Virus record (IMG/VR): IMGVR_UViG_3300032053_005343
Span: 73,012 to 137,011 of that record
DNA: 64,000 bases
Reading direction: 5' to 3' (one strand)
DNA from: a virus
Part shown: in pieces, positions 1-64,000 of the stretch
How positions within the stretch are numbered: the stretch's first letter is position 1
Layout of the letters: every line of letters begins with the position of its first letter
Made by a program: the position numbers and the translations under genes
Notes under the pieces: model-generated
What the model was told of the DNA's origin: nothing
Databases searched by the model: none
What the model saw: only the letters and a program-made list of their open reading frames with translations

Positions 1-333
1 GCCATGCGAAATTTTATCTAACGCATTTTCTGATCTTGTTGCATATTTTAAATTATTTATATTGTTGTTTAATTTATTGCCGTCAATATGACATCCCTCC
101 ATTCCTTTTGGACATGGACCCTTGAATGCAAGAAGAATTATTCTGTGTAATAAAATTCTTTTGCGTTTGCCATTTTTTATTAGGGATATTCTAATATAAC
201 CACTGACTATATCATTTTTTCTTAATACTCTTTCCTTTTTACAACATATCCCTATCAATCTTTTAACTTCGCCACCACTGGAAGCTTGATAAAAGCCTTC
301 ATATCCAGCAAAATCTTTCCACACTTCTTTCAT
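1..333 (-). CDS. NUMOD4-HNH homing endonuclease (runs off the window edge)
   Basis: Manual translation from ATG at 333: MKEVWKDFAGYEGFYQASSGG...LLHRIILLAFKGPCPKGMEGCHIDGNKLNNNINNLKY; NUMOD4 N-terminus plus HNH motif. Confidence 0.85.
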   Translation of the reverse strand, partial: MKEVWKDFAGYEGFYQASSGGEVKRLIGICCKKERVLRKNDIVSGYIRISLIKNGKRKRILLHRIILLAFKGPCPKGMEGCHIDGNKLNNNINNLKYATRSENALDKISHG

Positions 334-1109
334 ATGCCGTTTCCCCACTCTCGATTCTTGTTAGCATCTATTTGTAAATTTTCTTTTAATTTTTTATATA
401 TTTTTTCATTATCAATTATTGTTTTGTGGAAACTCCTTATTACGGGGTGGTTAATATGATATGTTATTACACTATCATCTATAATTATTTTTACACCACT
501 TTTTTTTATTCTATCTAAAAGATTGACATCTTCGTAACCATACCCGTCTTGAAATTCTTCCTCATATCCTTTCATCTCTTTTAATCTTTGTGTTCTTATA
601 GTCACACAATTATGGAAGCCTTCATAATTTTTTGGAGTTACTTTCCATTGTCTCAATACCGGGAATTGTTTTAAATCAACTAATGGATTATCAATTATTT
701 GTTGTGTTTCTTGTGGACAAAGTTCAATCATACCTCCGGGACGATACACAATATTATCTAAATCTATTATTTTTGATATAATATCATTTTCAATAATAAT
801 TTCTGGATCTTTTGTACACAGCCATTTTGACATACATCGTTTGATAACGAAGTTCCTGATTAGGCACCCATTTCTTTCGTTCGCTGGATTTCTATCAAAC
901 GTAAAATATCTAAGATTAAACTCTTTTTCTAAATCTTCCATTGGTTCGTGAGGTCCATCATTTACAATTAGCCACAAATATTTATCATCAGACACAGATG
1001 TTTTAAATCTTCGGAGAGTGGGAACCAATAGATGCTTACGAGAAAAATTGGGTACAAAAATTATAAGCTCCCTATTTGTTATAGACCAGTCAAATTGTTT
1101 ATGATTCAT
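330..1109 (-). CDS. Glycosyltransferase family 2 (GT-A fold)
   Basis: IIFVPNFSR, IVNDG, RNFVIKR, and C-terminal GYEEEFQDGYGYEDVNL..H.NH resembling Glyco_transf_7C. Confidence 0.75.
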   Translation of the reverse strand: MNHKQFDWSITNRELIIFVPNFSRKHLLVPTLRRFKTSVSDDKYLWLIVNDGPHEPMEDLEKEFNLRYFTFDRNPANERNGCLIRNFVIKRCMSKWLCTKDPEIIIENDIISKIIDLDNIVYRPGGMIELCPQETQQIIDNPLVDLKQFPVLRQWKVTPKNYEGFHNCVTIRTQRLKEMKGYEEEFQDGYGYEDVNLLDRIKKSGVKIIIDDSVITYHINHPVIRSFHKTIIDNEKIYKKLKENLQIDANKNREWGNGI

Positions 1110-1656
1110 TTTTAATATATCCCCATCTTTTGCCAGTATTAATGTTACTTATTTCTGATTGGCCTATCTTAAATATTTGACCAATTTCTTTTTGTGATAA
1201 TTCGTCTTGTTTTAATAATTGTTTTATAATACGAATTATCCAATTATTTAATTTTGCTTTTCCATGAAGTTCTCCTCTATTATTTGGTTTAAGCCAATTA
1301 AAATTACCATGTTTTGTCCTGTCTTTCATATTGTTGGAATGAGTCCCCCAACAAAGATTGTCTAATTTATTGTTTCTTGGATTCCCATCCAAATGTCTAC
1401 ATTCCATTCCCGAAGGACATGTGCCGATAAATGTTTCCAAAACGAGGGTGTGAATTAAATAAAATTTCTTTTTCTTATTTTTGTATAAACAAACGGATAA
1501 ATATCCATCCCTATGTTTACCTGGATTTAAAATCCTTTTTTCTGTACCATTCCATTTAATTAAACTTCTAATAGAACCAAAGATAGATGCCTGATAAAGC
1601 CCTTTATATCCCGGAATATTTTTCCAAATTTCAATATTATTTTGATTTGGTAACAT
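1099..1656 (-). CDS. NUMOD4-HNH homing endonuclease with C-terminal HTH
   Basis: EIWKNIPGYKGLYQAS; CRHLDGNPRNNKLDNL; AKL..SQKEIG HTH. Confidence 0.9.
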   Translation of the reverse strand: MLPNQNNIEIWKNIPGYKGLYQASIFGSIRSLIKWNGTEKRILNPGKHRDGYLSVCLYKNKKKKFYLIHTLVLETFIGTCPSGMECRHLDGNPRNNKLDNLCWGTHSNNMKDRTKHGNFNWLKPNNRGELHGKAKLNNWIIRIIKQLLKQDELSQKEIGQIFKIGQSEISNINTGKRWGYIKNES

Positions 1657-2044
1657 ATTTTATTATTTTCCTAACTTCTACTTTTCTTGTTAAATTTTGT
1701 TTTTCTTGAAAACATGAATCACAAATGCTGCCCTGAATTCTATAATCTTGCCTACTTAACATGTCCTCTAATTGATCAAATTTGCTTCCAAACCCAAAAT
1801 GAATTTCGATCGTTCCACCCTCTAGGTTCGGCAATACTCCTTCTTCATCATTTCCCGCATATCCATCTGTATAAATTGGTATTTCTTTTTCACAGCAAAT
1901 ACAAATCCATTTCCATTTTTTATTTATTTTACAAATACATTTTTCGGGAATTTTTCGACACCCATTACACAAACCCTCTGTGCTATCTTGGTGCGGACAA
2001 CAAACGTTTGATTCGCATCCACACGAATTATATTGCTTTTTCAT
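1637..2044 (-). CDS. Hypothetical Cys-rich protein
   Basis: ORF overlapping both neighbours; several CxxC motifs. Confidence 0.55.
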   Translation of the reverse strand: MKKQYNSCGCESNVCCPHQDSTEGLCNGCRKIPEKCICKINKKWKWICICCEKEIPIYTDGYAGNDEEGVLPNLEGGTIEIHFGFGSKFDQLEDMLSRQDYRIQGSICDSCFQEKQNLTRKVEVRKIIKYVTKSK

Positions 2045-2418
2045 TATTTGTTCCTTTGTTTATCTATTTCTTTTACTATGTTTGGTAAACTAAAATTTTC
2101 ACCTTTTATTGGTTTGTTGGTTGGACCAATGGGTGAATCTTTACTCATATTAGAGCGATGTATTTCTTCGAACATGGGTTCTATGTCTATTCCCATACAA
2201 ACACACATACCAAAAGTTACATACAATAAATCGCCTATTCCATCGCATATACCAATCAAATCACTGTTTTTTGACGCACAAATAATCTCGTTTAATTCTT
2301 CTTGTAAAAAATCCAGTCTGAATTTTAATAGTTCTGGTTGTAATATAGATGGAGAATAACCAATACTATGATTATATTTTTTATGAAAATCTTGAACCAT
2401 TTGTTGCATTTTATTCAT
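2044..2418 (-). CDS. MazG-like/PRA-PH NTP pyrophosphohydrolase
   Basis: VQDFH, LQEELNE, DGIGDLLYV, EIHRSNMSK. Confidence 0.85.
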   Translation of the reverse strand: MNKMQQMVQDFHKKYNHSIGYSPSILQPELLKFRLDFLQEELNEIICASKNSDLIGICDGIGDLLYVTFGMCVCMGIDIEPMFEEIHRSNMSKDSPIGPTNKPIKGENFSLPNIVKEIDKQRNK

Positions 2419-2872
2419 AAATTATATCATCGAACCCTTCCGACATCTCCGGTTTTTCCATTTGCTTATAAAGATTCACAAGAATATTCTCCGGAACCTT
2501 GTTTTCTTTTCTTTGTTCATTATTTTTTAAACAAAATTCTAGAGATTTATTAAAACTAAGAGCTATAACTTTAAATCCAAGTTTTTTACCAAAGTCAATC
2601 CAATATTCTCTACTTTTCTTATTAATGAACCATTTACTCTCGTCAATTATTATACTAAGATTTGGATTTTTAGATAGGGCAAAAATAATATGTCCTATAA
2701 TTTGTTTTAAATACTCTTCTTTTGAGTCGTTATATTGTTCTTTATAAAACGCTAATCTAAAATCATCTACCGAAAGAACCACAATATTTTTTTCTCTTTC
2801 TGCTATTTTTCTGCATGTTGTAGTTTTCTTAGATGCAGGAGGAGCGATGGTTAAATAAAAATACCTATTCAT
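2411..2872 (-). CDS. AAA_33/polynucleotide-kinase-like P-loop protein (degenerate P-loop)
   Basis: APPASKKTT, SVDDFR, IIID, CLKNNEQR..VPE. Confidence 0.7.
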   Translation of the reverse strand: MNRYFYLTIAPPASKKTTTCRKIAEREKNIVVLSVDDFRLAFYKEQYNDSKEEYLKQIIGHIIFALSKNPNLSIIIDESKWFINKKSREYWIDFGKKLGFKVIALSFNKSLEFCLKNNEQRKENKVPENILVNLYKQMEKPEMSEGFDDIIYE

Positions 2873-2874
2873 AA

Positions 2875-3354
2875 TTAATTATCTTTCCACGTTTTATGCA
2901 ATTTAATACAAGCTTCCAATAATCTATTAATTATTCTAATTTTCCATTCGTTTAATTTTGCATTATTATTTTTTGATCCCTTTTGATTCTCTTGTAGTGG
3001 TGGTGGTTTAAATGTACCATGTTTAATTTTATCGTTTTCATTACTCTTGTGAAAATCCCACCTTAAATTTTCTATTAAATAATTTTTTGGATTACCATTA
3101 TTGTGACAAGCCTCCATCCCTTTAGGTCGCTGGCCAACAAAATACTCTAAAACTAAACGGTGAATTCTTATTAGTTTATGTTTACCATTTTTATATAAAT
3201 TGACAAATGGATATCTAGCTTTGATATGAATTTTTAATATTTTGTTAGAAATATTCCCATATCTATTAAATAATCTTTTTATTCTATACAAATTAGAAAA
3301 TTGATATATTCTTTCAAAGCCAATAATATCTTTCCAGACTTCAATATTATTCAT
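2875..3354 (-). CDS. NUMOD4-HNH homing endonuclease (C-terminal HTH shortened)
   Basis: EVWKDIIGFE; IHRLVLEYFVG; ACHNNGNPKN..ENLRW. Confidence 0.85.
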   Translation of the reverse strand: MNNIEVWKDIIGFERIYQFSNLYRIKRLFNRYGNISNKILKIHIKARYPFVNLYKNGKHKLIRIHRLVLEYFVGQRPKGMEACHNNGNPKNYLIENLRWDFHKSNENDKIKHGTFKPPPLQENQKGSKNNNAKLNEWKIRIINRLLEACIKLHKTWKDN

Positions 3355-5710
3355 TTATTTCGACATCTTCTTGGATTTCTATTTTACTATCAACTTGATT
3401 AATGAGATCTTGCGCCAACCAAATCTTATCCAATGCCACAATTCCCAATAGATCGAACTTGACGCAACCCATAGCCTCCGCAGAACCCATTTCAAGTCCG
3501 ACAATTCTTGTTTTATTCTTCGGGTCGAAAACAAGAGGAACCAGTTCGCTAATTGGAATGTCTGCTATAACGAGACCTGCTGCATGTTTTGACTGACTTT
3601 TCTTCGTTTTTTCTAATCTTATCCCCTGATCAAACAATGGTTTATACCATTGATAATATTCTTTAATTTTATCTATATTATCAATACTCCAGTTTAAAAT
3701 TCCGTAATCATTATTTTCTGTTTCTTCTCGCATTTTTTGTAAATCGTCTATAATAGAGGCTTCATCAGGCATCAAAGAAGTAATTTCATTACATAAATCA
3801 AACGGAGTTATAGAAATTTCATCTGGATTTTTGCCCTCTTTTGTTGCTTTTACTTTCATTAAATGTTTTACTAAATCTGGCTGGGCACGAAACACTTCTT
3901 TAAGGGCTGCTTTTCCCTGGAGTCTACCGAAGGTCACCATTTGATTGACTCGTTCGGAACCGTACTTGTTTATTAAATATTCGACTACTTTCTCGCGGAA
4001 GACGACCGAAAGATCGAGATCAATGTCTGGAAGACTAATATGACCTGGATTTATTTTAACGGGTTCGCCTGGGTCTAATTTGCAATGCATTCTTAATGCG
4101 TCCATAATATGTGAATTATTTGGATTTGGAAATTCTAATCCTAAAACCTGATCTTCCGAGGACGAACACATAGTTTGATTATTCTTAAATATTTCTAATA
4201 TGTATAACCACATTTTCGGATTATTTTTATCTATCCAATCAGCTTCTTCTTTAAGTAATTTTTTATTACTTATACTTCTATATTTTAAATTATATTGAAT
4301 AATCAAATTTTTAATGGTATTTCTGGCATCATCAATTTTTTCTTGAATTATAGAATCGGAATTATCTGATAACCATTGCATAAAAGTTATTTGCCCGACA
4401 TCAAAGTGTGGGGGAATATTACGCCCGCTATTATAAAATCTTTGAAAGTAGAGATCGTATTCAAGAGGATCAATTTGGGTTATGTTTAATAGATAATTGA
4501 TCAAAGACCCAGCCCCCGATCCTCTTCCCTTTCCTCTTGGTTTGTTGTTTTCGTCAACGAATTTGCAAATATCATAAACTATTAAAAAATAATCTGCCAA
4601 TTTAGCTTCTTTGATAACATCCAGTTCATATAGTAATCTTTCCCAATAAATTTTCTTTTTTTCTATTGGGAAATTTATTAATTTCTTTTTTGCTCCTTTT
4701 ATACATAATTCTTTTAAATAGTCGTCGGATGAAACTTCGTTTGGGGTTTTATATTTAGGCAAACAGGGTCTTCGCCCCAATTTCGTTGGTTGGATCATGT
4801 CGGAAATTACAAGGGTTTGTTCAATTTCTTCTTTTGTGTAGTGTTCGGCCATTTCCTCTGGTGAAAAGATATAAAAAGTATCCCTAAAGAAAAAAGACAT
4901 GGTATCAGAGCCTTCTGATTTCAACCTAGCCTGTTCTTCTGCTGTTGTGTGTAATTGACTATAAAGAAGTATTCTATGGTCTTCTACCTGTTCTTTTCTC
5001 GCATAATGGGCATCAAGAGTCGATACCGACCGTATATTTAAGGCTTTTGAGATCTCACGAAGACATTCTACTGCCACCTTCTGCGCAGGCATTCCCTCCT
5101 CCTGCAATTCGATAAAATAATTTTCCTTGCCAAAAATTGATATATACCTAGAAACAATTTCATCAGCTATATTTCGCCAATTGGGTTTAAGTAATTTTTT
5201 AACCTCATCTATATTTTCGGTTTGTTCACCAATTAGACATGCCTTCCCAACATCTTCAAATAACGATTTGGAAAGTTCGCCTATGATACAGCCACTTAAA
5301 CATATTAAATTTTTATTTTTTGTGAACAGTGATAAATTATCTACAGAAATTCTAGGCTTCCGGTAAAAGTTTTGAGGTAGGTTGGTATAACTAACTAACG
5401 ACATCAAATCCTTAATACCATTTTCGTTTTTTGCTAATAGTGTAAGGTGATTGTGGGATTTGTTTGTATTGTCTTTAATAGTTTGATCTAATTTACTCGT
5501 GTAAATCTCGCAGGCCACAATTTGCTTGATATCATATTTTTTACAAGCTTTTTGAAAATCTATTATATGAGACACGTTGCCGTGATCGGTTATACAACAA
5601 GCAGGACAACCAATTTCTTTTGCTCGTTTTGCTATTTGTTCCGGAGAACAAAGACCGTCTAAAATTGAATAATCCGAGTGGAGATGGAGTGGGACATATG
5701 TATTACTCAT
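3347..5710 (-). CDS. dnaE: DNA polymerase III alpha subunit, N-terminal part (PHP + palm/thumb); C-terminal domains absent
   Basis: LHLHSDYSILDG, ITDHG, GRGSGAGSL, SLPDIDLD, SKHAAG, VKFDLLG, then stop about 30 aa later. Confidence 0.92.
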   Translation of the reverse strand: MSNTYVPLHLHSDYSILDGLCSPEQIAKRAKEIGCPACCITDHGNVSHIIDFQKACKKYDIKQIVACEIYTSKLDQTIKDNTNKSHNHLTLLAKNENGIKDLMSLVSYTNLPQNFYRKPRISVDNLSLFTKNKNLICLSGCIIGELSKSLFEDVGKACLIGEQTENIDEVKKLLKPNWRNIADEIVSRYISIFGKENYFIELQEEGMPAQKVAVECLREISKALNIRSVSTLDAHYARKEQVEDHRILLYSQLHTTAEEQARLKSEGSDTMSFFFRDTFYIFSPEEMAEHYTKEEIEQTLVISDMIQPTKLGRRPCLPKYKTPNEVSSDDYLKELCIKGAKKKLINFPIEKKKIYWERLLYELDVIKEAKLADYFLIVYDICKFVDENNKPRGKGRGSGAGSLINYLLNITQIDPLEYDLYFQRFYNSGRNIPPHFDVGQITFMQWLSDNSDSIIQEKIDDARNTIKNLIIQYNLKYRSISNKKLLKEEADWIDKNNPKMWLYILEIFKNNQTMCSSSEDQVLGLEFPNPNNSHIMDALRMHCKLDPGEPVKINPGHISLPDIDLDLSVVFREKVVEYLINKYGSERVNQMVTFGRLQGKAALKEVFRAQPDLVKHLMKVKATKEGKNPDEISITPFDLCNEITSLMPDEASIIDDLQKMREETENNDYGILNWSIDNIDKIKEYYQWYKPLFDQGIRLEKTKKSQSKHAAGLVIADIPISELVPLVFDPKNKTRIVGLEMGSAEAMGCVKFDLLGIVALDKIWLAQDLINQVDSKIEIQEDVEINE

Positions 5711-6361
5711 TTATATTGTACCATAAATTTTAATAGGAGTTGTTAGTGATTTTTCTATTGACCAATTTAAAGTATGTATTCTAGTATATAATGTTCCATA
5801 ATTAATTTTATATTCTATTGACCAAGCCTTTAAGCATTGAGTTTTACCTTTAAAAGTATAATTGGTATTTGACCGAGTATTCCTTGCTTGAACTTGATTT
5901 GTCGTAAATCTACAGTTTTCTTTATAATACCCCTTATTGTTGTCTATTCTATCTAAAGAAAGACCCGGTGGACATTCGCCCATGTCTTCTAAGAAATTTT
6001 CAAAAGACCCTCCTTTTTTGGGATTCCATCTGTCGCAAACTGTAATTCCTCTTCCATAATAATTCTCATCATTTTTATTTTTGCATCTTCTTATCATATG
6101 ATACCATATGCTGTGTGTTCTTGATTCTTTGCCATTTCTAGCATGACCATGTTTCAAATTACAATCTTTTTTCAAACATCCGCAACTTTGGGTAGGCTTA
6201 GATTTATTTGTCAAATGAAATCCAGCAATAATTTTTTCATTACCACAGTCGCATTTACACAACCACCTTGAATTTCTAAATTTGCCATTGTCTTTTCTTT
6301 CTTTAACGACTAATTTCCCAAATCTTCGTCCAATTAAATCAATAAAGTTATGTGACATCAT
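5711..6361 (-). CDS. HNH-like endonuclease, DLxG-RFGxL/CxCxCG family
   Basis: DLIGRRFGKL, WLCKCDCG, YYGRGITVC, LDRIDNNKGYYKENC. Confidence 0.85.
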   Translation of the reverse strand: MMSHNFIDLIGRRFGKLVVKERKDNGKFRNSRWLCKCDCGNEKIIAGFHLTNKSKPTQSCGCLKKDCNLKHGHARNGKESRTHSIWYHMIRRCKNKNDENYYGRGITVCDRWNPKKGGSFENFLEDMGECPPGLSLDRIDNNKGYYKENCRFTTNQVQARNTRSNTNYTFKGKTQCLKAWSIEYKINYGTLYTRIHTLNWSIEKSLTTPIKIYGTI

Positions 6362-7245
6362 TTTATATCATCCAAATTTAATTTATAATATTTATTCGTT
6401 ACATATTCTTGCCCAAGTGTATTTAAATCGTACCAAATTTTCGTACACAGGTCGTTCTTTTCATAAGGGCACAGCCGACACTTCCAACTACGGCTTCTTC
6501 TTATTAGGCTATCACCCTTTATCCTAACGAATATACAATGAAGTTGATTTAAAATTTCGGGTATCTCTTCATCCGATAATCCTATACTTGTCGGCCCCAA
6601 ATCTTGAGTATAATAAAAAGTGACAACGCAATTCTTGTATTGTGGAAACAAAATTTTAGCTGCCATAAAATAAATCTTTGCCTGTAATTTTTTAGTTAAA
6701 TTGTAAAAATCCATAGTGTTTTTATCAAACGGACTATTTCTCGAACCCGTCTTATAATCAACAATCTCAATCGTATCTTTATCTAGTTCGTGAATCAAAT
6801 CTATGTAGCCTCGCACACATAATTGCTTCGTCTCGCCATCTTTTTTAACTTCCCATTCTTGTCCCGGCAATCCTATTTCAAACCATTTCTCCGCATCTAC
6901 AACGGTAAGATTATATGGATTATAAAATTCATCCTCAACAACTTTAAAGAATGAAGCCTTGGCTTTTTTATAATCTGCTGATAATCCTTTGCTTGTGAAT
7001 TTTCTTAAATCTGGATGGGGATTTTCGTCCCATGATCGTTCGAACAACCATTCCGGGCTTACGCTTGTCTTTCCCCTCTTTTTTAATAGAGCGGCCCATT
7101 CAAGAGCCCGATGAACTATTGTCCCAATGGTTGCTGCTTTACCAGAACCAGATGATTCTAATTCTAGCACATAGGTTAGCCAATATTTGAATGCGCAGAA
7201 TTTATAGGTTTCCGCTAAACTCGAACTAAATTTATTTATTAACAT
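6358..7245 (-). CDS. PD-(D/E)XK RecB/Cas4-like exonuclease
   Basis: SSSLAETYKFC, GTIVH, RGYIDL, IVDYKTG, Q..IY, C-terminal CxxC..C. Confidence 0.85.
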   Translation of the reverse strand: MLINKFSSSLAETYKFCAFKYWLTYVLELESSGSGKAATIGTIVHRALEWAALLKKRGKTSVSPEWLFERSWDENPHPDLRKFTSKGLSADYKKAKASFFKVVEDEFYNPYNLTVVDAEKWFEIGLPGQEWEVKKDGETKQLCVRGYIDLIHELDKDTIEIVDYKTGSRNSPFDKNTMDFYNLTKKLQAKIYFMAAKILFPQYKNCVVTFYYTQDLGPTSIGLSDEEIPEILNQLHCIFVRIKGDSLIRRSRSWKCRLCPYEKNDLCTKIWYDLNTLGQEYVTNKYYKLNLDDIK

Positions 7246-7991
7246 TATTTATTATAAAGTTTATTTAACCATAAAGTGGCGTGAGGTTTCAAAAACTCAC
7301 ATTGTTCGTCCACGCTCATATTCGTGTTATCAACCACTAATGAAAATTTATTTTTATCATAATTATCAAGAACAGTTTCAGAAGAATGTTCGTCGTTTCC
7401 CGCCACGTTTCTCAATAATCTCACGGTGATTCCACCAATCTCATTAATAGCATTTATTTCGTTGGGGAAACGACCGTCTGTAATTAGTGCCAGTTTAACA
7501 TTATCATTCTTGATTTTATTAATGGTTGCATTAACCCACGCATTATCGCACATTTTTCTTACTATATCTGTTCCAAAATATTGAAGAACTTCTCTTCCGG
7601 TCATTATTGGATCAAAATCGGCAACACAAGTTCCATCATCTTTATACGTTGGCATTTTGCTCCAATGTAAATTGGTTCGGCTATTTTTTTCATCTTCTGT
7701 ACCATAACATTGTTCATATGTTAAGCCAAGAACATTAATACAAAATTCTTTTAAACAATCTGCAAAACTATATAATCTAACTTCTGCTCCATTAAATATT
7801 TTGTTAAATTCGCCTTCTTCTACTGTAAACCAATGATCATTTTTTCTGGCTTCAAGCAACCCTAATTTATTTATTTTAAAATCTTTTATACTGGCATTTC
7901 TTTTTAAGAAAGAAGCTGCTATGTGATTTACACAAGTATTTTTACCGCTTCGTTTTTTACCAGATACGCATACTATAAGTTGATTGGACAT
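7245..7991 (-). CDS. Deoxynucleoside monophosphate kinase
   Basis: GKKRSGKNT, SFAD.LK, REVLQYFGTD, ITDGRFPNE, H.SE. Confidence 0.88.
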   Translation of the reverse strand: MSNQLIVCVSGKKRSGKNTCVNHIAASFLKRNASIKDFKINKLGLLEARKNDHWFTVEEGEFNKIFNGAEVRLYSFADCLKEFCINVLGLTYEQCYGTEDEKNSRTNLHWSKMPTYKDDGTCVADFDPIMTGREVLQYFGTDIVRKMCDNAWVNATINKIKNDNVKLALITDGRFPNEINAINEIGGITVRLLRNVAGNDEHSSETVLDNYDKNKFSLVVDNTNMSVDEQCEFLKPHATLWLNKLYNK

Positions 7992-8158
7992 TCGAATCTC
8001 TCCACCGTTCTTTTACAATCAAAACATTGTTTATATGTTATACTCATTCGCCCCCAAAAAGTCCATAACCAGTCTGATACCGCAAGTCGTAGTGGTTGCA
8101 TTATATTTACAATAATTCCATTGCATTCTTCGCATCTTTCCATATCGTTCCCTTTCAA
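7973..8158 (-). CDS. Small Zn-ribbon hypothetical protein
   Basis: Two CxxC motifs; overlaps neighbours. Confidence 0.4.
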   Translation of the reverse strand: MKGNDMERCEECNGIIVNIMQPLRLAVSDWLWTFWGRMSITYKQCFDCKRTVERFECPINL

Positions 8159-8319
8159 TAATCATAGTGACTATTAATACGATCTCTACAATTTTCACAC
8201 AAAATAATTCTTGGTTCTTTTTTGTGTCCGGGGATATCTAATCCCACATCTTCTATGGTTCGTCCACCTTTTCTCTTGGCGTCTTGTTTACAGATAGAAC
8301 ACAATAATTTAATTTTCAT
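8155..8319 (-). CDS. Small Zn-finger hypothetical protein (54 aa, not in ORF track)
   Basis: Manual translation MKIKLLCSICKQ...ILCENCRDRINSHYDY; fills the gap exactly. Confidence 0.5.
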   Translation of the reverse strand: MKIKLLCSICKQDAKRKGGRTIEDVGLDIPGHKKEPRIILCENCRDRINSHYDY

Positions 8320-9468
8320 TTAATTATCCTTTAATAAAAACTCTTTATTATTATTGTTTAATATTTTACCTATTTTTTCTAATATATCATCCTTGCTCAT
8401 TTCTGCGACATCTTTTGAATTTCCAAGATCTACGGGCACAATCCTAAAATAATAATTAAGTTCTTCTGATAATTTTTGGGTAGCCTCTTTGCCAGTTTGA
8501 TCGTTGTCCATTGCTAAAATTAATGTAAGAGCACCAGCTTTTTGAAGCAATAGCCTCTGGTGTTTAGACATAGAACACCCCATTAAAGATACTCCATTTT
8601 TAATTCCATTTTCTTCAAGTTTCCAAATGTTCCCAGGTGATTCTACTACGGTTGCTGTTCCAGTTTTTGAGATATTATATTTGGCAAAATTATAATTATA
8701 CAGGTGTAACTCTTTTTTCAGACCCTTAGAATGTAACCATTTGCTGTAGAATAAAGACTTCTCTTTCGGCGGGCATTCCATTGTTGAATTATGGTATAAT
8801 CTGCATAGTTTACATTTGTCCCAAACACTTCTTCCAGAGAATCCAACAACGTATTTTCCAGAATCATCTAAAATTGGAAAGAACGCCCTCTCAAAGAATA
8901 ATTTTCCTTTTTTATTACATGATGAAATATAATATTTATCTATGATATTTTGAGATATTCCGCGAGATGGATAGTATTTGGTATCTTTTCTCAACAGGGG
9001 AAGAACTTCTGATAATAGAGGAAATCCATTCTTTTCTATTTTTTTCTTTTTTTTGTATTGTTTAATGATCTTAAAAATTTCAATGTTTTCTTCGGTTTCT
9101 GCGTCTAGTTTAAGATTAGATAAATTTAAAACGGTTGCCGCAAAAGCTACCGATTCTACGAATGAAAATGGACGATTTAATTTATTGGTCATTGTACCGC
9201 GAATAAGTCCGAATACACTATTGGAATTTCCTGAAATTGAATTTCTGTGGCACTGTTTTGTGCTACATTCCCAATGACTGGTGCGAGTGGCCCACCAAAA
9301 TGATCTAGGATTATCTCCGCTATGTGCAGGACAAGACCCTTGGAAATAGTCGGATCTTTCCGTATACTCAATTCCAAGAGCGTCCAATATTTCTGTTATT
9401 CGTTCGCAGGCCCGATCCTGTATGTAGTTAATTTCTGATTGATTAAATTTCTTCATTTTAAAAACCAC
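8320..9468 (-). CDS. dnaG: DNA primase (DnaG-like)
   Basis: CPAH..D.P..F zinc domain; FPI.D..G..VGFSGR; TOPRIM VVES, MDND..G. Confidence 0.88.
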   Translation of the reverse strand: MVFKMKKFNQSEINYIQDRACERITEILDALGIEYTERSDYFQGSCPAHSGDNPRSFWWATRTSHWECSTKQCHRNSISGNSNSVFGLIRGTMTNKLNRPFSFVESVAFAATVLNLSNLKLDAETEENIEIFKIIKQYKKKKKIEKNGFPLLSEVLPLLRKDTKYYPSRGISQNIIDKYYISSCNKKGKLFFERAFFPILDDSGKYVVGFSGRSVWDKCKLCRLYHNSTMECPPKEKSLFYSKWLHSKGLKKELHLYNYNFAKYNISKTGTATVVESPGNIWKLEENGIKNGVSLMGCSMSKHQRLLLQKAGALTLILAMDNDQTGKEATQKLSEELNYYFRIVPVDLGNSKDVAEMSKDDILEKIGKILNNNNKEFLLKDN

Positions 9469-9471
9469 CTT

Positions 9472-10545
9472 TTAGACAACCAATTCTATTGGTTTGGCTC
9501 TTTTAATGTATCTATTGCATCTATAACAAAGAAGTGATAAATTATCTAAATTGAAAAGTTTCAATAATTCTTCTTTTGTTTTTGCTGTTGAGGTTGGAAT
9601 TATGTGATCTACATCATATTTGATTTTATTATAGGATTTATTGCACATTGGACAACAATTATTTTGTGATATTCTTATGCTCTCTAAGTGGTCTTGTAAT
9701 TGTTTGGAATTATAGGGTAAATATTTTGAAAAACCTATTTTATTCTTGTCTTTTGATATCATTTCACTTAAAGAATCTATTAGTTTACGCCCATATTGGC
9801 GGATAAGCAATGATTTTTTATCAAGATTGCTTCTTCTATTATTCGCTTGTTGCTTGGGCGTAGCCCACCTACAATTGTTAGGAGAATAGCCATCTATTAA
9901 TTTATTATTATCTTTTCTATCCAAAGACAACCCAGGAGGACATTCGCCCATGTCTTCTAGAAAATTTTGAAATCCATTATCTTTATCTAACCATCGTTCA
10001 CATATTGTTATTCCTCGTCCTCCATAATCTTTATAGTTTGACATATTTGGATTAGCACATCTTTGTTTCATGCTATCCCAAGCCTTATAGGTTTTTGATC
10101 TTTTCCCAGGCTTATTATGTCCGTGCTTGAAACTTCTTTTAGCTGTTAATTCCTTACTCAAGCATCTACAACTTCTTATAGTTCCGCTTTTAAGATGGTA
10201 GTCTTTGACAATTGTTGTTTCACCACAATCACATAAGCATTCCCACAGAGAATTACCAAGCTTATATCTATTGACACATTTTGTAACGGTCAATCTGTCA
10301 AATTTTTGTCCCGTTAAATCAATAAATCTATTTTTATTTCTTTCTATAGTTTTCACTATAGCAAAACAACCACAACTATTAGTTTTACCTTCTCTTAAGT
10401 TTCCACCGAGAACTATTTTTTCGTTTCCACAATCACATTTACACAACCACATATGTTTACTATTTTTATTTTTGCCCATATATTTTATAGGGGTCAATCT
10501 CCCGAATTTTTTTCCTATCAAATCAATTAATTTTCGTCCTCTCAT
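9472..10545 (-). CDS. Endonuclease: two DLxG modules, a DR-type HNH-like domain and a canonical C-terminal HNH
   Basis: DLIGKKFGRL and DLTGQKFDRL repeats; LDRKDNNK; CPMC..DVDHIIP..NL..LCYRCN. Confidence 0.85.
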   Translation of the reverse strand: MRGRKLIDLIGKKFGRLTPIKYMGKNKNSKHMWLCKCDCGNEKIVLGGNLREGKTNSCGCFAIVKTIERNKNRFIDLTGQKFDRLTVTKCVNRYKLGNSLWECLCDCGETTIVKDYHLKSGTIRSCRCLSKELTAKRSFKHGHNKPGKRSKTYKAWDSMKQRCANPNMSNYKDYGGRGITICERWLDKDNGFQNFLEDMGECPPGLSLDRKDNNKLIDGYSPNNCRWATPKQQANNRRSNLDKKSLLIRQYGRKLIDSLSEMISKDKNKIGFSKYLPYNSKQLQDHLESIRISQNNCCPMCNKSYNKIKYDVDHIIPTSTAKTKEELLKLFNLDNLSLLCYRCNRYIKRAKPIELVV

Positions 10546-11966
10546 ATTTTCTCGTTTAAGAATGAGTGCTGTTGCTCAGAAAGCATTTTTCCTTCTGTCA
10601 TTTTAGATCGAGACAAATCGGTCAAAATATTTACATAGTCCCCCTTGTCCATTCCGGGACCGTATCGCGTGTCACATATTACCAATTTTTTGACGCCATT
10701 CTGCGGGGGATCCTCTATCAACTCCTCTTGTGATTTATTCTTTAATATGCCAAAAGATGAACACAGCCATAATATTCTATCAGACGCAGAAATAAATTCC
10801 GAGCCTTCACGAGACACCCCCTCTCTATTTAATTGCACTGTAGCAAATATAGGGATATTAAACTTTAATGCAAAATTATGTAAAGAAGTCATCATAAATC
10901 CCAAAAGTTGAGTTTCCATCATGTTTGATTTCATATCGGAGGTATCCATTAATTTAATATAATCATAAATAATTAGGCATTCTTTTGTCAGTCCACTATC
11001 TAAAAATCCAACTTCTTTGATAATCCATCTTCTACATAAAGACAATATAGACTCGGTAGATAAACTAGCTATTGAACAGTGTGTAATTGGTAAATTTTTT
11101 ATAATTTCTTTGCACGACCACACGGCTTCCTTTTCTTCTTTATTTGTGGAAAATTTTCCAGTCTCTATTTTTAAACATTCAACACCAGAAATTAATGAAA
11201 TAAACCTATTCATTTGAATTTGTTGAGATAATTCCGTGTCAAGATACAACACAGGAATACCTAATTCGGCTAAATTTTTAGCAATATTGAGACATAGAAA
11301 TGATTTTCCGCCTTTGCTTCTTGAACCCACTACATTAACAGTACTCCTTCGCAAGCCCCCTCCGATAGCCGAATCATAACGAGCCATTCCGGTGGGAAGC
11401 CCGACGATATCCTTCGGCTTTTCAGATAATGCGTTTAATGTTTGTTCAAAATTATCACAAATATGAACCATATTTTTATTATCTTTATTTAACTTAGAAG
11501 TAAATTCGAAAATAGGTTCTTCGATCTTTGAAATTATGTCATCAATTTTTTCACTACCATTTATATTTTTTAAATCTTCTACAATATTGTTGACACACTC
11601 AATACTTTGTCTTGCTAAAGACAATTTATATACTTGTACTGCTATAGATTTGGCATTGTTGTATGTTGGAGTATTTGCAAATAATGCTTCCAGATATTCT
11701 GATTCTTTTGAATTTCCATCAAATTTATCATAATTAAATATTTTTGCATTAGCGACTATTGTTGGTCCATCAAATTTATCTAAACTCTTTTCGTGAACAA
11801 GATGTTTAATAATAGAAAATATTGTTCTATTAATCGACCAATAAAAATCTTTTGTATCTAAAATTTCTTCAATATCTATAAGGAGATCTGACCCATGATT
11901 TAGGATAGCAGATAAAACAGATCGTTCACATCCCGAATCATTCAAAATATTTGTTTGTTTATCCAT
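10542..11966 (-). CDS. dnaB: Replicative DNA helicase
   Basis: ERSVLSAIL, GLPTG..D..IGGG, SRSKGGKS, YLDTE, IIYDYI, QLNREG. Confidence 0.92.
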   Translation of the reverse strand: MDKQTNILNDSGCERSVLSAILNHGSDLLIDIEEILDTKDFYWSINRTIFSIIKHLVHEKSLDKFDGPTIVANAKIFNYDKFDGNSKESEYLEALFANTPTYNNAKSIAVQVYKLSLARQSIECVNNIVEDLKNINGSEKIDDIISKIEEPIFEFTSKLNKDNKNMVHICDNFEQTLNALSEKPKDIVGLPTGMARYDSAIGGGLRRSTVNVVGSRSKGGKSFLCLNIAKNLAELGIPVLYLDTELSQQIQMNRFISLISGVECLKIETGKFSTNKEEKEAVWSCKEIIKNLPITHCSIASLSTESILSLCRRWIIKEVGFLDSGLTKECLIIYDYIKLMDTSDMKSNMMETQLLGFMMTSLHNFALKFNIPIFATVQLNREGVSREGSEFISASDRILWLCSSFGILKNKSQEELIEDPPQNGVKKLVICDTRYGPGMDKGDYVNILTDLSRSKMTEGKMLSEQQHSFLNEKI

Positions 11967-12454
11967 TGGATACCCGTATCACTTTCTTTTTGTTCTAATT
12001 TTCTATGACAATTTGAACATAAGACAATACATTTCTCGACCTCTTTCATTGTTTGTAATAAATCCCGTCCTTTAGAATTGCCTATAGTAAATTTCTTTGT
12101 TTTATAATCTTTGTGATGAAAATCTAAACATCTTGGATCATTTTCACAGCACACCATACATCCACTATCTTTTTTAATATTAGCAAGTAACTCTTTTCTT
12201 TTTAATCTTCGTAATCGGCTATATTCTGGATGTTTTGCATATAAACTTCTCATATAGGTGTTATAAAGATCCCTGTTTTCGGCTCGATATTTTCTCATAT
12301 AAAGTTTATGTCTTTCGTTGCGCCTATCCTTATTTTTAAAATGATATTCTTTCATATAGAGTCTATATTTTTCTTTATCTCTATCTTTATTCTTCAATCT
12401 ATATCTTTTGTTATATTCTTTCATGTAAAGTTTACGTTTTTCTTTATTTAACAT
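11942..12454 (-). CDS. HNH endonuclease with basic repeat N-terminus
   Basis: YMKEY-type repeats; CMVC..LDFHH..KC.VLCSNCHR. Confidence 0.8.
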   Translation of the reverse strand: MLNKEKRKLYMKEYNKRYRLKNKDRDKEKYRLYMKEYHFKNKDRRNERHKLYMRKYRAENRDLYNTYMRSLYAKHPEYSRLRRLKRKELLANIKKDSGCMVCCENDPRCLDFHHKDYKTKKFTIGNSKGRDLLQTMKEVEKCIVLCSNCHRKLEQKESDTGIQWINKQIF

Positions 12455-12468
12455 ATTATATCTTATAA

Positions 12469-13011
12469 TTATTCAATTATTTTTCCATTAATTGTATCTT
12501 GCAGGCACTTTGGACATTTTTGCCCAAAATCTTTGCTTTCTTGTCTGTCCGATTCAAAATTTTGCTCACATTGCGAACACTTTATATTATATTTTTTGGG
12601 AGGACTTCTTTTTGTTTTTCGTTCCTTGGTAATAGTAGCTTTTTCGATATTTTTGTTTACTTCTTCTTCTGAAACATTTTCTGTCAAGGGTTTAGTTTCA
12701 TTGCCATAATATCCCCTTTTATTTGTTGTAGAAAATCCAGTAGCCAATGGTGGTGTTTTATATTTATCAAAAACGACTGGTTCTTTATTTTTTGCAATTT
12801 TATCTAAATCTGAAGACTTTATATTCATTCGATTTTCTGATTTTTTATACTCATTAAGTAGTTGTTCTATTTGCTGTATTAAAGGATTTATAATATCTGG
12901 CAATGGTTCTAATTTAATTTTTTCTCCAGTTAAAAGTTCAAATCCATTACAGATTTTTTCTAAATTATGTTGTAAAATACCCTCTCTAATAATTTTAAGT
13001 GGATTATCCAT
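12469..13011 (-). CDS. Hypothetical protein with C-terminal Zn ribbon
   Basis: CSQC...CPKC. Confidence 0.6.
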   Translation of the reverse strand: MDNPLKIIREGILQHNLEKICNGFELLTGEKIKLEPLPDIINPLIQQIEQLLNEYKKSENRMNIKSSDLDKIAKNKEPVVFDKYKTPPLATGFSTTNKRGYYGNETKPLTENVSEEEVNKNIEKATITKERKTKRSPPKKYNIKCSQCEQNFESDRQESKDFGQKCPKCLQDTINGKIIE

Positions 13012-13480
13012 TTTTTATCTCCAAATTTCTTTGTCTTATTATTGTTTGTATAGTCTGACAATAAAACTCAACACGGCGAGACAGATAAATTATTCTAGAG
13101 AGTCTAAGCTCTACTTTTTGCGATAGTCTTCCCGCTTTTGATTTATCTTCATTAAATAATTTACCTATAACATTTTTGGTCCATTTAAGATAGCATTCGC
13201 ATTCATTAGATTTTTTCTGTAGAAATATTAAATATTGAGAAAGCATAAATGAATATTCACAAAGTCTCATTGTTGTTTCTAATCTAACTTCTTCTATAGA
13301 TAATTCGAGTATTTTTTCAATCTCTGATCTATTAGACTCTTTAAAGGAGAGGCATAAAGATTTTTCCCATGCTACGAGATCATCATTGTATTTCTTATAT
13401 TCTTCATCGAAGTTATTACTTATCATATACGGCCACAAATTTAAAATTGTTAAGTAGACAAAAATTAATTTTACGTTCAT
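13004..13480 (-). CDS. Hypothetical helical protein (true start probably downstream of the annotated Met)
   Basis: Coiled-coil-like ORF between recA and dnaB. Confidence 0.5.
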   Translation of the reverse strand: MNVKLIFVYLTILNLWPYMISNNFDEEYKKYNDDLVAWEKSLCLSFKESNRSEIEKILELSIEEVRLETTMRLCEYSFMLSQYLIFLQKKSNECECYLKWTKNVIGKLFNEDKSKAGRLSQKVELRLSRIIYLSRRVEFYCQTIQTIIRQRNLEIKNG

Positions 13481-13772
13481 CTCGATTTTTTTGATTATTA
13501 AAATCTATTTTTGTTTTATGAAAAAACTTTATATGCATAGAATGCTGTTTTCCTTGGATTTCTATCACAAGCTGACGTGAAGGGATAAAAAGATCAAGAT
13601 AAAATTTTTCAATAGGTATGTATACTTCTTCATAGATATTGTCCGAAGGATATTCTTCCTTTAATTGTTCTTTAATTCTTGTTTGAAATTTTGATCTCTG
13701 ATATGTCTCTTTTAATAAATATTTTTTTAAATTTATATTAATTTCTGATCCATCATATATTTTAACAATCAT
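13416..13772 (-). CDS. Vsr/DUF559-like PD-(D/E)XK endonuclease
   Basis: EE...FYLDLFIP..LVIEIQGKQH; RDERK..FC. Confidence 0.75.
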   Translation of the reverse strand: MIVKIYDGSEININLKKYLLKETYQRSKFQTRIKEQLKEEYPSDNIYEEVYIPIEKFYLDLFIPSRQLVIEIQGKQHSMHIKFFHKTKIDFNNQKNRDERKINFCLLNNFKFVAVYDK

Positions 13773-13773
13773 T

Positions 13774-14727
13774 TTATTTTCTTTTTTTATATTTTCTAAT
13801 CGGAGTTGATAAAGCCCTTTTTAATGACCATCCCGCTTTATTCAGTCTATACTGTAGTGTTTGGGGACTCATCTTATATTCTTGTGCCAAATCTGTAATA
13901 CATTGTTTCTTATTTTTATAATCATAAAATTTATTTCGTAGTTTACAATTTTTGGGGGAATAATTACCATTGTTATTGATTCTATCAAGAGATTTACCCT
14001 TTGGTATTTCGCCAATATCCTCTAAAAAATTTTGAAATCCATTTTTATTATTAGACCATCTTTTACAAACCGCAATCGGAGGATTTCTTCCTCCGTAATA
14101 TTTATAGGCTGGATGATTTTTGTTGGTGCATTTTTGAGCCATTCTTCTCCAGGTGTTATATGTTCTTGATGTTTTATCATTTGTACTATGACCATGCCTT
14201 ATTCTTAATTTGCTTGCCTCGCACGCCATTTCTTTCTGTAAACACCCACAACTTTTAGTGCTACTATCTTTAAGACTTTTCCCGGCAACAATTGTTTCTT
14301 TACCACAATCGCATATACATTCCCATAAATAATTACCTCCCTTGGTTTTACCATTAGGTTTTATTGCAATAAGTTTTCCAAACCTTTGTCCAGTTAAGTC
14401 AATGAAGCTTCCTTTTCCTGGGGCTTGGGGATCAGAAGAAACATTAAAACCTATTTTTCTATTGCAACAATTGGTGGCGTCAATCCACCATTTCTCTCTC
14501 GCGTATAAATCTTTTATGTTATAAATATTTTCAATAATCTCGTATCTAAAGTTTTTCTCTCCATACCTATTCCATGAATTTTGTAAATATAGATTATAAT
14601 GTTTATTTTTACGTAAAAATCTTATGTGATCTTTCAATCTTCTGTCAATATTTACGCTACTTCCTATATAAAATTTATTATTATTTTTACATATAATTTT
14701 ATAAATACCAGATATATTATTCATCAT
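13774..14727 (-). CDS. GIY-YIG endonuclease fused to a DLxG-family HNH-like domain
   Basis: SGIYKI..FYIGSS..R..H..E..N, then FIDLTGQRFGKL..CICDCG..LDRINNNGNY. Confidence 0.88.
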   Translation of the reverse strand: MMNNISGIYKIICKNNNKFYIGSSVNIDRRLKDHIRFLRKNKHYNLYLQNSWNRYGEKNFRYEIIENIYNIKDLYAREKWWIDATNCCNRKIGFNVSSDPQAPGKGSFIDLTGQRFGKLIAIKPNGKTKGGNYLWECICDCGKETIVAGKSLKDSSTKSCGCLQKEMACEASKLRIRHGHSTNDKTSRTYNTWRRMAQKCTNKNHPAYKYYGGRNPPIAVCKRWSNNKNGFQNFLEDIGEIPKGKSLDRINNNGNYSPKNCKLRNKFYDYKNKKQCITDLAQEYKMSPQTLQYRLNKAGWSLKRALSTPIRKYKKRK

Positions 14728-14732
14728 ACCAA

Positions 14733-15785
14733 TTATTTTCTTTCAGGGAGCAATATATCTCTTATCTCTTTGTCAAATTTTTCAATATATTGAGGATTAC
14801 TTTTAAAGTATTCACGAACCTTTTCAAGTCCCTGTAATTTAATAGGGTTGCCATCTGCGTCTAGTATTGATGGAACAATAAACCAACTTGCACTTTTTTG
14901 AATCAAACCAAGATTTTCTGCATTGATTAAAATATCTTTTATGCGATCTACACCCTCACCAAAGCGAAGAGGAACGGCGCAGGGAAGGAATGGTTTACCT
15001 AAAGCAGAACATATCACGGTTATCATCGCGTCGTGCCCGGCAGGTGCGTTAGTCTCCGGGTCTTTATCCCATTGTTTAGCCCAGTTACAAGTAAGCCATA
15101 CGCTGCAAGCATAACCTATTGCGAGCCCTCCTTTAGTCTCGAATTTCTTTCCCATAGGCTCCCTACTAGTCATTAGCTGCGAAATAAAGAGGACGATAGA
15201 ATTTGTATCATCTATTGTTTGTTGAACTTTCCTGAAAAAGCTGGCAAGAAGTTTAGGTGTCCCGCTCATATCCCGCGATTCGCCCAGTAATTCTGATTGC
15301 TCGGCGAGCGTGCTTAGCGCAGCGATGCTATCTATAACAATTACAGCTTTTCGATTTTCCTTTATTGTCGTTTCAATAACCCTAAGCCACTCCTCGGCGC
15401 TTAGCACCTTGTCTGGTGTAGATTTTATAATATTTAATTTCTCTGTATTTAATCCTTGGATAGTTTTCAAAAGGCTATGGGAACAGCGTCTCTCGATGTC
15501 CACATAAAAGGCGGGACGATCTGCATCTATTGCATTCTTTAGAATTTCTAGGCAGATTGAAGTTTTTCCAACTTTGCTTTTGCCACTAATAAGGCAGGTA
15601 GCGCCATCAGGAATCCCCCCACTTAAACTAATGTCGAGAGATAATACCGTCTTGAGAATATCTCTTTTCTTATCTAGTATTTTATCCGCTTTTTGAATGA
15701 TTCCAATCCCATACTGCCTTTCGAGAAAGGAATTAAAACTTTCATCAACAATCTTGTCTTTATTCTTTTTTGCCATTTTCCTCAA
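14733..15785 (-). CDS. recA: RecA-like recombinase
   Basis: LDISLSGGIP, GKSKVGKTS, YVDIE, VIDSIAAL, FISQL, TKGG.AI. Confidence 0.9.
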   Translation of the reverse strand: MRKMAKKNKDKIVDESFNSFLERQYGIGIIQKADKILDKKRDILKTVLSLDISLSGGIPDGATCLISGKSKVGKTSICLEILKNAIDADRPAFYVDIERRCSHSLLKTIQGLNTEKLNIIKSTPDKVLSAEEWLRVIETTIKENRKAVIVIDSIAALSTLAEQSELLGESRDMSGTPKLLASFFRKVQQTIDDTNSIVLFISQLMTSREPMGKKFETKGGLAIGYACSVWLTCNWAKQWDKDPETNAPAGHDAMITVICSALGKPFLPCAVPLRFGEGVDRIKDILINAENLGLIQKSASWFIVPSILDADGNPIKLQGLEKVREYFKSNPQYIEKFDKEIRDILLPERK

Positions 15786-16215
15786 TATCTTTCAAAATCG
15801 ACAATTTATTTTTTGTCCCAGTATCTACATATCTTGCATTTTCTTCTGGAGAAAAGATACTCACAACTATTTTTTCGTCACTTATTTTTCTCTTCTCTAT
15901 TTCTTTTTTATATAATATATCTAATTTTTTAATTATTGTATTTAAAGTCTTTTTAGCCGAAAGAGATTTAATCCAACCATCTTTAATAATACCAATTAAT
16001 AATTTTTGAATTAAAGGATTATTAAAATCTGTTAATTTACTTAAGTTGCTTATGCCTTTAATTTCTCTCGGATATTTTTTGGCCCAATAATTATTGGATT
16101 TCCAGAATCGAGGACCGAGTTTCTTATCCATATTTAAACACACTAATTCTACGACGTAATTACGAAAATCTATAGGAAGACCTGGGGTTGTTGGTGAATC
16201 AAAAGTCTTTTCCAT
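15760..16215 (-). CDS. Hypothetical protein
   Basis: 151 aa ORF overlapping recA start. Confidence 0.6.
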   Translation of the reverse strand: MEKTFDSPTTPGLPIDFRNYVVELVCLNMDKKLGPRFWKSNNYWAKKYPREIKGISNLSKLTDFNNPLIQKLLIGIIKDGWIKSLSAKKTLNTIIKKLDILYKKEIEKRKISDEKIVVSIFSPEENARYVDTGTKNKLSILKDIEENGKKE

Positions 16216-16217
16216 TT

Positions 16218-16631
16218 TTATTCTTCGTTACAGATAAGAAAAAATCCACATTTGTCCTTATTTCGCGTTTCTTTTCCCACCATTTCTCCGTCCTCGGATA
16301 TCCAAAACAATGTTGCATTTACACCATCATAATATCCAACACAAATTCCTTGCACTTCTACGTTTCCCATAAAAATTTTTACCATCTTTTTACCAAAACA
16401 ATAACCTTTTTGTAATTTTGGCATATCAAAACTTTTATTTCCTTCGATAAGTCTAAGGTCTACGATTTTTAAATCTGGATTTAATTGTAAAAATTGTTTT
16501 AGTCTTATCCATGAATGAGGCCCATCTTTTCTCTCGTCTTGAAAGACTTCTTTGTTATTTGATAAAGTTGCAACATAATATTTGCTGCAATTTGTCGGAA
16601 CCATAAAACTTATTAATTCTTCATTATTCAT
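16218..16631 (-). CDS. Hypothetical protein
   Basis: 137 aa ORF in tight gene string. Confidence 0.6.
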   Translation of the reverse strand: MNNEELISFMVPTNCSKYYVATLSNNKEVFQDERKDGPHSWIRLKQFLQLNPDLKIVDLRLIEGNKSFDMPKLQKGYCFGKKMVKIFMGNVEVQGICVGYYDGVNATLFWISEDGEMVGKETRNKDKCGFFLICNEE

Positions 16632-16986
16632 TCTTTTTTACTCCGGAGTACCTTTCACTATCAGCCTTCATGGATTCTGATGCCGTCATAATAGTAGTTC
16701 CTTTCCCCCCATCTATTGGGTTTTTTATTTTTATACTTATAACATTAGCGTTTTTTGGTTTGTTATCTTTTGGAACAATAGGTGAAGATGTTGATTCTGA
16801 TTGTTCGTAGAGAAACAAATCTGAAACAATATACGTATTTATAAATTCTTCAAATAATGTCGTACATCTATTAAAAAGATCTAACTTATTTTTGGTTTGT
16901 TTTAAGGGTTTGTCGTTTTTATAAAAAAGTTTTCGGTCTAAAAATTTTGAAAAATCATCAGACAGTTTTTTATCTACATGTTTCAT
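16624..16986 (-). CDS. Hypothetical protein
   Basis: 120 aa ORF with AAGGA RBS. Confidence 0.6.
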   Translation of the reverse strand: MKHVDKKLSDDFSKFLDRKLFYKNDKPLKQTKNKLDLFNRCTTLFEEFINTYIVSDLFLYEQSESTSSPIVPKDNKPKNANVISIKIKNPIDGGKGTTIMTASESMKADSERYSGVKKNE

Positions 16987-17001
16987 TTTATTTCCTTTAT
17001 T

Positions 17002-17316
17002 TTAATTTAAATAATTTCTTTGCGCCAGCGTTAAATGTGTCCTGTTTTTCGTTTTTAGGAAAAGAACATAATAATCAAAACATAATTTATTACATTTTTT
17101 CAAATTGTAGGATAGTCCACCCTTCTCCAAATCTTTTTTGTTTCTATTGTCATAAGATTGAGGATTAAACAAATCGCCATCATTGGAAATCAACACAAAA
17201 TTCATATCACCAATCGTATAGGCGAAAACATCTTTATTTGAATACAATGTTGCTTCTGTTTCGGATTTAGTAATATGTGGAGTACCATTTTTATCTATGT
17301 ATTTTATGTCGTGCAT
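17002..17316 (-). CDS. Hypothetical protein
   Basis: 104 aa ORF, TAATG coupling with upstream gene. Confidence 0.6.
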   Translation of the reverse strand: MHDIKYIDKNGTPHITKSETEATLYSNKDVFAYTIGDMNFVLISNDGDLFNPQSYDNRNKKDLEKGGLSYNLKKCNKLCFDYYVLFLKTKNRTHLTLAQRNYLN

Positions 17317-17660
17317 TATTTTCTCCTATTAACTTTAAAAATAACGTCGCAGTCAGGACTTAATCCACCACCATGTTGAATATTTTCATCTATTTCGAAT
17401 TTAGTTTGATCATTTGCTGCTCCTGGATAAAATTGTCCTTTGATTGAGATAACCCTATTTATATTTTTACAATTTTCGCAATAAACAGCTATTCTTGTGG
17501 TGATAGGATTTTTATTTTCTCCTACAAGTTCTTCGTTTGTTTTTGTTAATTGAAAAATCATGAGATTTTTTTCGCACTTATTACATTTTGCTACGACAGA
17601 ACCTCTGTCTGCAATACCAAGAGTAATTCTTTTTCCTGGTTCATTTATATTTAATTCCAT
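17316..17660 (-). CDS. Hypothetical Zn-binding protein
   Basis: CNKC, CENC. Confidence 0.6.
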   Translation of the reverse strand: MELNINEPGKRITLGIADRGSVVAKCNKCEKNLMIFQLTKTNEELVGENKNPITTRIAVYCENCKNINRVISIKGQFYPGAANDQTKFEIDENIQHGGGLSPDCDVIFKVNRRK

Positions 17661-18199
17661 TAAATTTCTCCTTTATCTACGGTTATATGTTTCCATATTT
17701 TCTTTCTTTTGATATATGAAATTGTTTGTCTCGTTACATTAAATATGTCGGCGATTTCTTGCTGAATTAAATATCCATCTTCTATTAATCTTATAATTAT
17801 TCTAACTTTCCAGTCATTTAATTTTGCTAACCCCTGCTTAGAACCCTTAATAAAAGTCCCGTGTTTAATTGAATCTTTAGCATTATTTTTATGTGTATCC
17901 CATCTCAAATTTCCAACATAGTTATTTGAGGGTTTTCCATCATTGTGGCATCCTTCCATCCCTGGTGGGCAAGGACCAACAAATGCTTCAAGAACCAATC
18001 TATGTATAGAATAATTTTTTCTTATATTATTTTTATACAAACTTACTTGCAAATGTCCATATTTATTGATTTTTAAAGATTTTAAAATTTTAAATGGTTT
18101 ATGATTTTTATTTCTATTGAATCGTTTTATTCCTCCGTAATTTGATACTTGATATAATCCTTCATAATCTTTAATATCTTTCCAAATTTCCTCGGTCAT
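17660..18199 (-). CDS. NUMOD4-HNH homing endonuclease
   Basis: EIWKDIKDYEGLYQVSN; GCHNDGKPSNNYVGNLRW; C-terminal HTH ending WKHI. Confidence 0.9.
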   Translation of the reverse strand: MTEEIWKDIKDYEGLYQVSNYGGIKRFNRNKNHKPFKILKSLKINKYGHLQVSLYKNNIRKNYSIHRLVLEAFVGPCPPGMEGCHNDGKPSNNYVGNLRWDTHKNNAKDSIKHGTFIKGSKQGLAKLNDWKVRIIIRLIEDGYLIQQEIADIFNVTRQTISYIKRKKIWKHITVDKGEI

Positions 18200-18369
18200 T
18201 TGGTTTTATCTTCTATTTCCTTCACAACAAGATTTTTATCTATTTTCATTTCTTCACGATCTTTATCGCCCATAATATTCAATTTCTTTTTACCAAACAC
18301 AGATTCCCAGTTTGCGGTTTCAATCTCCGGAGAAACTTGGCATTTACGTTTATTAGAACCTTTCCCCAT
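18196..18369 (-). CDS. Small hypothetical protein (57 aa, not in ORF track)
   Basis: MGKGSNKRKCQVS...; AAAGGA upstream; ATGA overlap with next gene. Confidence 0.5.
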   Translation of the reverse strand: MGKGSNKRKCQVSPEIETANWESVFGKKKLNIMGDKDREEMKIDKNLVVKEIEDKTK

Positions 18370-18380
18370 TTTAAAATCCT

Positions 18381-18557
18381 TTAAATTATTGGCCAGTTAA
18401 TATCATTATTTTCTTTTAATCTTTCATCAAACAATTTTTTTAATTCCAGTGGGTCGTCATCAATAATTCTGTTGAGACAAAAACATTTTACTGTTCTAAC
18501 AAACAAAAGGATCTCTCCCGTTCCTTTACAGTCCGGACACTTAGGGTCTGGCATCAT
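18381..18557 (-). CDS. Small CxxCxGxG Zn-finger protein (58 aa, not in ORF track)
   Basis: MMPDPKCPDCKGTGEILLF..KCFC. Confidence 0.5.
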   Translation of the reverse strand: MMPDPKCPDCKGTGEILLFVRTVKCFCLNRIIDDDPLELKKLFDERLKENNDINWPII

Positions 18558-18563
18558 AACGTA

Positions 18564-19148
18564 TTATACTATGGATTTAATTACTTTTTCGACGAAAGTT
18601 CCGTTGGCTTTAGTGAATTTTGCCAAAAGATTTTTATGCTTCTCCGTCAAAGGTCCGCCATTAGATGTTTGAGATTCAATAGCACCCTTAACTCTTCTTT
18701 GGGTTTCTGGGTCAACATTTTTAACCGCCTTGGTTACTAAATTTAACATATTCATACTATTCTTAGCTTTAAGATAATATTTGAGAAATATACCGATGGC
18801 CAAAAGAAAAATAATAGCCATTAAAGAAGTGCCGACAATAACGGCCAATGCCCCACTATATTTGATTATTCCTGAATTATTTACAGTCTTACTTACTTCA
18901 AATAATTGTTGTTTTAATTCCTCTATAGTTTCGGCATCAACTTTGTTGTCAACTATTTTTTCAAGTTTATTTAAATTATTTTCTACCGATGCAATTTTTG
19001 CCATAGCCTCTGTTTTAACGGCTCCCGGAGAAACACAAGACGTTGTAAAGAAAAGTATTATACCCGCTATTATTCCTGCTAACAATATTGCCAACATCCC
19101 AGAGCCAAACATAATTTTATTTCTTAACATTTTTTTTCTTACCACCAA
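18564..19148 (-). CDS. Membrane protein (two TM segments, coiled coil)
   Basis: Two hydrophobic stretches flanking a coiled coil. Confidence 0.65.
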   Translation of the reverse strand: MVVRKKMLRNKIMFGSGMLAILLAGIIAGIILFFTTSCVSPGAVKTEAMAKIASVENNLNKLEKIVDNKVDAETIEELKQQLFEVSKTVNNSGIIKYSGALAVIVGTSLMAIIFLLAIGIFLKYYLKAKNSMNMLNLVTKAVKNVDPETQRRVKGAIESQTSNGGPLTEKHKNLLAKFTKANGTFVEKVIKSIV

Positions 19149-19554
19149 AGATTTTATTCACTAACTCATCAGCTAACTTATTGTTTTCTCTAGATTCCCA
19201 TTTTATTGAGAATTCTTTAAATTGCTCTAATAATTCTAAAACTTTATCCCTATGCTTAATCAATTCTTCGTTATTTGTTTTTGCTGCCTTTGTAATCTGT
19301 TTTACAATCAATTGACTATCAACTATTATATGAATTATTTCAATTTTTTCTTTAAGAGCATGTGTCAAACCGGCGATCAACCCCCGGTACTCGGCTATAT
19401 TACTTGTGCCTTTTTTTCCACATTTTTTAGAACCTTGAAAAACAATTTCCTTAACATCTTCTGGATTGAATGCAATCCAAGCACAAGCCATTCTACCTTC
19501 TCTTATTCCTCCGTCCGTCCTCAGTATAATCTCTCTCATTGTATGTGTTTCCAA
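19117..19554 (-). CDS. rnhA: Ribonuclease HI (likely start at MREIILRTDGG)
   Basis: TDGG, TSNIAEYRGL, VDSQLI, RENNKLADEL. Confidence 0.9.
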   Translation of the reverse strand: METHTMREIILRTDGGIREGRMACAWIAFNPEDVKEIVFQGSKKCGKKGTSNIAEYRGLIAGLTHALKEKIEIIHIIVDSQLIVKQITKAAKTNNEELIKHRDKVLELLEQFKEFSIKWESRENNKLADELVNKIFGGKKKNVKK

Positions 19555-20171
19555 CTCTTGTTGTTTATAATATCATAAATTGTGTTTGAATGAACATTAT
19601 AGATATTGGCTATTTCTTTTACGGAAAATCCATTTTTATACATTGCTCTAATTTCTTGAATATTAAGATCTGTTAATTTTGCAAAATGATTTTTAGATCC
19701 CTGGTGTGTAATACTCATTTTAAGCTTACTTTCTTTGGTGTGCTTATTGCCGTCACGAGAAAGTCCAATATTTCTTTTGTGACTATCGGTTAATATTCTA
19801 CCACTCATTGCTATACTTATTTTTGATTTAGATTTTTCACTATGTTTTCGTCCAAGCATAGGAAATGTACCTGGATTAATAATATTAAATCCATATTTAT
19901 GATCAAAACACTTAGTCCTTTTGAACCAACTTAATTCTCTTTCTATCAAAAGATTAGTTTTAACATTTTCCATTATTTCAAATTTAAAATTATTTTCTCC
20001 ATATTTATTCCAGGAATTTTGTAAATATGTGTTCGGATGTGCATTTCTTTTTAACGCACTTTTATGTAATTTCCATCTGATTATTATATTTGTTGAACTT
20101 CCTATATAAAATTTATTATTTTTTAAACACGTTATCTTATAAATCCCACCAATATGACCTTTTATAAACAT
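19536..20171 (-). CDS. GIY-YIG homing endonuclease (NUMOD3 + HTH)
   Basis: GIYKITC..FYIGSS; GRKHSEKSKSKIS. Confidence 0.9.
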   Translation of the reverse strand: MFIKGHIGGIYKITCLKNNKFYIGSSTNIIIRWKLHKSALKRNAHPNTYLQNSWNKYGENNFKFEIMENVKTNLLIERELSWFKRTKCFDHKYGFNIINPGTFPMLGRKHSEKSKSKISIAMSGRILTDSHKRNIGLSRDGNKHTKESKLKMSITHQGSKNHFAKLTDLNIQEIRAMYKNGFSVKEIANIYNVHSNTIYDIINNKSWKHIQ

Positions 20172-21091
20172 TATCTTTCAGCCCCAGGGCAGATTCTCTT
20201 AAAATTGCAATAAATACATTTATTGAGATTCTCGGTCATTTCAAATAATTCTCTATCTTCCCTATTCTTATGGGCCTTCGCCAATAGAGGATATTCTCTT
20301 TTAATAATATCAATTTGATTTTTAATCTGCAATTTATTAATCTCAATTGTAGGAAATGCTGCCACGGGATCGTCCTCAAAATAGGCTAGAAACGCCGGAA
20401 TAATTACTATATCTTCTAACTTTTCTACCCATTTCATTTTTAGGGCATACATCGAATAAACAGTCATCTGTTCAACAATGTCATTGTTCGGCTTACCTGT
20501 TTTGAAATCTACGAGAATCAGCTTTCCATTATCCTTAAACGCGCAGTCTAATTTGACACTAATTTCTTCTCCTGTTATCATTTTAAATTTTTGAAATTCC
20601 TCGACAGTTATCCATTGATTTTTTTCTAGTGAACTCATAGTTTTAAACAGGTCACACTTGTAAAAAGCTTCTATGCATTTTAATGCTTTTATTTTATAGC
20701 TACTCAACTTTTGCTTGTCGGGCATTCTGTCATAATACATTTCGAAGAAGTTTACCTTTTTGGCACTAGTTTTCCATTCTTGATTTTTTGATTCCACCCA
20801 TCCCTTCCGCAACAAATTAACAACTTTATCTTTAGAATCATTTAAAGATATCCATTTTCCGGTTGACCTAAAAGTTTTAATCGCATACTCTATTGTTTCA
20901 TGTACAATCGAACCGACATACATCGGAAAATTAGTCAAGTTCTTTAATAGATATGCTTCTTTTTGTTCTTTTGTGGCATTCTTCATCCAGCCCCCCCAAG
21001 AGGCAAAGTAATTATACCAGTATTTGCGAGCACATTCCCGGAGAGTTTTAATCCTACTGGCCGACCAAGAAAAATTTAATTCTAAAGACAT
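20171..21091 (-). CDS. PD-(D/E)XK RecB/Cas4-like nuclease
   Basis: SWSASR..ECARKY, GSIVH, KLD, LVDFKTG, CIYCNFKRIC. Confidence 0.85.
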   Translation of the reverse strand: MSLELNFSWSASRIKTLRECARKYWYNYFASWGGWMKNATKEQKEAYLLKNLTNFPMYVGSIVHETIEYAIKTFRSTGKWISLNDSKDKVVNLLRKGWVESKNQEWKTSAKKVNFFEMYYDRMPDKQKLSSYKIKALKCIEAFYKCDLFKTMSSLEKNQWITVEEFQKFKMITGEEISVKLDCAFKDNGKLILVDFKTGKPNNDIVEQMTVYSMYALKMKWVEKLEDIVIIPAFLAYFEDDPVAAFPTIEINKLQIKNQIDIIKREYPLLAKAHKNREDRELFEMTENLNKCIYCNFKRICPGAER

Positions 21092-21633
21092 CTTATTCCA
21101 TTCTTTATTCTTGATATAGTAGCCTGAACAACATTAAATATTTCGGAGATTTCTTTTTGGGTTAAATAATCGTCCTCTATTAATCTTGTAATAACCCTAA
21201 ATTGTGATTCGTTTAATTTTGAACTATGATGTTTTGATCCTTTTGGAGGAGTGGGAAAGATAGAATAATGGGTGCCATGCTTAATAGAATCTTGGGCATT
21301 TTCTGATTTTGTTCCCCATTTTAAATTTTCTAATCTATTATTTTGGGGATTACCATCAAGATGTCTACACTCCATTCCGGGTGGACATGGACCTACAAAA
21401 GCTATTAAAACTAATCTGTGAATATAGAATGTTTTTATTTCATTGTTTTTACATAGGGCGACACCAATATGACCCATTGCGTCACAGCGACGTTGTTTTA
21501 AAATCTTTTGTTTTTCATATTTTAAACTTTTAATTCTCCCCAAATCAGAAACTTCATATAATCCTTCATAATTAATAATAGGCTTCCAAATCTCTTTTGC
21601 TGTTTCTGTAATTTTAGCCATTAATAAATCCAA
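21082..21633 (-). CDS. NUMOD4-HNH homing endonuclease
   Basis: EIWKPIINYEGLYEVSDLGR; CRHLDGNPQNNRLENLKW. Confidence 0.9.
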   Translation of the reverse strand: MDLLMAKITETAKEIWKPIINYEGLYEVSDLGRIKSLKYEKQKILKQRRCDAMGHIGVALCKNNEIKTFYIHRLVLIAFVGPCPPGMECRHLDGNPQNNRLENLKWGTKSENAQDSIKHGTHYSIFPTPPKGSKHHSSKLNESQFRVITRLIEDDYLTQKEISEIFNVVQATISRIKNGIRCL

Positions 21634-21821
21634 ACCTCAACATAATCACAACATGGTTCTTCGATATAATATATTGGAGATGGAACATATACTGTATCTG
21701 TCACAAAATCTATATCACAACCGCTGATTAAAACTAAAAAACCAATTCCTAACAATAATTTTTTCATTTTATTCCTTCCAAAATATATAAACATTTTTAC
21801 CATCCCTCTTTGCGAGATCAA
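21621..21821 (-). CDS. Small putative lipoprotein (likely start MKKLLLG)
   Basis: Signal peptide with LISGC lipobox. Confidence 0.5.
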   Translation of the reverse strand: MISQRGMVKMFIYFGRNKMKKLLLGIGFLVLISGCDIDFVTDTVYVPSPIYYIEEPCCDYVEVWIY

Positions 21822-22143
21822 TACTATTTTTCGTTCCCTTTGATTCTCCGTTCCAAAAAGCTATGATGGCGTCTGATTGATTTATTATTAATTTGTTTCT
21901 TTTAAATCCGGCGCTTTTTCCGTACTGATTCCAATCTGGTAAAATTTCTGTTATAGGAATATTTTTTTCTTCTGCGTATCTTCTTGCGAGACTGTCTGCG
22001 CCTTTCGCGCCTCCACTTACAATTTCAGAAAAAGAAAAACTATCAAGAATTTCTTTCATAAATTCATAGTTAACAAAAGTTCGTGAACCTATTACACCAA
22101 CTTTATTAAAATCTTTTATCACCATAAATTCTATATTATTCAT
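21769..22143 (-). CDS. DUF2493/YspA-like SLOG-family protein
   Basis: VIGSRTF, IVSGGAKGAD, AGFKRN, AFWNGESKGT. Confidence 0.85.
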   Translation of the reverse strand: MNNIEFMVIKDFNKVGVIGSRTFVNYEFMKEILDSFSFSEIVSGGAKGADSLARRYAEEKNIPITEILPDWNQYGKSAGFKRNKLIINQSDAIIAFWNGESKGTKNSIDLAKRDGKNVYIFWKE

Positions 22144-22868
22144 TTTTCATCCATTGTTATTAATGCGTCGTCAATTATTTGATTATTATCTATTGTTCCC
22201 GAAGAAAAATGGAGAATGTATGGCTTGTAAATTTTAACTCTATGTAACCATTCTTTTACATATCCAACCCCACCGTTGCAGGGATGTGAATTATAAATAT
22301 TACCGTTCAATAATTTAATTTTATAGATATCGTTATGGTTTTTATATAGATTTGTAATTAATTCCGATAATGCTCGTTGGTCCCTAGACGGAGCATTGTG
22401 TAAACTTTTTTGTCTTTCCACCCACTGGTTTATAAAATCTTTTATTTGATCACAATTTTTAAGTGCTACGAATCCCGCGCTTATATTATTTGTTCTATAT
22501 TTTTCCTTGACTTCTGGATAAATTGTAACAAAAATATTTGCATTTTCTTTGAACAAATTATTAAGATCCTTCACAATTAAGCAATCAATATCTAAAAGAA
22601 GAATATTTTCAAATTTATTATTATTAATAAAATATTTTAATGATTCAGCCTTTCTTGCGCAATTTATACCAAAACATGTCGAATCATCATCAAATATTTC
22701 AATAAATTTTACTTTATTTAAATTTTTATACTTGTTAAGATCAGATTGATCTATTTCGTTTGTGTAGATAAAAATATTTTCTACGGAAGATTGGTCGTTC
22801 CAATTTTTAAGTGTTTTTTCTAGTTTTGAAAAATAACTTGCTGAGCAAAAACTAATTATGTCAAACAT
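22140..22868 (-). CDS. Nucleotide-diphospho-sugar transferase (GT-A)
   Basis: LLLDIDC DxD motif, ISAGF, DQRAL, ILHF. Confidence 0.75.
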   Translation of the reverse strand: MFDIISFCSASYFSKLEKTLKNWNDQSSVENIFIYTNEIDQSDLNKYKNLNKVKFIEIFDDDSTCFGINCARKAESLKYFINNNKFENILLLDIDCLIVKDLNNLFKENANIFVTIYPEVKEKYRTNNISAGFVALKNCDQIKDFINQWVERQKSLHNAPSRDQRALSELITNLYKNHNDIYKIKLLNGNIYNSHPCNGGVGYVKEWLHRVKIYKPYILHFSSGTIDNNQIIDDALITMDEK

Positions 22869-22869
22869 T

Positions 22870-23898
22870 TTATTCTGGTTCTAGTCCATTGTGTTTTAGA
22901 AAATTTTCAAAACCTTTACCCTTTGGCTCTTTCCAGTCGCAGTCGGTGGCTAACCCGATCCCTTTCCCTCCATAGTCTTTGTATTCGGCGTGGTCTGGAT
23001 CTTCATATCTTCCGAGAGTGTCTTCGTAAGCCTTATAAGTTTTAATCATTCTTTTTTCAAAAGTTCCATTTGCTTTAGCTTCCTCTATATCTTCTTCTAT
23101 GGTTGATCTCCACTCTAATGGATATCCCAATTTAACACCATGTTTACCTAATTTTTTAACGTCTTCTTCTGTAGCTCTGCGAGTGACTATACTGTTTCTC
23201 CCCATATATCTGTCGTTATGAATAAGATCGTACTCATCTATCTCCTCTTCCTCTTCTATTTCTGAATCATTTTCTTCGTTTTCACAACAACATTCATCCA
23301 AAGCCCCATTCGCTTCTGCCTCGGCAACCTCTTCTTCAGTTGCTTTTCGAAGAACTGTCAAATTACCAAATTTTTGGCCTGTTAAATCTTCTTCTGGTTC
23401 CTCTTCTTCGTCGTCTCCTGTTAATATTCTTTTTGCTCCACTATAGATACCTTCTGCAAGAACAGTAATTCCAAGAGCAATTGTAAAATTTTGATCATCG
23501 TCATATACTTGTTTAAGGGCATCATTATTAAACGAATCGGCAATAGCAATGGCGGAACATGTTTGAAAAATGAAAACTATACTCTCTAAAATTTCGGCAC
23601 TAAAAAATTTATCTTTAACATATTCTTCAACAAGTTCGCCAAGTGCTTCAAAAGAATTATCGGATTTTATATCTTCTTTCTTATCTTTCTTAAATTCTTC
23701 TGCCATTTCAAGTATTGCTTCTACTACTTCTTGTTCTTTGTGGCAAAGAAATTTATTAGTTATAATATCACACTTAAGTTTTACAAGCTGTAATGAATTT
23801 GCAACATTCTTTAATTCTTCTTTTGTGTCAATAGCAATAGTTTCTACTCCATCTTTGTTTGTTATTTTTGTTTTCTTTGTTAAATTTTTCTTTTTCAT
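22870..23898 (-). CDS. Acidic protein containing degenerate DLxG-family endonuclease segments
   Basis: EDLTGQKFGNLTVL and KTYKAY..R..P.H..YKDYGGKGI...W.EPKGKGFENFL within E/D-rich sequence. Confidence 0.75.
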   Translation of the reverse strand: MKKKNLTKKTKITNKDGVETIAIDTKEELKNVANSLQLVKLKCDIITNKFLCHKEQEVVEAILEMAEEFKKDKKEDIKSDNSFEALGELVEEYVKDKFFSAEILESIVFIFQTCSAIAIADSFNNDALKQVYDDDQNFTIALGITVLAEGIYSGAKRILTGDDEEEEPEEDLTGQKFGNLTVLRKATEEEVAEAEANGALDECCCENEENDSEIEEEEEIDEYDLIHNDRYMGRNSIVTRRATEEDVKKLGKHGVKLGYPLEWRSTIEEDIEEAKANGTFEKRMIKTYKAYEDTLGRYEDPDHAEYKDYGGKGIGLATDCDWKEPKGKGFENFLKHNGLEPE

Positions 23899-23981
23899 TT
23901 ATTTTCCTTTATTATGCATTTAAATATTTCCACAATGGATTTGTATTTTTAATTGGAAGTTGTATATTTTTGTACATCTCA

Positions 23982-24041
23982 TCATATTACAACTTCTAGT
24001 TTTCCAAACACTTGTCCGGTTAAATCAATAAGTTTGCGCAT
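23982..24041 (-). pseudogene. Remnant 5' end of a DLxG-family endonuclease
   Basis: MRKLIDLTGQVFGKLEVVI then TGA. Confidence 0.7.
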
Positions 24042-24045
24042 AATT

Positions 24046-25233
24046 TTAATCCACAAAAATAGGAGCTTCTACGGTTTTGCCCCATATCGGATGTACCAAA
24101 AAGAATGATTGTTGGGGCTTTTCAAACGCGGCCTTTATACTAAGACTATAAGGCCCATACCCAATTATTGATCCATTTACTATAAAATTCTTGCTTGACA
24201 ATCTTTGGTGCCAATGCCCAAAGACATCTAGATCAGCATATTTACCCTGGTTCCATTGGGCTATTGCCTTATTAATGGGGATACTAATACCCCCCACGCC
24301 ACCAGAGTATCTTATGAAGTTTCCGTGATGAAATCTTACGGTATAGTCATATATATCTAAATAATTAAAATATCCTCTAGATAGTTTAAACTTAATTATA
24401 TCTGATTTTTCGTAGTGGCTTGACAAGAAATTGTATATTAGCCATTCGTAATTGTTTTCCACGCAGGTGGATATTCTAATTTTTTCTGTAGTACGAGAGT
24501 GGTTGCCTACGCTTGTTACTATTACTATCTCGTTGAAATCTCCGGCTTCTATCAGAAAATCTATTGCTGAAACACATAGTTTATAAACATCTATACTTGC
24601 CTCTATTGGACTCATGGCGTTGTTTTCCACAAGCTCCTCATGAATATAACCCGATATCAAGTCTCCCCCTAGCCACAAGACAAGTTTTTTAATATTTGAT
24701 TTACTTCTGCACATTTCTATTAATTTTAATCCATTCTGAAACACTTTATGGAATCTCTCTTTTGCTATTGTTATATTATATTCATTTAAACCGTCTACCG
24801 TTCTAGGATCAACGGTTTCTTCATAGTGTAAATCGGAGCATAAAATAATAGCTGTTGATTCGGAGGGCTTTCCTTCAGAAACTATTTTAATTTTTTCGTG
24901 TTGAATTAAATCTATATTTTTACTAAACAATTCTATTGTATTAATTTGTCCAGACTGGTCCTCAAAAAGTTTTAGAAGTTCTTCGTATTTTTTCTGAAGA
25001 TCTCTTTTTTCTTTGACAACTGTTTTCAACTTAGAATCAAGACCAATTTCTTGTTCCGGAGAGAGCATGGGGGTTCCAGAAACATATCCTTTATCCAGTG
25101 CCTTGTTGTATCTTCCTGACAAAGTTTTTCTAGGTATTTTCAAAACTTTTGCCGCTGCCGCAATAGAACCATATTTCTTTACTGAATCTACAGCTTCTTG
25201 GAGATTTTTTCTTTCATCATTCACTAAATTCAC
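24046..25233 (-). CDS. HTH/coiled-coil + calcineurin-like metallophosphoesterase
   Basis: GSIAAAAKVLKIPRKT HTH; SDLH, GD, GNH, HHG, GHWH. Confidence 0.82.
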   Translation of the reverse strand: MNLVNDERKNLQEAVDSVKKYGSIAAAAKVLKIPRKTLSGRYNKALDKGYVSGTPMLSPEQEIGLDSKLKTVVKEKRDLQKKYEELLKLFEDQSGQINTIELFSKNIDLIQHEKIKIVSEGKPSESTAIILCSDLHYEETVDPRTVDGLNEYNITIAKERFHKVFQNGLKLIEMCRSKSNIKKLVLWLGGDLISGYIHEELVENNAMSPIEASIDVYKLCVSAIDFLIEAGDFNEIVIVTSVGNHSRTTEKIRISTCVENNYEWLIYNFLSSHYEKSDIIKFKLSRGYFNYLDIYDYTVRFHHGNFIRYSGGVGGISIPINKAIAQWNQGKYADLDVFGHWHQRLSSKNFIVNGSIIGYGPYSLSIKAAFEKPQQSFFLVHPIWGKTVEAPIFVD

Positions 25234-25237
25234 ACCC

Positions 25238-28200
25238 TTATTCTAATGAGCATTTCCCATTAAGACAACTATTGTCAGTAGATTCTACCTTTGTTGTTAT
25301 TTCTTTTAAATATTTTTCTGCTTCTTTTGTTGGAAGGGGCATTAGTGGACTTTCGCCCTTGCTTCCATCTCGGAAAATACTTATTCCTTTGAGATCATAC
25401 ATATACTTTTTAATTAAATTTGATAATTGATTTTTTGTTGTATCTTTGGGCAAATTTATAGTTTTCGAGATGGCTCCGTCTATATGTTTCTGGCATATTG
25501 ATTGTATTTTACAGTGTTGCTCTGGGGATATTTCGTGAGCACCCTCAAAATGAGAATAATCTTTTCCCTTTTCTATAAATTCTTTTAATAGTGGATGAAT
25601 AACAATTTCTGTTGATTTATTTGTAAGTTTTGAATGAATATCTTTATGTTTATTAAAATTCCTGCGATAAACCGGAGAGAATAAAGGCTCTATACCAGAA
25701 CTACAACCAGCCACTATACTTGTTGTCCCAGTTGGTTGTATAGATAATATCGCGCAATTTCTAATCCCATAAGATAATATTTTTTTTCTTGTAGATATAG
25801 TCAAACATTCTTTACAAAATCCACTTTCTAAGAATTTTTTCCTATCAAGAAGGGGGAATGATCCCTTTTCCACCCCCAAAAAAACACTTGCTTCATAAGC
25901 TTTCTTTTTTATAAAGAGCATAATTTTATCTGTTATTTTCAATGCCTCTTCTGAACTATATTTTATTCCCATTTTAAGGAACATATCATGTAAGCCTAAA
26001 ATTCCAAGCCCAATTCTTCTGTGATTTTGACATGTTTTTTTAATTATTTCGAGGGGATATTCATTTTTGTCTAAAACATTATCTAGAAATCTTACTCCCA
26101 TACGAATTGTATCATCTAATAAGTCCCAATTTATTTCATCGTTACTTGTTACATGGACAGATAAATTTATTGATCCCAGTGTACATGCATCATATACCGG
26201 CAACCATTGTTCACCACAAGGGTTAGTGGATGACATAGGAGCAACCCACCATATATTGTTATATTTATCTGCATTACCTATAGATAAAATTCCAGGATCC
26301 CCGCACGACAAAGAATTTTCTATTATCTTGTCGTATAACCATTTTGCTTTAACAGTTTTTATTTCTTTTCCTGCCCATTCCAATATTATATCTTTATCTT
26401 TTTCTACTAAGTCTAAAAATTTATCGTCTATTAATACGCTAATATTAGCATTATTTAATTCCTTCTCGTCTAATTTGACACGTAAAAATTCTTCAATATC
26501 TCCATGATCGTATCTTAAACAAAACATTAGCGCGGAATTATGTACCAATAATCCCTCGGATATAAATTTCGCATCATGTTCAATCTGGATATCATATGTT
26601 TCTTCTTTTTCATTTTGTCTTGTTATGCTTAAAACTTTAATAGGAAGAAAATCTCTGTCTCCTTCTGTCAAAATAAATTTTTTCCAACTACACTCCATTT
26701 TTGCTTTTTCCGAATTCTTAAGATCTGTCCAATACGCAGGACTAAAATTCCCTCTGTTATTATATTCTCGTAACATTTTTCTTGGTACTGTTAATGAAAA
26801 TTGTTCCTTTTTTCTTTCTTGGATGCCATCTCTGGCATATTTTAAAGAATATGGAGATATATCATTTTTAATTTTTTCTATTCCAAAATAAGAAAATGCT
26901 GCAACAGAATACATGTCTTTCCATTCTCCTGTGGCTTCCCTATCAAGTCTAGTTTTAGAGACTATACCAAGAGAAGAAAGAACGGCTCTTATTTGTCTTA
27001 AAAAATCTGGATAGACGGATGATGCTATTTTGGGCAAAGTTTTCTTTTTTGTTTTTCCAAGATATCCATCTGCATCTAATAACCCCGCCAAGTATGCCTT
27101 TCTAATTTCTGGCAATCCTTGTAAAATAAAATCAGGCACGTTCATTGTTTGGTGGGGTAATTTAAATTGAGATAAGTATTCTGCAAGTTGTTTTGAACAA
27201 ACACGAGGCTTACTACATTTTTCTTTCGTTTGAAAGTAATCATTTATATGTAAATTATCCCCGAATCTTTTTATATTTTTAACAATTCTATTGTGTATTT
27301 CAGGAATATCATATGGACAAGAAAATGAAACAGTGCCCTTGTTTCCTTCGTTTAAGATTTCTACACATCCATTCCCATGCAAATATCCAAAAAGCCATGC
27401 AATTTCTGTATCCAGGGTCGGTATTGTAATATCCTTGCATGTTGTGGACATTTTTGGTTTAATATAATTATATTCGGGCAATTTTGTTTTATGCCCTTGT
27501 ATTTCTTCTGGAATAAATAAAATTCTGTCCCCATAAATTAAATCTTTGGCAAGCTTCCATTCTACTTTACCAGTTAAATTTTTTAGAGTAGCCCATCTAT
27601 GATTTAAAGAAGATTTAAATATACCCATTTGTGTATCAATTAAAACTATTTCTTGATTTCCGGTGCGTTCAGATGCAATAACTTTATCGTATTTGTTTAA
27701 TCCCGTTTGTACAATATCTCCAATTTTAATATTTTCAATTTTGATTAGTCCGTTATAAGTATGTATTAGCGATCCCTTTGGGAGACATCTTCTCCCGCCG
27801 CCTTCTCTTAATTCATTACATATACCATCTACCATTTTCATCAAACTTACAGCCCCAGTAGCGGTTCCACCACTGCCTTTTATTGGTGTTCCTCTTGGTC
27901 TTACTGAGCTAAAATTGCATCCAACGCCACCACCAAGACTTGTAATTACTGTTATATCATATAGTAATTGTGCCCATTCTTCTCTACTGTCACCACATTT
28001 TACTACGAAACAATTAAGCATAGCAGATTTTTTTCGTCCTGCCCCACGGAATATTCTTCCGCCAGGAACTAATCTATTCTGACTCAATATTTCATAGAAT
28101 TTTTTTTCAAATTCTTTTATTTTTTCTCCATCTTCTGCACTTGCCATAAAGTTAGCTACACGACGACACGCTTCCTGGAATCCCTCGTCTTGACTTATCG

Positions 28201-28267
28201 CATAACGATCTTTAAATATCTGAAGAGCGAATCCTGAAGGTTCGTAAATTGGGAGAGTATTTTCCAC
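25238..28267 (-). CDS. nrdJ: Ribonucleotide reductase, probably class II (B12-dependent), with intein
   Basis: PGGRI, LNCFV, GGGVG, TNPCGEQ, CTLGSINL, RRIGLG, QPTGTTS, ISKTIN, C-terminal CxxxxC; no nrdB in window. Confidence 0.88.
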   Translation of the reverse strand: MENTLPIYEPSGFALQIFKDRYAISQDEGFQEACRRVANFMASAEDGEKIKEFEKKFYEILSQNRLVPGGRIFRGAGRKKSAMLNCFVVKCGDSREEWAQLLYDITVITSLGGGVGCNFSSVRPRGTPIKGSGGTATGAVSLMKMVDGICNELREGGGRRCLPKGSLIHTYNGLIKIENIKIGDIVQTGLNKYDKVIASERTGNQEIVLIDTQMGIFKSSLNHRWATLKNLTGKVEWKLAKDLIYGDRILFIPEEIQGHKTKLPEYNYIKPKMSTTCKDITIPTLDTEIAWLFGYLHGNGCVEILNEGNKGTVSFSCPYDIPEIHNRIVKNIKRFGDNLHINDYFQTKEKCSKPRVCSKQLAEYLSQFKLPHQTMNVPDFILQGLPEIRKAYLAGLLDADGYLGKTKKKTLPKIASSVYPDFLRQIRAVLSSLGIVSKTRLDREATGEWKDMYSVAAFSYFGIEKIKNDISPYSLKYARDGIQERKKEQFSLTVPRKMLREYNNRGNFSPAYWTDLKNSEKAKMECSWKKFILTEGDRDFLPIKVLSITRQNEKEETYDIQIEHDAKFISEGLLVHNSALMFCLRYDHGDIEEFLRVKLDEKELNNANISVLIDDKFLDLVEKDKDIILEWAGKEIKTVKAKWLYDKIIENSLSCGDPGILSIGNADKYNNIWWVAPMSSTNPCGEQWLPVYDACTLGSINLSVHVTSNDEINWDLLDDTIRMGVRFLDNVLDKNEYPLEIIKKTCQNHRRIGLGILGLHDMFLKMGIKYSSEEALKITDKIMLFIKKKAYEASVFLGVEKGSFPLLDRKKFLESGFCKECLTISTRKKILSYGIRNCAILSIQPTGTTSIVAGCSSGIEPLFSPVYRRNFNKHKDIHSKLTNKSTEIVIHPLLKEFIEKGKDYSHFEGAHEISPEQHCKIQSICQKHIDGAISKTINLPKDTTKNQLSNLIKKYMYDLKGISIFRDGSKGESPLMPLPTKEAEKYLKEITTKVESTDNSCLNGKCSLE
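26537..27787 (-). mobile_element. Intein with LAGLIDADG endonuclease in RNR (417 aa)
   Basis: GGGRR|CLPKGS ... LLVHN|SAL; blocks WLFGYLHGNG and YLAGLLDADG. Confidence 0.93.
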
Positions 28268-28572
28268 TAATCAATACTTTCTTCGTATTCGTGAATTTCC
28301 GCGAGTTCTTTTTCAACTAATTCATCAATAAAATCGTCTGGACCTTCGATGGATATGAAATGACAATCTGCATCTATTTTTATATTTTTAATTTCTTTAA
28401 AATATTTATTTTTAATAAGATTTCTAATTTTATCTAAATGACGACCACAGTATTTGAGCATTTCTGAATGATTTTCTAGTCCTTGAACAATATTATAATC
28501 CGCCCCCTCTAGACACGCTTGTAAGTCATCGCCCTGTTTAAAATATAATAAATGAATTTCTGCTGTTTTCAA
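28267..28572 (-). CDS. Hypothetical protein
   Basis: TTG start with AGGAG RBS. Confidence 0.6.
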   Translation of the reverse strand: MKTAEIHLLYFKQGDDLQACLEGADYNIVQGLENHSEMLKYCGRHLDKIRNLIKNKYFKEIKNIKIDADCHFISIEGPDDFIDELVEKELAEIHEYEESID

Positions 28573-28620
28573 AATTTGATCTCCTGTTTCTTGTTAGGGA
28601 TTATACACAAGTTTGGATTT

Positions 28621-29151
28621 TTAAAATGGAATATCAATTGTTTTATAATTTTCTTCTAATATATTAATAATTGATTTGAATTCCTCAATTAATAAATTCA
28701 AATTTTGAGGTTCCCACTCTTTCAATTTAATATCATATCCATCTAATAAATTTTTAATTATTTTATTTTCAGATTCTTTAAAATGCGGACTTTCTGGATT
28801 TTTAGATTTTACGGGACCATAAATTATTTCTTTAATTCCGGCTTGCATCAATAAACATAAACATCTAACACATGGATGTCCAGAAATATATGCCTTGCAT
28901 CCTTCTACACTAGAATTTGCGTTGAGTAGAGCATTGGATTCTCCGTGGATATAGACAAAATATTTGTCTGGAGCCAAATGCGAAAGCAATTCCTCTTTGC
29001 ACGATCTAGGTGTTCCGTTGTACCCCCAAGAGACAGCTTTATTGTTTTTATCTACTAAAAGGCAACCGTGGCGTGTTGAACTATCTTTACTTTTCCTGCT
29101 AATAAATAGGGTTAATCCCATAAAATAATCATCCCAACAAATCCTGTCCAA
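28621..29151 (-). CDS. dCMP deaminase
   Basis: WDDYFM, SKD, GYNG, HGESNA, PCVRC. Confidence 0.92.
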   Translation of the reverse strand: MDRICWDDYFMGLTLFISRKSKDSSTRHGCLLVDKNNKAVSWGYNGTPRSCKEELLSHLAPDKYFVYIHGESNALLNANSSVEGCKAYISGHPCVRCLCLLMQAGIKEIIYGPVKSKNPESPHFKESENKIIKNLLDGYDIKLKEWEPQNLNLLIEEFKSIINILEENYKTIDIPF

Positions 29152-29171
29152 TTAATTCTCCTTTTAATCTA

Positions 29172-29960
29172 CTATTGAATTATACATGATCTCGAATTTA
29201 AATTATTATCAAATTTTTCACCAAGAGAACCGTCTGAATTAATTTTCCACCAGACACAATATAATTTTTTGTCTTTATGCATTCCTCTTTCTATTTCTCT
29301 GTGATGATTTGGACAAAGAGAAGAAATATTTTCTTTGGTGTTGTTTTCTCTGTTCCCGTCTATGTGGTGCAAATCTATACACAAATTATATCTACATAAA
29401 CAGCATTCTGATCCAACAGTCCCATTTTGCATTGCTTGTTTGATAGATGAATAGAAATTTTTTGACCTAAAACGTAGTTTTGTACTACGTTCTTTATATG
29501 AAGATATATGATATTTTCTTAATTTTGTTCTTATAGAGTTAATTGATAGTCCAAGTATTTCTTTTATTTCATTTAAATTTTTATTTTCATTATATAAAAT
29601 AAGAAGTTTTTGATTTTCTTCTTCTCCACCCCTTTTACGACCATTGCCTATACAATGTTTAATAGCATAAAGTTTACAATATACCTGTTTTTTAGATCTA
29701 TGCAAAGTTTGGGCTATTGTTTTTATAGATATTTTTTTATAATTATCTGTTAAATAATTTATATCTTTTTGTGTCCAATGTTTTTTATCAATTGACTTAG
29801 CACAATTCAATTTGATTAGTTTGTTGTTGATAGAAGGAATTGTTCTTCCAAGATATTTAGATAATTCATGGATTTTCATTAATTTATAATTATTTATTAA
29901 CCAAATCTCGTCTTCTCTTGACCACTGCTTATTCATATTTTTATTAATTCTGAACCACAA
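29172..29960 (-). CDS. HNH endonuclease with N-terminal Myb/HTH-like repeats
   Basis: WSREDEIWL / WTQKDINYL repeats; DLHHIDGNRENN..LCPNHH. Confidence 0.8.
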   Translation of the reverse strand: MWFRINKNMNKQWSREDEIWLINNYKLMKIHELSKYLGRTIPSINNKLIKLNCAKSIDKKHWTQKDINYLTDNYKKISIKTIAQTLHRSKKQVYCKLYAIKHCIGNGRKRGGEEENQKLLILYNENKNLNEIKEILGLSINSIRTKLRKYHISSYKERSTKLRFRSKNFYSSIKQAMQNGTVGSECCLCRYNLCIDLHHIDGNRENNTKENISSLCPNHHREIERGMHKDKKLYCVWWKINSDGSLGEKFDNNLNSRSCIIQ

Positions 29961-30678
29961 TTGGAATCTTGTTATCTTTTAAGAATCTGATAAATGATTT
30001 CGAAGAAACATAATAAGAACAATGGAAAAAGATATACTCCCCTCTTATCGCTACCTGTACTGCAACTCCGATTAAACAATATTCGTCACCATATTTCACA
30101 AATAATCCGCCGCCACTTGAGCCTGGAGATATTTGAGCATCACTAATTATAAAGTGCCCCGCTAATCTTGAAATTATTCCTTTAGTCACAGATGGAAATT
30201 CCGATAATTGACAAGTACAAGAATAAACTTCTTTTATTAATTCATAATTCGTAGAAATTTTTGTTACAGCAAAATCTCGCGTAGACAAAAAAGTAATTAC
30301 CATCACATCTAATTTTTCGTCACTAGAAAAAAATGTTCCATTATTAACTCCTACAACCTCCTCTTTATCATTATAAGAAGTTAACAAAAATGGAATTTCT
30401 TGTGAAGATAATTTGTCTTCTTCAGGTATCTGGCCATTTATTAGATGGAAGGCCGTCAAGACATAATAAAGAAATTTTTCTTCCTGTTTTTCTTTACCTA
30501 TGATAACCCCAGAACCATATCCAAACTCAGTTTCTATTTTTACTACCGAATCGTTCATTTTTTGAGTCGATTTAATAGGGGTACTTGTGAGAAAAAATAC
30601 TGTCACACACACCATCACAAGACATACAAAATACGACGTTAATAATTTTTTATTGTTTTGAAGAAAACTTTTTTTCAT
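29944..30678 (-). CDS. Trypsin-like serine protease with N-terminal TM/signal
   Basis: GSGVII, LTAFH, LDV, PGSSGGGL. Confidence 0.85.
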   Translation of the reverse strand: MKKSFLQNNKKLLTSYFVCLVMVCVTVFFLTSTPIKSTQKMNDSVVKIETEFGYGSGVIIGKEKQEEKFLYYVLTAFHLINGQIPEEDKLSSQEIPFLLTSYNDKEEVVGVNNGTFFSSDEKLDVMVITFLSTRDFAVTKISTNYELIKEVYSCTCQLSEFPSVTKGIISRLAGHFIISDAQISPGSSGGGLFVKYGDEYCLIGVAVQVAIRGEYIFFHCSYYVSSKSFIRFLKDNKIPIVVQN

Positions 30679-30697
30679 ATTATGTCTCCATTATATT

Positions 30698-31180
30698 TTA
30701 CGGCGTCGGCTTTGAATTTAAAGCTTTAATTTCTTTAAGTAGATCCAATATTTCTTTCAAAGAAGGGGTAGAGGATGGCGGTGATGGCTGATTATTTATT
30801 CCACCAAGAACACCTGGAATAGCTGAAATAGCATTATTAATGATGCTGGCAAACGCCTGCATATCTGCTTTATGGGCTTCTGCTTGAACTTGATAGAACT
30901 GGAACATCGCCTGTGCTCTTTCTGATTCTGCGGCTATAACTGGAGACGGGCTAGAATTAACCTCCGTATCAATATCAAACGATCCAGTTGTTGCATCATA
31001 TTTACCCTTAAGTTTACCATTAAATTCACTTCCTGCATCAAATGTAACACCGCGACTATTCCTTTCAAAGTGAAGTGAAGGATTACTAAGTTTCGCCGCA
31101 TTTTGGGGGGAACTCAACATCGCACAACCGCCATACAAAAACATTTGTGACACCAGAGCCAATTTAATCATTTTTACCAT
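30698..31180 (-). CDS. Putative lipoprotein
   Basis: Signal peptide ending LYGGC; Pro/Ser-rich C-terminus. Confidence 0.55.
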   Translation of the reverse strand: MVKMIKLALVSQMFLYGGCAMLSSPQNAAKLSNPSLHFERNSRGVTFDAGSEFNGKLKGKYDATTGSFDIDTEVNSSPSPVIAAESERAQAMFQFYQVQAEAHKADMQAFASIINNAISAIPGVLGGINNQPSPPSSTPSLKEILDLLKEIKALNSKPTP

Positions 31181-31198
31181 AAATTTCTCCTTTTCTTT

Positions 31199-31951
31199 CT
31201 ATAGATTTAATACACCTTCGTTTAATTTATAACAATCCAGATTTTTATCAAAAATTATTATTTTTCTTTTAATTAATTCATACCCTATTTTCGAAATTTG
31301 AGCTTCAATTTTTCTATGAGTTGACATATTACATAAGTATAAATTTTCTATAATATTATTCGATTTATCTCCGTCTATATGGTGAATAACTTCTTCTGTT
31401 TTTAATGATCTGCCTATATATTTCTCTATAACCAAGATATGTTCTTTAGTTTGCTTTCCTCTGTGATTATCTGGATGATAACGATTTACAATTATATATC
31501 CGTTTTGGTTCTTATATTTTCCCATATATAAAGGATGTTTTTCTCCGCTATAATTTATACCTGTTGTTTTTGTTTTTTCATAAATATTTAATTGCTTTCT
31601 AGCTTGAACAACAACATTTTGACAAACTTGAAAACAATTTGCTACTTTTCGCCAATTTTTAAATTTATTATATGTTTCTAATAATAATTCTTTAGTTATT
31701 ATTTTTCTAAAATTTATAATTGATTGAGTCGTGTTTTGATTTGTTGTTTTAGGACATCTCCAATCCTTTTTGTCTCCATATCCTAAGATATTAAACAATT
31801 TTTGAATCTTGCTTAAAGTTCCCCTATGCATATTAAAATATTTGGCAACTTTAGACCAATATTCTAATTCTGTATATTTTTCTAATAATATTTCTTTTGT
31901 GAGAAAATTATATGATGACCTCTTATACCATTTTTCTAGTTTTTCATTCAT
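31199..31951 (-). CDS. HNH endonuclease with duplicated N-terminal HTH
   Basis: TKE.LLE.Y...W.KVA repeat twice; EHILVIE..IGR.L..EVIHHIDGDKSNNIIENL. Confidence 0.85.
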   Translation of the reverse strand: MNEKLEKWYKRSSYNFLTKEILLEKYTELEYWSKVAKYFNMHRGTLSKIQKLFNILGYGDKKDWRCPKTTNQNTTQSIINFRKIITKELLLETYNKFKNWRKVANCFQVCQNVVVQARKQLNIYEKTKTTGINYSGEKHPLYMGKYKNQNGYIIVNRYHPDNHRGKQTKEHILVIEKYIGRSLKTEEVIHHIDGDKSNNIIENLYLCNMSTHRKIEAQISKIGYELIKRKIIIFDKNLDCYKLNEGVLNL

Positions 31952-31956
31952 ATGTT

Positions 31957-32841
31957 TTATTTAGAAGAAAATTTATGAAGTTCTTGAAGCCTATTTTCGG
32001 CCTCTTTTTTAGTTGGGTAACATGCTAATTTCTTCCCTGTTCTTTCACTCACAACACACCACTCTTTGCCAGGAGGACCAACTTTTTTAACAAACGCCTC
32101 GGCCTTTTGCGCATCGAACTTGTCTAATTCTTCTGAAATTGATTTAAGATCATCTTGCATAATCAAATTACCTTTCAAATCTATTCGCAGTTTATTTCTT
32201 TTTCTAATTGGAATATTTAATGCCTTTTCTAAAGACATACCATTACGAATTCTGCCACGAATTGTACTATAGTTTAAATTTTTAATTTTGCAATAATCTT
32301 TTAAACACAGTCTATCAATTTTTATATTTGTCCTTCTATTTTTAGCCTGCACGCTTCTTGTTGCTAATCTCCAGTTGTCAAGAGAATAATCTCCATTGTT
32401 ATCTATTCTATCGAATGTTAGCCCTTTGGGTATTTCACCAATATCTTTTAAAAAGTTTTCAAACGATCCGCCCTTTTTGGGATTCCATCTATCGCAAACC
32501 GTTATTGGCTTATCTCGTCCTCCGTAATTTTTATATCCTATGTGTTTTGAATTGGTACATCTTTGAATCATACTACCCCAAGCCCTATATGTTTTTGTTC
32601 CAGAGCATCCATGAGTTTCCCCATGTTTATTTTTAATGTTTCGAAGTTGTATTTTCTCTGTGTTTAGACAACCACAACTTTTGCTGCTTCCGGACACAAG
32701 ACTATTGCCATTAATTATCTTTTCATTTCCACAATCACATCTGCACAACCACCTTGTCTTTCCAAATCTATCGTTTTCCTCCCTTTTTATTACTAATAAT
32801 CTATTAAATTTTTGTTCCGTTAAATCAATAAACTTGCTCAT
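31957..32841 (-). CDS. DLxG-family HNH-like endonuclease reading in-frame into a small downstream protein (31957..32160)
   Basis: FIDLTEQKFNRL..FDRIDNNGDY; internal ATG at 32160 preceded by AAAGGT. Confidence 0.8.
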   Translation of the reverse strand: MSKFIDLTEQKFNRLLVIKREENDRFGKTRWLCRCDCGNEKIINGNSLVSGSSKSCGCLNTEKIQLRNIKNKHGETHGCSGTKTYRAWGSMIQRCTNSKHIGYKNYGGRDKPITVCDRWNPKKGGSFENFLKDIGEIPKGLTFDRIDNNGDYSLDNWRLATRSVQAKNRRTNIKIDRLCLKDYCKIKNLNYSTIRGRIRNGMSLEKALNIPIRKRNKLRIDLKGNLIMQDDLKSISEELDKFDAQKAEAFVKKVGPPGKEWCVVSERTGKKLACYPTKKEAENRLQELHKFSSK

Positions 32842-33366
32842 TTAAATTTTATCACCAAACTTTAATATTAATTTTTCGGTTGCTTTTTTTTGCAAATTCA
32901 ATATAGAATAAGTTGAAAATCCCGTTTTTTCTGTAATTTCTAAAAGAGTCATATTACTTAGATATCTCAGTCTCAGAACTTCCGCTTCTTCTTCTTTTAA
33001 AGAATCAAACATTTCTTCAATAATAAGTCCCGATCCGACTGGCTCGTTATATTCAGCATTAATAAACTCTTTTCTTAATTCTGTTTCGTATCTCGTTGCT
33101 TGTTTTATGTTTGAATCTATAAAATGTCTTATAGACCCACTTACACGATGATAAAGAAAAGTATTAAAAGCACCTAAAGTTATATTAAAATGAATCATAG
33201 AATATAAAAGTTCTGTTCTTGCAATTGAAAGAAAATCGTTGAGATAATTTTCATCATATCCTTTTCCAAATTTTTTAAACAAATCATTTGCTATTTTTTT
33301 TAATAAGTTATATTTTTGTTTGTAATAAAAATCAAAATATCCACTGGTTATTCTTCTTTTAACCAT
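32842..33366 (-). CDS. Sigma-70-family RNA polymerase sigma factor
   Basis: Region-2-like FNTFLYHRVSGSI; region-4 LKEEEAEVLRLRY..MTLLEI..G.S. Confidence 0.78.
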   Translation of the reverse strand: MVKRRITSGYFDFYYKQKYNLLKKIANDLFKKFGKGYDENYLNDFLSIARTELLYSMIHFNITLGAFNTFLYHRVSGSIRHFIDSNIKQATRYETELRKEFINAEYNEPVGSGLIIEEMFDSLKEEEAEVLRLRYLSNMTLLEITEKTGFSTYSILNLQKKATEKLILKFGDKI

Positions 33367-33368
33367 TA

Positions 33369-33998
33369 TTATTCCTTTAAAGAATTAATATTTAACTTAT
33401 CTTCCATTTCCTTTGTCCAAATTCCATCTACAATCCCAATCTTAATAGCTTCTTCCGGCATTAACCAAGTTGTTTTATTTAACAATTCATTAAATTTTTT
33501 CCTATTAATTTTAAGTCTGGAAACAAGATCTTTCGTTTTATCTTCCGAATATTTCGTCAAATGTTCTATAGCTGTTTTTTGTGAAAGAATTTCATTCTCA
33601 GGAAGTGCAACATTAATATTATGAAGAAACATCGTACTATTTTTAGTAATGAAACGACACCCCTTGGTTCCGTAAGCTGTTATCGTAGCCGCCATACTTG
33701 CCGAGGTTCCGCGCACAATGGTATATATAGGAAATGGACTAAGTTCCATAGTATCTATAATTGCATAACCACCACCCAATTCTCCACCGGCACTATTAAT
33801 ATAAATATATACTGGTAATTTATTAAAAGCGTATGCCTGTAATCTCTGGCAAATATAGTCTGCTTTTTGATCTGTAATTTCTCCTGTGAGAAGGATGCGA
33901 CGGGTCTTTATTAACATTTCTTCTAGATCGTTATTTAAATCATTTTCTGCTTGGCAAACTTCGCAATCGCATTCGGGCTCTTCTTTTTTATTTTTCAT
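33369..33998 (-). CDS. clpP: ClpP-like protease subunit
   Basis: YINSAGG, IIDTM, SASMA, MFLH, EEAIKIGIVD. Confidence 0.85.
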   Translation of the reverse strand: MKNKKEEPECDCEVCQAENDLNNDLEEMLIKTRRILLTGEITDQKADYICQRLQAYAFNKLPVYIYINSAGGELGGGYAIIDTMELSPFPIYTIVRGTSASMAATITAYGTKGCRFITKNSTMFLHNINVALPENEILSQKTAIEHLTKYSEDKTKDLVSRLKINRKKFNELLNKTTWLMPEEAIKIGIVDGIWTKEMEDKLNINSLKE

Positions 33999-34263
33999 TT
34001 AATTTCTCGGAATTGAAAAAAAAAATGTACATAGGGGTATATTGCCAATGTTTCATAATTAATTATACCACAAGAATCATTTAAAAAATGAAATTTTTTA
34101 GGCTTGCTAGACAAGGATAAGATGTGTGAATCGGGGAGATTCGCGGCATTATTTTTAATGGGCATCATTTTATTCATCCAGCCTTACCTTTAACCGCAAT
34201 TTCTTGTCGTGCTATATTATACATACACATTCGGTTTGTGTCTAATTATAATAAAGTATATCT

Positions 34264-34467
34264 TTAATTCATACTATATTTACTGAATCTAAAATCATTA
34301 TTAAATAACTTTATCTTTCTTCTCAATCTTTTATTTGTTTCTATCAATTTTCGTATCTTATCAATTAATTGTATTTTTGATAAATCCAACATTTCAGTAT
34401 CTTCTTTTAAATCTTTTACTAATTTTTTAATTTTTTTTCTACTGCATTTAAAGAATTCCTTTTGCAT
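34264..34467 (-). CDS. Hypothetical protein
   Basis: 67 aa ORF with AAGGA RBS. Confidence 0.45.
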   Translation of the reverse strand: MQKEFFKCSRKKIKKLVKDLKEDTEMLDLSKIQLIDKIRKLIETNKRLRRKIKLFNNDFRFSKYSMN

Positions 34468-34488
34468 ATTATTTTTCCTTAAAATTAT

Positions 34489-35151
34489 TTAATTTTTTTT
34501 TCTTTTCTTGATTGATGTTGTTAAAGCTTTTTCTAGGGGCCATTTAAGAGTATTTATTCTTATTATAATCGCATTGTAGTTTAAATTTTTTATTTTACAA
34601 TAGTCTTTTAAACACAATAATTTTCCATTCAATGGAATAACAATATTATTTCTTTTATTTCTATTCTGTTCTTTTCGTGTTGCCCATCTGCAATTTGATT
34701 TATAATACCCTAAATTGTTATTTATTCTTTCAAGTGTTAATCCAGGAGAACATTCTCCCATGTCTTTTAAAAAGTTTTGAAATCCATTTTTCTTATTTGA
34801 CCATCTTCTACAAACAGTGATTGGCTGTGTTCTTCCTCCATAGTTTTTATATGATTTATCATTTGGATTTGTGCATCTTTGTATCATGTGATGATATGCT
34901 TCATATGTTTTTGATGCTTTGTTATTTTTGGTATGATTATGTTTTGTTTGAGCCAATTTTATTTTTTCTATCATCAAACATCCACAACTTTTTGTATTCC
35001 CTGTCACAAGGCTATAACGAGGAATTATTTTAATAATACCACAATCACACAAGCACTCGTATAGGATTCGACCTAATTTGTTTTTACCATATTCTTTAAT
35101 GACAGTTAATCTTCCGAATTTTTTACCAATTAAATCTTTAATTTTATTCAT
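34489..35151 (-). CDS. DLxG-family HNH-like endonuclease
   Basis: DLIGKKFGRL, CLCDCG, LERINNNLGYYKSNCRWAT. Confidence 0.85.
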   Translation of the reverse strand: MNKIKDLIGKKFGRLTVIKEYGKNKLGRILYECLCDCGIIKIIPRYSLVTGNTKSCGCLMIEKIKLAQTKHNHTKNNKASKTYEAYHHMIQRCTNPNDKSYKNYGGRTQPITVCRRWSNKKNGFQNFLKDMGECSPGLTLERINNNLGYYKSNCRWATRKEQNRNKRNNIVIPLNGKLLCLKDYCKIKNLNYNAIIIRINTLKWPLEKALTTSIKKRKKN

Positions 35152-35971
35152 TTAAAATTCTACGCACCCCCTCGCTTCCATCCTGGAGTTTAAAAAGTTC
35201 CATTTTGTACACAATAAGAGGAAATTCTTGTTGCATTATTTTGAACATTTCAACACTCAAAGATCTTATTTCAGGTTCTACACCTTCTCCTCCTCTTAGA
35301 CTCATAAAATATCTAACGGATCTTCCGTTTAAAGTTGTCATGATTTTCGTTTCCGTCGCATTGGGCAACACAGACCTAGCTGCTTGTCTAGCTGCTTTTC
35401 TTTGTTCTGTTTTATTTGGCATATCTTTATACAATTCTGATAATTGGGTTGTTAATATTTCATAAAAATCTCTTGATTTTAAACAAAATGTTTTCCATTC
35501 TTCTACTACAGATGGATTTATTTTTTCTAATTCTTGAATAGCTTTTGGTATAATAAAACAAACATCCGAAGAGTCTACGTATCTTTGGCTAAGTTGACTG
35601 TATGCGACTCCAATTCTAGTTCTTACGAGTTCGTGAGTTAATGATCTTGACACATTCCAAATTTGGAAATTAAAAGTCGCATGTTCTAAACAACTTTCAT
35701 GTCCTACATCTATTAAATGTTTAAGGTGTTCATCGTGTGTTCTACCTTTTAATTCTTCTCCTTTTTTAGGCCATGATTGGTAGCAATTTCTTCCGCCGAA
35801 CTCTATTAGCCAGTTTCCATCGTCGTCGCCGAGATCAATATTCGAGTCAAGTTTTCTTTGAAATTCTGGCCAACACATATTTGAATCTTCTAAGAATGCC
35901 GTTAGACCATCTATATTTATTATGCTTTTTCCAATTAATTTTACTTTTGGTTTAATTATAAAATCATTCAT
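35144..35971 (-). CDS. thyX: Flavin-dependent thymidylate synthase
   Basis: GHESCLEH, SRSLTHELVRTR..SQLSQRY, ARSVLPNATET, LR....PEIR. Confidence 0.93.
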   Translation of the reverse strand: MNDFIIKPKVKLIGKSIINIDGLTAFLEDSNMCWPEFQRKLDSNIDLGDDDGNWLIEFGGRNCYQSWPKKGEELKGRTHDEHLKHLIDVGHESCLEHATFNFQIWNVSRSLTHELVRTRIGVAYSQLSQRYVDSSDVCFIIPKAIQELEKINPSVVEEWKTFCLKSRDFYEILTTQLSELYKDMPNKTEQRKAARQAARSVLPNATETKIMTTLNGRSVRYFMSLRGGEGVEPEIRSLSVEMFKIMQQEFPLIVYKMELFKLQDGSEGVRRILNE

Positions 35972-35972
35972 T

Positions 35973-36224
35973 TCAATTATTCTCCTTGGCGAGTTCTATT
36001 TCAAATTCTTGAACATATATATCTTGAAAAATCATATTATTTGGTACTGTATCGCCGCCAAAAAAAGAGGCATTGGCGGATATATTTGGTGTAAGACTAT
36101 TTTTAATTGGGCATCTAATTGTATAACCATATCCATCCCTTCCAACAACTTGACACATATGTTGTGGATTTATTTTCATTCTTACCATTTGTCCTTCAGA
36201 ATATTTTCCAGATGACCTTCTCAT
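35973..36224 (-). CDS. Hypothetical protein
   Basis: 83 aa ORF in gene string. Confidence 0.5.
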   Translation of the reverse strand: MRRSSGKYSEGQMVRMKINPQHMCQVVGRDGYGYTIRCPIKNSLTPNISANASFFGGDTVPNNMIFQDIYVQEFEIELAKENN

Positions 36225-36284
36225 ATTTTTTCCCTTCAGTCTTCATCAATTTCGTCTTCAACATTAACATCAAATCCTTAGTTT

Positions 36285-36563
36285 TCATTTAACAAGCTTT
36301 TGTAAAAAATCATGAAATAAATAATCCGTATTTGTATTCTTACAAGAATCAATAATTTCTTTGCATTTTTGAATACAGGTGTCTTTTCCTCTATGGCTCT
36401 CAAGAATATCATACAATAATTTTAATATATGTTGAGCGTTTCGAACATTTTCTTTGATCATAAAATGATTAAAACATATCTGACATCGAGTGTGTTCACC
36501 TTCTTTTCTTCCTGGACATTCTAAGCCGGGACGATTTCCACATTCAAAACATATATTATTCAT
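36285..36563 (-). CDS. Hypothetical Cys-containing protein
   Basis: CFEC, CQIC. Confidence 0.5.
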   Translation of the reverse strand: MNNICFECGNRPGLECPGRKEGEHTRCQICFNHFMIKENVRNAQHILKLLYDILESHRGKDTCIQKCKEIIDSCKNTNTDYLFHDFLQKLVK

Positions 36564-37122
36564 TTTTTAAAACCTCCCACAAATGAACGTTAAACCACGC
36601 ATCAAACAAAGCATGATGCGCACCAAGTTTGTATATTTCTGGTTTCATAGACTTAAATACGTTGATAGCTTGCGCGGTTTTTTCTTTTTTGAAATCTACA
36701 AAATACAATTTTGAAAATTGCGACATATACATCATTACAGAATTTAAATCTAATGAACGATAATCAAATAATTCTATTGTTCCTGGTGAATTTACCGATT
36801 GCGATAATTTTTTAATAAATTGTAAATCAAAAGATCCAACATTTAAACCCATAACTATTATTGGTTTATGATTGTATTGTCTTATTAACCAAGTATTAAA
36901 ATCACAAATTGCAATATATGGCTCTGATCGTTGAACATTTTCAATTTTACTAAAATCAATTTTTAAAAATGCTTGAGTTTTTGTGGATACAAATAAATCT
37001 TTATAATATATTTCCCTATAAAATTCATCGTCGTCTATTAGATTAACTGCACCAATAGATATAACATTGTGTTTGTCTGGATCTAATCCGGTCGTTTCTA
37101 TATCCAAAGATATTATATTCAT
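36556..37122 (-). CDS. DEDDh 3'-5' exonuclease (DnaQ-like)
   Basis: LDIETTG, N..FDLQF, HHALFDA. Confidence 0.87.
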   Translation of the reverse strand: MNIISLDIETTGLDPDKHNVISIGAVNLIDDDEFYREIYYKDLFVSTKTQAFLKIDFSKIENVQRSEPYIAICDFNTWLIRQYNHKPIIVMGLNVGSFDLQFIKKLSQSVNSPGTIELFDYRSLDLNSVMMYMSQFSKLYFVDFKKEKTAQAINVFKSMKPEIYKLGAHHALFDAWFNVHLWEVLKNE

Positions 37123-37158
37123 TTAAAAATTCCTTTTATTGTCCAATTTATTTCATTT

Positions 37159-37551
37159 TTAGTGTTGTGAGTCACTTATTTCAACCATTATCTTTTCAAA
37201 TTCTAAATTAAATATCGCCTTGCCGCACAAGATATGCCTATCGCTGACATTAGATATCGTATCATTGAGATTGATCGTAATTTTTCCATCTGAATCTTTT
37301 TGAAAAGTTTGACAAGTAAGATAACCATCTTTAATTTCTTTTACATATATATACAACCACCAATAATCTTTTTCTTCTTGTGGACACGAATAACAATTCT
37401 TATATTTATAACATTTTCCAACAAATTCTTTTAAAGCTTTCTCTTTTTTAAGTTCTTCTCGTTTGTGTATTTCGTCCCAACAAATTTTATAAATCTTTTC
37501 TAATTGAATGGGTGTCATATTTTCTGGCTTTTTAAGCAACAATTTGTTCAT
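37159..37551 (-). CDS. Hypothetical protein
   Basis: 130 aa ORF. Confidence 0.55.
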   Translation of the reverse strand: MNKLLLKKPENMTPIQLEKIYKICWDEIHKREELKKEKALKEFVGKCYKYKNCYSCPQEEKDYWWLYIYVKEIKDGYLTCQTFQKDSDGKITINLNDTISNVSDRHILCGKAIFNLEFEKIMVEISDSQH

Positions 37552-38296
37552 CTAATTTTCCTTTAAACTTAAATAATTTTTCTTTTCTATCAGCTTTTCC
37601 TCCGGTGATAGTATTCATACAAGTTTTTCTTTCTATTTGCCAAACACATTCGAAATCTTCTGGAGCTTGATATTCCGATATATATATATCATGCTTGTCC
37701 GAAAATTCTCTTATAATATTCCAAAATCGAACATGGTCAAATTTAGATTTATATCCCGTTGTTTCCATATATGGCGGATCACAATAAACAAAACACCCCA
37801 AAGGAAGAGTTCTTAACAAATCTTCATAATCCCTAGAATAAAATTTAACATCTTTTATAGTTTGTAAAAGTCTTATAGTACTATTGCGAGCGCCTTTAAT
37901 AAAATCATATCCGCTCTTTGGATCACGAGCATATCCTCCCCAACCCTTTCCACCGAATGAACAAAAATACATAGCAAAACCTATTTCTCCGTTACACACT
38001 GTTTCTTTATATAATTGTTTTAACTCCTTATATCTTTCTTCTGATAATATTTCTGGAGGTAGCCATCCATCTTGTAACTGGCGATAGAAGGTTATTAGGT
38101 AAGGACAAAGATCAGATCCTATTCTTGGGCCATCTATTAAAGAAATAATAGCGCCACCTCCAACAAAAGGTTCAACATATATTTGCCCAGGCTTGCGAAC
38201 CGATTTTAAAAAGGCTGTTAATTGTTTTGCTATTCTTACTTTTCCACCTAAATATCTCATCTTATTAATATCCTCTTGGTAGAAACCAAACTTCAT
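37532..38296 (-). CDS. DNA adenine methyltransferase (Dam/D12 class)
   Basis: YLGGK, YVEPFVGGGA, YCDPPY. Confidence 0.9.
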   Translation of the reverse strand: MKFGFYQEDINKMRYLGGKVRIAKQLTAFLKSVRKPGQIYVEPFVGGGAIISLIDGPRIGSDLCPYLITFYRQLQDGWLPPEILSEERYKELKQLYKETVCNGEIGFAMYFCSFGGKGWGGYARDPKSGYDFIKGARNSTIRLLQTIKDVKFYSRDYEDLLRTLPLGCFVYCDPPYMETTGYKSKFDHVRFWNIIREFSDKHDIYISEYQAPEDFECVWQIERKTCMNTITGGKADRKEKLFKFKGKLDEQIVA

Positions 38297-38570
38297 TATA
38301 TATCATTCTTTGTCCATCTTGGAGTTTTTCAATACCCTTAAAAAGAATACCATCGGCAGAAATAATAATGTCTAAAATATCCATTTCTAGTGTAAGACTA
38401 TCTCCTGTAAAACAATATAATTTTTTATCATTACAACAAATATATCCTATATTTTTATTAGGATTTTTTATTTGCAAACCATCTATAGTTCTTTGAATGT
38501 AAAAATCTCCACGCATTTATCCTCTCCCACACACGTAATTAGATACTGGTCCCTTTGGGCCTCCAACATT

Positions 38571-38909
38571 TCATAAAATTATCTTTCTTTTATTGGATTT
38601 TACTTTAATAGGTTTGTTTTTAATTAATGGTTTAAAATATCCATATTGCTGTTGAACTATGTCGTTAAATTCTTCTATCCAATCAACACCATCAACATTT
38701 TCTGTCCATCTTACTTTTACTCCACAAATAGTAATATCACCAAAAAAATCTCTTACTGGCGAACACACATCTATTGTAAAAGAATTATGAAACATTTCAA
38801 GAAATTCTCTTCTTTTTTCTTTTGATATAAAAATAACGTTTGGGTATTTACCATGCTTTGTTCTAAACTCATACATTGTTTTTCTTATGTCGTCAACATT
38901 ATTAAACAT
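38571..38909 (-). CDS. Hypothetical protein ending KRKIIL
   Basis: 112 aa ORF overlapping brxL stop. Confidence 0.55.
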   Translation of the reverse strand: MFNNVDDIRKTMYEFRTKHGKYPNVIFISKEKRREFLEMFHNSFTIDVCSPVRDFFGDITICGVKVRWTENVDGVDWIEEFNDIVQQQYGYFKPLIKNKPIKVKSNKRKIIL

Positions 38910-40311
38910 TTATTTTATATCCAATTTGTGAATTTTTAAACTCTCCGGGACTAATAATTTTTAATTGGTCCAAAATTCTTTGTCGTAGAGAAATAGATAA
39001 ATTCATAATCAACTCAAGTTCCTCGTTTAAGATAGTTTCAATTGTTCTATGAGGAAAAATAATTTTCAATAAACCTGACGCCAATTTTGTTAGAGCAATT
39101 TGATTTCTAAATCCTGTTTCTAAAAATTGAATCTTGGAATTAAGAACATAAGAATAATTCTTATCTCTCAATCTGTGAAAAATTTCAGAAAGATAGTCTG
39201 ATGCAAACGCGTAATCTTGGGACAAAGAAGAAACAGAAATTTGTGGTAGTTTCCATCCAGGCAAGTATCCATGAAAACGATCCAAGAAAGCTCTGTCGTT
39301 TCTTATTTTTATAGGTAGCGGAACAAATAAATGTTGATACGTATTTTTAGGTTCATAGATTTTAAGATCACAATCAATATTACCTAAAAGTATGACTCCA
39401 CAAGATGATGATAACTCCGTTTTGTCTCTCGAAAATTTTCCAGAATTTAAATAATCCTTGAGGGTATTGATTAATTCTTCGTTATTGAACGATACGGAAG
39501 AAATTTCATCAAAAGCAAGAAAATCTTTATAACAGATTACGCCCGGAGATCTCCTTAGTTTATTATAAAAAAGACTCGCAATAGTAGGGTTGCTGCCCGA
39601 TAAAACAAGACCGTATTGACTTAGGTTTCTAAAAAAATGAGTCTTGCTAGTGGCAACTGGCCCCAACTCAATTAAATTAACATTAGATTCTACAAATAAG
39701 ATGAGACGACAAATATACAGTAGTTTTTGTTCTTGTGTTAGTCTTTCGGGATTAAAACCTATACTATTAATTAATAAATCAATCCATTCTTCTGTAGAAA
39801 ACAATTTTCTTTTTTCAATATATTCATCCAAATTAATTTGAGTTATACTTAAAGGAACAAAGTCTATTATGACAAAAGGATAATTTTTCTTTTTTATTAG
39901 AGTGTTCGGATCATATGCAACAACTATATTTCCAAAACAACCCTCGGACAATAATTTGTCACCAAATTTTTCAAGCACGGTTCTATGTATTCTAATATTA
40001 TTATCTTCTAAAGAACTAATAGTTGCGAAATAGTCGTCTTTATTTTGGTCAAGTCGAACCTGGAGATGTCCCAAAAGATTATATCTTCCGATTTCTTTTA
40101 TTCTAGATTTGATTAATTCTTTTTTAGAAGATTCTGCATAATTTTCTTCTAAGAGTTTTTGTATTTTCAATATACCTGTCTGTGGATTTTCGGAATCAAC
40201 AAGTTGAGAAACAAGATAATCCGAAACAAAACTCGGAATTTGTCCAAACTTAACAGATATTTTTTTATCAATAATATATTCTTTTGGGAAGATTTCTAAT
40301 ATTTTATTCAT
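38902..40311 (-). CDS. brxL: BrxL-like AAA+ ATPase (BREX BrxL family) lacking the Lon protease domain
   Basis: IPSFVSDYL, EEWIDLLINSIG, N.IELGP..SKT, FDEI, LKDYLNSGKFSR, AFLDRFHGYLPGW. Confidence 0.85.
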   Translation of the reverse strand: MNKILEIFPKEYIIDKKISVKFGQIPSFVSDYLVSQLVDSENPQTGILKIQKLLEENYAESSKKELIKSRIKEIGRYNLLGHLQVRLDQNKDDYFATISSLEDNNIRIHRTVLEKFGDKLLSEGCFGNIVVAYDPNTLIKKKNYPFVIIDFVPLSITQINLDEYIEKRKLFSTEEWIDLLINSIGFNPERLTQEQKLLYICRLILFVESNVNLIELGPVATSKTHFFRNLSQYGLVLSGSNPTIASLFYNKLRRSPGVICYKDFLAFDEISSVSFNNEELINTLKDYLNSGKFSRDKTELSSSCGVILLGNIDCDLKIYEPKNTYQHLFVPLPIKIRNDRAFLDRFHGYLPGWKLPQISVSSLSQDYAFASDYLSEIFHRLRDKNYSYVLNSKIQFLETGFRNQIALTKLASGLLKIIFPHRTIETILNEELELIMNLSISLRQRILDQLKIISPGEFKNSQIGYKINV

Positions 40312-40798
40312 TTACATCTCCCCAATTTTTACCAGTTCTAATTTTAGAAATTGTTGATGGTGTTACTTTATATTTTTTTGCCAATTCCGTTCCTTTTAAT
40401 TCCGATTTTTTTATTTCTATAACTTGAAATATTTTTAATTTATAATTACCAAAAGAAACCTTATGTTTAGTTCTATCTTGCGAATTTTCTTTTGGTGTTC
40501 CCCAACATAAGTTATCTAATCTATTATTTAATTTATATCCATCAATATGTCTACATTGCATTCCTAAAGGGCAAATACCAACAAATGTTTCTAAAACCAA
40601 TCTGTGAACGGTATGTGATTTAATTTTACAATTTTTACTTAAATGAACAAATAAATATCCATATCTATCCTTACAAAGTTTTAAAATTTTAAACGGCTTA
40701 GCTTTATAATATTTATATAATCTTTTTATTTTTCCAAAATTTGAGGCTTCATATAATCCCCCGTATTTCGGAATATCTTTCCAAATCTCTTCTTCCAT
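40304..40798 (-). CDS. NUMOD4-HNH homing endonuclease
   Basis: EIWKDIPKYGGLYEASN; CRHIDG.KLNNRLDNLCW. Confidence 0.9.
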   Translation of the reverse strand: MEEEIWKDIPKYGGLYEASNFGKIKRLYKYYKAKPFKILKLCKDRYGYLFVHLSKNCKIKSHTVHRLVLETFVGICPLGMQCRHIDGYKLNNRLDNLCWGTPKENSQDRTKHKVSFGNYKLKIFQVIEIKKSELKGTELAKKYKVTPSTISKIRTGKNWGDVNE

Positions 40799-40809
40799 TA
40801 ATTAATCTT

Positions 40810-41157
40810 TCAAAAATTTAAAATATTATTTCTAGCCAATGAATTGGAATCACCATCTATTATACGAGAATTCGGCGCAAAATTTTCTTCGTTTGCCCGA
40901 CAAGAAATTATAGGAATATTGCCGTTCTGTAGACAATTAAAGTGTATGTAGAGTTCTTTTTGATCGTTTTCATACTCTAATCGCGCAATCGTTTCATCGT
41001 GTTGTATTCTTTTTATTAATATTATTTTCGCTATTTTAGAGTCCTTAGAAATTTTATTTTTACAAATACAGCAAATTAAATTCATATAAATTCTTGTCTC
41101 GCAAATCGGCATGTGAAGAGATATGATTTCATTGACTTTTGGTAGATAATAAAACAT
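40810..41157 (-). CDS. Hypothetical protein
   Basis: CCICK...HFNC; start uncertain. Confidence 0.5.
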   Translation of the reverse strand: MFYYLPKVNEIISLHMPICETRIYMNLICCICKNKISKDSKIAKIILIKRIQHDETIARLEYENDQKELYIHFNCLQNGNIPIISCRANEENFAPNSRIIDGDSNSLARNNILNF

Positions 41158-41291
41158 AAACTACTATCTGTATAGTTCGTTTTCGTACTTTTGTTTCACA
41201 GAAAATTTGAGAATTCGTTAACCCTATATTTTATAACTATTTATGAATGAAAATTTTTTTGAGGAAGAGATTTGTGATTTAAATATTTACT

Positions 41292-41813
41292 TTATTTTTT
41301 TAATCTAGGTTTAAATTTTCTTCTATTATTTGATTGCTCTTTCATCGTAGACCACTTACAATTTTCTTTGTAATAACCTTCGCTATTGTTTATTCTATCA
41401 ATTGAATATTCTTTTCCAGGTCTTTCTCCCATATCTTCTAAGAAATTCTGAAATGATCCACCCATTTTAATATTCCATCTATCACAAACGGTAATTCCGC
41501 GACCTCCGTAGTCTTGATGTCTTTTATAATTTGGATTATTGCATCTATTGAGCATATTAGTCCATGATCTATGTGTTATTGATTCTTTCCCAACCCTGCT
41601 GTGTCCGTGCTTTGTTGCATTTTTAATTTCTTTAAACAAACACCCACAACTTTGTGTTCGTCCAACGAGAAGACTATTTCCAATAATTGTTTTAATGTTT
41701 CCACAATTGCATTTACAAGACCACAGATATTGTCCATGTCTATTTTTACCCGATAGACCTATAACTAAAAGTCTTCCAAATTTTTGTCCAATTAAATCAA
41801 TGAATTTTCCCAT
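41292..41813 (-). CDS. DLxG-family HNH-like endonuclease (no C-terminal HTH)
   Basis: FIDLIGQKFGRL, CKCNCG, IDRINNSEGYYKENC. Confidence 0.85.
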   Translation of the reverse strand: MGKFIDLIGQKFGRLLVIGLSGKNRHGQYLWSCKCNCGNIKTIIGNSLLVGRTQSCGCLFKEIKNATKHGHSRVGKESITHRSWTNMLNRCNNPNYKRHQDYGGRGITVCDRWNIKMGGSFQNFLEDMGERPGKEYSIDRINNSEGYYKENCKWSTMKEQSNNRRKFKPRLKK

Positions 41814-41859
41814 ACTATATTATACTATTTTTTATCAGATTTTTAATTAAATTTTTACT

Positions 41860-42027
41860 TTATTTTTCAACAATATCTGTTAGAGGAACTAAAACATTGG
41901 CTCGGATATCAAGAATATTAACTAGGGCTTCCGAATCAAAGATTTCAAGAATTATTCCATCCGAACAGACACGTCCCCATTCTAGATCGTCTATGTCTAC
42001 GTGAACAACGTCGTCTACCATCATCAT
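41860..42027 (-). CDS. Small acidic hypothetical protein (55 aa, not in ORF track)
   Basis: MMMVDDVVHVDIDD...; AAGGAG RBS. Confidence 0.55.
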   Translation of the reverse strand: MMMVDDVVHVDIDDLEWGRVCSDGIILEIFDSEALVNILDIRANVLVPLTDIVEK

Positions 42028-42103
42028 TAGGTTTTCTCCTTTTAAAATCGGCTAGAGGTCTGTAAAAATCAATTTGGGTATACTTTAGGTGGTGAGTTTG
42101 GGC

Positions 42104-42733
42104 TTATTTTGTTCCATGTTTGAAATAGTAATGGCCGGTTTTAAATCCATTCATACTCTTTTTATTTTTTCCATTAATTTGGAATAATAAATAAAGATTA
42201 GGGTCTAATATTTTTAGCCACTTTCTTAAAGTAGGATCAGATATTTTAATAGTTTTTGATATTTCATACAAACTTTTATTTTCTTTTACTAATACTCTAA
42301 GATTAGTCAATATATTTTTTATTATATTTTGTTTTGTCATATTTTGTAAGAATTTTTCACTCTTGCGAGTTAAACTCATTATTTGTCTTGTCTTTAATGA
42401 ATGCTTCCTACCCGCCATCAACGCAAATGGATTTGTTGCAATATTAAAACCTATTTTGCCGTTACAACAATTAGTATTATCTAACCAGCACTTTTCTTTT
42501 AGTAATAGTTGATTTGTATCGTTAATAGTTTCAATTATCTCAAATTTAAAATTTTTCTCCCCGTATTTATTCCAGCAATTTTGTAAATATTTGTTGGGAT
42601 GTTTATTGTGTTTCAAGAAACTAACATGATTCATTAATCTTTTATTTATATCAATAGTACTTCCTATATAGAATTTATTATTATTCAAACACGTTATTTT
42701 ATAAATACAGGAAGTTTTATTCTTCTTCGTCAT
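42104..42733 (-). CDS. GIY-YIG homing endonuclease
   Basis: CIYKITC..FYIGST; GRKHSLKT NUMOD3; HTH. Confidence 0.88.
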   Translation of the reverse strand: MTKKNKTSCIYKITCLNNNKFYIGSTIDINKRLMNHVSFLKHNKHPNKYLQNCWNKYGEKNFKFEIIETINDTNQLLLKEKCWLDNTNCCNGKIGFNIATNPFALMAGRKHSLKTRQIMSLTRKSEKFLQNMTKQNIIKNILTNLRVLVKENKSLYEISKTIKISDPTLRKWLKILDPNLYLLFQINGKNKKSMNGFKTGHYYFKHGTK

Positions 42734-44657
42734 TATTTATTTTTTCTTTTTTGAACATAGAAAAATTATATGTTTTAATATTTTGAAGAATAATAGTTTT
42801 AAAAAAATTAGATTTGATAGGTTTATGATCCAGTAACGAAAAACACAAAGCCAGCTTTTCTCCAGAATATTTCTGTTTCATTAAAAGGGCAAAATCTTTT
42901 CTTGATAATTTTCTATTTTCTTCTACTAAGTTCGCTATGTGATTATACACATCGTTCGCTATTTGAGAAGCGGTACAGATAGAAGAAGCCGCCGGTACAA
43001 TCACAACCCAAGTTTCATAATCAAAAGTTGATTGAAATTTGTTTTCAAAATCCCTGAAAGATGGTCTACCCCAACTCAGATATAGGTCTGTAATTGCTTC
43101 AGAATCAAGTTTAGATTTTAAAGCATGTAATATAAAATAATGGTCTGACTTAATTTTTACCAATTCTTGTTCATTATTCAATCTTATTACGTATCCTTCA
43201 ATTTCTTTTTCTGTTTTTAATTTTTCTATAAGATTAATTATTTCTGCATTATTTTTTAAACAAAAATATTCTGTGCAAGGCATCATATGATCGTCATAAG
43301 TTGTTAAATCTTCTGTTATTTCTTCTAGTTGTTTCATTGTTAATAAAGAAAATTCATTTTCATACCATTTTGTATTTCTCTTAAAAGATACAGCGCCAAC
43401 CAAATATATCTCTGGTTGATCATATTTTATTACAATCTGATTTTTTGGAGAAACCCATTCAAATAATAGAGATGTATCGGGATACATAGAGGCATGATTT
43501 AATTTTGGATATTTTTTAATAAACCCATCTATCTCATCTTTATTGTCAAGTCCAACCGTTAAAGATCCCCTTGTTCTCCATCCTACTATTCCATCACGAA
43601 CATATCTTATCAATAAGCTTCCGTCTATTTTTAGCGTAGCCATCAATCCTGTTTTATTGTCCAACAGATCTTGTTCAGAAACATTAAAATCTCCGCACCC
43701 TTCTCCTATATTCATAAATTTTGGAAAACCAACGGAAATAACGTGGTCATTTCTATCTATATGCATCGACCTTAACCATCTTAGGTTGAAATCTTGCCAT
43801 GCGTCATTTCCTACGCCAAACTCTGGACCTATTAGGGTTTCAAATTTTTCATTTGTCGATGTTTTAAATTGTTCTGGTATTTTCATGTCTTTTTTATATC
43901 CTTCTATTTCGACAATCTCATACTTATTATTTTGTATAATCATCGCTCTCAAAGTTCCTCCGTGACAACAACCACCATCCAAACAAAACACATTTGGGTT
44001 TGGTTGTACAATTGGTGAAACAATATGGCCCGACAGAACTGTGTATGTGCCGTCGAGAAAATCATACCAAATTCCTTTAGACTCATCAAAATAATTTTTT
44101 GGATCTATACCTCTAATATAGATACAAGTTTCTGGGGTTTGTTTGTCTATCGGATATTTGGCATCTACCCCTGCGTGGACGACATAACATGGTTTATTAT
44201 TTAAATCTGGTAGACGTATTATATGAGGAAGTGCGCCAAGATAAAGAGCTACTAATTGTTGAAAATATTCATGCGGAGATTTAATTTGAATTTCATTTAT
44301 TGTTGATTGCAGTGTTTTTCCTATCTTTACTTTATTACCAATTAAAGCTCTTTTTAATTTATCGTCGTGATTACCAGTTACAGAATAGATATTGTGTTCT
44401 TGATGAGGATTGTCAGGCATAAAAAATCTTAGTACGTCTACAGAATTTGGGCCGCGATCACAAAGGTCTCCGCACGATATAATAATATCTGTTTCGTTAT
44501 TATAATTACATTTTTGCAAAAGTTCTATCAATTGGTCGTAACAACCATGTATATCACCTATACATATAAATCTTCTATAATGTGTTCTTCCGGTTGACGA
44601 ATATCTCCACCCTGTCGTTATTGATGATAAATCTAATATTTTAGCTAATTTTCTCAT
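42717..44657 (-). CDS. Metallophosphoesterase fused to Rnl1-like RNA ligase
   Basis: GDIHG, GDLCDRG, GNHD, HAG, GH, LDGGC; ligase motifs KIDGSL, FEW, EGYVI, VKIKS. Confidence 0.85.
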   Translation of the reverse strand: MRKLAKILDLSSITTGWRYSSTGRTHYRRFICIGDIHGCYDQLIELLQKCNYNNETDIIISCGDLCDRGPNSVDVLRFFMPDNPHQEHNIYSVTGNHDDKLKRALIGNKVKIGKTLQSTINEIQIKSPHEYFQQLVALYLGALPHIIRLPDLNNKPCYVVHAGVDAKYPIDKQTPETCIYIRGIDPKNYFDESKGIWYDFLDGTYTVLSGHIVSPIVQPNPNVFCLDGGCCHGGTLRAMIIQNNKYEIVEIEGYKKDMKIPEQFKTSTNEKFETLIGPEFGVGNDAWQDFNLRWLRSMHIDRNDHVISVGFPKFMNIGEGCGDFNVSEQDLLDNKTGLMATLKIDGSLLIRYVRDGIVGWRTRGSLTVGLDNKDEIDGFIKKYPKLNHASMYPDTSLLFEWVSPKNQIVIKYDQPEIYLVGAVSFKRNTKWYENEFSLLTMKQLEEITEDLTTYDDHMMPCTEYFCLKNNAEIINLIEKLKTEKEIEGYVIRLNNEQELVKIKSDHYFILHALKSKLDSEAITDLYLSWGRPSFRDFENKFQSTFDYETWVVIVPAASSICTASQIANDVYNHIANLVEENRKLSRKDFALLMKQKYSGEKLALCFSLLDHKPIKSNFFKTIILQNIKTYNFSMFKKEKINNDEEE

Positions 44658-44851
44658 TATTTAATCATACTATATAAAAGAGTATTTATTTTATCACACA
44701 CATCTTGTGTTTGTGAAATTGCTCTAGATAAATTTTTAAGACGAATTTCTTTTTCGTCTTCTACGTATTGAGATAATTGACGTTGAAATTCTTCTAATTT
44801 ATCTTTTAATTTTTTCTCATAAGTTCTAAGTTTTTTGATTTCTTTGGTCAT
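44657..44851 (-). CDS. Small coiled-coil hypothetical protein
   Basis: 64 aa ORF coupled to neighbours. Confidence 0.5.
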   Translation of the reverse strand: MTKEIKKLRTYEKKLKDKLEEFQRQLSQYVEDEKEIRLKNLSRAISQTQDVCDKINTLLYSMIK

Positions 44852-45314
44852 TTTCTTCCCCCGTCTTAATTTCTGTCATATCGAAATTTTCCAAATCTCC
44901 TGGTTCTTCATATTTATCTTGAAAAAATTTTAGAACTTTCTTTTGTGTTTCATGATCATTATTTTTTATTGTTGGATGATTTTTTCTTTCTTTCATTCTT
45001 TTAAGACATATACTTTCTGGAGCAACGAAAAAATAATACATTATTTTATATCCAAATTTTTGTGCAGGTAGAACATATTGTAATCGTTGCTGGATAGAAA
45101 AGTTCATACGGTCAATTACGATAAGATCCATTCCCGATAAAAGTATTTCTAAAAATTTTCTATAGTGTCCTTTTCCAAAGTTGTCTTGTGAAATTCTAAA
45201 ATAATTGTAAAGTGTGTGTTGGCAATAATAAGATTTTCCAGAACCAGGAGGTCCGATCAAAATCGCAAGTATTTTCTTATGGTGTTTTTTCTTTTCTTGT
45301 TTTAATTTTTTCAT
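44826..45314 (-). CDS. AAA_33 polynucleotide-kinase-like protein
   Basis: GPPGSGKS, ISQD, VIDRMN, CLKRMKER..HPT. Confidence 0.82.
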   Translation of the reverse strand: MKKLKQEKKKHHKKILAILIGPPGSGKSYYCQHTLYNYFRISQDNFGKGHYRKFLEILLSGMDLIVIDRMNFSIQQRLQYVLPAQKFGYKIMYYFFVAPESICLKRMKERKNHPTIKNNDHETQKKVLKFFQDKYEEPGDLENFDMTEIKTGEENDQRNQKT

Positions 45315-45532
45315 AAAGGATTACAAACAGTATATCTTATCACATCTTCGCATAGTATATCTAAATTGTCCCAATATAAATCTATATCATCCAATTCATC
45401 AGGGTCATCCTCAAAAACTTTGATATTTATATTTGTAATTTTTGTTAATCTTTTTGTTTCTTCGTTTATGTCTTTGGCCAATTTTTGTAATTTTCTATTA
45501 AATGTATTTAATTTTTTAATCTGTCTTTTCAT
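45311..45532 (-). CDS. Small hypothetical protein
   Basis: 73 aa ORF with ATGA overlaps. Confidence 0.5.
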   Translation of the reverse strand: MKRQIKKLNTFNRKLQKLAKDINEETKRLTKITNINIKVFEDDPDELDDIDLYWDNLDILCEDVIRYTVCNPL

Positions 45533-46188
45533 TTTATTTTTTTTCTATATTTTTTAACTGGTGTTGTTAATGCCTTTTCTATTGACCACCCAAGCCTATA
45601 TAATCTGATCCATAATGTATTTGGATTAATATTATATTCTTTCGCCCAATCTATTAAAAATTGTGTTTTATTATTAAATGTTATTGGTCTATTCCAACGT
45701 TGATTTCTACGTTGCTCTTTTCTAGAAGACAGTTTCCAATTGTTAAAATCATAATTTCCATTATTATCTATTCTGTCTAACGTTAATCCTTTTGGTATTT
45801 CGCCAATATCTTCAAGAAAATTTTCAAACCCAGTTTTCTTGTTTAACCATCTTTCACAAACAGTTATTCCTCGTTCTCCATAATTTTTATAATCTTTATT
45901 ATTTTTATTAAAACATCTAGATTTCATATCTTGCCATGTTTTATATATTTTTGATTTTTTATTTCTTGCAAGACCATGCTTTAAATTTAATCCATTTTTT
46001 ATTTTTTCTTTATATAGACATCCACAACTCTTTGTATTCCCGCTCCTAAGACTATTTCCAGGAACAATTATTTCCTTGCCGCATTCACACAAACAAGACC
46101 ATGTTATGTGTCCATCTTTTGCATAACCAATTCTTTTCATAACTGTTAATCTACTAAATTTTAATCCTGTTAAATCAACAAATTTCAT
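45529..46188 (-). CDS. DLxG-family HNH-like endonuclease
   Basis: FVDLTGLKFSRL, CLCECG, LDRIDNNGNY. Confidence 0.85.
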   Translation of the reverse strand: MKFVDLTGLKFSRLTVMKRIGYAKDGHITWSCLCECGKEIIVPGNSLRSGNTKSCGCLYKEKIKNGLNLKHGLARNKKSKIYKTWQDMKSRCFNKNNKDYKNYGERGITVCERWLNKKTGFENFLEDIGEIPKGLTLDRIDNNGNYDFNNWKLSSRKEQRRNQRWNRPITFNNKTQFLIDWAKEYNINPNTLWIRLYRLGWSIEKALTTPVKKYRKKIK

Positions 46189-46207
46189 TCACGATATATC
46201 CTTCCTT

Positions 46208-47350
46208 TTAAATATCTTCTTCAACACGAACTCCGACAGGGAATCGTGGTAATCCATCAGAGGTTAGATTTTGAAATTTGACAGTTATTTGTTTTCCAAT
46301 AACTATTTCTGGATTAATTAGATATTTTTTAAGATTTCCCAAAGACCCTTCCATTTTGCAGGAAAATTCATTACCCGTTTTCGTCCTACATATAAAAATT
46401 GCACAATCTACCATTCTCCCTTTCCCATTTTTTACACCTATGATTTCGAATTCATCGTCGGAGAATAATTTTATTTTTTGTAAATCATAAGACCTACCGT
46501 GTTTATACAAACTTTGAGCATTGCGTACCATACTTCCTTCCCACCCCCCGGCCAAATCTTTTTCAAATAAATCCATCAATTCTTCGACATTGTTGACTTT
46601 CCGAGTTTCAACTTTTACAACCTTACTTCCGGCAAATTTTATTTTTTGAATTTTTTCTGTTCTTTCTTCAAAAGTCAAAGAATCATCTATTAAATCATAA
46701 ACATGATACTGGACCACTTCATATCCAGGTTTTGGGTTCTGTGATCTTATGAAGGATGTTATTTCTTCAAAATTATTTTTATAGGCGTGATTATAAAGCT
46801 CCCCATCAAGAACAATACTTTCATTTGGAAATGTTGCTTCCATTACTTTGATAATATGGGGAACACTAGTTATTGGTTTGCGGGTGCGAGACCACAAAGT
46901 ACACTTCCCATTATTTACAACACAGGCACAGCGATGACCGTCGAGCTTACTTTGAGAGTAACAAGGATAAATAATTTTTGATTCGTGATCCTTGAACCGA
47001 TGGGCAAGCATCACCTCCGCGCCCCCAGTTATAAACTCCTTATCCACCTTTCCTTGTCTCGCTTCCGCCTCTGTTTGACAGTATCCTGATTTTAATTTTT
47101 TCTCCCATTGGGATTGTGCTTCAGACAAAGCTTGTTCTTCTGGGGAAGTTTCATTGACCTTTCCGATGTTTTTCCCTGCATTTATTTCATCTTTTGTTTC
47201 CTGGATTTTGCCATTTATTTTACCATATTTTTTAATAATTATATTATCTTTTACAGATATATTCCATTGTTGGATTGAACCATCATTGTTTTTTGAATAA
47301 AGTGTGGGAAAATTTTTAATCATTATTTTATTCTCCTGTCCTAATTTCAT
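46208..47350 (-). CDS. ATP-dependent DNA ligase with WGR-like N-terminal domain
   Basis: KLDGHRC, LDGELY, YDL, EGSMVR, LQKIK, PRFPVG. Confidence 0.9.
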   Translation of the reverse strand: MKLGQENKIMIKNFPTLYSKNNDGSIQQWNISVKDNIIIKKYGKINGKIQETKDEINAGKNIGKVNETSPEEQALSEAQSQWEKKLKSGYCQTEAEARQGKVDKEFITGGAEVMLAHRFKDHESKIIYPCYSQSKLDGHRCACVVNNGKCTLWSRTRKPITSVPHIIKVMEATFPNESIVLDGELYNHAYKNNFEEITSFIRSQNPKPGYEVVQYHVYDLIDDSLTFEERTEKIQKIKFAGSKVVKVETRKVNNVEELMDLFEKDLAGGWEGSMVRNAQSLYKHGRSYDLQKIKLFSDDEFEIIGVKNGKGRMVDCAIFICRTKTGNEFSCKMEGSLGNLKKYLINPEIVIGKQITVKFQNLTSDGLPRFPVGVRVEEDI

Positions 47351-47538
47351 TTAAATGTCCTTCCTACTGATGGGTGAATCATTATATCTGATTCTATCAT
47401 AGCGCGAAGTCTTGCTTCGTAATTTTCAATTGCTAATTTGCTAACTCTAGTAATTTGTTTTTCAAATCCTGGTCTAAGTGCCGCTATTTTTGCCAATATA
47501 AATTTCTTAGTGGCAGATTGATTTAATATGCTGTTCAT
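47347..47538 (-). CDS. Small basic protein, candidate histone fold
   Basis: ILNQSATKKF..ITRVSKLAIENYEARLRAMIE...GRTF pattern. Confidence 0.5.
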   Translation of the reverse strand: MNSILNQSATKKFILAKIAALRPGFEKQITRVSKLAIENYEARLRAMIESDIMIHPSVGRTFK

Positions 47539-47729
47539 TAATTTCTCTCTTTCTGCTTAGTGCTGGTTTTCATATTGTATTCTTTTTTCTTCGTGGAGGA
47601 TATTGTTTTACCTATCGAATCCGCTATCTCTTTTATGAAATGATCGCATTCAGGTCCGACGAAATTATTTCCTTCTATTGACACATCTCCTGTTTTGGTT
47701 ATATCTACTATAATTTTTTTATTATTCAT
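47538..47729 (-). CDS. DUF2997-family protein
   Basis: IIVDITKTGDVSIEGNNFVGPEC......G......KKEY. Confidence 0.8.
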   Translation of the reverse strand: MNNKKIIVDITKTGDVSIEGNNFVGPECDHFIKEIADSIGKTISSTKKKEYNMKTSTKQKERN

Positions 47730-48015
47730 TATAATATTTACCCCCGCATTGAAAATTTTCTATCTCCCATTCGACGCACTTATCTCTAATCTTATTTTGA
47801 TAGACAATTTCATTTGTTTGTGCGTTTATAATTTCCCAATATTGTTTTTCTTGATTAAACAAAATATGAGATGCTCTACGGATATTTGTTACTAAACCTA
47901 GATCATATAAATCTATAAAATCATTATAAATCGTTGATATATTGCCTTTTTCATTTATTTCCATAATAGGTATTTGCATTATTATTTTCCTTTCGTCAAA
48001 TCGTTGAGGCAACAT
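47722..48015 (-). CDS. Hypothetical protein (type often found beside DUF2997)
   Basis: G.ISTIYND..DL..LG....RRASHI.F....W. Confidence 0.6.
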   Translation of the reverse strand: MLPQRFDERKIIMQIPIMEINEKGNISTIYNDFIDLYDLGLVTNIRRASHILFNQEKQYWEIINAQTNEIVYQNKIRDKCVEWEIENFQCGGKYYNE

Positions 48016-48221
48016 CTCAATTCGTGGGAATCTAGATCTTTTGCATCTCTCCCATTTATTTTTACATTAACGATATCGTTTGCACCATTTAATTCTACAT
48101 ATACTCTTCTGTCGCTTATTGTAGAACAGGGCCATTGCGCATTAGGTCTGCGACTCCATTTAAACGTGTCGTTTTGGGACAACCACACCCTCGTTGTGTT
48201 TCCTATTTTTTTAATTTTCAT
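47982..48221 (-). CDS. Hypothetical protein
   Basis: 79 aa ORF. Confidence 0.5.
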   Translation of the reverse strand: MKIKKIGNTTRVWLSQNDTFKWSRRPNAQWPCSTISDRRVYVELNGANDIVNVKINGRDAKDLDSHELRCCLNDLTKGK

Positions 48222-48541
48222 AGAATTATTTTCCTCAATAGTTTTTTGGTTTGTTCTGCAATAATTTTTTGCTCAAACTCGGCTTTATGCTCAGTACATG
48301 TATTGTTTTTTATATTACACATTACAAAAAATGTTTGTGGGCCAATCAAATCTATGCCATTTTCACGAGCCTTTTTTGCCTTAGTTGATTGGCTATTCAT
48401 ATCCATTATAACTAGTATAGTTGTTTTATTAGTTATAGACTTTGTGACCGATGCTCCAGCCTTGATAGCTATGTCTGTCATTTGATTACGAGATATTGGA
48501 CCTTTCCCGGTGAAACAGAATACTATATCTTTATTTAACAT
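48218..48541 (-). CDS. Stand-alone BRCT domain protein (NAD-ligase/RFC type)
   Basis: FCFTGK..SR......GA.V..SIT.KT..LV......S.K..KA...GI.LI. Confidence 0.85.
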   Translation of the reverse strand: MLNKDIVFCFTGKGPISRNQMTDIAIKAGASVTKSITNKTTILVIMDMNSQSTKAKKARENGIDLIGPQTFFVMCNIKNNTCTEHKAEFEQKIIAEQTKKLLRKIIL

Positions 48542-48550
48542 ATTTAGCCT

Positions 48551-50617
48551 CTATATCAGAATAAATTCACACCCCCTCTGAAAATCTTGAATGTTATCAA
48601 AACCGGCATAACTTATCGCGCTTCTTAATGCCCCCGCATACCTATTTAAAAGTGATTCTACTGGTTCTCCTATGTCAAGATGAATTAATTTGCCCTCTGC
48701 CGAAGTTCCTGGTTTTAAACCACCCTTCCATTTATTCTGGACATATTCACTATTGCCACACCACGTATATTTATTGTTTCTTCTTACACATAATATTCCA
48801 TTAGGAACCTCTGCGCAATACACTTTGCCACTATAATCTATAAAACTATAGTGTTTTGGGAGGATGGTGGGGTTATGCCAATATTTACCTACATAAACAG
48901 AAAATGAATCATATTTTCTAACGAAACTTTTCCCATTAATTTCTCCTAAAGATCCCTTTGGATGATTCAAGTGAATTGTTGGAGTTAATCCACATTTTAT
49001 ACATATCTCTGATATATCGTCTATAAATTTAGTGGAAGAACTAGTTATAGAATTTCTGTTTTTACAACCGTCACCGAGAAATATTGAATTTATTAAAATC
49101 TCTAATAATTTAGTCGGTAGATTTTTAATTTTTTTCGGAATAAATTTTTCATGAGCCTTCCCAAATTTCATCAAATAACTGCAAAGGGGCATGTTTTGTA
49201 TTGTAAGTTCATAATTTTTATTCCTTTTTCTTACAAAGGAACCAATATTATATTTTCTTAATAAGGTTACATAATGATTTATCAATTTTTTATTATTATT
49301 TGAAATACTTATGGAATACACAAAATGATTAGGATTATAACTGATATGTTTTTTTGATTTTGATATTCTTTTATTTGCCCACCCTTCTGCTAACCAGAAT
49401 CCAAAAAAATCAATCCATTCTTCTGTCAGAAAATTTGTTCCTATTTTCTTATATTTATTTTTATATCCAGAGACAACATCGGGTATCTTAAAAAATTTGG
49501 AATATTCTCCCTTCCATCCGCATATTTTTTGATACTTAAAATTTTCCTTACAACACCGTTCCGCCTTAACGAATTTAAATTTTTCTTTATATCCATCCTT
49601 AATTCTTGCTCGTTTAGCAACATACATTCTGTGATTTGGTGTTACTAATAAATCAATAGCTTTATGATTTATATTTATCATTTCCCCGTTATAATTATAA
49701 TTAAAAATATTTGTTGGTTTTTGAAATTCCATTAATTTTGTTTCTGTATTTAAAGTTGCTAAATCGTCAGATAATTTTATTTCTGAAAAATTTTTCCATC
49801 CATTGATGGTTAATATTTCTGTGTCGTCGCTATAACATGACATGCCCGCCAGAATTTTCTTCTTTATCCCATCAATTTCTATCGTTTCTGAAGCACTCTC
49901 TGGGCATCTGGCGAATATACTACCAGCCATAGCACAACTAGCTCCTGCCCCGATAGCTTTGGTGAAATCGGCGGGGCAACGAATGTTCCCGTCACTAATG
50001 ATTGGCATACCATATTTTTGTGAGATTTCTTTTAAATCATAGATAGCAGAAAATTGATTTTTTGTACAACCAACTACTGTCGCCGTCGAACAGGAATTAC
50101 CACCACCTATGCCGATTTTTATTGCATCTACATAATCATTGAACATCCCTATCATATCAGGATTAATAGTATTTCCGGCGACAACTTTTATTGTTGGATA
50201 GAATTTTTTTATATGTTGGCACATTTGTAATGCATATTTATTAAAACCATGAGCTACATCGACGAAAATAATGTTAGATCCAGCTTTTATTAATTTTTCA
50301 ACCAATATATAATCTGAATCTTTTATTCCAATGGAAACCGCAACAGAGGGAATTTCCTTTGTTATTTTTTTTGTTTCCGATATATAATCATCTGTATTTG
50401 GAAAAGCTCTGTGTAAAACCCCCATAGCCCCAAGCCTATAAAGCCCTATCGAGAATTCCGCATTCGTGACTGTTGACATATTCGCTGCCAAAAGGGGAAG
50501 TGGACGGATTACTCCGCGAATTATCTCGCTTTTTATTTTTGTGTCAAGCCGACTTTTGCAAATATTCTCTTTTTGATAAATTGCTATGTCAGAAAATTTA
50601 TATGATTTTTTAAACAT
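48551..50617 (-). CDS. guaB: IMP dehydrogenase/GMP reductase (no CBS domains) with intein
   Basis: AANMSTV, VDVAHG, VAGN, IGIGGGNSCST, ISDG, AGS, GMS|intein|S, SAEG, LRSAISYAG. Confidence 0.85.
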   Translation of the reverse strand: MFKKSYKFSDIAIYQKENICKSRLDTKIKSEIIRGVIRPLPLLAANMSTVTNAEFSIGLYRLGAMGVLHRAFPNTDDYISETKKITKEIPSVAVSIGIKDSDYILVEKLIKAGSNIIFVDVAHGFNKYALQMCQHIKKFYPTIKVVAGNTINPDMIGMFNDYVDAIKIGIGGGNSCSTATVVGCTKNQFSAIYDLKEISQKYGMPIISDGNIRCPADFTKAIGAGASCAMAGSIFARCPESASETIEIDGIKKKILAGMSCYSDDTEILTINGWKNFSEIKLSDDLATLNTETKLMEFQKPTNIFNYNYNGEMININHKAIDLLVTPNHRMYVAKRARIKDGYKEKFKFVKAERCCKENFKYQKICGWKGEYSKFFKIPDVVSGYKNKYKKIGTNFLTEEWIDFFGFWLAEGWANKRISKSKKHISYNPNHFVYSISISNNNKKLINHYVTLLRKYNIGSFVRKRNKNYELTIQNMPLCSYLMKFGKAHEKFIPKKIKNLPTKLLEILINSIFLGDGCKNRNSITSSSTKFIDDISEICIKCGLTPTIHLNHPKGSLGEINGKSFVRKYDSFSVYVGKYWHNPTILPKHYSFIDYSGKVYCAEVPNGILCVRRNNKYTWCGNSEYVQNKWKGGLKPGTSAEGKLIHLDIGEPVESLLNRYAGALRSAISYAGFDNIQDFQRGCEFILI
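48752..49837 (-). mobile_element. Intein with LAGLIDADG endonuclease in guaB (362 aa, ends Gly-Asn)
   Basis: AGMS|CYSDDTEIL..VTPNH..FFGFWLAEG..FLGDG..VYCAEV..WCGN|SEY. Confidence 0.9.
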
Positions 50618-51243
50618 TATTTTATTTTTCTCCTGATGGGTTCGTTTAATGCTCTATCAATATTCCAACCCCTCCTTATTCTTGTCCGAAGTGTATCGTA
50701 AGGAAGATTATATTCTTCGGCCCAGGCTGCAATACATTGTGTTTTACCTTTATATGTTAACATATGGCTATCTCTTCTGTTGTAATTATTTTCTTTATTG
50801 GTGCTCCATCGACAATTCTTTTTATGATATCCTTTATTGTTATCAATTCTATCTATCTGATGCTTCTTGCTTGGCGGTAGTCCCATGTCATTAAGAAAAT
50901 TAATAAATCCGTTATTTTTAGGCAACCACCTTTTGCAAACCGTAATGCCTCTATTTCCGTAATCTTTATATCTTGGATTTTTGGGGTTGGTACACCTTTG
51001 AATCATAGATTTCCATATTTTATCAATATGAGAATTGCTAAGCCCATGTTTGGTCATTATATCTTTGTGCAGGCATCCGCAACTTTTTGAATCTCCTGTT
51101 CTTAAACTATATCCGTCTATATTTTTTATGATTCCGCAACTACATTCACATTTCCATCTAGATTTCTTTTTGTTGGTGTTTATTTGTTTAAGAATTGTCC
51201 ATCTTCCAAATTTTAATCCCGTTAAATCAATAAATTTGCCCAT
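50617..51243 (-). CDS. DLxG-family HNH-like endonuclease
   Basis: FIDLTGLKFGRW, CECSCG, IDRIDNNKGY. Confidence 0.85.
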   Translation of the reverse strand: MGKFIDLTGLKFGRWTILKQINTNKKKSRWKCECSCGIIKNIDGYSLRTGDSKSCGCLHKDIMTKHGLSNSHIDKIWKSMIQRCTNPKNPRYKDYGNRGITVCKRWLPKNNGFINFLNDMGLPPSKKHQIDRIDNNKGYHKKNCRWSTNKENNYNRRDSHMLTYKGKTQCIAAWAEEYNLPYDTLRTRIRRGWNIDRALNEPIRRKIK

Positions 51244-51359
51244 TACCTATATTCCCTTATTTCCCCTCTATTTTTTGCGTCTAGCCTACTATTACAAATA
51301 TTTTCTTTTTGGCAAATTGCTACGTCCTTAAAATTATATGATCGGACTAAATCGCTCAT
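51243..51359 (-). pseudogene. Stranded duplicate of the guaB N-terminus (38 aa)
   Basis: MSDLVRSYNFKDVAICQKENICNSRLDAKNRGEI vs guaB MFKKSYKFSDIAIYQKENICKSRLDTKIKSEI; 19/28 identical. Confidence 0.85.
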
Positions 51360-51364
51360 TTATT

Positions 51365-52036
51365 TTATTCCTTGATATGTTTCCATGTTATTTTATGTGT
51401 CAATAACCAAATTGTTTTATAGCTGGCTCCATATTTTATAACTAATTCCTTATAAGACAATCCTTTTTTATGATCTCTTATAATGTCTATCGCTGTTTTT
51501 TCGTTTATTGTAGCTGCTCCGTGCTTACTTCCTGGTTGACTTGATTGTGGTTTCGGGATACCAATCTGTGCTTTTCTAATTTTTTCCTTAACTAAACTGG
51601 GTCGGTGTCGTCCCTTTAAAGCAATACTTAATTTTAATTTATGTTCTTTGGTGAGCCTTGTTCCTTTTTTAGAATTGCTTATTTTTTCTTTTGTTGCTCT
51701 TGTATGATTCCGGCCCAACATTGGAGTAATAGTATTTTTAGAAATATTGAATCCAATATTTGAATTATAACATTTTGTTTGGTCTAACCACAATTGTTCT
51801 TTTATTGATAATTTTTTTATATCATAAACAATTTCAATTATTTCAAATTTAAAATTTTCTTTTCCATATTTATTCCATGAGTTTTGTAAATAGGTATTGA
51901 TATGATTTCCGTTTTTTAATCTAGATAAATGAAACTCGAACCGTCTTTTAAGATTAATAGCACTTCCTATATAAAATTTTCCTGTTGATGAACAGGTTAT
52001 TCTATAAATACCAGAGATATAACCTTTAATAAACAT
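51365..52036 (-). CDS. GIY-YIG homing endonuclease (NUMOD3 + HTH)
   Basis: SGIYRITC..FYIGSA; GRNHTRATKEKIS. Confidence 0.9.
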   Translation of the reverse strand: MFIKGYISGIYRITCSSTGKFYIGSAINLKRRFEFHLSRLKNGNHINTYLQNSWNKYGKENFKFEIIEIVYDIKKLSIKEQLWLDQTKCYNSNIGFNISKNTITPMLGRNHTRATKEKISNSKKGTRLTKEHKLKLSIALKGRHRPSLVKEKIRKAQIGIPKPQSSQPGSKHGAATINEKTAIDIIRDHKKGLSYKELVIKYGASYKTIWLLTHKITWKHIKE

Positions 52037-52245
52037 AAAATTTTAACATACACTTCCTTTGCTTATATGACGACCATTTGTGATTTTAAATTTTGGATTA
52101 CAGACAAAATCTTCAATAGGTATTCCTTCGGGAATAAAATCTTCCGATAGTTCGCAAAACATAGTAAAAATTGTTTCCTTATCTCTTATTAGTGTACAGT
52201 ATCCCTCGCTGTTAAAATATAATATTTTTTGCATTTCATTTTCCT

Positions 52246-52659
52246 TTATCTATATCCATGAATTGTTACCCTCTGTTTACCGTCTGGTAATTTGGTTCTA
52301 GATACTTGTCTACCTTTCTTTTCTTGTTGAAGGCGAATTGCTTGGAAAGCGTAGTTTTGTTTCAACTTATTCGTCCAGTGTTCCGAATATTTAGTTTTGT
52401 CAAATTCTGATATAATAGCCGTATAGGTATTATCTTCGTTTTTAATAAATCCCAGGTCGTTTGAAGACATTCCCACATTTTTACGACGAATAATAATATT
52501 AGCTTTATCTTGTCTTAAATCTCCCCTATATCCGAAAAGATGTTGTGGTTCATCATAAATTTCTATTTGTTCCCTTTGCCACAAGCCAGTTTCCATCAAA
52601 GCAAAAATTAAAGCTTCTTGATTTTTCATAGCAGTTTCAATTTGACAATAAAGGGACAT
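52246..52659 (-). CDS. DUF1257-family protein
   Basis: MS....I.T......L..AL; LFGYRGD.R...A.IIIRR......SNDLGF; LKQNYA. Confidence 0.8.
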   Translation of the reverse strand: MSLYCQIETAMKNQEALIFALMETGLWQREQIEIYDEPQHLFGYRGDLRQDKANIIIRRKNVGMSSNDLGFIKNEDNTYTAIISEFDKTKYSEHWTNKLKQNYAFQAIRLQQEKKGRQVSRTKLPDGKQRVTIHGYR

Positions 52660-53303
52660 TATTTTTTTCTCCTATTATATTTTCTTATTGGTATTGTTAA
52701 AGCTTCTTCCATAGAATATCCGTATGTATCTATCCTTGTCATTATCGTATGATAATTTAGATTAAATTTTTTGCAATGATCTTTTAAACACAATCCATTA
52801 ATGTTTATGTTAGTTTTCATGTTTCTATGTTGTTGTTTGTTTGTTGCCCATCTCCAGTTACCTGGAAAATACCCCTTGTTATTGTCTGTTCTATCAAGAG
52901 ATTTTTTATATGGTGGATCGCCAACGTCTTTATAAAAATTTTCAAATCCGTTTTTCTTATTTGACCATCTTTTACAAACTGTAATTGGAGGGATTCTTCC
53001 TCCATAGTTCTTGTATGCTTTATGATTTTTGTCGTTACATCTAGAAATCATACTCGACCATATATAATAAATTTTAGTTTTGCATTTTTGGTGCTTGGTT
53101 CTATTTTTATTTCTTAATATTGTTTGTTCTTTACTAAAACATCCACAGCTTTTTGTGTGTTTACTTTTTAAATCACCGGATGTTACTTTTATTTCTTTTC
53201 CACAATCACACAAGCATAACCAAAGTATTTGGTTGGATCTATTTCTACCGTCCTGTTTAATAACGAGAAGTCTTTCAAATCTTTGCCCGATTAAATCCAT
53301 CAA
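52659..53303 (-). CDS. DLxG-family HNH-like endonuclease
   Basis: DLIGQRFERL, CLCDCG, LDRTDNNKGY. Confidence 0.85.
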   Translation of the reverse strand: MMDLIGQRFERLLVIKQDGRNRSNQILWLCLCDCGKEIKVTSGDLKSKHTKSCGCFSKEQTILRNKNRTKHQKCKTKIYYIWSSMISRCNDKNHKAYKNYGGRIPPITVCKRWSNKKNGFENFYKDVGDPPYKKSLDRTDNNKGYFPGNWRWATNKQQHRNMKTNININGLCLKDHCKKFNLNYHTIMTRIDTYGYSMEEALTIPIRKYNRRKK

Positions 53304-53654
53304 TTATCTCCGTCCCGGATCAGTTAAGCTTTTACCAAAACAACCACTTACCGGCTCAAACATTGGCATTGGTATATTTTTGTTCATCGCTTTTTCTATT
53401 ACGTGAGCCAAAAATCCTTGGCCGACCGGACTTCCTAACCACTGAATTAGTGTCGCTGCAAGTTTGTAATTTTCATTAGATTGAATTTCAACATAATGTT
53501 CATCTACATTCCCTGAAAACAAATGATCCAAAGTACAATTTCTTACAGCTAATTGGGTGTTTTCTTCTTGCCAACATTCGGCAAACAATTTTTCTAAGGG
53601 TTCTCTATTGTATCTATGAGAAGAAAATCCTTTGAATTTATTTAAAATTTTCAT
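53304..53654 (-). CDS. Hypothetical phage protein
   Basis: PLEK.FAECW; AATLIQWLGSPVGQGFL. Confidence 0.6.
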   Translation of the reverse strand: MKILNKFKGFSSHRYNREPLEKLFAECWQEENTQLAVRNCTLDHLFSGNVDEHYVEIQSNENYKLAATLIQWLGSPVGQGFLAHVIEKAMNKNIPMPMFEPVSGCFGKSLTDPGRR

Positions 53655-53655
53655 T

Positions 53656-53916
53656 TTAATTGTCCGTAACCTGAAGAGAAAGTGGTTCTACCATTGTATT
53701 TTCGCTTATTCCGTGCTCGTCGCCGTTTGACAGATCCACAAATCTTGCGGGCCAAGCCTCCATACATTCTGTTATACAAAATCTTCCATCTGTTCTTATA
53801 CATATGTGATATTGAGATGGAGCAGATCTTGAATCTGGCCAATATTTAAAACATTCCCCAACACCAATATTTCTTGCTTCGGTCATTTTTGGCTTATTTT
53901 CAATATTAATTTTCAT
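53656..53916 (-). CDS. Hypothetical protein
   Basis: 86 aa ORF fitting the gene string. Confidence 0.5.
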   Translation of the reverse strand: MKINIENKPKMTEARNIGVGECFKYWPDSRSAPSQYHICIRTDGRFCITECMEAWPARFVDLSNGDEHGISENTMVEPLSLQVTDN

Positions 53917-54066
53917 TTCGAACCCCTTCTATGGATCTTGAAAAATTTCCTTCGCCATCATAACCAATTGGTTGACCAGGAAATAAACGATTGTGTTCTT
54001 CTGCTAGTTCATCGCCATCTAATGTTTCATATATCTCCGTAATTTGTTGTATAACTTCATCATATG

Positions 54067-54468
54067 TTATTTTTTTTGTTTGCATTTATATTCTGCCCTT
54101 TCTAGTAAATCTTCAAAAAATTCTACTTTGTTTACTCTTCTATTTTTAGCAACAGTGTCGCATAATCTACAAATACTACCAATACGTGATTTTAATTCGT
54201 TTAATTTATAAGTTAATTGATCTGAGGTGATACATTTTTTCATTGTCCGTTTATTAAAATCTTGAACATAAACATAATTTATATCTATATTTGTACCTGA
54301 AACCCACGCAACTTCAATTATTATGCCTTGATTTTCATATAATTGAATACAAAAACATCTTGTAGAAATTAAATCTCGTATTTCTTTAACTAATAAATTT
54401 GTTTCATATTTTTCTTTGTTCATTAGTTTCCTACCAATCCATAGTAAAACTTCCAAAATTTGTTTCAA
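54067..54468 (-). CDS. Hypothetical protein
   Basis: ORF; start uncertain. Confidence 0.5.
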   Translation of the reverse strand: MKQILEVLLWIGRKLMNKEKYETNLLVKEIRDLISTRCFCIQLYENQGIIIEVAWVSGTNIDINYVYVQDFNKRTMKKCITSDQLTYKLNELKSRIGSICRLCDTVAKNRRVNKVEFFEDLLERAEYKCKQKK

Positions 54469-54814
54469 TTAACATTTCTTTAAATTCATCAATAGATAAT
54501 TTATTAATCGTAGATGGCAATTCATCATATTCATCTATGTATTCTATATAATGCAAAAAATCTTCCCATGTATAAACCCTGTATTTATTATAATCTCCAG
54601 GCCAACAAGAATCTACCATTTCTCCTATTATACCATACTGGGTCTTGTGTATAAGCCAAGGTTCATCTTTTTTTATACAATGTTCTGCCCAAATTTTAAA
54701 TCTTTCTTTTAGTGGTTCATTTTTATTTGTTACAATTTTTCTTAATTTTGGTTGAGCCTCTTTAATCATTTTCTTATAGGAATTTAATTGTATAATTAAA
54801 TCTTTATCCTTCAT
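54431..54814 (-). CDS. Hypothetical protein
   Basis: 127 aa ORF. Confidence 0.55.
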   Translation of the reverse strand: MKDKDLIIQLNSYKKMIKEAQPKLRKIVTNKNEPLKERFKIWAEHCIKKDEPWLIHKTQYGIIGEMVDSCWPGDYNKYRVYTWEDFLHYIEYIDEYDELPSTINKLSIDEFKEMLIETNFGSFTMDW

Positions 54815-54815
54815 T

Positions 54816-55787
54816 TTATATAATCACCTTCCTTTTAAGGCTATTAATAAATTGTGAACCTTCTCCTTCTTCGAGAGAAGCTTGTTTTCTAATGCTGGAT
54901 AAGGATAGAGAGACGGCTGTTTTCATTGCTGCGCTATCAAAACTTTTTGATGTTGTGCCCAAATCAAGATACTGGTCTCTAAAATCTGTTAGCATTTTAT
55001 CTATATTGGTATCACCAAAGACGTTAAGTGTTTTAAATTTGTCTATATATTTTCGAAAAAAGGCAAGAGACCTTCCGGTAAGTTGTTTCGAGTCTGTTTC
55101 ATCTCCATAAGGTTTATTGTTAACGCGAGCACTCATTAAGTCGCAGAATTTTACCACTTCCCCTCTCATTTGTGATACATATTGCTCTACGAAACCACTT
55201 ACTTCGTGTTGCATGGTTTCTTTTAATATTTGTTGACGTTGATTTTCATCTGTGATTTCTTGTAAATTTGTTTCTTTTATAGAATCTAATCCGGCAATTT
55301 TAAACATAAACCAACTGAAATGATATTTACTACGAAGTGCTTCTGCCGTATGTGGATAGTGTTGTCGAAGACATTTTTGCCAAAAATCTGGATGTTTTTC
55401 TTTAATTTCTTCTTTAGCTTTATCAAATCTTGTAATAAAACTATCCACCGCCGCAAAAAATTCTTTTTTATATGAATTTAAATTTTCTTCAATGTCTGGA
55501 ATAAGTTTTATTGGAACAAAATGGGCATTGGCTATTCCAAAAGGAACAGAGAAATTTGCAAGATACGAACGCGCGCGTTGTTCAATTTTTGTAAGGGTTT
55601 GTATTTCTGCTTTGTTCACCAATAATTTGCGACCATAATTTACCAAATCGGACGGTAATGTATCTGGGTCTAGACCAACGCTTACAAAATCGGCCCGTGA
55701 AATCATCTTTCTTCCACTCCAGCAACCGATCTTGAGATTGACGAGAACTCCGACTTCAAACAAATTTATTGTATCATTGTTTTCCAT
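54816..55787 (-). CDS. DUF3150-family protein
   Basis: LVNLKIGCWSGRK; G.KLLV; SVPF....HFVP; lies next to Ycf46-like AAA. Confidence 0.75.
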   Translation of the reverse strand: MENNDTINLFEVGVLVNLKIGCWSGRKMISRADFVSVGLDPDTLPSDLVNYGRKLLVNKAEIQTLTKIEQRARSYLANFSVPFGIANAHFVPIKLIPDIEENLNSYKKEFFAAVDSFITRFDKAKEEIKEKHPDFWQKCLRQHYPHTAEALRSKYHFSWFMFKIAGLDSIKETNLQEITDENQRQQILKETMQHEVSGFVEQYVSQMRGEVVKFCDLMSARVNNKPYGDETDSKQLTGRSLAFFRKYIDKFKTLNVFGDTNIDKMLTDFRDQYLDLGTTSKSFDSAAMKTAVSLSLSSIRKQASLEEGEGSQFINSLKRKVII

Positions 55788-55883
55788 ACTTTACTCCAAT
55801 TCTTTGACGTTAACCCAATTTATTTCATTATAATAATTTATATAATCATACAATAGCATGGCGAACCAATATTTTTGACATAA

Positions 55884-56153
55884 TTATTTTCCTATTTGTC
55901 TTGCATAAAAAATAGGATCGTAATCTCTATCAACACTAAATCTTCCCAACTCTATACCCTCTAGATCCCAAATTATAAATGTCAAAGGCCAACTGCACTC
56001 CCATCCGTCGTGGTTTGAGTGATAATTTTCAGCCGCTTGTTTCGCCACATGCTCTATATCGCTAACCCAAACACTTTCTATTTCATAAGCATTATCAAAA
56101 TCCGCATCATGTTCTTGAACCCCATATCTATATTGTAATCCTGTTTTAATCAT
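55884..56153 (-). CDS. Hypothetical phage protein
   Basis: AAE.YH...DGWECSWPL.F...RFSV.....P.F.A. Confidence 0.6.
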   Translation of the reverse strand: MIKTGLQYRYGVQEHDADFDNAYEIESVWVSDIEHVAKQAAENYHSNHDGWECSWPLTFIIWDLEGIELGRFSVDRDYDPIFYARQIGK

Positions 56154-57712
56154 TAAGCCACAACCCTTCTTCCTTTCTTGTCCGCGACTCTTTCTGTTGG
56201 ACTGTTGGCATTCTTAGCGTGTTTAATTCCCCATTCTCTTGTTTTTTGAATACGTTCTGGCTCTAATTTACTAAGTGGAATCACAGATTCAATTGCAATT
56301 TCTAAGTGATTTTGAGACAATTCTACTTTCTGACAAAAGGCAATCTTTAACCCAAGTTCAATACTTTGTTCAATGTCTGAACCCGTAAATCCAACAGTTT
56401 TCTCAACTAAAGATTTAAGATCATAAACAGATGGGTCTCTTTTTCTCTTTGAAATATGGATATTAAAAATTGATTTTCTTTCAAAATCATTTGGTAGATC
56501 AAGAGCAAATACAGCGTCAAAACGTCCACTCCGCAAAAATTCAACGGGGATACTACTTATATCATTCGCGGTAGCTGCAAGATATACCGGAGAAGTTCTG
56601 TCAGAGAGCCATTTCAAGAATGTACCAAACACGCGACGACTAGCACCTCCATCTAAATCTCCCGATCCGCCAAGTCCTTTTTCGATTTCATCCAACTGTA
56701 GTACACAGGGAGCAACGCTTTCAACAATTTTTATCGCTTCTCTCATGTTTGCTTCCGACGAACCTACATATTGATTCATAATACTTCCAATGTCCAGACT
56801 AATTAATGGTAAATTAAATTCTGAACTTATTGCCACTGTAATTAAAGATTTTCCACAGCCAGGAATTCCTACCAACATAAGTCCACGAGGATATCTAATA
56901 CCAAAATCTCTTGCCTCATCGGAAAAACATGGTTTATCTAATTTTAGATGATTTTTAAGCGCACCATATCCACCAATGTTATTCAATCCACCTGGAGGGG
57001 GTTCTATATACTGCAATATTCCAGATTTTTTTATTACCGAAGCCTTTTCTGACAAGATAGTTTTTAAAGCATCTTGATTAAAATCTTTGTGTTTTCTTAT
57101 TGAAAGAGCTAGACGATCAATTATTTGGGTGTTAGTCATTCCACAACAAGACTTTATAATGTCTGGCAATAGTTCTTGGGTGGGTTCAAATTTAGTGTCA
57201 TCTTTTGTACTTACGCCTTCACAAATGAATTTTATATTATTTTCAATGTCATTCTTTTGCGGTAAAGGAAAGTCAATGTTGGTTATATCGTTTTTCAAAC
57301 AATTTGGGGCTTTGAAAGCTGAATCCAAAAAAATGATTGTTTTACACGAATTACTTAAAATTTCTCTTGTTTCCTCTAGCCACGAAATTGCCATATCAAA
57401 TGAATTGTATGTTTCGTGATGTAAATATATACAGAATTCCTTCAATATAAAAATTGAATTCTCTTGCATTTCATTTATAGATTTTATGACTTCTTCTGGG
57501 GGTAATTGGCCCGTTGTGCCCCCGACTTTGCAGTTTTTCTCATCTACCCACGAAGTTGCCGCCGACCATATAAAGATTTTTCTATTTATTTCTTTAGCGC
57601 ATTTTGATATATGATCAATACATCTTGATTTTTCAAAAGTATCAATTGATAACAAAGCGTGGCCCGACAATAAATAATCGACGAGATCAGTATGAAAATT
57701 ATTATTGGTCAT
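56153..57712 (-). CDS. Ycf46-like AAA+ ATPase
   Basis: Degenerate N-terminal AAA; IGGYGALK, GIPGCGKS, LDEIEK, ATAN, LRSGRFD, GFTGSDI. Confidence 0.88.
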   Translation of the reverse strand: MTNNNFHTDLVDYLLSGHALLSIDTFEKSRCIDHISKCAKEINRKIFIWSAATSWVDEKNCKVGGTTGQLPPEEVIKSINEMQENSIFILKEFCIYLHHETYNSFDMAISWLEETREILSNSCKTIIFLDSAFKAPNCLKNDITNIDFPLPQKNDIENNIKFICEGVSTKDDTKFEPTQELLPDIIKSCCGMTNTQIIDRLALSIRKHKDFNQDALKTILSEKASVIKKSGILQYIEPPPGGLNNIGGYGALKNHLKLDKPCFSDEARDFGIRYPRGLMLVGIPGCGKSLITVAISSEFNLPLISLDIGSIMNQYVGSSEANMREAIKIVESVAPCVLQLDEIEKGLGGSGDLDGGASRRVFGTFLKWLSDRTSPVYLAATANDISSIPVEFLRSGRFDAVFALDLPNDFERKSIFNIHISKRKRDPSVYDLKSLVEKTVGFTGSDIEQSIELGLKIAFCQKVELSQNHLEIAIESVIPLSKLEPERIQKTREWGIKHAKNANSPTERVADKKGRRVVA

Positions 57713-58350
57713 TTATTTTTCCTTTTAATATATTTTCTAACAGGCGTTAATAAAGCTTTTTCTATTGATTGACCGCTAGACAATCTGTCTCTTAGTACAT
57801 GCGGATTCATATTATATTCTTCTGCCATAGCAGACATACATTGTTTTTTATTATCATATTCAATTATAAGATTGTCTCTTCTGTTCCTGTTATTGTTTTT
57901 AGAAACAACCCATCTACAATTTCGTTTATAATAACCTTTGTTATTATTTATTCTATCTATCTGATATTTATTAGTTGGAGGTTGTCCCATATCTTCTAGA
58001 AAATTTAAGAATCCCCTTGAGCCGGACCATCTTTTGCAAACTTTTATTCCACGACCGCCATAATCTTTGTATGCATGATTATTTGGATTATTACATCTTT
58101 GTTTCATATTATGATATGAATTATAGATATTCAATTGATATAAACCATGTTTCGTACTAAATATCTTTGCTGTTTCTTTTTGCAGACACCCACAACTTTT
58201 CGTTTTGCCACTTTTCAAGGAATCTGAAAGAATTATTTTTTGATTCCCACAATCACACTTACACAACCATCTTAATCTTCTTTTAGTTATAGTTAATATT
58301 CTTTTTATAATTAATAATCTACCGAATCTTTGTCCAATTAAATTATTCAT
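57709..58350 (-). CDS. DLxG-family HNH-like endonuclease
   Basis: NLIGQRFGRL, CKCDCG, IDRINNNKGY. Confidence 0.85.
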   Translation of the reverse strand: MNNLIGQRFGRLLIIKRILTITKRRLRWLCKCDCGNQKIILSDSLKSGKTKSCGCLQKETAKIFSTKHGLYQLNIYNSYHNMKQRCNNPNNHAYKDYGGRGIKVCKRWSGSRGFLNFLEDMGQPPTNKYQIDRINNNKGYYKRNCRWVVSKNNNRNRRDNLIIEYDNKKQCMSAMAEEYNMNPHVLRDRLSSGQSIEKALLTPVRKYIKRKNK

Positions 58351-58371
58351 AAATTATATTGTCCATTTATT

Positions 58372-58689
58372 TTAATTAAATATCTGTTTGAAAATATCGT
58401 CTCGTTTTTTATCTACCGAATCCTTTTGACGAGATCTTTGCATATTGTCTTCCCACTCTTCGCGGGATATCTGGTGATCTGCAAAAGATTTCATAGGACA
58501 AATTTTTTGATGAGAAATACATTCTCTCAAAGTATCATTTGCAATATATTGATCCCAAAAAGGAGCAGGAATAAAAGACCACGCCATAGAACATGGTTTA
58601 TGCGTTACTACATTAGAATCCCCAATAAATTCCCATTCGTCCCAGTCTATTTCCTCAGTTAAATATTCCATTGTTATCTCCATATTCAT
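58372..58689 (-). CDS. Hypothetical protein
   Basis: 105 aa ORF. Confidence 0.5.
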   Translation of the reverse strand: MNMEITMEYLTEEIDWDEWEFIGDSNVVTHKPCSMAWSFIPAPFWDQYIANDTLRECISHQKICPMKSFADHQISREEWEDNMQRSRQKDSVDKKRDDIFKQIFN

Positions 58690-58891
58690 TTAACCGCTTT
58701 AAATCAAATAGTTCGTTAAGACTTGCTTGTGAGTCGAGCAATAAATATTCTATAGACATGGCCAAATGTTGTAATAATAGTTCGGTTTCGTCAACATGCT
58801 TAGAGGATAGCTTCTTGTTGGTAATCTCTACATCAGAACCCATTTTTTGGAGGATTCTTCTTAGTTCACACCGCACTTGTTTGTCTTGCAC
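58655..58891 (-). CDS. Hypothetical protein
   Basis: 78 aa ORF. Confidence 0.5.
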   Translation of the reverse strand: MQDKQVRCELRRILQKMGSDVEITNKKLSSKHVDETELLLQHLAMSIEYLLLDSQASLNELFDLKRLNEYGDNNGIFN

Positions 58892-59648
58892 GCACTATTT
58901 CCTTTTCTTTTGTTTTTAAAACAAATTTTAATTGATTTATTGCATATGGGATAAAATATGCTTTTATTAGCTTTTCCAGAGATTTAAAGATATTGTTTTT
59001 CGCATTTAAATATGTATTATAATTTTTAATTCCGCCAAATTTCAACATATCAGAGATTAATTGATCCATATTTAAACTTATACCATAATTGCAAGAATAA
59101 AGATATATTGATTTTAAATCTTTTGAAGAAAATTTTAAAAGTTGTATTAAATTATTTATTGCATTATTTGCAGGAGATTTATATAAAATATCATTAATTT
59201 TACGATCAGCTATTTGGTTTATCATTTGATTTAAAAGTAAAGCCAATCGCTTAAATATTATAGATTTTTCACTTATTTTTATTGTTGGTTTACCATTTTT
59301 ATCTATTAAAACTCTTTCATAATATAAAGACAATATCTTTTCTTTTTTATCAACTATCCAAAACCAGCCATCTATTTGTTTTAATTTTACGGGACTATAT
59401 TTTTCCATTCGTGATTTTGTTAGATTTGTTAATTGTCCATTTGTAGATAATCTGAATAATCCGTTTGGCAGTATGGTAATTATTGGTGTAGAATATAAAT
59501 TAATTATAAAAGATTTATTGACTTTTTCTAAGGTCACATTTTTTTCTAGAGGAACCGTATTTTTTTCTAGTTGGTCCTCTTGGGTTATTGGGAATTCTTT
59601 TCCTTTGCTCTTTTTTGTAAATAGCTCATTTGCTTCTTGGTAATTCAT
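58866..59648 (-). CDS. Hypothetical phage protein
   Basis: 260 aa ORF; L.TNG..T..TKSRM motif. Confidence 0.6.
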   Translation of the reverse strand: MNYQEANELFTKKSKGKEFPITQEDQLEKNTVPLEKNVTLEKVNKSFIINLYSTPIITILPNGLFRLSTNGQLTNLTKSRMEKYSPVKLKQIDGWFWIVDKKEKILSLYYERVLIDKNGKPTIKISEKSIIFKRLALLLNQMINQIADRKINDILYKSPANNAINNLIQLLKFSSKDLKSIYLYSCNYGISLNMDQLISDMLKFGGIKNYNTYLNAKNNIFKSLEKLIKAYFIPYAINQLKFVLKTKEKEIVRARQTSAV

Positions 59649-60294
59649 TTTTAGTTCTCCAATTATGGCGGGTGTCTGGTGGAATTGTTAGGGCTTCTTC
59701 GGGAGTCCAACCGGCGGCTAATCTGCGTCTAATAGTAGCCTTATGGATTCCGGTTATTTCTGATGCTTCTGCTATACAGATTTCCTTTCCTTTGTATGGT
59801 ATTAAATGATTTGATCTTCTGTTTCTTGCTTGTTCTTTTCTCGTAGATAGTCTACAATTTTTCGGAGAATACCCGTTTTTTAATTTATTGTTATTTATTC
59901 TGTCTAGTTCATATCCTTTAGGAATTTCCCCAATATCCTCTAAGAAATTTTTGAATCCTCGCCCATCTGGTTCTGTCCATCTTGAACAAATTGTAATACC
60001 TCGACCACCATAATTTTTATATGATTTATGAAGAGGGTTTTCACATCTTTGTTTCATACTATCCCATGCACTAAATGTTTTTGAGGATATTTTATATTTA
60101 GTATGCCCATGTTTAAAACGTAAACATCCACAGCTTTTAGTTTTATTGGTTTGTAGACTATTGCCACTAATTATCTTTTGTTTTCCACAATCACATAAAC
60201 ACAACCATTGTGAGCGATTATATTTATTGTTTTCTAGTCGTTTGATAACTATTAAATTTCCAAATCTTTCACCAATTAGATTTAATACTTTCAT
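59626..60294 (-). CDS. DLxG-family HNH-like endonuclease
   Basis: NLIGERFGNL, CLCDCG, LDRINNNK..GYSPKNC. Confidence 0.85.
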   Translation of the reverse strand: MKVLNLIGERFGNLIVIKRLENNKYNRSQWLCLCDCGKQKIISGNSLQTNKTKSCGCLRFKHGHTKYKISSKTFSAWDSMKQRCENPLHKSYKNYGGRGITICSRWTEPDGRGFKNFLEDIGEIPKGYELDRINNNKLKNGYSPKNCRLSTRKEQARNRRSNHLIPYKGKEICIAEASEITGIHKATIRRRLAAGWTPEEALTIPPDTRHNWRTKNELPRSK

Positions 60295-60536
60295 TGATTT
60301 ACACTTTGATTTTGTTTACTATATAGAAAATCTCCAGCATCTCCCAGGTCGTACCCTAATTTTCTCAAAATACTGCTGCCTTTGCGCTTGCGATCGCTTG
60401 ATGCCTTTAATTGATTAGACATCGCGCCAAGAATTCCTTTGTTAATTTTTACAATCACTGTTCCCTCTTCCATATTTCTTTCGAGAATCTCATAAGCATG
60501 ATTCACGTCTTTGATTTGAGTCGTCTCTTCTGTCAT
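60291..60536 (-). CDS. Hypothetical protein
   Basis: AAGGAG RBS, ATGA overlap. Confidence 0.55.
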   Translation of the reverse strand: MTEETTQIKDVNHAYEILERNMEEGTVIVKINKGILGAMSNQLKASSDRKRKGSSILRKLGYDLGDAGDFLYSKQNQSVNQ

Positions 60537-60812
60537 CGGATCACTCCTTCTAAAAAAAGTAAATGAAAACCAACTACGTTACACCATATTTATATTTTTA
60601 TCGTGTCTTTAACATTGGTTGTATATGAACAGATTTAGGATTCATTTCTAGATCATACTCGTCTATATCTCTTCCGGTGCCGGGGCCAAAATTTTCTTTT
60701 AATTCTTTTCTGTTTGGTTTGTTATTTTTATCACATTGTATAACGATCACTTCGTCTATTCCACTATATACTGCCAACATACTATCTCTCCTTTAAAAAA
60801 CATCAACATTAC

Positions 60813-60819
60813 ATTATAC
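60813..60819 (-). promoter_or_regulatory. Candidate -10-like promoter element GTATAAT (also at 18563, 28600, 29179, 34216, 41819)
   Basis: ATTATAC on + strand in or next to intergenic gaps just upstream of minus-strand starts. Confidence 0.4.
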
Positions 60820-61072
60820 GAAAACTTATTGTATAATTCGAGGAAATTTTATTATTAGGACGTTCATCTCAAATATTCTTTTAATTCTTCCTCGTTTTTT
60901 CCAGTCGGATCAAAACCCTCTTGAATTTCGCAAAGAATTCGTTTTATTTTATTAGCTTTTAACATTACCACCTGTGTTGGAGTTAACGGGCTTGATTTTA
61001 TTTCTGGAATACTTTGTATACATTTATTGTCTTTGAAATAGCACCAGTAAAACATTATTTAATTCTCCAAAT

Positions 61073-61323
61073 TTAATACAACACAATTCCAAGTCCCATA
61101 TTATCTTGCCTTAATTTAAAAATTGAAAAATCTGGCATTGATTCTGGATCTTCCTGGGCCTGACGCAAAGGGCCGGTATAAGATCGGAAACACTGTCCGT
61201 CACGATGGCGAAGGTGGTTTTTCCAAACATTCCTCTTCCAGAATAATTGTCTCGTATTTCGACAGGATATATGTCGTCATTATCTAGTGCGCATTTAAAA
61301 AAATTTGCCTGTTCTTTAGTCAT
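61073..61323 (-). pseudogene. Hypothetical phage gene (YSGRGM..G / DNMG.G..Y type) with a frameshift near 61170
   Basis: Plausible C-terminus RQAQEDPESM...DNMGLGIVLY* lies in another frame. Confidence 0.6.
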
Positions 61324-61537
61324 CTCGTTCCTCCGGTCTTTCTAAAAGACAAATGCGTTCTTCTAATCCTGTAAGGATTCGGGCGGTTGCCCACAATTGA
61401 TCGACCACATTATCATTACAAAAAATTTCTCCTGCAATTTCTGATGGATCTTGTCTATACGTTCCGCATTTACATTCTTTAAATTTTCCATCTTCCATAT
61501 AATTTGTTTTTTGTCTGCAATTAAAACAAAATTCCAT
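61316..61537 (-). CDS. Small Cys-containing hypothetical protein
   Basis: CFNC, CKCG. Confidence 0.5.
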   Translation of the reverse strand: MEFCFNCRQKTNYMEDGKFKECKCGTYRQDPSEIAGEIFCNDNVVDQLWATARILTGLEERICLLERPEERDD

Positions 61538-61974
61538 TATACCCTCCTGTGGTCAAATAGTTCCTGATTTAAGAAGCTGTTATAAAAATAATCCCACGTA
61601 ACTTTGTAAAGAAGTATATTTCTTCCGTTTATTGTTAAACAGTGTAGGGTTCTCCAGTTATATTTTGACTCATTTTTTAAAGTTCCAAACATCACTTTGA
61701 AAGACGGTTCTTTATTCCATATTTTTAATTTTCCTGTTTTTTTATGAATAGAAACACTTACTTCTTTTATCGAAATATTTTTATGTTTTATAGGTTTTTC
61801 TATAATATAATTGTCTAATTTTAGAATTTTTCTAATAAAATTTTTAAAATCTTTGGGATTGATCAGAATCCTATCGTCTGCCGAAGTGGTTTCATCGGTG
61901 GAAAATTCTAATCCTTCTGTAGATTCAAAAACATATAATCCTTCCGGATTTGAAGTACAACGGATATAAGACAT
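61537..61974 (-). CDS. Hypothetical protein
   Basis: 145 aa ORF. Confidence 0.55.
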   Translation of the reverse strand: MSYIRCTSNPEGLYVFESTEGLEFSTDETTSADDRILINPKDFKNFIRKILKLDNYIIEKPIKHKNISIKEVSVSIHKKTGKLKIWNKEPSFKVMFGTLKNESKYNWRTLHCLTINGRNILLYKVTWDYFYNSFLNQELFDHRRV

Positions 61975-61977
61975 TGT

Positions 61978-62577
61978 TTATCCCTTCAATAATTTATATC
62001 CCCACGAGTCGATTCTGTTATCTGGTTTTGCATCTCTTTTTTCTATAGTTCTATTTAGATTAAACTTTTTGGTAATTGCTTCTATCATTTTTTCTGCTTT
62101 ATATATAAGTTCTTCGCAATAATCGGGAGACAATGTAAAAGTTATTAATCCCACCCTACTCCAGTTTATTTTTGGTTTTTCGTTACAAACTTTTGTCTTA
62201 TTTTTTAATTTTTCTTGAGCCTTTTCCCAATCCCATTCTTCTGGAAAATGTGGTTGATACCATCTGAATTGCTTGTACCATTTCTGGGGAATCTTCCACA
62301 TAAAATTCCCGCAGTCGATTTTTTTACCACGAGCTATATTAAAATAGTAATCATGATGAGTATCGACATGAATAATGTTCATTGGTAATGACAGATCGCC
62401 TTCTTTAATAGCTTTTCTCAGGGGGCGAAGAACCTCGTGATGCTCTATAGTTAAGAAACACCTAATATTGTTTGGAATTGATTTTAAAAATCTGTCAAAA
62501 CTTATTCTTTTACCCCTTTTCCAGGACAGAGGAGCCCAATAATCAAGATCAATACTCACCCACGTATCTTTAATCAT
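61978..62577 (-). CDS. UPF0489/arginase-deacetylase-like protein
   Basis: SIDLDYW, EHH, HVDTHHD, CGNF, SPDY. Confidence 0.6.
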   Translation of the reverse strand: MIKDTWVSIDLDYWAPLSWKRGKRISFDRFLKSIPNNIRCFLTIEHHEVLRPLRKAIKEGDLSLPMNIIHVDTHHDYYFNIARGKKIDCGNFMWKIPQKWYKQFRWYQPHFPEEWDWEKAQEKLKNKTKVCNEKPKINWSRVGLITFTLSPDYCEELIYKAEKMIEAITKKFNLNRTIEKRDAKPDNRIDSWGYKLLKG

Positions 62578-62583
62578 AAATAT

Positions 62584-63012
62584 TTATCTCCTAGAAAGTC
62601 TGTCCACCGGATATGGCCAGATTGCTATGTTAGGAATCTCTCTCCATCCAAATTTACTATAATATTCATAATTTTTCGCAAGTAATATGGCTCGGTAAGC
62701 AGAATGATACTTTTCTGTGCCAAGCCACGACGGATACACCACAATATTTTTGTCGGGCAAATCAGATAGTTTCATGGTATTGTTATATCCACGATTTATC
62801 CATTCTTTGATCATACAATTCATATATTGTGCTAAGGCGGGAAGATGTCCGGTCCACATACGACTAGCTGGGTGATTTTTCCATCCGTTTTTAACTGGAT
62901 TTAAAAAGCCGTCTAGAATTTGGCGTGCTTCTACTCGTTGCTTAGAAAGTCTTCTCCAGTCCAAGATCTTTGCTGTTTCCATAAAGCTGGGAACTGGTAA
63001 AAATGTCTGCAC
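62584..63012 (-). CDS. Pyrimidine-dimer DNA glycosylase-like protein (T4 endoV/MSMEG_6728 family)
   Basis: (M)QTFLP, LDWRRLSKQRVEARQI, W.NHPA.RMW.G, EW..RGY. Confidence 0.85.
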   Translation of the reverse strand: MQTFLPVPSFMETAKILDWRRLSKQRVEARQILDGFLNPVKNGWKNHPASRMWTGHLPALAQYMNCMIKEWINRGYNNTMKLSDLPDKNIVVYPSWLGTEKYHSAYRAILLAKNYEYYSKFGWREIPNIAIWPYPVDRLSRR

Positions 63013-63277
63013 CAGGATCTCCTCCTAGAACTTGTATCAAATCTCTAAGTCTATTTATTGTGTCTGGTTCTCTTTTTATAGATTGTTCAAAATTTGATAA
63101 ACCTATTAAATATTCATATGGCGGAACTAAAAACCCCCTTAAGTCTTTGTCGCTTTCCGGAGTTGCTGTTCCGTATAAATTCGATCCTCCGACACATAAT
63201 AAATCTGGGTTTTTTATTTTTTCTTCTAATGCCTTTTCTTTGTTCATGTTATGTCCACATGTATTTTCTAATATCAA
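62942..63277 (-). pseudogene. Truncated Pol-beta-superfamily nucleotidyltransferase
   Basis: GSNLYGT.TP.SD.D.RG motif; similarity ends after EPDT. Confidence 0.65.
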
Positions 63278-63737
63278 GAATTTCCCTTAATTTCTTTTCG
63301 AGTTCTTCTTCCATTGCCCGGTCTCTTGCGTGAATAATATTCATTTTTGCTTGATCTGAATCTGAAAATGGTTTCATTTCATAGATGCCAGGACGATTCG
63401 GATCTTTAATAAACATTTCATCCCAATTTTTTGTATAATCTAGTTCAATTCCTTCCCACGGGTCATATTTTAGATAAATATTGTGGAACCAATCATTTAA
63501 TTCATCCATTTTATCGCGGGCTTTACGATGCTCTGGGTCGGAATCCCAATCTATAATTAGGTCCGGTTTTTCTTTTTTAATAAAATCATCTAAAATAGTG
63601 AACATGGCATGTACCATAATATGGTCACGATCTGTCCAGGTATAAGGGAGCGATTTAATTTTAACCACATTATATGGATGAAAAAGTTTGCATTTTAACC
63701 AATACCATAAATCATGGATTTTTCTTCTAATAATCAT
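63249..63737 (-). CDS. Hypothetical phage protein
   Basis: W.D.D..M..A.F..L.DF..E; R.YMWT end. Confidence 0.6.
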   Translation of the reverse strand: MIIRRKIHDLWYWLKCKLFHPYNVVKIKSLPYTWTDRDHIMVHAMFTILDDFIKKEKPDLIIDWDSDPEHRKARDKMDELNDWFHNIYLKYDPWEGIELDYTKNWDEMFIKDPNRPGIYEMKPFSDSDQAKMNIIHARDRAMEEELEKKLREILDIRKYMWT

Positions 63738-64000
63738 TTGTTTCCCCTATTTACATGTTTCCAAGAATTATCATTTATTATTCCCCAAATTACTCTTTGG
63801 GTAACATTAAAAATTTTTGCAATTTTTCTTTGAGATAATCCCTGTTCGTGTAACTTTTTAATTTTTGGTATGTTTAATTCTACTAATTTTGCATTTCCGT
63901 ATTTTGATCCTCTCGCTTTATTAAATCTAGTGCCGTGTTTGATTTGATCATCTATATTATTTTGACGAGTATCCCATTTTAAATTACACAGTCTATTATC
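63734..64000 (-). CDS. HNH endonuclease, NUMOD4-type C-terminal part (5' end outside window)
   Basis: DNRLCNLKWDT..N..D..KHGT..GSKYGNAKL..SQRKIAKIF..WKHV. Confidence 0.85.
   Translation of the reverse strand, partial: DNRLCNLKWDTRQNNIDDQIKHGTRFNKARGSKYGNAKLVELNIPKIKKLHEQGLSQRKIAKIFNVTQRVIWGIINDNSWKHVNRGNK

Follow-up and report, generated by a model that had tools for sequence, protein, structure and literature searches.

In an uncultivated tailed sediment phage, the replication half carries an extreme load of homing endonuclease (HE)-like genes. Because their density is atypical for the clade and their positions are not fixed among relatives, a lineage-specific accumulation of these genes is supported. 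Selfish DNA-targeting genes of at least four families, together with inteins, have probably built up in this lineage by repeated intronless homing. The stretch of DNA analysed, hereafter the window, spans 64,000 nucleotides and corresponds to the replication and nucleotide-metabolism module of a 137-kb contig of ~82% completeness, a member of a clade of ~160–180-kb phages with a DnaE-type polymerase. All of its genes lie on the minus strand. Gene content, outlier density, presence or absence at junctions and divergence of the copies are direct observations.

Endonuclease inventory of the window

The window holds 24 free-standing HE-like ORFs, which occupy 15,987 bp (25.0% of its length) and comprise six NUMOD4+HNH_3 genes (I-HmuI type, here family A), 11 genes of the DLxG family (PHROG 374), three GIY-YIG genes, three other HNH genes and one decayed fragment. 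Two LAGLIDADG inteins contribute a further 2,337 bp, giving 18,324 bp, or 28.6%. The whole contig contains 37 free-standing HE-like ORFs and four inteins (~41 elements); the ORFs make up 18.0% of it, or ~21% with the inteins. An earlier sequence-only reading had described the load as extreme, and the recount bears this out, including its 11 DLxG genes (one fused to GIY-YIG), three further GIY-YIG genes, three other HNH genes (one of them weak) and two inteins, both with proper junctions. The NUMOD4-type HNH genes that it named are present but number six, not seven, and its hand tally of ~17.5 kb (27%) was slightly below the 18.3 kb obtained here. The elements are as follows.

1–348 (−): NUMOD4+HNH_3 gene cut by the window edge (full ORF, genome 72817–73359; Pfam HNH_3 5.7e-15, NUMOD4 1.1e-7)
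1099–1656 (−): NUMOD4+HNH_3 gene (Pfam) with C-terminal HTH
2875–3354 (−): NUMOD4+HNH_3 gene (Pfam), directly downstream of the dnaE N-piece
5711–6361 (−): DLxG gene flanked by dnaE and a PD-(D/E)XK nuclease gene
9472–10545 (−): DLxG gene between dnaB and primase; Zn-ribbon module duplicated at the N terminus, PF01844 HNH domain at the C terminus
11942–12454 (−): other HNH gene adjoining dnaB (phrog_2255, 1.9e-18)
13774–14727 (−): GIY-YIG + DLxG fusion gene, GIY-YIG N-terminal, downstream of recA (Pfam GIY-YIG 3.4e-10; TIGR01453 2.4e-22)
17660–18199 (−): NUMOD4+HNH_3 gene (Pfam)
19536–20171 (−): GIY-YIG gene with NUMOD3 and HTH tail, adjoining RNase H
21082–21633 (−): NUMOD4+HNH_3 gene (Pfam)
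22870–23898 (−): decayed DLxG fragment at the C terminus of a 342-aa ORF
26537–27787 (−): LAGLIDADG intein (aa 161–577) in the ribonucleotide reductase gene 25238–28267 (Pfam LAGLIDADG_3, Intein_splicing, Hom_end)
29172–29960 (−): D5-like regulator-type ORF with weak HNH tail (phrog_323, 4.1e-30; HNH phrogs, 1.7e-6), doubtful as an HE
31199–31951 (−): HNH_3 gene without NUMOD4 (Pfam HNH_3 9.1e-10)
31957–32841 (−): DLxG gene with an 80-aa C-terminal extension, adjoining the sigma factor gene
34489–35151 (−): DLxG gene sharing an 8-nt overlap with thyX; hot junction
40304–40798 (−): NUMOD4+HNH_3 gene (Pfam) overlapping a BrxL-like gene by 8 nt
41292–41813 (−): truncated DLxG gene (173 aa) without the C-terminal HTH
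42104–42733 (−): GIY-YIG gene adjoining a phosphoesterase-RNA ligase gene
45529–46188 (−): DLxG gene adjoining DNA ligase
48752–49837 (−): LAGLIDADG intein (aa 261–622) in the IMPDH gene 48551–50617 (Pfam LAGLIDADG_3 4e-7)
50617–51243 (−): DLxG gene abutting IMPDH
51365–52036 (−): GIY-YIG gene with NUMOD3 (I-TevI 1mk0 at 1.4e-8)
52659–53303 (−): DLxG gene abutting DUF1257
57709–58350 (−): DLxG gene overlapping an AAA ATPase gene by 4 nt
59626–60294 (−): DLxG gene; with 57709–58350 it encloses two unknown ORFs specific to this genome

Pfam searches recovered every core-gene neighbour previously named (dnaE, primase, dnaB, recA, RNase H, dCMP deaminase, sigma, thyX, BrxL-like, ligases, IMPDH, DUF1257 and AAA), and the tight spacing also holds, with a gap of <10 nt or an overlap at 32 of 48 HE boundaries (overlap at 22). 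Conserved genes flank 20/20 occupied junctions in the window versus 48/57 unoccupied ones (P = 0.056), an enrichment that is weak because most window genes are conserved; genome-wide the figures are 33/34 versus 90/111 (P = 0.015).

Density and junction occupancy in related phages

The comparison of HE density with related phages that had been suggested shows that the load is not typical for the clade. Over its 137 kb this record matches five HE families 45 times (32.8 per 100 kb) and ranks first among 22 related records, the 21 relatives having 0 to 31 matches each and a density with a median of 6.0 and a maximum of 19.4 per 100 kb (G016); these matches are not gene counts, and several of the relatives are fragments. 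Density is 10.7 per 100 kb in G004 and zero in three relatives, among them G013, which is complete at 168 kb and has no match to any of the five families. GIY-YIG matches number four in this record and are absent from 21/21 relatives. The length of the dnaE-to-thyX syntenic block is a measure independent of recognising endonucleases; counted by hand from coordinates, it is 32.6 kb here, compared with 22.5 kb in G001, 21.4 kb in G002 and 20.9 kb in G004.

Presence and absence were mapped against these three syntenic relatives, of which G001 is the closest, and the positions proved not to be fixed. Seventeen of the 24 window ORFs stand at junctions without an HE-family match in the three genomes, where HEs were called with three family HMMs only, which may overlook small ORFs or other families; at many of these 17 the flanking genes adjoin each other directly, −49 to +22 nt apart. 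The flanks abut in all three relatives at 9472–10545, 13774–14727, 29172–29960 and 11942–12454, the last with no orthologue found, and at 5711–6361 their gaps are 0, −8 and −8 nt in G001, G002 and G004. The gene at 1–348 is missing from G001, where its flanks abut, and in both G001 and G004 the flanks of 1099–1656 have a 20-nt overlap. At 17660–18199 no HE match was found in any of the three, and no orthologue of 31199–31951 was found. Flanks lie 2 nt apart in G002 at 52659–53303; for the whole 2.6-kb block 57709–60294 the distance between them is 191 nt (G002) or 52 nt (G004). The reductase intein (junctions C...VHN|S) is missing from the G001 and G002 orthologues, and the IMPDH intein (C...GN|S) from those of G002 and G004.

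The remaining 7/24 ORFs occupy junctions that are also occupied in a relative, and at least three shared junctions (downstream of dnaE, upstream of the reductase and at thyX) bear a different family there. The junction of 2875–3354 has no gene in G001 and a DLxG-family gene in G002; that of 34489–35151 has an HNH_3 gene in G001 and a DLxG gene in G002; and the interval 22870–23898 contains a DLxG gene in G001 and an HNH_3 gene in G004. Only at 45529–46188 do both G002 and G004 carry DLxG genes, which are 58% and 51% identical as reciprocal best hits.

The DLxG family

DLxG is the largest family here, and PHROG 374 is annotated as 'HNH endonuclease'. Judged from sequence, its members are HE-like by homology and behaviour only. 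Profile–profile alignment places the DLxG core with the I-HmuI-type HNH_3 family (81% probability, E 1.2e-5), with Arg at the catalytic His position and Gln at the metal-binding Asn. This Arg is found in 349/352 DLxG domain instances and His in none, so that the nuclease activity is putative. It is possible, if rather unlikely, that the count is inflated and that the nine stand-alone DLxG proteins are DNA-binding proteins derived from HNH enzymes, not nucleases, which would leave a recognised nuclease domain in only ~13–14 free-standing window genes plus the two inteins. Both substitutions are in keeping with that reading, as are the results of domain searches: Pfam has no model for DLxG, 0/11 whole proteins score above its cut-off once the fused GIY-YIG and HNH domains are set aside, one of seven central domains gives a weak HNH_3 match (E 0.0034), and a fold search of the PDB yields no significant match. 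DLxG is also found repeatedly in fusions with GIY-YIG, where it takes the place of a DNA-binding domain (6/120 among the homologues listed). However, DLxG genes behave as mobile endonuclease genes, present or absent at exact junctions, and occur in records poor in canonical endonucleases (five DLxG matches and one HNH_3 in G002). Moreover, the substituted residues are themselves nearly invariant, which speaks for a conserved active surface and against decay; near-invariant positions are R139 (99%), Y146 (94%), N150 (99%), N162 (93%) and D138 (78%, with 15% Glu).

Age and origin of the copies

The 'runaway' proliferation proposed earlier is not supported as a recent burst. Paralogues are 40–58% identical, their family tree is star-like with long end branches, and no stretch exceeds 80.5% nucleotide identity to G001–G004. 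Nucleotide comparison with these genomes detected no co-conversion tract or recently exchanged segment, and contigs from other sediment runs, mapped onto the window, included no clean endonuclease-free allele. A single clade for the copies of this genome is not rejected by the AU test (p = 0.72); it appears in 0/200 bootstrap trees of a careful 44-row tree, in which a single branch with good support requires two origins or more. Taken together, these tests are compatible with transfer as well as with duplication within the genome. HE gains are probably spread over a long time and probably came from several endonuclease lineages.

Accumulation by homing and alternative explanations

Repeated intronless homing is the most likely mechanism; cleavage and homing themselves are inferred. 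In mixed infections, an endonuclease would cut a related phage's allele that lacks the endonuclease, close to the junction, and recombinational repair, possibly by the phage's own RecA and PD-(D/E)XK nuclease homologues, would then copy the endonuclease gene in. Most HE genes lie at intergenic junctions beside conserved genes, tightly packed with their neighbours. Several endonuclease lineages that existed beforehand would have supplied the genes, and domain shuffling and local duplication would have contributed to some extent.

The clade ancestor might instead have been saturated, with precise deletion in the relatives and vertical retention here. Homing endonuclease genes are known to be lost in the course of their life cycle, and decayed copies (41292–41813, 22870–23898 and genome 62031–62255), the age of the paralogues and the richness of G016 and G004 are consistent with an ancestral load. 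It is nevertheless very unlikely: flanks abut or overlap at at least nine window junctions in all three, or all informative, syntenic relatives, so that repeated scar-free deletions would be needed in independent lineages, including G001. Neither the different families at shared junctions nor the absence of GIY-YIG from all relatives fits it. That the contig is a chimaera stitching alleles or collapsing paralogues is extremely improbable. Because of the paralogues, many short-sided false joints do arise on mapping of contigs to the window, but the paralogues are <60% identical in protein and thus too divergent to collapse in assembly, and contigs from three other sediment runs bridge HE-to-core junctions with 0–23 differences (X2 at 2078–3884 and 8222–10211 and X3 at 6029–6637, none; X5 at 13550–14838, 23, and at 17458–18384, 12).

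Accumulation by homing is compatible with a more tentative proposal, that selection, and not selfishness alone, maintains the load, with the nucleases attacking or excluding co-infecting relatives, or driving preferential inheritance of adjacent core genes. Any such benefit to the phage, which we infer, would be in line with most copies being full-length ORFs with conserved motifs, with their position beside essential genes, and with sediment runs in which contigs of 90–99% identity lie side by side, indicating that related strains co-occur. Excerpts of published work offer precedents in an intron endonuclease mediating interference competition (PMC11620839) and in T4 SegB, which drives preferred inheritance (PMC2330249). 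On the other hand, G013 indicates that the clade does well without HE genes.

Comparison with known systems

The family A profile matches I-HmuI (PDB 1u3e), a nicking HNH endonuclease encoded in an intron of Bacillus phage SPO1, over ~120 residues (E 2.6e-26), and family A retains the motif residues His and Asn; its genes are free-standing, not intron-encoded. What DLxG, with Arg for His, has in common with I-HmuI is limited to the ββα core region and its C-terminal HTH. For the GIY-YIG genes the match is to the catalytic domain of I-TevI (1.4e-8). PHROG 374, the dominant family here, is not known to be a T4 family.

As far as the cited excerpts describe them, Vibrio phage ICP1 and other endonuclease-dense lineages resemble this phage in the clustering of endonuclease genes near replisome and ribonucleotide reductase genes, the expansion of families within lineages, domain swaps between endonuclease genes and Zn-finger DNA-binding modules strung like beads, and they provide a precedent for endonuclease genes beside essential phage genes with domain shuffling among them (Barth, Dunham and Seed 2023, PMC10055350). 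ICP1 differs in its dominant families, T5orf172 and IPA-HNH (PMC10055350), and nucleotide comparison with G001–G004 detected no long high-identity 'HEG island' exchange here. The T4 seg (GIY-YIG) and mob (HNH) genes, which spread by intronless homing (PMC2988022, PMC2790892 and PMC2330249), are likewise free-standing, co-oriented and wedged between conserved genes, mix several nuclease families and vary in presence among related phages. T4 is credited with 15 such genes (PMC7344957), versus 37 free-standing HE-like ORFs and four inteins in 137 kb here, known from sequence alone. An exceptional load is also reported for Pectobacterium phage vB_PatM_CB7, with ~140 kb, HNH genes, LAGLIDADG inteins and many free-standing endonuclease genes unevenly shared with relatives; the excerpted account gives 23 endonucleases, 'one of the largest numbers' described according to its authors, with the ORFs of 21 HNH genes taking up ~7% of the genome (PMC7344957). 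This contig, by comparison, has ~41 elements, and the free-standing ORFs cover 18.0% of it (~21% with inteins). That share of the DNA and a load well above that of its relatives make the phage an extreme case of an already known phenomenon.

Endonuclease load of the window and the whole contig

The heavy load of homing-endonuclease-like (HE) ORFs that the sequence-only reading described in the window is confirmed, with one miscount. An all-against-all BLAST comparison of the window ORFs shows one 21-protein cluster that divides into three paralogous families. Family A (NUMOD4+HNH_3 genes) has six members rather than the seven claimed, all six of which score above the Pfam cut-offs for both NUMOD4 and HNH_3. 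The DLxG family has the 11 members expected, with matches to PHROG 374, and the three further GIY-YIG genes are found as described; they carry NUMOD3 (two genes) or HTH (one gene) tails and match the I-TevI catalytic domain (1mk0, 1.4e-8). Three other HNH-like ORFs, one ORF with a decayed DLxG fragment and two LAGLIDADG inteins, in the ribonucleotide reductase and IMPDH genes, complete the set. Members with individual features are as follows.

Selected HE ORFs (window coordinates; all credible window genes lie on the minus strand)
9472-10545: DLxG gene whose N-terminal module is duplicated and whose C-terminus carries a PF01844 HNH domain
11942-12454: HNH-like ORF
13774-14727: the one DLxG gene fused, as claimed, to an N-terminal GIY-YIG domain; the DLxG body takes the place of the NUMOD3/HTH tail
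22870-23898: ORF whose end is a decayed DLxG fragment
29172-29960: HNH-like ORF (weakly)
31199-31951: HNH-like ORF

The 24 HE-like ORFs sum to 15,987 bp and the two inteins add 2,337 bp, together 28.6% of the window; the hand tally was similar, at about 17.5 kb (27%). Overlaps or gaps under 10 nt, said to be frequent, are present at 32 of the 48 HE boundaries, 22 of which are overlaps. A search of the full contig adds 13 HE-like ORFs and two inteins outside the window, bringing the total to 37 free-standing HE-like ORFs (24,690 bp, 18.0%) plus four inteins; these ~41 elements make up roughly a fifth of the contig DNA.

Gene content and integrity of the record

The source record is a linear IMG/VR virus of 137,011 bp, 82% complete by CheckV estimate, and the 64-kb window covers its positions 73012-137011. 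The window has a G+C content of ~31%, and no tRNA gene was found in it by a tRNA scan. Judged by its predicted genes, the window is a phage replication and nucleotide-metabolism module.

Genes of the window (Pfam)
Replication: DnaE N-terminal piece, primase, DnaB
Recombination and repair: two PD-(D/E)XK nucleases, RecA, RNase H, DenV
Nucleotide metabolism: dNMP kinase, ribonucleotide reductase, dCMP deaminase, ThyX, IMPDH
Other: sigma factor, ClpP, Dam methylase, BrxL-like ATPase, phosphoesterase-RNA ligase
Further other: DNA ligase, DUF1257, DUF3150, AAA ATPase

A nucleotide search with an 8-kb stretch of the window gave no isolate-phage match, and the top DnaE protein match among 50,697 isolate records reaches at most 33% identity; the virus therefore has no close cultured relative.

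The DnaE gene is split: 18.2 kb separate the piece at window 3347-5710 from the one at genome 55410-58121, which lies outside the window. The window piece carries the PHP and the first DNA_pol3_alpha domain, and the finger domain lies in a separate 903-aa ORF that holds a 322-aa intein (aa 79-400, junctions C...VHN|S). The syntenic relative G001 also has a split DnaE, with a gap of ~11.8 kb, so endonuclease genes account for most of the added distance in this genome. In bacteria, BrxL belongs to the BREX defence system. A BrxL-like Lon-type ATPase (window 38902-40311, BrxL_ATPase match 2e-104) is part of the conserved gene core of the clade, with orthologues 52-73% identical in the syntenic relatives G001, G002 and G004.

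The window stretch is present in sediment metagenome runs of several studies, and its HE-to-core junctions are bridged, with 0-23 differences, by contigs of three runs besides the likely source. No clean endonuclease-free allele was seen over window 1-20000 in contigs of four other sediment runs, where such alleles may be missing because contigs drop rare variants. The joints in those contigs connect paralogues, with sides of 20-30 nt, and none of them cleanly removes a gene; loose contig ends are concentrated in or beside endonuclease genes.

Endonuclease density among relatives

DnaE-based searches of IMG/VR recovered ~40 relatives with DnaE identities of 49-82%, and 21 of them with records of at least 50 kb were scanned in all six reading frames with one set of five models (PHROG 374, HNH_3, GIY-YIG, LAGLIDADG_3 and HNH), also used here. 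The models match this genome 45 times (32.8 per 100 kb), against 0 to 31 matches in the relatives and a median of 6.0 per 100 kb, in a set that includes the near-duplicate-looking records G007/G018 and G008/G009. Such a density is not typical of the clade. GIY-YIG genes number four in this genome and none in the 21 relatives.

HE matches per 100 kb in individual relatives
G016: 19.4
G014 (52-kb fragment): 13.5
G004: 10.7
G010: 10.5
No matches: G013 (complete, 168 kb), G006, G021

The length of the dnaE-to-thyX syntenic block, a measure independent of endonuclease recognition, agrees with this outlier position: 32.6 kb here versus 22.5 kb (G001), 21.4 kb (G002) and 20.9 kb (G004). At the other end of the range, G013 (via L049) is a complete 168,090-bp relative with direct terminal repeats and no match to the five HE families, which makes it a possible natural endonuclease-free reference for the clade.

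Occupancy and turnover of junctions

Whole records of G001 (DnaE 82% identical), G002 and G004 were called for ORFs and mapped by reciprocal best hits, and the content between the orthologues of each HE's flanking genes was scored for family A, DLxG and GIY-YIG. For 17 of the 24 window HE ORFs no match to any of the three families is found there in any syntenic relative; among the genomes compared, the positions are thus not fixed. Indeed, at eight junctions (1099, 5711, 9472, 11942, 13774, 19536, 29172 and 52659) the flanks abut, overlap or are separated by no more than 84 nt in every informative relative (gaps of -49 to +84 nt). The remaining seven ORFs stand at junctions that are occupied in some relative too, as listed below.

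Junctions occupied here and in relatives
Downstream of dnaE: family A here; DLxG in G002
Beside thyX: DLxG here; DLxG in G002, family A in G001
Upstream of reductase: decayed fragment here; DLxG in G001, family A in G004
IMPDH-DUF1257 interval: two ORFs here (DLxG + GIY-YIG); DLxG in G004
Window left edge (more loosely defined intervals): family A here; DLxG in G002, family A in G004
Beside DNA ligase: DLxG in all three informative genomes

Family turnover at hot junctions, set among lineage-specific insertions, is the pattern that intronless homing would predict. Occupied junctions have at least one conserved flank in 20 of 20 cases in the window versus 48 of 57 for unoccupied ones (P = 0.056), and in 33 of 34 versus 90 of 111 genome-wide (P = 0.015), a contrast that is weak in the window and modest genome-wide because most genes here are conserved.

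Some ORFs of no recognized endonuclease family lie close to these elements. At window 57709-60294 two DLxG genes enclose unknown ORFs (58372-58689 and 58866-59648); this 2.6-kb block is missing in G002 and G004, where its flanks are 191 and 52 nt apart, and may be a small endonuclease-bracketed cargo island. Atlas leads for the 260-aa ORF 58866-59648 were sub-threshold only (Kyano_Gp96). Four further ORFs of 100-160 aa (30698-31180, 16624-16986, 28267-28572 and 40810-41157) have no reciprocal best hit in four relatives, and for each an endonuclease gene or an intein is no more than ~700 nt away; the first two have no Pfam or PHROG match. These four could be cargo or unrecognized mobile genes.

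Age and origin of the copies

The sequence-only reading spoke of runaway proliferation. A recent burst does not fit the data, since the HE paralogues are only 40-58% identical, the DLxG trees are star-like with terminal branches of 0.3-0.7 substitutions per site, and blastn comparison with G001-G004, all distant relatives, gave no HSP above 80.5% identity and hence no recently exchanged island or co-conversion tract. Consistent with this, the top BLAST partner of 8 of the 14 full-length DLxG copies is an external database protein and not a paralogue. A single clade for this genome's DLxG copies was left unrejected by an AU test (p = 0.72) on an 86-row alignment whose free tree was poorly searched and was outscored by the constrained topology by 32.8 log-likelihood units. 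In a more careful 44-row tree, these copies are united in 0 of 200 bootstrap trees, and a well-supported branch joins three of them with a G004 copy, so that at least two DLxG origins are required. We conclude that the load probably built up over a long time from several lineages of endonucleases, by transfer, duplication or both, and that local expansions were small and few.

A C-terminal HTH is common to family A, the GIY-YIG genes and the DLxG family. In addition, G001 carries a chimeric gene (118695-119222; L011:18695-19222) in which a NUMOD4-HNH_3 head of family A is joined to a DLxG tail. The chimera and the common tail show recombination between endonuclease families by domain shuffling, in agreement with the modular nature of endonuclease genes noted in a published account (PMC10055350).

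Canonical families and inteins

The family A profile matches the solved I-HmuI structure 1u3e (E 2.6e-26), and its catalytic His and motif Asn residues (H88, N100 and N109), invariant in 15 sequences, align with those of I-HmuI. NUMOD4 has 12 matches genome-wide. By domains and motif residues, family A genes are I-HmuI-type HNH_3 homing endonucleases, for which site-specific nicking or cleavage and homing are predicted activities. The GIY-YIG domain is above the Pfam cut-off in all four genes (36-47 bits versus 22.6). Both window inteins are in-frame, contain LAGLIDADG_3 (5.6e-10 in the reductase, 4e-7 in IMPDH) and are missing from the G001 and/or G002 orthologues. The reductase intein starts with Cys and has junctions C...VHN|S; that of IMPDH has C...GN|S, with the penultimate His replaced.

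A possibly remodelled active site in the DLxG family

DLxG proteins, the commonest element of this genome, match PHROG 374, annotated as 'HNH endonuclease', with E values of 1e-51 to 1e-84, and their body has no match in Pfam or NCBIfam. The family is very large and, according to a protein atlas, overwhelmingly viral: a word-indexed search gave 6,429 matches, and when 1.84 billion cluster representatives were searched with a profile, 200,172 matched at E <= 0.001, of which 74,058 reached E <= 1e-30. Atlas clusters are only viral 'hypothetical' or 'HNH endonuclease family', with a lead to DUF723 at 0.88. Of 50,697 isolate-phage records, 1,228 carry DLxG, at 1,390 places in all, so that carriers average about one copy, versus ~16 in this genome.

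The architecture consists of an N-terminal five-Cys Zn-ribbon module, a central domain and, at the C-terminus, an HTH. When the family is aligned profile to profile with family A (hhalign, 81% probability, E 1.2e-5), the DLxG motif DRIDNN..Y...NCRW.T..EQ..N falls on the HNH_3 core, with Arg opposite the catalytic His and Gln opposite the metal-binding Asn. Residue counts over ~350 domain instances from 263 proteins show Arg in 349 of 352 at the general-base His position, at the end of the first strand, and His in none. The metal-binding position in the helix is Gln in 312 of 350, with Asn three residues on in 326 of 351; the other aligned positions are Tyr (334 of 354), Asn (351 of 356) and a preceding Asp/Glu (325 of 353). 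An equally conserved residue set in place of H-N-N suggests that the canonical active site has been replaced, not merely decayed.

Fold comparisons gave little in addition. Pfam HNH_3 matched one of seven DLxG central domains, below its cut-off; a whole-protein model (pLDDT 85.8) retrieved nothing at E < 0.5 among PDB folds; a central-domain model (pLDDT 71.6) gave 14 matches, among them PacI, Gme HNH and I-HmuI, all at E > 3 and too weak as evidence; and the family profile found chance-level matches only among PDB sequences. The fold searches thus returned no significant match; DLxG proteins are putative endonucleases, and their 'HNH endonuclease' label is an inference.

The distribution across junctions argues that DLxG genes are mobile. 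What they do can be read in two ways, both bold. DLxG may cut DNA on an HNH scaffold by a non-canonical mechanism. Alternatively, it may be a nuclease-less DNA-binding 'hitch-hiker' mobilized in trans by adjacent canonical endonucleases, a 'parasite of parasites', which, if true, would also explain its pile-up in the most endonuclease-rich genome. The proposal that covers both, a remodelled His-Me finger with Arg, Tyr and Gln for H-N-N that behaves as a mobile gene, whether as cutter or as hitch-hiker, is put forward tentatively, and we consider it rather unlikely.

Comparison with known systems

The clade of otherwise syntenic genomes, which spans zero matches to saturation, offers a natural junction-by-junction presence/absence matrix, from which one can ask what load is tolerable before it becomes costly, which junctions are hot and how families replace one another. 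The analysis also draws attention to a very large family with Arg at the expected catalytic-His position, whose biochemistry is testable on the relatives' endonuclease-free junctions.

Free-standing endonuclease genes beside essential phage genes are of a well-known kind, exemplified by T4 seg and mob and by ICP1, and homing endonuclease genes drive phage mosaicism and competition between phages. We rate this genome as an extreme example of that phenomenon, with a biochemical question attached to its dominant DLxG family. A phrase-based literature search, with supplementary tables outside its reach, found no endonuclease counts higher than those published for phage CB7, credited in its published description with 23 endonucleases, HNH ORFs on ~7% of the genome and 'one of the largest numbers', next to 15 endonuclease genes for T4 (PMC7344957). 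Relative to those figures for CB7, the present genome roughly doubles the published endonuclease count and triples the genome fraction.

The Zn-ribbon module of DLxG is repeated up to 11 times in other proteins. These arrays of a 65-aa unit occur in proteins of up to ~900 aa (P0123, P0133, P0222 and others), and look like putative programmable DNA-reading arrays. They resemble the Zn-finger arrays of ICP1 endonucleases, which a published account describes as beads on a string (PMC10055350).

Follow-up and report, generated by a model that had tools for sequence, protein, structure and literature searches.

Homing-endonuclease genes are commonly regarded as selfish inserts whose fate is either continued activity or decay. 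Ocr and ArdA are small, very acidic and largely helical proteins without an enzymatic motif, and they present a rigid, DNA-shaped charge surface. In T7 gp2.5, T4 gp32 and HMGB1, a folded head is followed by an acidic tail that vies with nucleic acid for basic surfaces, the heads being OB-fold or HMG DNA binders. The I-TevIII gene of T4 is described as a shortened phage homing-endonuclease gene (PMC1865063), Odn of phage ICP1 as a homing-endonuclease relative that recombined with a foreign DNA-binding domain (PMC10448857), and Ocr and ArdA as acidic DNA-mimic proteins of mobile elements (PMC2731889).

The open reading frame (ORF) studied here, P0001, lies on the minus strand (22870..23898, 342 aa plus stop) of a 64,000-nt stretch of viral DNA (the window; positions 73,012 to 137,011 of IMG/VR record IMGVR_UViG_3300032053_005343). 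The source of this phage gene is sediment. The ORF is set among replication and recombination genes and is preceded by a Shine-Dalgarno-like element, read from the sequence (AAAGGAAAA, 23902..23910(-)), located 4-12 nt 5' of its ATG. A glycosyltransferase-like gene begins 2 nt past the stop, which rules out a frameshift or read-through that restores the nuclease. A promoter and terminator scan did not outperform shuffles (17 sites; shuffle mean, 18.1). The first-pass annotation described the product as an E/D-rich protein of 342 aa, and its composition agrees: 82 D+E and 47 K+R residues, a net charge of -35 and a pI of 4.57, the lowest among the 78 Met-start minus-strand ORFs of at least 100 aa. 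In our view, the ORF is probably an accessory gene of the phage, chimeric in build and kept by selection, which combines an N-terminal domain (N-domain) and a captured, nuclease-less endonuclease fragment.

The anatomy of the protein is evidently chimeric (all coordinates on the minus strand). Codons 1-160 (23419..23898) encode a basic leader (1-26, net charge +5) followed by the six-helix N-domain, and codons 161-170 (23389..23418) encode an acidic linker, GDDEEEEPEE. Beyond this linker, unit 1 (DLTGQKFGNLTVLRKATEEEVAEAEANG; codons 171-198, 23305..23388) combines the start motif of an endonuclease family with an acidic helix. Codons 199-229 (23212..23304) hold what is left of a degenerated zinc knuckle (ECCCE) and a poly-Glu/Asp tract that is hypervariable, whereupon units 2 and 3 follow as internal duplicates of unit 1 (RRATEEDV... 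and RSTIEEDI...; codons 230-285, 23044..23211). The C-terminal module, KTYKAYEDTLGRY...GFENFLKHNGLEPE (codons 286-342, 22873..23043), is homologous to the family segment located directly before DRIDNN.

The reference family consists of the HNH-like proteins of the 'DLxGxxFGxL' type (phrog_374 / phrog_3377 type), with 11 members in the window, as counted earlier, and at least two more across the whole 137-kb record (at least 13). They are encoded by free-standing genes of the homing-endonuclease kind and have Arg where HNH_3 has its catalytic His, so that DNA cleavage by them is putative. Homology to the front half of this family extends over residues 171-342 (BLASTP, 1e-13), and the HMM alignment that had been proposed as a check (hhalign against the profile of the family) gave a probability of 99.3% and an E-value of 9e-21. 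The phrog_374 'HNH endonuclease' profile was matched by residues 166-335 at positions 191-314 of 617 (E 3.3e-8); full-length family members span positions 190-~400. At the front, EDLTGQKFGNLTVL (residues 169-183) lines up with DLxGxxFGxLxV, the start motif of the family. At the rear, the last 57 residues align with the member at 59626..60294 (23/49 identities, E 1e-13, BLASTP), and the C-terminus ...NGLEPE stands opposite ...MGECP-P, immediately preceding GLSLDRIDNN in the family, so that the stop falls one residue past the aligned MGxxP. The first-pass annotation was therefore right about the start motif, the C-terminal parallel and the end just ahead of the LDRIDN..N segment.

The family module KTYxxWxxMxxRC...YGGRGIxVCxRW...FxNFLxDMG is present in the acidic ORF (hhalign, BLASTP) with changes at family-invariant positions (C to Y, R to K, R to D, D to H). 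The DRIDNN...NCRW beta-beta-alpha (HNH_3-like) motif, the C-terminal helix-turn-helix-like region and the basic overall charge of the family are absent. The five invariant Cys of the zinc knuckles (CxCxCG...SCGC) are represented by C203 and C205 only; SCGC is gone and Glu/Asp tracts stand in its place, which bears out the reading of a Zn-finger region turned poly-Glu. The pI is 9.65-10.16 in 11/11 family members versus 4.57 in the acidic ORF, the net charges are opposite (+20 to +40 versus -35), and the module carries -1 to -5 in the four fused forms, whereas the 24 canonical modules average +4.4. The family profile had 0 matches among PDB sequences even at E ≤ 10, and tblastn of P0001 against 50,697 phage records returned a single weak match to the module. 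The label of a nuclease-less, acidic derivative of the endonuclease family fits the C-terminal half, but not the whole protein, which is a fusion.

A phmmer search with residues 1-165 against 1.84 billion representatives gave seven matches (E 2.6e-89 to 1.7e-5 among the relatives, which measure 141, 168, 169, 222, 267 and 311 aa); the seventh, a 1066-aa repeat protein, was set aside as spurious. Two further N-domain proteins (171 and 152 aa) were added by a profile search. Among the N-domain relatives (P0006, P0007 and P0009-P0013, alignment A7), six of 141-222 aa carry the domain alone, without the endonuclease fragment, and four of these six have an acidic tail: the net tail charge is -6, -9 and -8 in P0007, P0009 and P0010, the tail of P0012 is acidic by eye, and P0011 and P0013 have no tail. 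The domain comprises ~135 helical aa with invariant L51, F111, D121, G143, G150, G154 and L159. The linker GDDEEEEPEE of P0001 follows L159, past the last helix, in the same place as the acidic tail of the stand-alone relatives.

For the N-domain alone, AF2 predicts a compact arrangement of six helices (pLDDT 81, pTM 0.77). The structure prediction of the whole protein, also proposed beforehand, was poor (mean pLDDT 49.9), with predicted disorder over residues ~200-270 (pLDDT 33-43) and values of 64-75 over 271-342. A complex prediction of P0001 with the family member at 5711..6361 scored 0.00, which is no answer and speaks neither way. Pfam and NCBIfam yielded no family above threshold for P0001 or its N-domain; a match to RE_NgoPII (43 residues of helix, E 0.0016-0.005), whose 16-18 bits stay below the cut-off of 25, was attributed to chance. 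In PHROGs, the N-domain of P0001 matched no family significantly, and phrog_30016 (unknown function) matched 2 of 10 N-domain family members (3.7e-5). ESM Atlas gave no usable match for residues 1-165, and Foldseek against PDB and BFVD gave none at E ≤ 0.001 for the N-domain. A wide VIA-align search with the N-domain listed Cmr5 chains, which have the Cas11/Cmr5 small-subunit fold (Z 7.1, rmsd 4.4, 124 aligned; Z 7.0, rmsd 3.5, 100 aligned), Lpg2149 and chaperonin equatorial domains. The best Z of 7.1 is within the background stated for the tool, by which helical bundles often reach values up to Z ~13 without being related; given the whole-protein model, which was poor, the search returned generic helical hairpins only. 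No match was obtained with tblastn of P0007, P0009 and P0011 against the 50,697 phage records, and no relatives with IMG/VR scans of P0007, P0009 and P0010, while the IMG/VR scan with P0006 found ordinary endonuclease genes only (10 loci).

The N-domain evidently represents an independent, rare helical family that is often acidic-tailed, and a new one. The N-terminal ~160 aa, noted before as unrelated helical sequence, are indeed helical and independent of the endonuclease, but they form the older part of the protein rather than a mere leader. Since this part is older and occurs alone, the endonuclease fragment would be the captured one. The proposed 'charge-reversed paralog' with an unrelated leader accordingly gives way to a fusion, and its acidity appears to be at least partly inherited from the N-domain family, because four stand-alone relatives are already acidic-tailed.

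The fused form was collected as 10 distinct proteins from 16 contigs. These 16 contigs with the protein or close variants, together with the occurrence of the DNA in runs from 15 studies, rule out an assembly chimera. Runs X9 and X16 contain short identical pieces or low-likeness fragments only, no RNA source is listed among the 21 runs carrying the DNA, and megablast of 21000..26000 against phage records gave no match. The four fused clusters (P0001, P0003, P0004 and P0006) all possess the C-terminal module, all end in P-E or P-D opposite the family MGxxP and all have Lys in place of the family-invariant Arg of GGRG; the stop is the same in 10/10 variants, and the truncation point is evidently conserved. 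The ATEEEV/ATEEDV/TIEEDI repeats reported before are genuine: they are three copies of one unit, with alignment scores reached by 0/2000 shuffles, and their DNA is still alike (71% along 41 nt, 80% along 25 nt). Unit 1 is 89-92% identical among P0001, P0003 and P0004, as well conserved as the N-core, and is missing from P0006; units 2 and 3 are confined to the P0001 and P0003 clusters. All length differences among variants are in frame, and the X12/X13 variant has 15 other nt instead of the 66-nt block 23257..23322.

In this same variant, 20 codons are changed, 15 synonymously and 5 non-synonymously. The pN/pS is about 0.08 (binomial P versus neutrality 1.4e-7), a value that rests on 22 of up to 39 variant-window differences, those near contig ends being left out, and that may be too low in the hypervariable tract because the left-out ends coincide with it. 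Codons 216-342 alone have 7 synonymous versus 3 non-synonymous changes (P 6.7e-4). These counts clearly point to purifying selection on both halves. The first-pass annotation had envisaged neutral decay without conserved homologs as the alternative; conserved homologs do exist, and the 15 of 20 synonymous changes argue against neutral decay. The ORF of a related phage (L001) differs from the window at 3/1029 nt (2 non-synonymous) and is uninformative on selection.

Directly upstream of the ORF, 23912..24041(-) is, judged by its sequence, a scar left by another endonuclease gene, of which the related phage has an intact copy. The head of the deleted free-standing gene (23982..24041(-)) retains 19 codons, MRKLIDLTGQVFGKLEVVI, and a stop, whereas the tail (23912..23987(-)) lies in a different frame from the head and agrees at every position with the final 25 codons and the stop of an intact 250-aa gene (L001:5235..5987). 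The 19-codon upstream remnant reported earlier (24041..23982) is thus real, but belongs to this separately deleted gene and not to the ORF. The acidic gene lies directly downstream of the intact endonuclease gene in L001 and directly downstream of its scar here. The scar and the near-identical block common to both phages provide a clean example of endonuclease genes at recombination boundaries.

We propose that the older part, residues ~27-160, was a compact six-helix domain from small phage proteins that form a rare family without a name. The reading frame would, in one subclade, have been extended beyond the acidic tail so as to take in the 5' half of a free-standing HNH-like gene next to it. 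The capture would start at the own start motif of that gene (DLTGQKF), and the DRIDNN beta-beta-alpha motif would have been lost together with all that follows it, the C-terminal HTH among it. Remodelling would then have removed the zinc ligands, inserted Glu/Asp tracts and triplicated the strand-plus-helix start unit, and the final 57-residue module would have been kept but turned acidic. This corresponds to one capture in one subclade, followed by retention. As to function, an accessory factor of polyanionic character that binds proteins or mimics DNA is our best guess. More tentatively, the protein may neither bind nor cut DNA and may work as a head-tether-cap polyanion. The helical head would confer specificity, which is a guess since no fold or family was matched significantly by the N-domain; the acidic tether, long and disordered, would rival nucleic acid electrostatically on a DNA-binding partner of the phage or host; and the small folded, endonuclease-derived cap would stabilise the tail or add a second contact.

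It is unlikely that the protein is a decoy or dominant-negative antagonist of resident or incoming HNH-like endonucleases, with a front-half copy that has no nuclease and a DNA-like acidic tract to keep them away from the DNA of the phage. The near-invariant captured start motif, the retained pre-DRIDNN module, the complementary charge, a genome with at least 13 family members and the position downstream of an endonuclease gene or its scar would all suit such a role, but a neighbour of this kind is present at only one of the at least 13 family genes, P0006 has lost the start-motif unit altogether, and neither oligomerisation of the enzyme nor a binding surface on the fragment is indicated. The six N-domain relatives without an endonuclease fragment also speak against it, as they imply that the core function predates the capture. 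An 'anti-homing' factor, in which the disarmed front-half copy and the DNA-like polyanion on a helical anchor would neutralise the homing endonucleases of the family, seems quite unlikely to us. Its targets would be either resident enzymes, as self-protection of a genome that has at least 13 of them, or enzymes brought in by co-infecting phages, whose marker exclusion it would block. In the literature searched, no protein was found that inhibits phage homing endonucleases.

A tail that is a functionless passenger, acquired by accidental read-through and drifting to harmless acidity while only the N-domain matters, would account for the hypervariable middle tract with its many indels and predicted disorder, and for the loss of the zinc ligands and several family-invariant residues. 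It would also account for the P0001/P0004 comparison, in which module identity is only 56% against 91% for the N-core, a difference that suggests fast module evolution in one lineage or recombination between alleles. Such a passenger is nevertheless very improbable: between P0004 and P0006 the module (82%) outconserves the N-core (58%), unit 1 equals the N-core, the frame stays open for 89-182 codons beyond the N-domain in 10/10 variants of a genome with ~30% G+C, and synonymous changes prevail in codons 216-342. Still less credence can be given to a membrane hairpin of helices 101-121 and 137-158, with the acidic tail and module at the inner face (exclusion, injection control). The Kyte-Doolittle 19-residue means of 1.64 and 1.15, respectively, and a GxxxxxxGxxxG pattern invariant across the N-domain family would be compatible with such a hairpin, but AF2 packs both helices in one compact bundle, a conserved polar or acidic residue (Q/D/E) lies in the middle of the first helix, the second contains a conserved Glu and a Lys-Arg pair, and a signal peptide is absent.

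Read as a chimeric accessory gene kept by selection, the ORF would be a non-catalytic endonuclease piece absorbed by a neighbour gene, turned from basic to acidic, duplicated and retained. This would make it a natural case of the coding sequence of a selfish element serving as raw material for new phage proteins. If it acts on endonucleases or other DNA-binding proteins, it would constitute a new type of inhibitor.

The acidic ORF and the phrog_374-type endonucleases have in common the start motif, the arrangement of their parts and the module ahead of DRIDNN, but the ORF has a foreign 165-aa domain in front. Like Ocr and ArdA, it is very acidic, largely helical and without an enzymatic motif; its charge, however, resides largely in a predicted disordered tract and not on a rigid surface, and no sequence or fold match to Ocr or ArdA was among the matches listed. 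The succession of a folded head and a polyanionic tail recalls T7 gp2.5, T4 gp32 and HMGB1, whereas here the head is a helical bundle unrelated to theirs, and a folded module of endonuclease origin closes the tail. Decayed homing-endonuclease genes, such as T4 I-TevIII and the scar at 23912..24041, have likewise lost the catalytic part of an HNH-type gene, but these are remnants on the way out, while here the fragment is fused to another protein, is conserved in 10 variants and appears to be under purifying selection. Odn resembles the acidic ORF in that a selfish endonuclease gene was shuffled with another gene and the product kept for the benefit of the phage. Odn retains its nuclease and gains a DNA-binding domain, whereas the acidic ORF has lost both its nuclease and DNA-binding parts and keeps the non-catalytic front half in an acidic form.

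The IMG/VR virus record containing the window is 137 kb long, with a completeness estimate of 82%; the window itself has a G+C content of ~31% and carries nearly all of its genes on the minus strand. The acidic ORF (22870..23898, minus strand, 342 aa) lies in a replication and nucleotide-metabolism block that is dense in homing-endonuclease-like genes, and is directly preceded by a ribosome-binding-like site, AAAGGAAAA. Its upstream neighbour encodes an Mre11/SbcD-like exonuclease (phrog_284, E 6e-38), while a nucleotide-sugar-transferase-like protein and a SLOG/DprA-like protein are encoded downstream. The product has a net charge of -35 and a pI of 4.57, and this pI is the lowest among the 78 minus-strand ORFs that start with Met and encode 100 aa or more; the pI of the window's HNH-like 'DLxGxxFGxL' endonuclease family ranges from 9.65 to 10.16 in 11 of 11 members.

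Homology between the acidic protein and this family was found with several methods. The family member at 59626..60294 shares 23 of 49 positions with the last 57 residues of the acidic protein (E 1e-13), and residues 76-204 of the member at 9472..10545 pair end to end with residues 171-342. The profile phrog_374 ('HNH endonuclease'), of which complete members span positions 190 to ~400, matches residues 166-335 at positions 191-314 (E 3.3e-8), and a profile-profile comparison of the family with residues 284-342 gave a probability of 99.3%. In the multiple alignment, the C-terminus falls opposite MGECP-P, immediately preceding GLSLDRIDNN. Two of the five family-invariant zinc-knuckle cysteines are kept, acidic sequence stands in place of the SCGC knuckle, and the protein is devoid of the zinc knuckles, DRIDNN motif, HTH and positive charge of its relatives. 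The alignments, the phrog_374 match, the truncation before DRIDNN and the acidic charge thus bear out every element of what the first-pass annotation had observed. Judged by sequence, the acidic protein is a derived fragment of the endonuclease family and not a functional member, because three of the defining features were looked for and are absent.

The family core itself may act as a scaffold for DNA binding and not as a working nuclease. Pfam HNH_3 was matched below threshold only, in one of the seven members scanned, and two members have gained a genuine nuclease domain on top of the core (GIY-YIG for 13774..14727, PF01844 HNH for 9472..10545). A weak hhalign alignment places the invariant Arg of DRIDNN (e.g. 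in 5711..6361 and 59626..60294) at the position of the catalytic His, which is present in the window's bona fide NUMOD4/HNH_3 protein (17660..18199). P0005 (302 aa) is an ordinary family member with a C-terminus that we take to resemble an AP2-type domain.

The N-terminal half of the acidic protein is a family in its own right. A HMMER search with residues 1-165 against 1.84 billion representatives gave seven matches; P0004 (311 aa), P0006 (267 aa), P0007 (168 aa), P0009 (169 aa), P0010 (222 aa) and P0011 (141 aa) were recovered, and a profile search with the N-domain brought in two more proteins, P0012 (171 aa) and P0013 (152 aa). A 1066-aa tandem-repeat protein with 15 short matching stretches was set aside as spurious. 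The six short relatives (P0007 and P0009-P0013) consist of the N-domain alone; P0007, P0009 and P0010 have tails with net charges of -6, -9 and -8, respectively, P0012 also has an acidic tail, and P0011 and P0013 end immediately past the domain. The fused and N-domain proteins are known from metagenomes only, mostly from sediment according to the run records. AlphaFold2, run on a 10-sequence alignment, predicts the N-domain as a compact six-helix bundle (mean pLDDT 81, pTM 0.77). The model has no significant match in PDB or BFVD, and nothing significant was found for the domain in Pfam, PHROGs or the ESM Atlas.

The fusion is present in four clusters at 90% identity, namely P0001 (the acidic protein, 3 variants), P0003 (5 variants), P0004 and P0006. 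All 10 fused variants end with P-E or P-D at one aligned position, and the invariant Arg of the canonical GGRG is replaced by Lys in all four representatives, which points to one capture event, inherited by all four lineages. DLTGQKF, the residues with which the endonuclease itself begins, comes directly after the acidic linker in P0001, P0003 and P0004; with this junction, and with overlapping or abutting starts being the rule for endonuclease-family genes here, the simplest route would be an upstream gene reading through into an abutting endonuclease gene. The start-motif unit is gone from P0006 and triplicated in P0001 and P0003. The mutual similarity of P0001 residues 171-198, 230-254 and 254-285 exceeds all 2000 shuffles, and the DNA of the repeat units is still 71% alike over 41 nt and 80% over 25 nt. 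The degenerate knuckle is followed by a Glu/Asp run of variable length, and the terminal module (the last 57 residues) of the four fused forms has a net charge between -1 and -5, whereas that of 24 canonical sequences ranges from -4 to +9 (mean +4.4). The acidity was thus partly inherited and did not arise solely by endonuclease conversion, since stand-alone relatives also have acidic tails; the protein is a fusion and not the charge-reversed paralog proposed earlier.

The 19-codon ORF immediately upstream (24041..23982), previously described as a remnant of the same family, is genuine. An intact 250-aa family gene occupies the matching place in the related phage contig L001 (5235..5987, phrog_374 E 2e-66), and its last 76 nt are kept in the window at 23987..23912 with zero mismatches, where they follow a different 5' head in another reading frame. 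Positions 23912..24041 are thus the scar left when another endonuclease gene was deleted, and are no piece of the acidic ORF. A low-depth (2.9) contig of sequencing run X12 joins 23912 to 24137, skipping 224 nt, which hints at a further allele. Between the endonuclease tail and a point two thirds of the way through the gene that follows the acidic ORF (~22400..23987 in the window, 5912..7499 in L001), the two phages differ at 10 of 1588 positions; beyond that point there are 22-35 differences per 100 nt, and on the upstream side of the block no alignment is possible. These limits place a recombination boundary inside the endonuclease gene, in its 3' tail, as would be expected if genes of this type mark such boundaries; this fits what PMC10448857 describes for nuclease genes of phages.

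Further upstream, the exonuclease-like genes of the window (24046..25233) and L001 (4091..5242) are similar in length and both start with an HTH-like segment. Blastn gave no alignment between them, and the gene may have undergone non-orthologous or very divergent replacement. The ribonucleotide reductase genes (25238..28267 and L001:1149..4076) show apparent intein-like insertions at different sites in translations inspected by eye.

The L001 copy of the acidic ORF differs at 3 of 1029 nt and is uninformative on selection; a more distant allele was found on contigs from runs X12 and X13. Its 22 listed single-letter differences alter 20 codons, with 15 synonymous and 5 non-synonymous changes (pN/pS 0.08; binomial P versus neutral expectation 1.4e-7), so that the neutral decay considered by the first-pass annotation is not seen. 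The N-domain has 6 synonymous versus 2 non-synonymous codons (P 0.0011) and codons 216-342 have 7 versus 3 (P 6.7e-4). This estimate represents one allele pair, since of four sequencing runs compared only X12 and X13 gave long variant pieces, and is valid for the well-aligned parts only; the pieces have up to 17 further, unlisted differences near their ends, which coincide with the hypervariable tract and the variable N-terminus. P0004 and P0006 share 58% protein identity in the N-core and 82% in the module, versus 91% and 56% for P0001 and P0004, a reversal that suggests either a faster module in the P0001/P0003 line or recombination between alleles. Within the P0003 cluster, linker types and acidic-tract types occur in mosaic combinations.

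In the predicted anatomy, a long disordered acidic stretch (pLDDT 33-43 in the whole-protein model) links the folded, helical head to a small module at the C-terminus, which is modelled with moderate confidence (pLDDT 64-75); all three parts are conserved. DNA binding or cutting is very unlikely, because the zinc knuckles, DRIDNN, HTH and positive charge are all missing. Tentatively, the protein could be a polyanionic competitor or adaptor whose specificity would lie in the head; the acidic tether would mimic nucleic acid on the basic surface of a partner, and the module would steady the tail end or provide a second contact. The narrower version proposed earlier, in which that partner is the endonuclease family itself, is improbable, being weakened by the stand-alone N-domain relatives and by P0006, which has lost the start motif. 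A functionless, merely carried endonuclease-derived part is disfavoured by the selection data, as is a membrane hairpin by the compact model.

Neither an endonuclease-derived acidic fusion of this kind nor a protein inhibitor of phage homing endonucleases was found in the literature searched, whose coverage excludes most subscription journals. Decayed endonuclease genes resemble the acidic protein solely in their missing catalytic half. Any likeness to DNA mimics and to acidic-tailed replication proteins concerns composition and architecture only. The domesticated derivative Odn of phage ICP1 (PMC10448857) is a selected chimera like the acidic protein, but the opposite parts are retained.

Follow-up and report, generated by a model that had tools for sequence, protein, structure and literature searches.

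The closest described counterparts of the locus presented here come from fungal mitochondria, where mobile endonuclease ORFs (mORFs) make 'gene hybrids' in the Glomus genes atp6, atp9, cox2 and nad3, while atp6 of Allomyces macrogynus is cited as a further case (PMC3630166). There, two diverged copies of a gene terminus enclose the endonuclease ORF. The incoming copy is continuous with the gene, which thereby remains whole, with neither intron nor intein involved, and the native copy is stranded and is far nearer to the endonuclease-free relative than the incoming copy is (PMC3630166). The same features are found at the phage locus. However, mORFs replace the 3' end of their target and frequently form an in-frame fusion after the new C-terminus (PMC3630166), whereas in the phage it is the 5' end that is replaced, and the endonuclease gene remains separate, in front of the new gene start (head), with one-base stop/start overlaps. 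Since it is positioned before the new head, the phage endonuclease gene must also supply the start codon and the ribosome-binding region of its target gene. The locus works like an mORF, yet stands outside the mORF group, as it concerns a 5' end and a phage gene. The original prediction, made from the DNA letters only, had proposed gene invasion by 5'-end replacement; it was right about the event, but not about a new principle, since the event mirrors the C-terminal duplications of the fungal mORFs (PMC3630166).

Other known systems share single aspects with the locus. Free-standing endonuclease genes of the T4 type (Seg and Mob) are likewise intergenic and present or absent in close relatives, and neighboring gene sequence is co-converted with them (PMC2988022), as may have happened here. 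However, these have homology on both sides and leave no stump, whereas at the phage locus one junction is non-homologous and lies inside the target gene. The same source describes one-sided homing of the T4 td intron, with homology confined to one exon, by illegitimate double-strand-break repair at microhomology, and one-sided illegitimate repair was proposed as a route of such elements to new sites (PMC2988022). Long homology on one side and a microhomology junction on the other would be common to both cases, while the td work described there employed engineered substrates and an intron, and the phage locus is natural, involves a free-standing gene and has its route read from the product alone. 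In a T4-like phage, the ribonucleotide reductase gene is reportedly 'in pieces', split by endonuclease insertion. There, too, a conserved metabolic gene harbors an endonuclease gene with no intron around it. However, both pieces of such split genes are needed and nothing is duplicated, whereas the phage locus retains a complete downstream gene that makes the upstream piece redundant. Among the openly accessible papers searched, no title or abstract describes an endonuclease gene of a phage with a duplicated 5' end of a gene on its two flanks. 'Duplicat' wording occurs twice in PMC10448857, each time for repeats inside endonuclease genes, and is absent from PMC2988022.

The window analyzed here is a stretch of 64,000 nt of the viral record IMGVR_UViG_3300032053_005343. 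All coordinates are positions in this window, and the features of the locus, all on the minus strand, are the following:

48551..50617, minus strand: working gene of the IMPDH/GMP-reductase family ('guaB'), a 688-aa ORF, 326 aa without its intein
48752..49837, minus strand: LAGLIDADG intein of 362 aa within 'guaB' (PF14528 and PF03161 matches)
50417..50617, minus strand: first residues of 'guaB' (1 to about 43-67), the type-A head (from runs of informative sites)
50617..51243, minus strand: free-standing homing endonuclease gene, 208 aa, PHROG 374 'HNH endonuclease' (putative nuclease)
51243..51359, minus strand: 38-codon ORF made up of stump and 13-nt linker, with a TAA that shares one base with the ATG of the HNH gene
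51244..51256, minus strand: 13-nt linker, from the end of the guaB similarity to the start codon of the HNH gene (read from the sequence)
51257..51359, minus strand: stranded type-B head (the stump), bases 1-103, the old 5' end (matches type-B heads of full-length relatives)
51365..52036, minus strand: homing endonuclease gene of the GIY-YIG/NUMOD3 kind, next to the stump on its upstream side (PF01541, E 1.3e-11; PF07460)
52043..52659, minus strand: conserved upstream context, a 63-aa ORF and a DUF1257 gene

The HNH-family ORF stands alone, with a start and a stop codon of its own, and overlaps each neighbor by one base. Since the adjoining ORFs share this single base (51243 and 50617, respectively), TAATG is found at both junctions, and the predicted ORF positions, with the HNH-like gene exactly between the two copies, were confirmed. 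An AAGGG-like ribosome-binding stretch (putative, by reading the sequence) is made up of the linker and the final bases of the stump, and the linker probably arrived together with the endonuclease gene. No Rfam family reached the gathering score in the whole window and therefore no group I or II intron was found. The intron reading was rejected on this ground, and the expectation of a splice-free insertion held, given the Rfam-negative window and the free-standing HNH ORF.

The product of the working gene matches PF00478 (E 4e-56), and GMP reductase models align end to end with the 326-aa product and with its relative P0004, residues 7-326 of the latter falling on positions 10-335 of 347. All NCBIfam scores of the product stay under the curated cut-offs, and consequently 'guaB' is used here as a loose label for a gene of the IMPDH/GMP-reductase family. 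Its closest full-length relatives show 72-73% identity. The protein P0003 lacks the intein and is 100% identical across the exteins, and one contig of another sequencing run (X7) omits 48750-49838, with three other letters in place.

The assignment of the 208-aa protein to the HNH endonucleases rests on family annotation, namely PHROG 374 (E 3.8e-69) and four other HNH PHROGs, while searches of Pfam and NCBIfam gave no match. Its family is the commonest homing endonuclease family of the genome, with 13 further ORFs matching at E ≤ 1e-45. Among nine aligned paralogs, R132, N135, N143 and N155 are invariant in a DRIDNN...N block that holds no invariant histidine, and H66 is invariant outside of this block. 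The AlphaFold model has a mean pLDDT of 73.8; Foldseek found nothing in the PDB at E ≤ 0.001. In the VIA-wide comparison the best hit (Z 5.2) covered a small N-terminal barrel only, and the best HNH enzyme, PacI, reached Z 3.8, which is too weak to count. The same HNH family has a member upstream of guaB at another locus (L119), an HNH gene of another type is fused in frame upstream of guaB at five more (L014-L017 and L085), and the GIY-YIG gene in front of the stump belongs to PHROG 314 'homing endonuclease'. The start of 'guaB' is a hotspot for such elements, having been hit by at least three endonuclease families, and the gene carries an intein besides.

The 38-codon ORF is a true copy of the 'guaB' start. 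The peptides of the stump and of the resident head agree in 19 of 29 aligned residues, with a BLOSUM62 local score of 100, while 2000 shuffles of the 38-mer reached a mean of 27.6 (sd 3.9) and a maximum of 48. Within the genome's own ORF set, BLASTP linked the stump to 'guaB' at E 5e-8. The likeness, at first given as 19 of 28 residues, is therefore real and far above shuffled sequence, while the alignment length had to be corrected. At the DNA level, 66 of 87 bases agree (76% identity) and whole-genome self-BLASTN aligned 71 nt at 81.7% identity (E 1.8e-11), while the longest exact run common to both heads is about 9 nt. The heads lie in direct orientation with 0.7 kb between them. Among the 29 aligned codons, 14 are identical, five differ synonymously and ten non-synonymously; 'many synonymous differences', as originally stated, was an overstatement. 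The arrangement is unique in the genome. Flank-versus-flank comparison of the DNA gave z = 22 at the HNH gene 50617..51243 and z ≤ 2.3 at the other 34 of 35 endonuclease-family ORFs, for which similar flanks were absent within 300 nt, and all-against-all BLASTP of 1267 ORFs (≥25 aa) revealed no further short ORF matching the end of a neighbor. The genome-wide search for other duplicated gene ends beside endonucleases thus delivered no second case. For dnaE, self-BLASTP at E ≤ 10 gave the self-match alone, and hence no repeat inside this gene.

Protein alignment of full-length relatives shows two natural head types, A (P0001, P0002, P0004, P0005) and B (P0006, P0008, P0012, P0016, P0018, P0020). 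The stump agrees with the B heads of P0006, P0012 and P0016 in 25-26 of 34 residues (hand count), compared to 19 of 29 with the resident head. Within 160 related loci that were fetched, a head was detectable in 51, and two heads at one locus occur only in a near-identical contig (L011); no HNH-less relative with both copies was found among these 51. An A-type head is also present at three loci without an endonuclease gene upstream (L092, L093, L134), and the second head, previously described as 'recoded', is therefore a natural allele type. In the syntenic relatives free of endonuclease genes, guaB follows DUF1257 either directly (L012, L093) or after a ~90-aa ORF (L019, L091, L094), and the HNH gene is missing from all five as well as from the X6 allele described below. 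Neither a pure type-B locus, in scans of IMG/VR and JGI metagenomes, nor the donor form with the HNH gene before an A-type gene and without a stump, in any collection searched, was found. An exact search of IMG/VR with 47 nt of the stump returned the near-identical contig only. When short proteins were searched with the P0016 B head, one partial B-type protein turned up (P0121, 98 aa), which is distinct from the X6 allele. The region 48000-53500 had no match among 50,697 phage records by distant BLASTN.

The direction of the event can be read from a contig of a sister sediment metagenome (X6 record 13, 1132 nt). It aligns to 51272-52204 with two mismatches in 933 nt, an alignment that includes the first 88 nt of the stump, and it holds the upstream ORF of the window, the GIY-YIG gene and the B head, while no HNH gene follows. 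Past the alignment, 199 nt are unlike the window, and 30 letters of this part translate, in frame, to ..IEGEIMRGVT, which agrees with the B-type relatives. To judge from this reading frame, the contig represents an intact, HNH-free B-type gene directly downstream of the GIY-YIG gene. Compared by eye, the stump differs from this allele by one added A and one lost A, 9 nt apart, which turn ..KIEGEI.. into ..KNRGEI... The similarity of stump and uninvaded allele stops after gene base 103 (window 51257), and for this reason the predicted landing site of about 100 nt into guaB was correct. It was also right to regard the stump as the old resident 5' end, since the near-identical stretch in X6 runs on into an intact gene, and the stump, being closest to this HNH-free allele, is the native copy. 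Both allele forms are represented among the contigs of this metagenome (records 11 and 13).

The working gene combines the two types, being A-like up to about residue 43-67 and then B-like to about residue 96. If P0004 (A) is compared with P0012 (B), the first 12 informative sites, up to residue 67, all favor A, and the next nine consecutive ones, residues 73-94, favor B; against P0006 and P0008, the switch from A to B falls at residues 43/45. For triplets of which the pairs were picked after inspection of the alignment, the observed initial run of A sites, with a run of B sites after it, was reached by none of 20000 shuffles in three of eight, two further ones gave P ≤ 4e-4 and the remaining three showed no clear signal (P 0.014-0.40). 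An A-type head followed by a B-like segment is what 5'-end replacement predicts, and the claim that the endonuclease brought a second 5' end fits to this pattern. Judged by the aligned relatives, the stretch 50417..50617 was likely co-converted alongside the endonuclease gene. However, past about residue 100 the working gene is again mostly nearer to A-type relatives. The 'guaB' family is generally mosaic, and the hybrid pattern may be older than the HNH invasion.

We consider it probable that a B-type gene was invaded after base 103 by the HNH gene together with an A-type head, through double-strand-break repair with homology at one end of the break and illegitimate joining at the other. The breaking enzyme, the position of the cut and the route of repair are inferred from the end product. 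In this scenario, the starting allele would have been a type-B gene with the GIY-YIG gene already in front, in a mixed infection with a relative that carried the HNH gene before a type-A allele. The B-type gene would have been broken slightly past base 103, most likely by the HNH enzyme, and the downstream end resected to about codon 43-67. This end would then have entered the homologous gene of the donor and been extended leftwards, over first the A-type head and then the endonuclease gene, before the copy was joined to the second end of the break. The latter step would have proceeded without homology because upstream of the gene the two genomes are different. The product would be the GIY-YIG gene, the old B head (103 nt), 13 nt of linker, the HNH gene and finally the new A head with the resident body. 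Since the endonuclease gene would bring a complete replacement start along, the gene stays intact without splicing.

Several other explanations for the layout have to be weighed. Since a single sample (X6) contains either allele form, a chimeric assembly of two co-occurring strains could be suspected. However, exact runs common to the two heads do not exceed about 9 nt. The layout is found at 100% identity in an independent IMG/VR contig (L009/L011), and the junctions are spanned, with zero mismatches, by contigs from three further sequencing runs (X5 record 3, 50643-51772; X7 record 22, 51062-51302; X8 record 26, 51144-51294). The layout is not an assembly artifact, a chance that we regard as negligible. 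Nor is a tandem duplication in place, followed by divergence of the copies, at all probable, even though direct orientation and the short distance would suit it. Each copy resembles a different natural allele type, a B head joined to an intact gene exists in X6, and the heads differ by 24% of their DNA while the surrounding DNA differs by 0-2% between populations, which makes divergence in place impossible.

The same product could also have arisen with another mover, if the GIY-YIG gene and the B head had been copied into a locus with the HNH gene before an A-type gene, or by illegitimate recombination without an HNH cut. Both endonuclease genes reside at this gene start and either could cause the break, and the two forms in X6 make a mixed infection plausible either way. 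However, an A-type recipient predicts an A-like body after the head, whereas residues ~45-96 are B-like, and the near-identity of the upstream region to the B-type allele in X6 fits a B genome as recipient. Thus we consider another mover unlikely. A further idea, which is compatible with the invasion of a B-type gene by the HNH gene and its A-type head, is that selection kept the stump as a leader ORF that feeds ribosomes to the HNH gene. The frame of the stump is open from its ATG to the TAATG overlap, and the two 1-nt changes, 9 nt apart, offset each other's frameshift. However, after the first change alone a stop would occur 3 nt before the ATG, and therefore the second change is unneeded for coupling. 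In at least nine of 13 family members examined, the upstream stop overlaps the endonuclease start or lies within a few bases of it, while the AAGGG about 10 nt upstream could serve as the HNH gene's own putative ribosome-binding site. On the minus strand, no terminator-like site lies from the stump through the HNH gene to guaB, and promoter-like sites (27, compared to 24 ± 4.5 in shuffles) are uninformative. Only L011 holds a further copy of the stump, which at 100% identity gives no measure of selection, and among the runs with the stretch none is on record as RNA. Taken together, selection for a leader appears rather doubtful to us.

One might speculate that 5'-end replacement is a regular strategy of free-standing phage endonuclease genes and no mere accident of repair, in which the swap of the head removes the target and the old head serves as leader. 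We regard this generalization as tentative and rather unlikely. If it were true, a cassette of an endonuclease gene and a substitute start could invade the first codons of a conserved gene in any relative despite unrelated upstream DNA, the old head would be translated and bring ribosomes to the start codon of the endonuclease gene, and paired, frame-restoring 1-nt changes would be a trace of selection on the leader.

The preferred reading, the entry of the HNH gene with an A-type head into a B-type gene, has consequences of its own. The window and the sister sample, with the same neighbors, form a natural before/after pair of an endonuclease invasion. This pair narrows the probable cut site to about bases 103-200 of the B-type gene, and it would show how an endonuclease gene enters without upstream homology and leaves its host gene unbroken. 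For annotation, it means that short unannotated ORFs beside endonuclease genes may be stranded gene starts, which could be used to date and orient endonuclease invasions. For the phages themselves, the locus would represent one route to allele-hybrid genes.

The stretch makes up the rightmost 64 kb of an IMG/VR virus record of 137 kb, which is estimated to be 82% complete; the G+C content of the stretch is 31%, and the runs that contain it stem from sediment metagenomes. Genes in this part of the window lie on the minus strand, in the order DUF1257, 63-aa ORF, GIY-YIG gene, stump, HNH gene and guaB, of which the last four are:

51365..52036, minus strand: GIY-YIG/NUMOD3 endonuclease ORF, 223 aa (domain match)
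51243..51359, minus strand: stump ORF, 38 aa, aligning to the start of the IMPDH/GMP-reductase-family enzyme
50617..51243, minus strand: HNH-family ORF, 208 aa (PHROG 374 'HNH endonuclease', E 3.8e-69)
48551..50617, minus strand: IMPDH/GMP-reductase-family ORF, 688 aa (PF00478, E 4e-56)

Since the 688-aa, 208-aa and 38-aa ORFs overlap their neighbours by one base, both junctions read TAATG, and coordinates and sequence agree that the HNH gene sits exactly between two copies of the gene start (heads), as originally noted. We use 'guaB' as a loose label, because the enzyme has no CBS insert and GMP reductase models align with it end to end, at scores under their curated cut-offs. A stand-alone BRCT-domain protein (107 aa; 48218..48541, minus strand) lies directly downstream of guaB and is conserved in the syntenic loci L019, L093 and L094.

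This layout exists as real DNA: it recurs in a second IMG/VR contig, where the four proteins are all 99.9-100% identical, and contigs of the sequencing runs X5, X7 and X8 cross the junctions with no mismatch. The longest exact run common to both heads is about 9 bases, so there was no shared word by which an assembler could have joined two strains.

The stump is a copy of the gene start. Its peptide is identical to enzyme residues 4-32 at 19 of 29 positions, and the match noted before stood up against shuffled sequence (score 100 versus 27.6 +/- 3.9, maximum 48, in 2000 shuffles); genome self-BLASTN recovers the pair as well (E 1.8e-11). At the DNA level 66 of 87 bases agree with the resident head, with 14 codons identical, 5 synonymous and 10 non-synonymous differences, and the 'many synonymous differences' noted before were thus overstated.

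With the N-terminal extein as query, 349 relatives were found, the nearest of which share 72-73% identity, measure about 326 aa and have no intein. Two head types were defined from 26 of their sequences. Type A starts MFE+SY.F... and continues ...DVKIESEI (P0001, P0002, P0004, P0005), while type B is two residues longer, starts M..L[IV]RSY... and continues ...DAKIEGEI (P0006, P0008, P0012, P0016, P0018; P0020 has the type-B start only). The resident gene carries an A head and the stump a B head; by hand count, 26 of 34 stump residues are the same as in the heads of P0012 and P0016. Consequently, the 24% DNA divergence between the copies is old allelic divergence. Duplication followed by recoding is ruled out, as each copy matches a separate natural head type, and the head previously regarded as recoded is a natural A-type allele form.

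Loci of relatives were checked for both copies. A head was detected by TBLASTN with both heads in 51 of the 160 fetched loci encoding relatives (some contigs counted twice, being present in both collections), and two separate heads only in L011, the near-identical contig. In the syntenic loci L093 and L012 DUF1257 is followed by guaB, in L019, L091 and L094 by an ORF of about 90 aa and then guaB, and none of these five has an endonuclease gene between DUF1257 and guaB. This gene order, with or without the small ORF, is the older one.

The decisive result came from Logan contigs of four runs that carry only part of the stretch, which were aligned to the window. Record 13 of run X6 (1132 nt, depth about 5) matches window 51272-52204 with 2 mismatches, covering the 63-aa ORF, the entire GIY-YIG gene and stump bases 1-88, and then continues for 199 nt unlike the window. 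Thirty letters of this extension, taken on the gene's strand in the stump frame, give ..K IEGEIMRGVT, where P0006 has ..AKIEGEIIRGV.., the normal B-type continuation. There is thus a population in which an intact B-type gene, with no HNH gene, comes after the same GIY-YIG gene. Record 11 of the same run spans the HNH/guaB junction, so that invaded and uninvaded forms co-occur in one sample. The stump's B head is the head of the uninvaded allele, which answers the question of which copy is ancestral. Relative to that allele, an A-run of the stump is longer by one A, and 9 bases on one A is missing; these paired changes turn IE into NR and restore the frame. Similarity stops after base 103 (window 51257), 13 bases before the HNH start codon, in agreement with the predicted insertion about 100 nt into guaB. 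Two contigs of X7 agree with the window within the gene body and diverge toward the 5' end of the gene at window 50313 and 50372, near codons 102 and 82 respectively. At the latter position the loose letters hold a stop and then another ATG in the gene's frame, which may reflect another insertion splitting or restarting the gene in a third allele.

The working gene seems to be a hybrid. We removed the intein at borders set by the intein-less P0003 and aligned the resulting 326 aa to 29 relatives. We then scored those sites at which the window shares its residue with either an A-type or a B-type relative but not with both. Between P0004 (A) and P0012 (B), the first 12 sites, to residue 67, are all A and the next 9 (residues 73-94) all B, while against P0006 and P0008 the switch falls at residues 43/45. 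None of 20000 site-order shuffles reached the observed leading A run and following B run for the triplets with P0012, P0006 and P0008; two other triplets gave P 5e-5 and 4e-4 and three gave 0.014, 0.021 and 0.40, all with A/B pairs picked after inspecting the alignment. Past about residue 100 the gene is mostly A-like again, and the family is mosaic in general. There is thus a good but not conclusive case that only the head, to about codon 43-67, arrived with the HNH gene.

One-sided double-strand-break repair would yield the end product seen in the window. The downstream side would have used long homology inside the gene; upstream there would have been none, the GIY-YIG gene of one genome facing something else in the other. 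The break would be expected at or past base 103 and the resection endpoint near codons 43-67. The break was probably made by the HNH enzyme. A review of T4 mobile elements describes exactly this kind of event for the td intron, with junctions at microhomology, and proposes that new sites can be reached in this way (PMC2988022). That the GIY-YIG enzyme made the break, or that recombination was break-independent, is less likely, because the DNA flanking the roughly 0.8-kb insert looks like B-type genome on both sides.

At E <= 1e-45 the 208-aa protein has thirteen further matches among the genome's ORFs. The 137 kb hold about 35 free-standing ORFs of endonuclease families (linked HNH-like, NUMOD-type and GIY-YIG), most of which share one to four bases with the adjacent genes. 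This endonuclease gene load is extreme, and several intein-bearing genes come in addition. In at least 9 of 13 HNH-family members examined the upstream stop overlaps the endonuclease start or is only a few bases away from it, and for several members the overlap with the following gene is an A-rich ...AAAATAATG or ...AAATGA at their own end. Coupled translation hence looks like the family's habit, and the stump ORF, which ends on TAATG, conforms to it. The search for further duplicated gene ends flanking endonucleases found none in this genome: only the stump-adjacent HNH gene has similar flanks (z = 22), the other 34 of 35 ORFs staying at z <= 2.3. Thus the stump is an exceptional product and not the normal insertion mode. 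HNH superfamily membership of the 208-aa protein is not secure: Pfam gave no match, the DRIDNN...N block holds no invariant histidine among 9 aligned paralogs, and fold searches with a pLDDT-74 model gave no clear HNH assignment.

An HNH paralogue upstream of DUF1257 (52659..53303, minus strand) is whole in the window and reduced to 93 aa in L011 (3411-3692), a contig otherwise 97-100% identical, which also lacks the genes at 126315-127825 of the whole record (G000). Endonuclease content therefore varies between near-identical genomes. Just upstream of the window and in its first 1.1 kb (G000:C1:67688-74120), three paralogous genes of 255-267 aa, the first two with 65-70% DNA identity, are separated and flanked by endonuclease genes (68476-69171, 72817-73359, 74110-74667), and two more paralogues (311 and 332 aa) adjoin another at 60266-60838; these sets may represent whole-gene duplications linked to endonuclease activity. 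In DnaE, a suggested 125-aa insert (4037..4417, minus strand) that would repeat the segment before it gained no support from self-BLASTP of the 787-aa protein at E <= 10, which returned the self-match only.

The guaB gene start is an endonuclease hotspot, and the window contributes a GIY-YIG gene as well as an intein. Locus L119 (4388-5999) has a member of the window's HNH family directly upstream of guaB, and in L014-L017 and L085 (about 5300-6100), from phages more distant from the window, the gene start forms an in-frame fusion with a different HNH protein, one that has an HHI[ND]G..DN motif. The L119 gene retains, as N-terminal extension, only the tail of such a fused protein, with the window-family HNH in front, which suggests layered invasions at one gene start. 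The LAGLIDADG intein (362 aa; 48752..49837, minus strand) interrupts the 688-aa enzyme and is polymorphic in the population, since P0003 lacks it with exteins 100% identical to the window gene and one contig of X7 leaves out 48750-49838.

Among described systems, the mobile endonuclease ORFs of fungal mitochondria come closest; in these, as reported, a foreign C-terminal segment plus endonuclease ORF is inserted into atp6, atp9, cox2 or nad3 and the native C-terminus is stranded downstream (PMC3630166). There, the stranded end is given as 91-98% identical to the element-free relative, in contrast to 64-81% for the inserted copy (PMC3630166). Both systems combine an endonuclease ORF with a replacement gene end and a stranded native end, whereas in the window it is a phage gene whose 5' end is affected, and the endonuclease ORF stands separate, overlapping the adjacent ORFs. 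Our literature search found no title or abstract describing a 5' stump beside a phage endonuclease gene. Taken together, gene-end replacement by an endonuclease ORF is already known and the window would be a 5' phage version of it; the value of the case lies in unusually direct evidence, with invaded and uninvaded alleles side by side.
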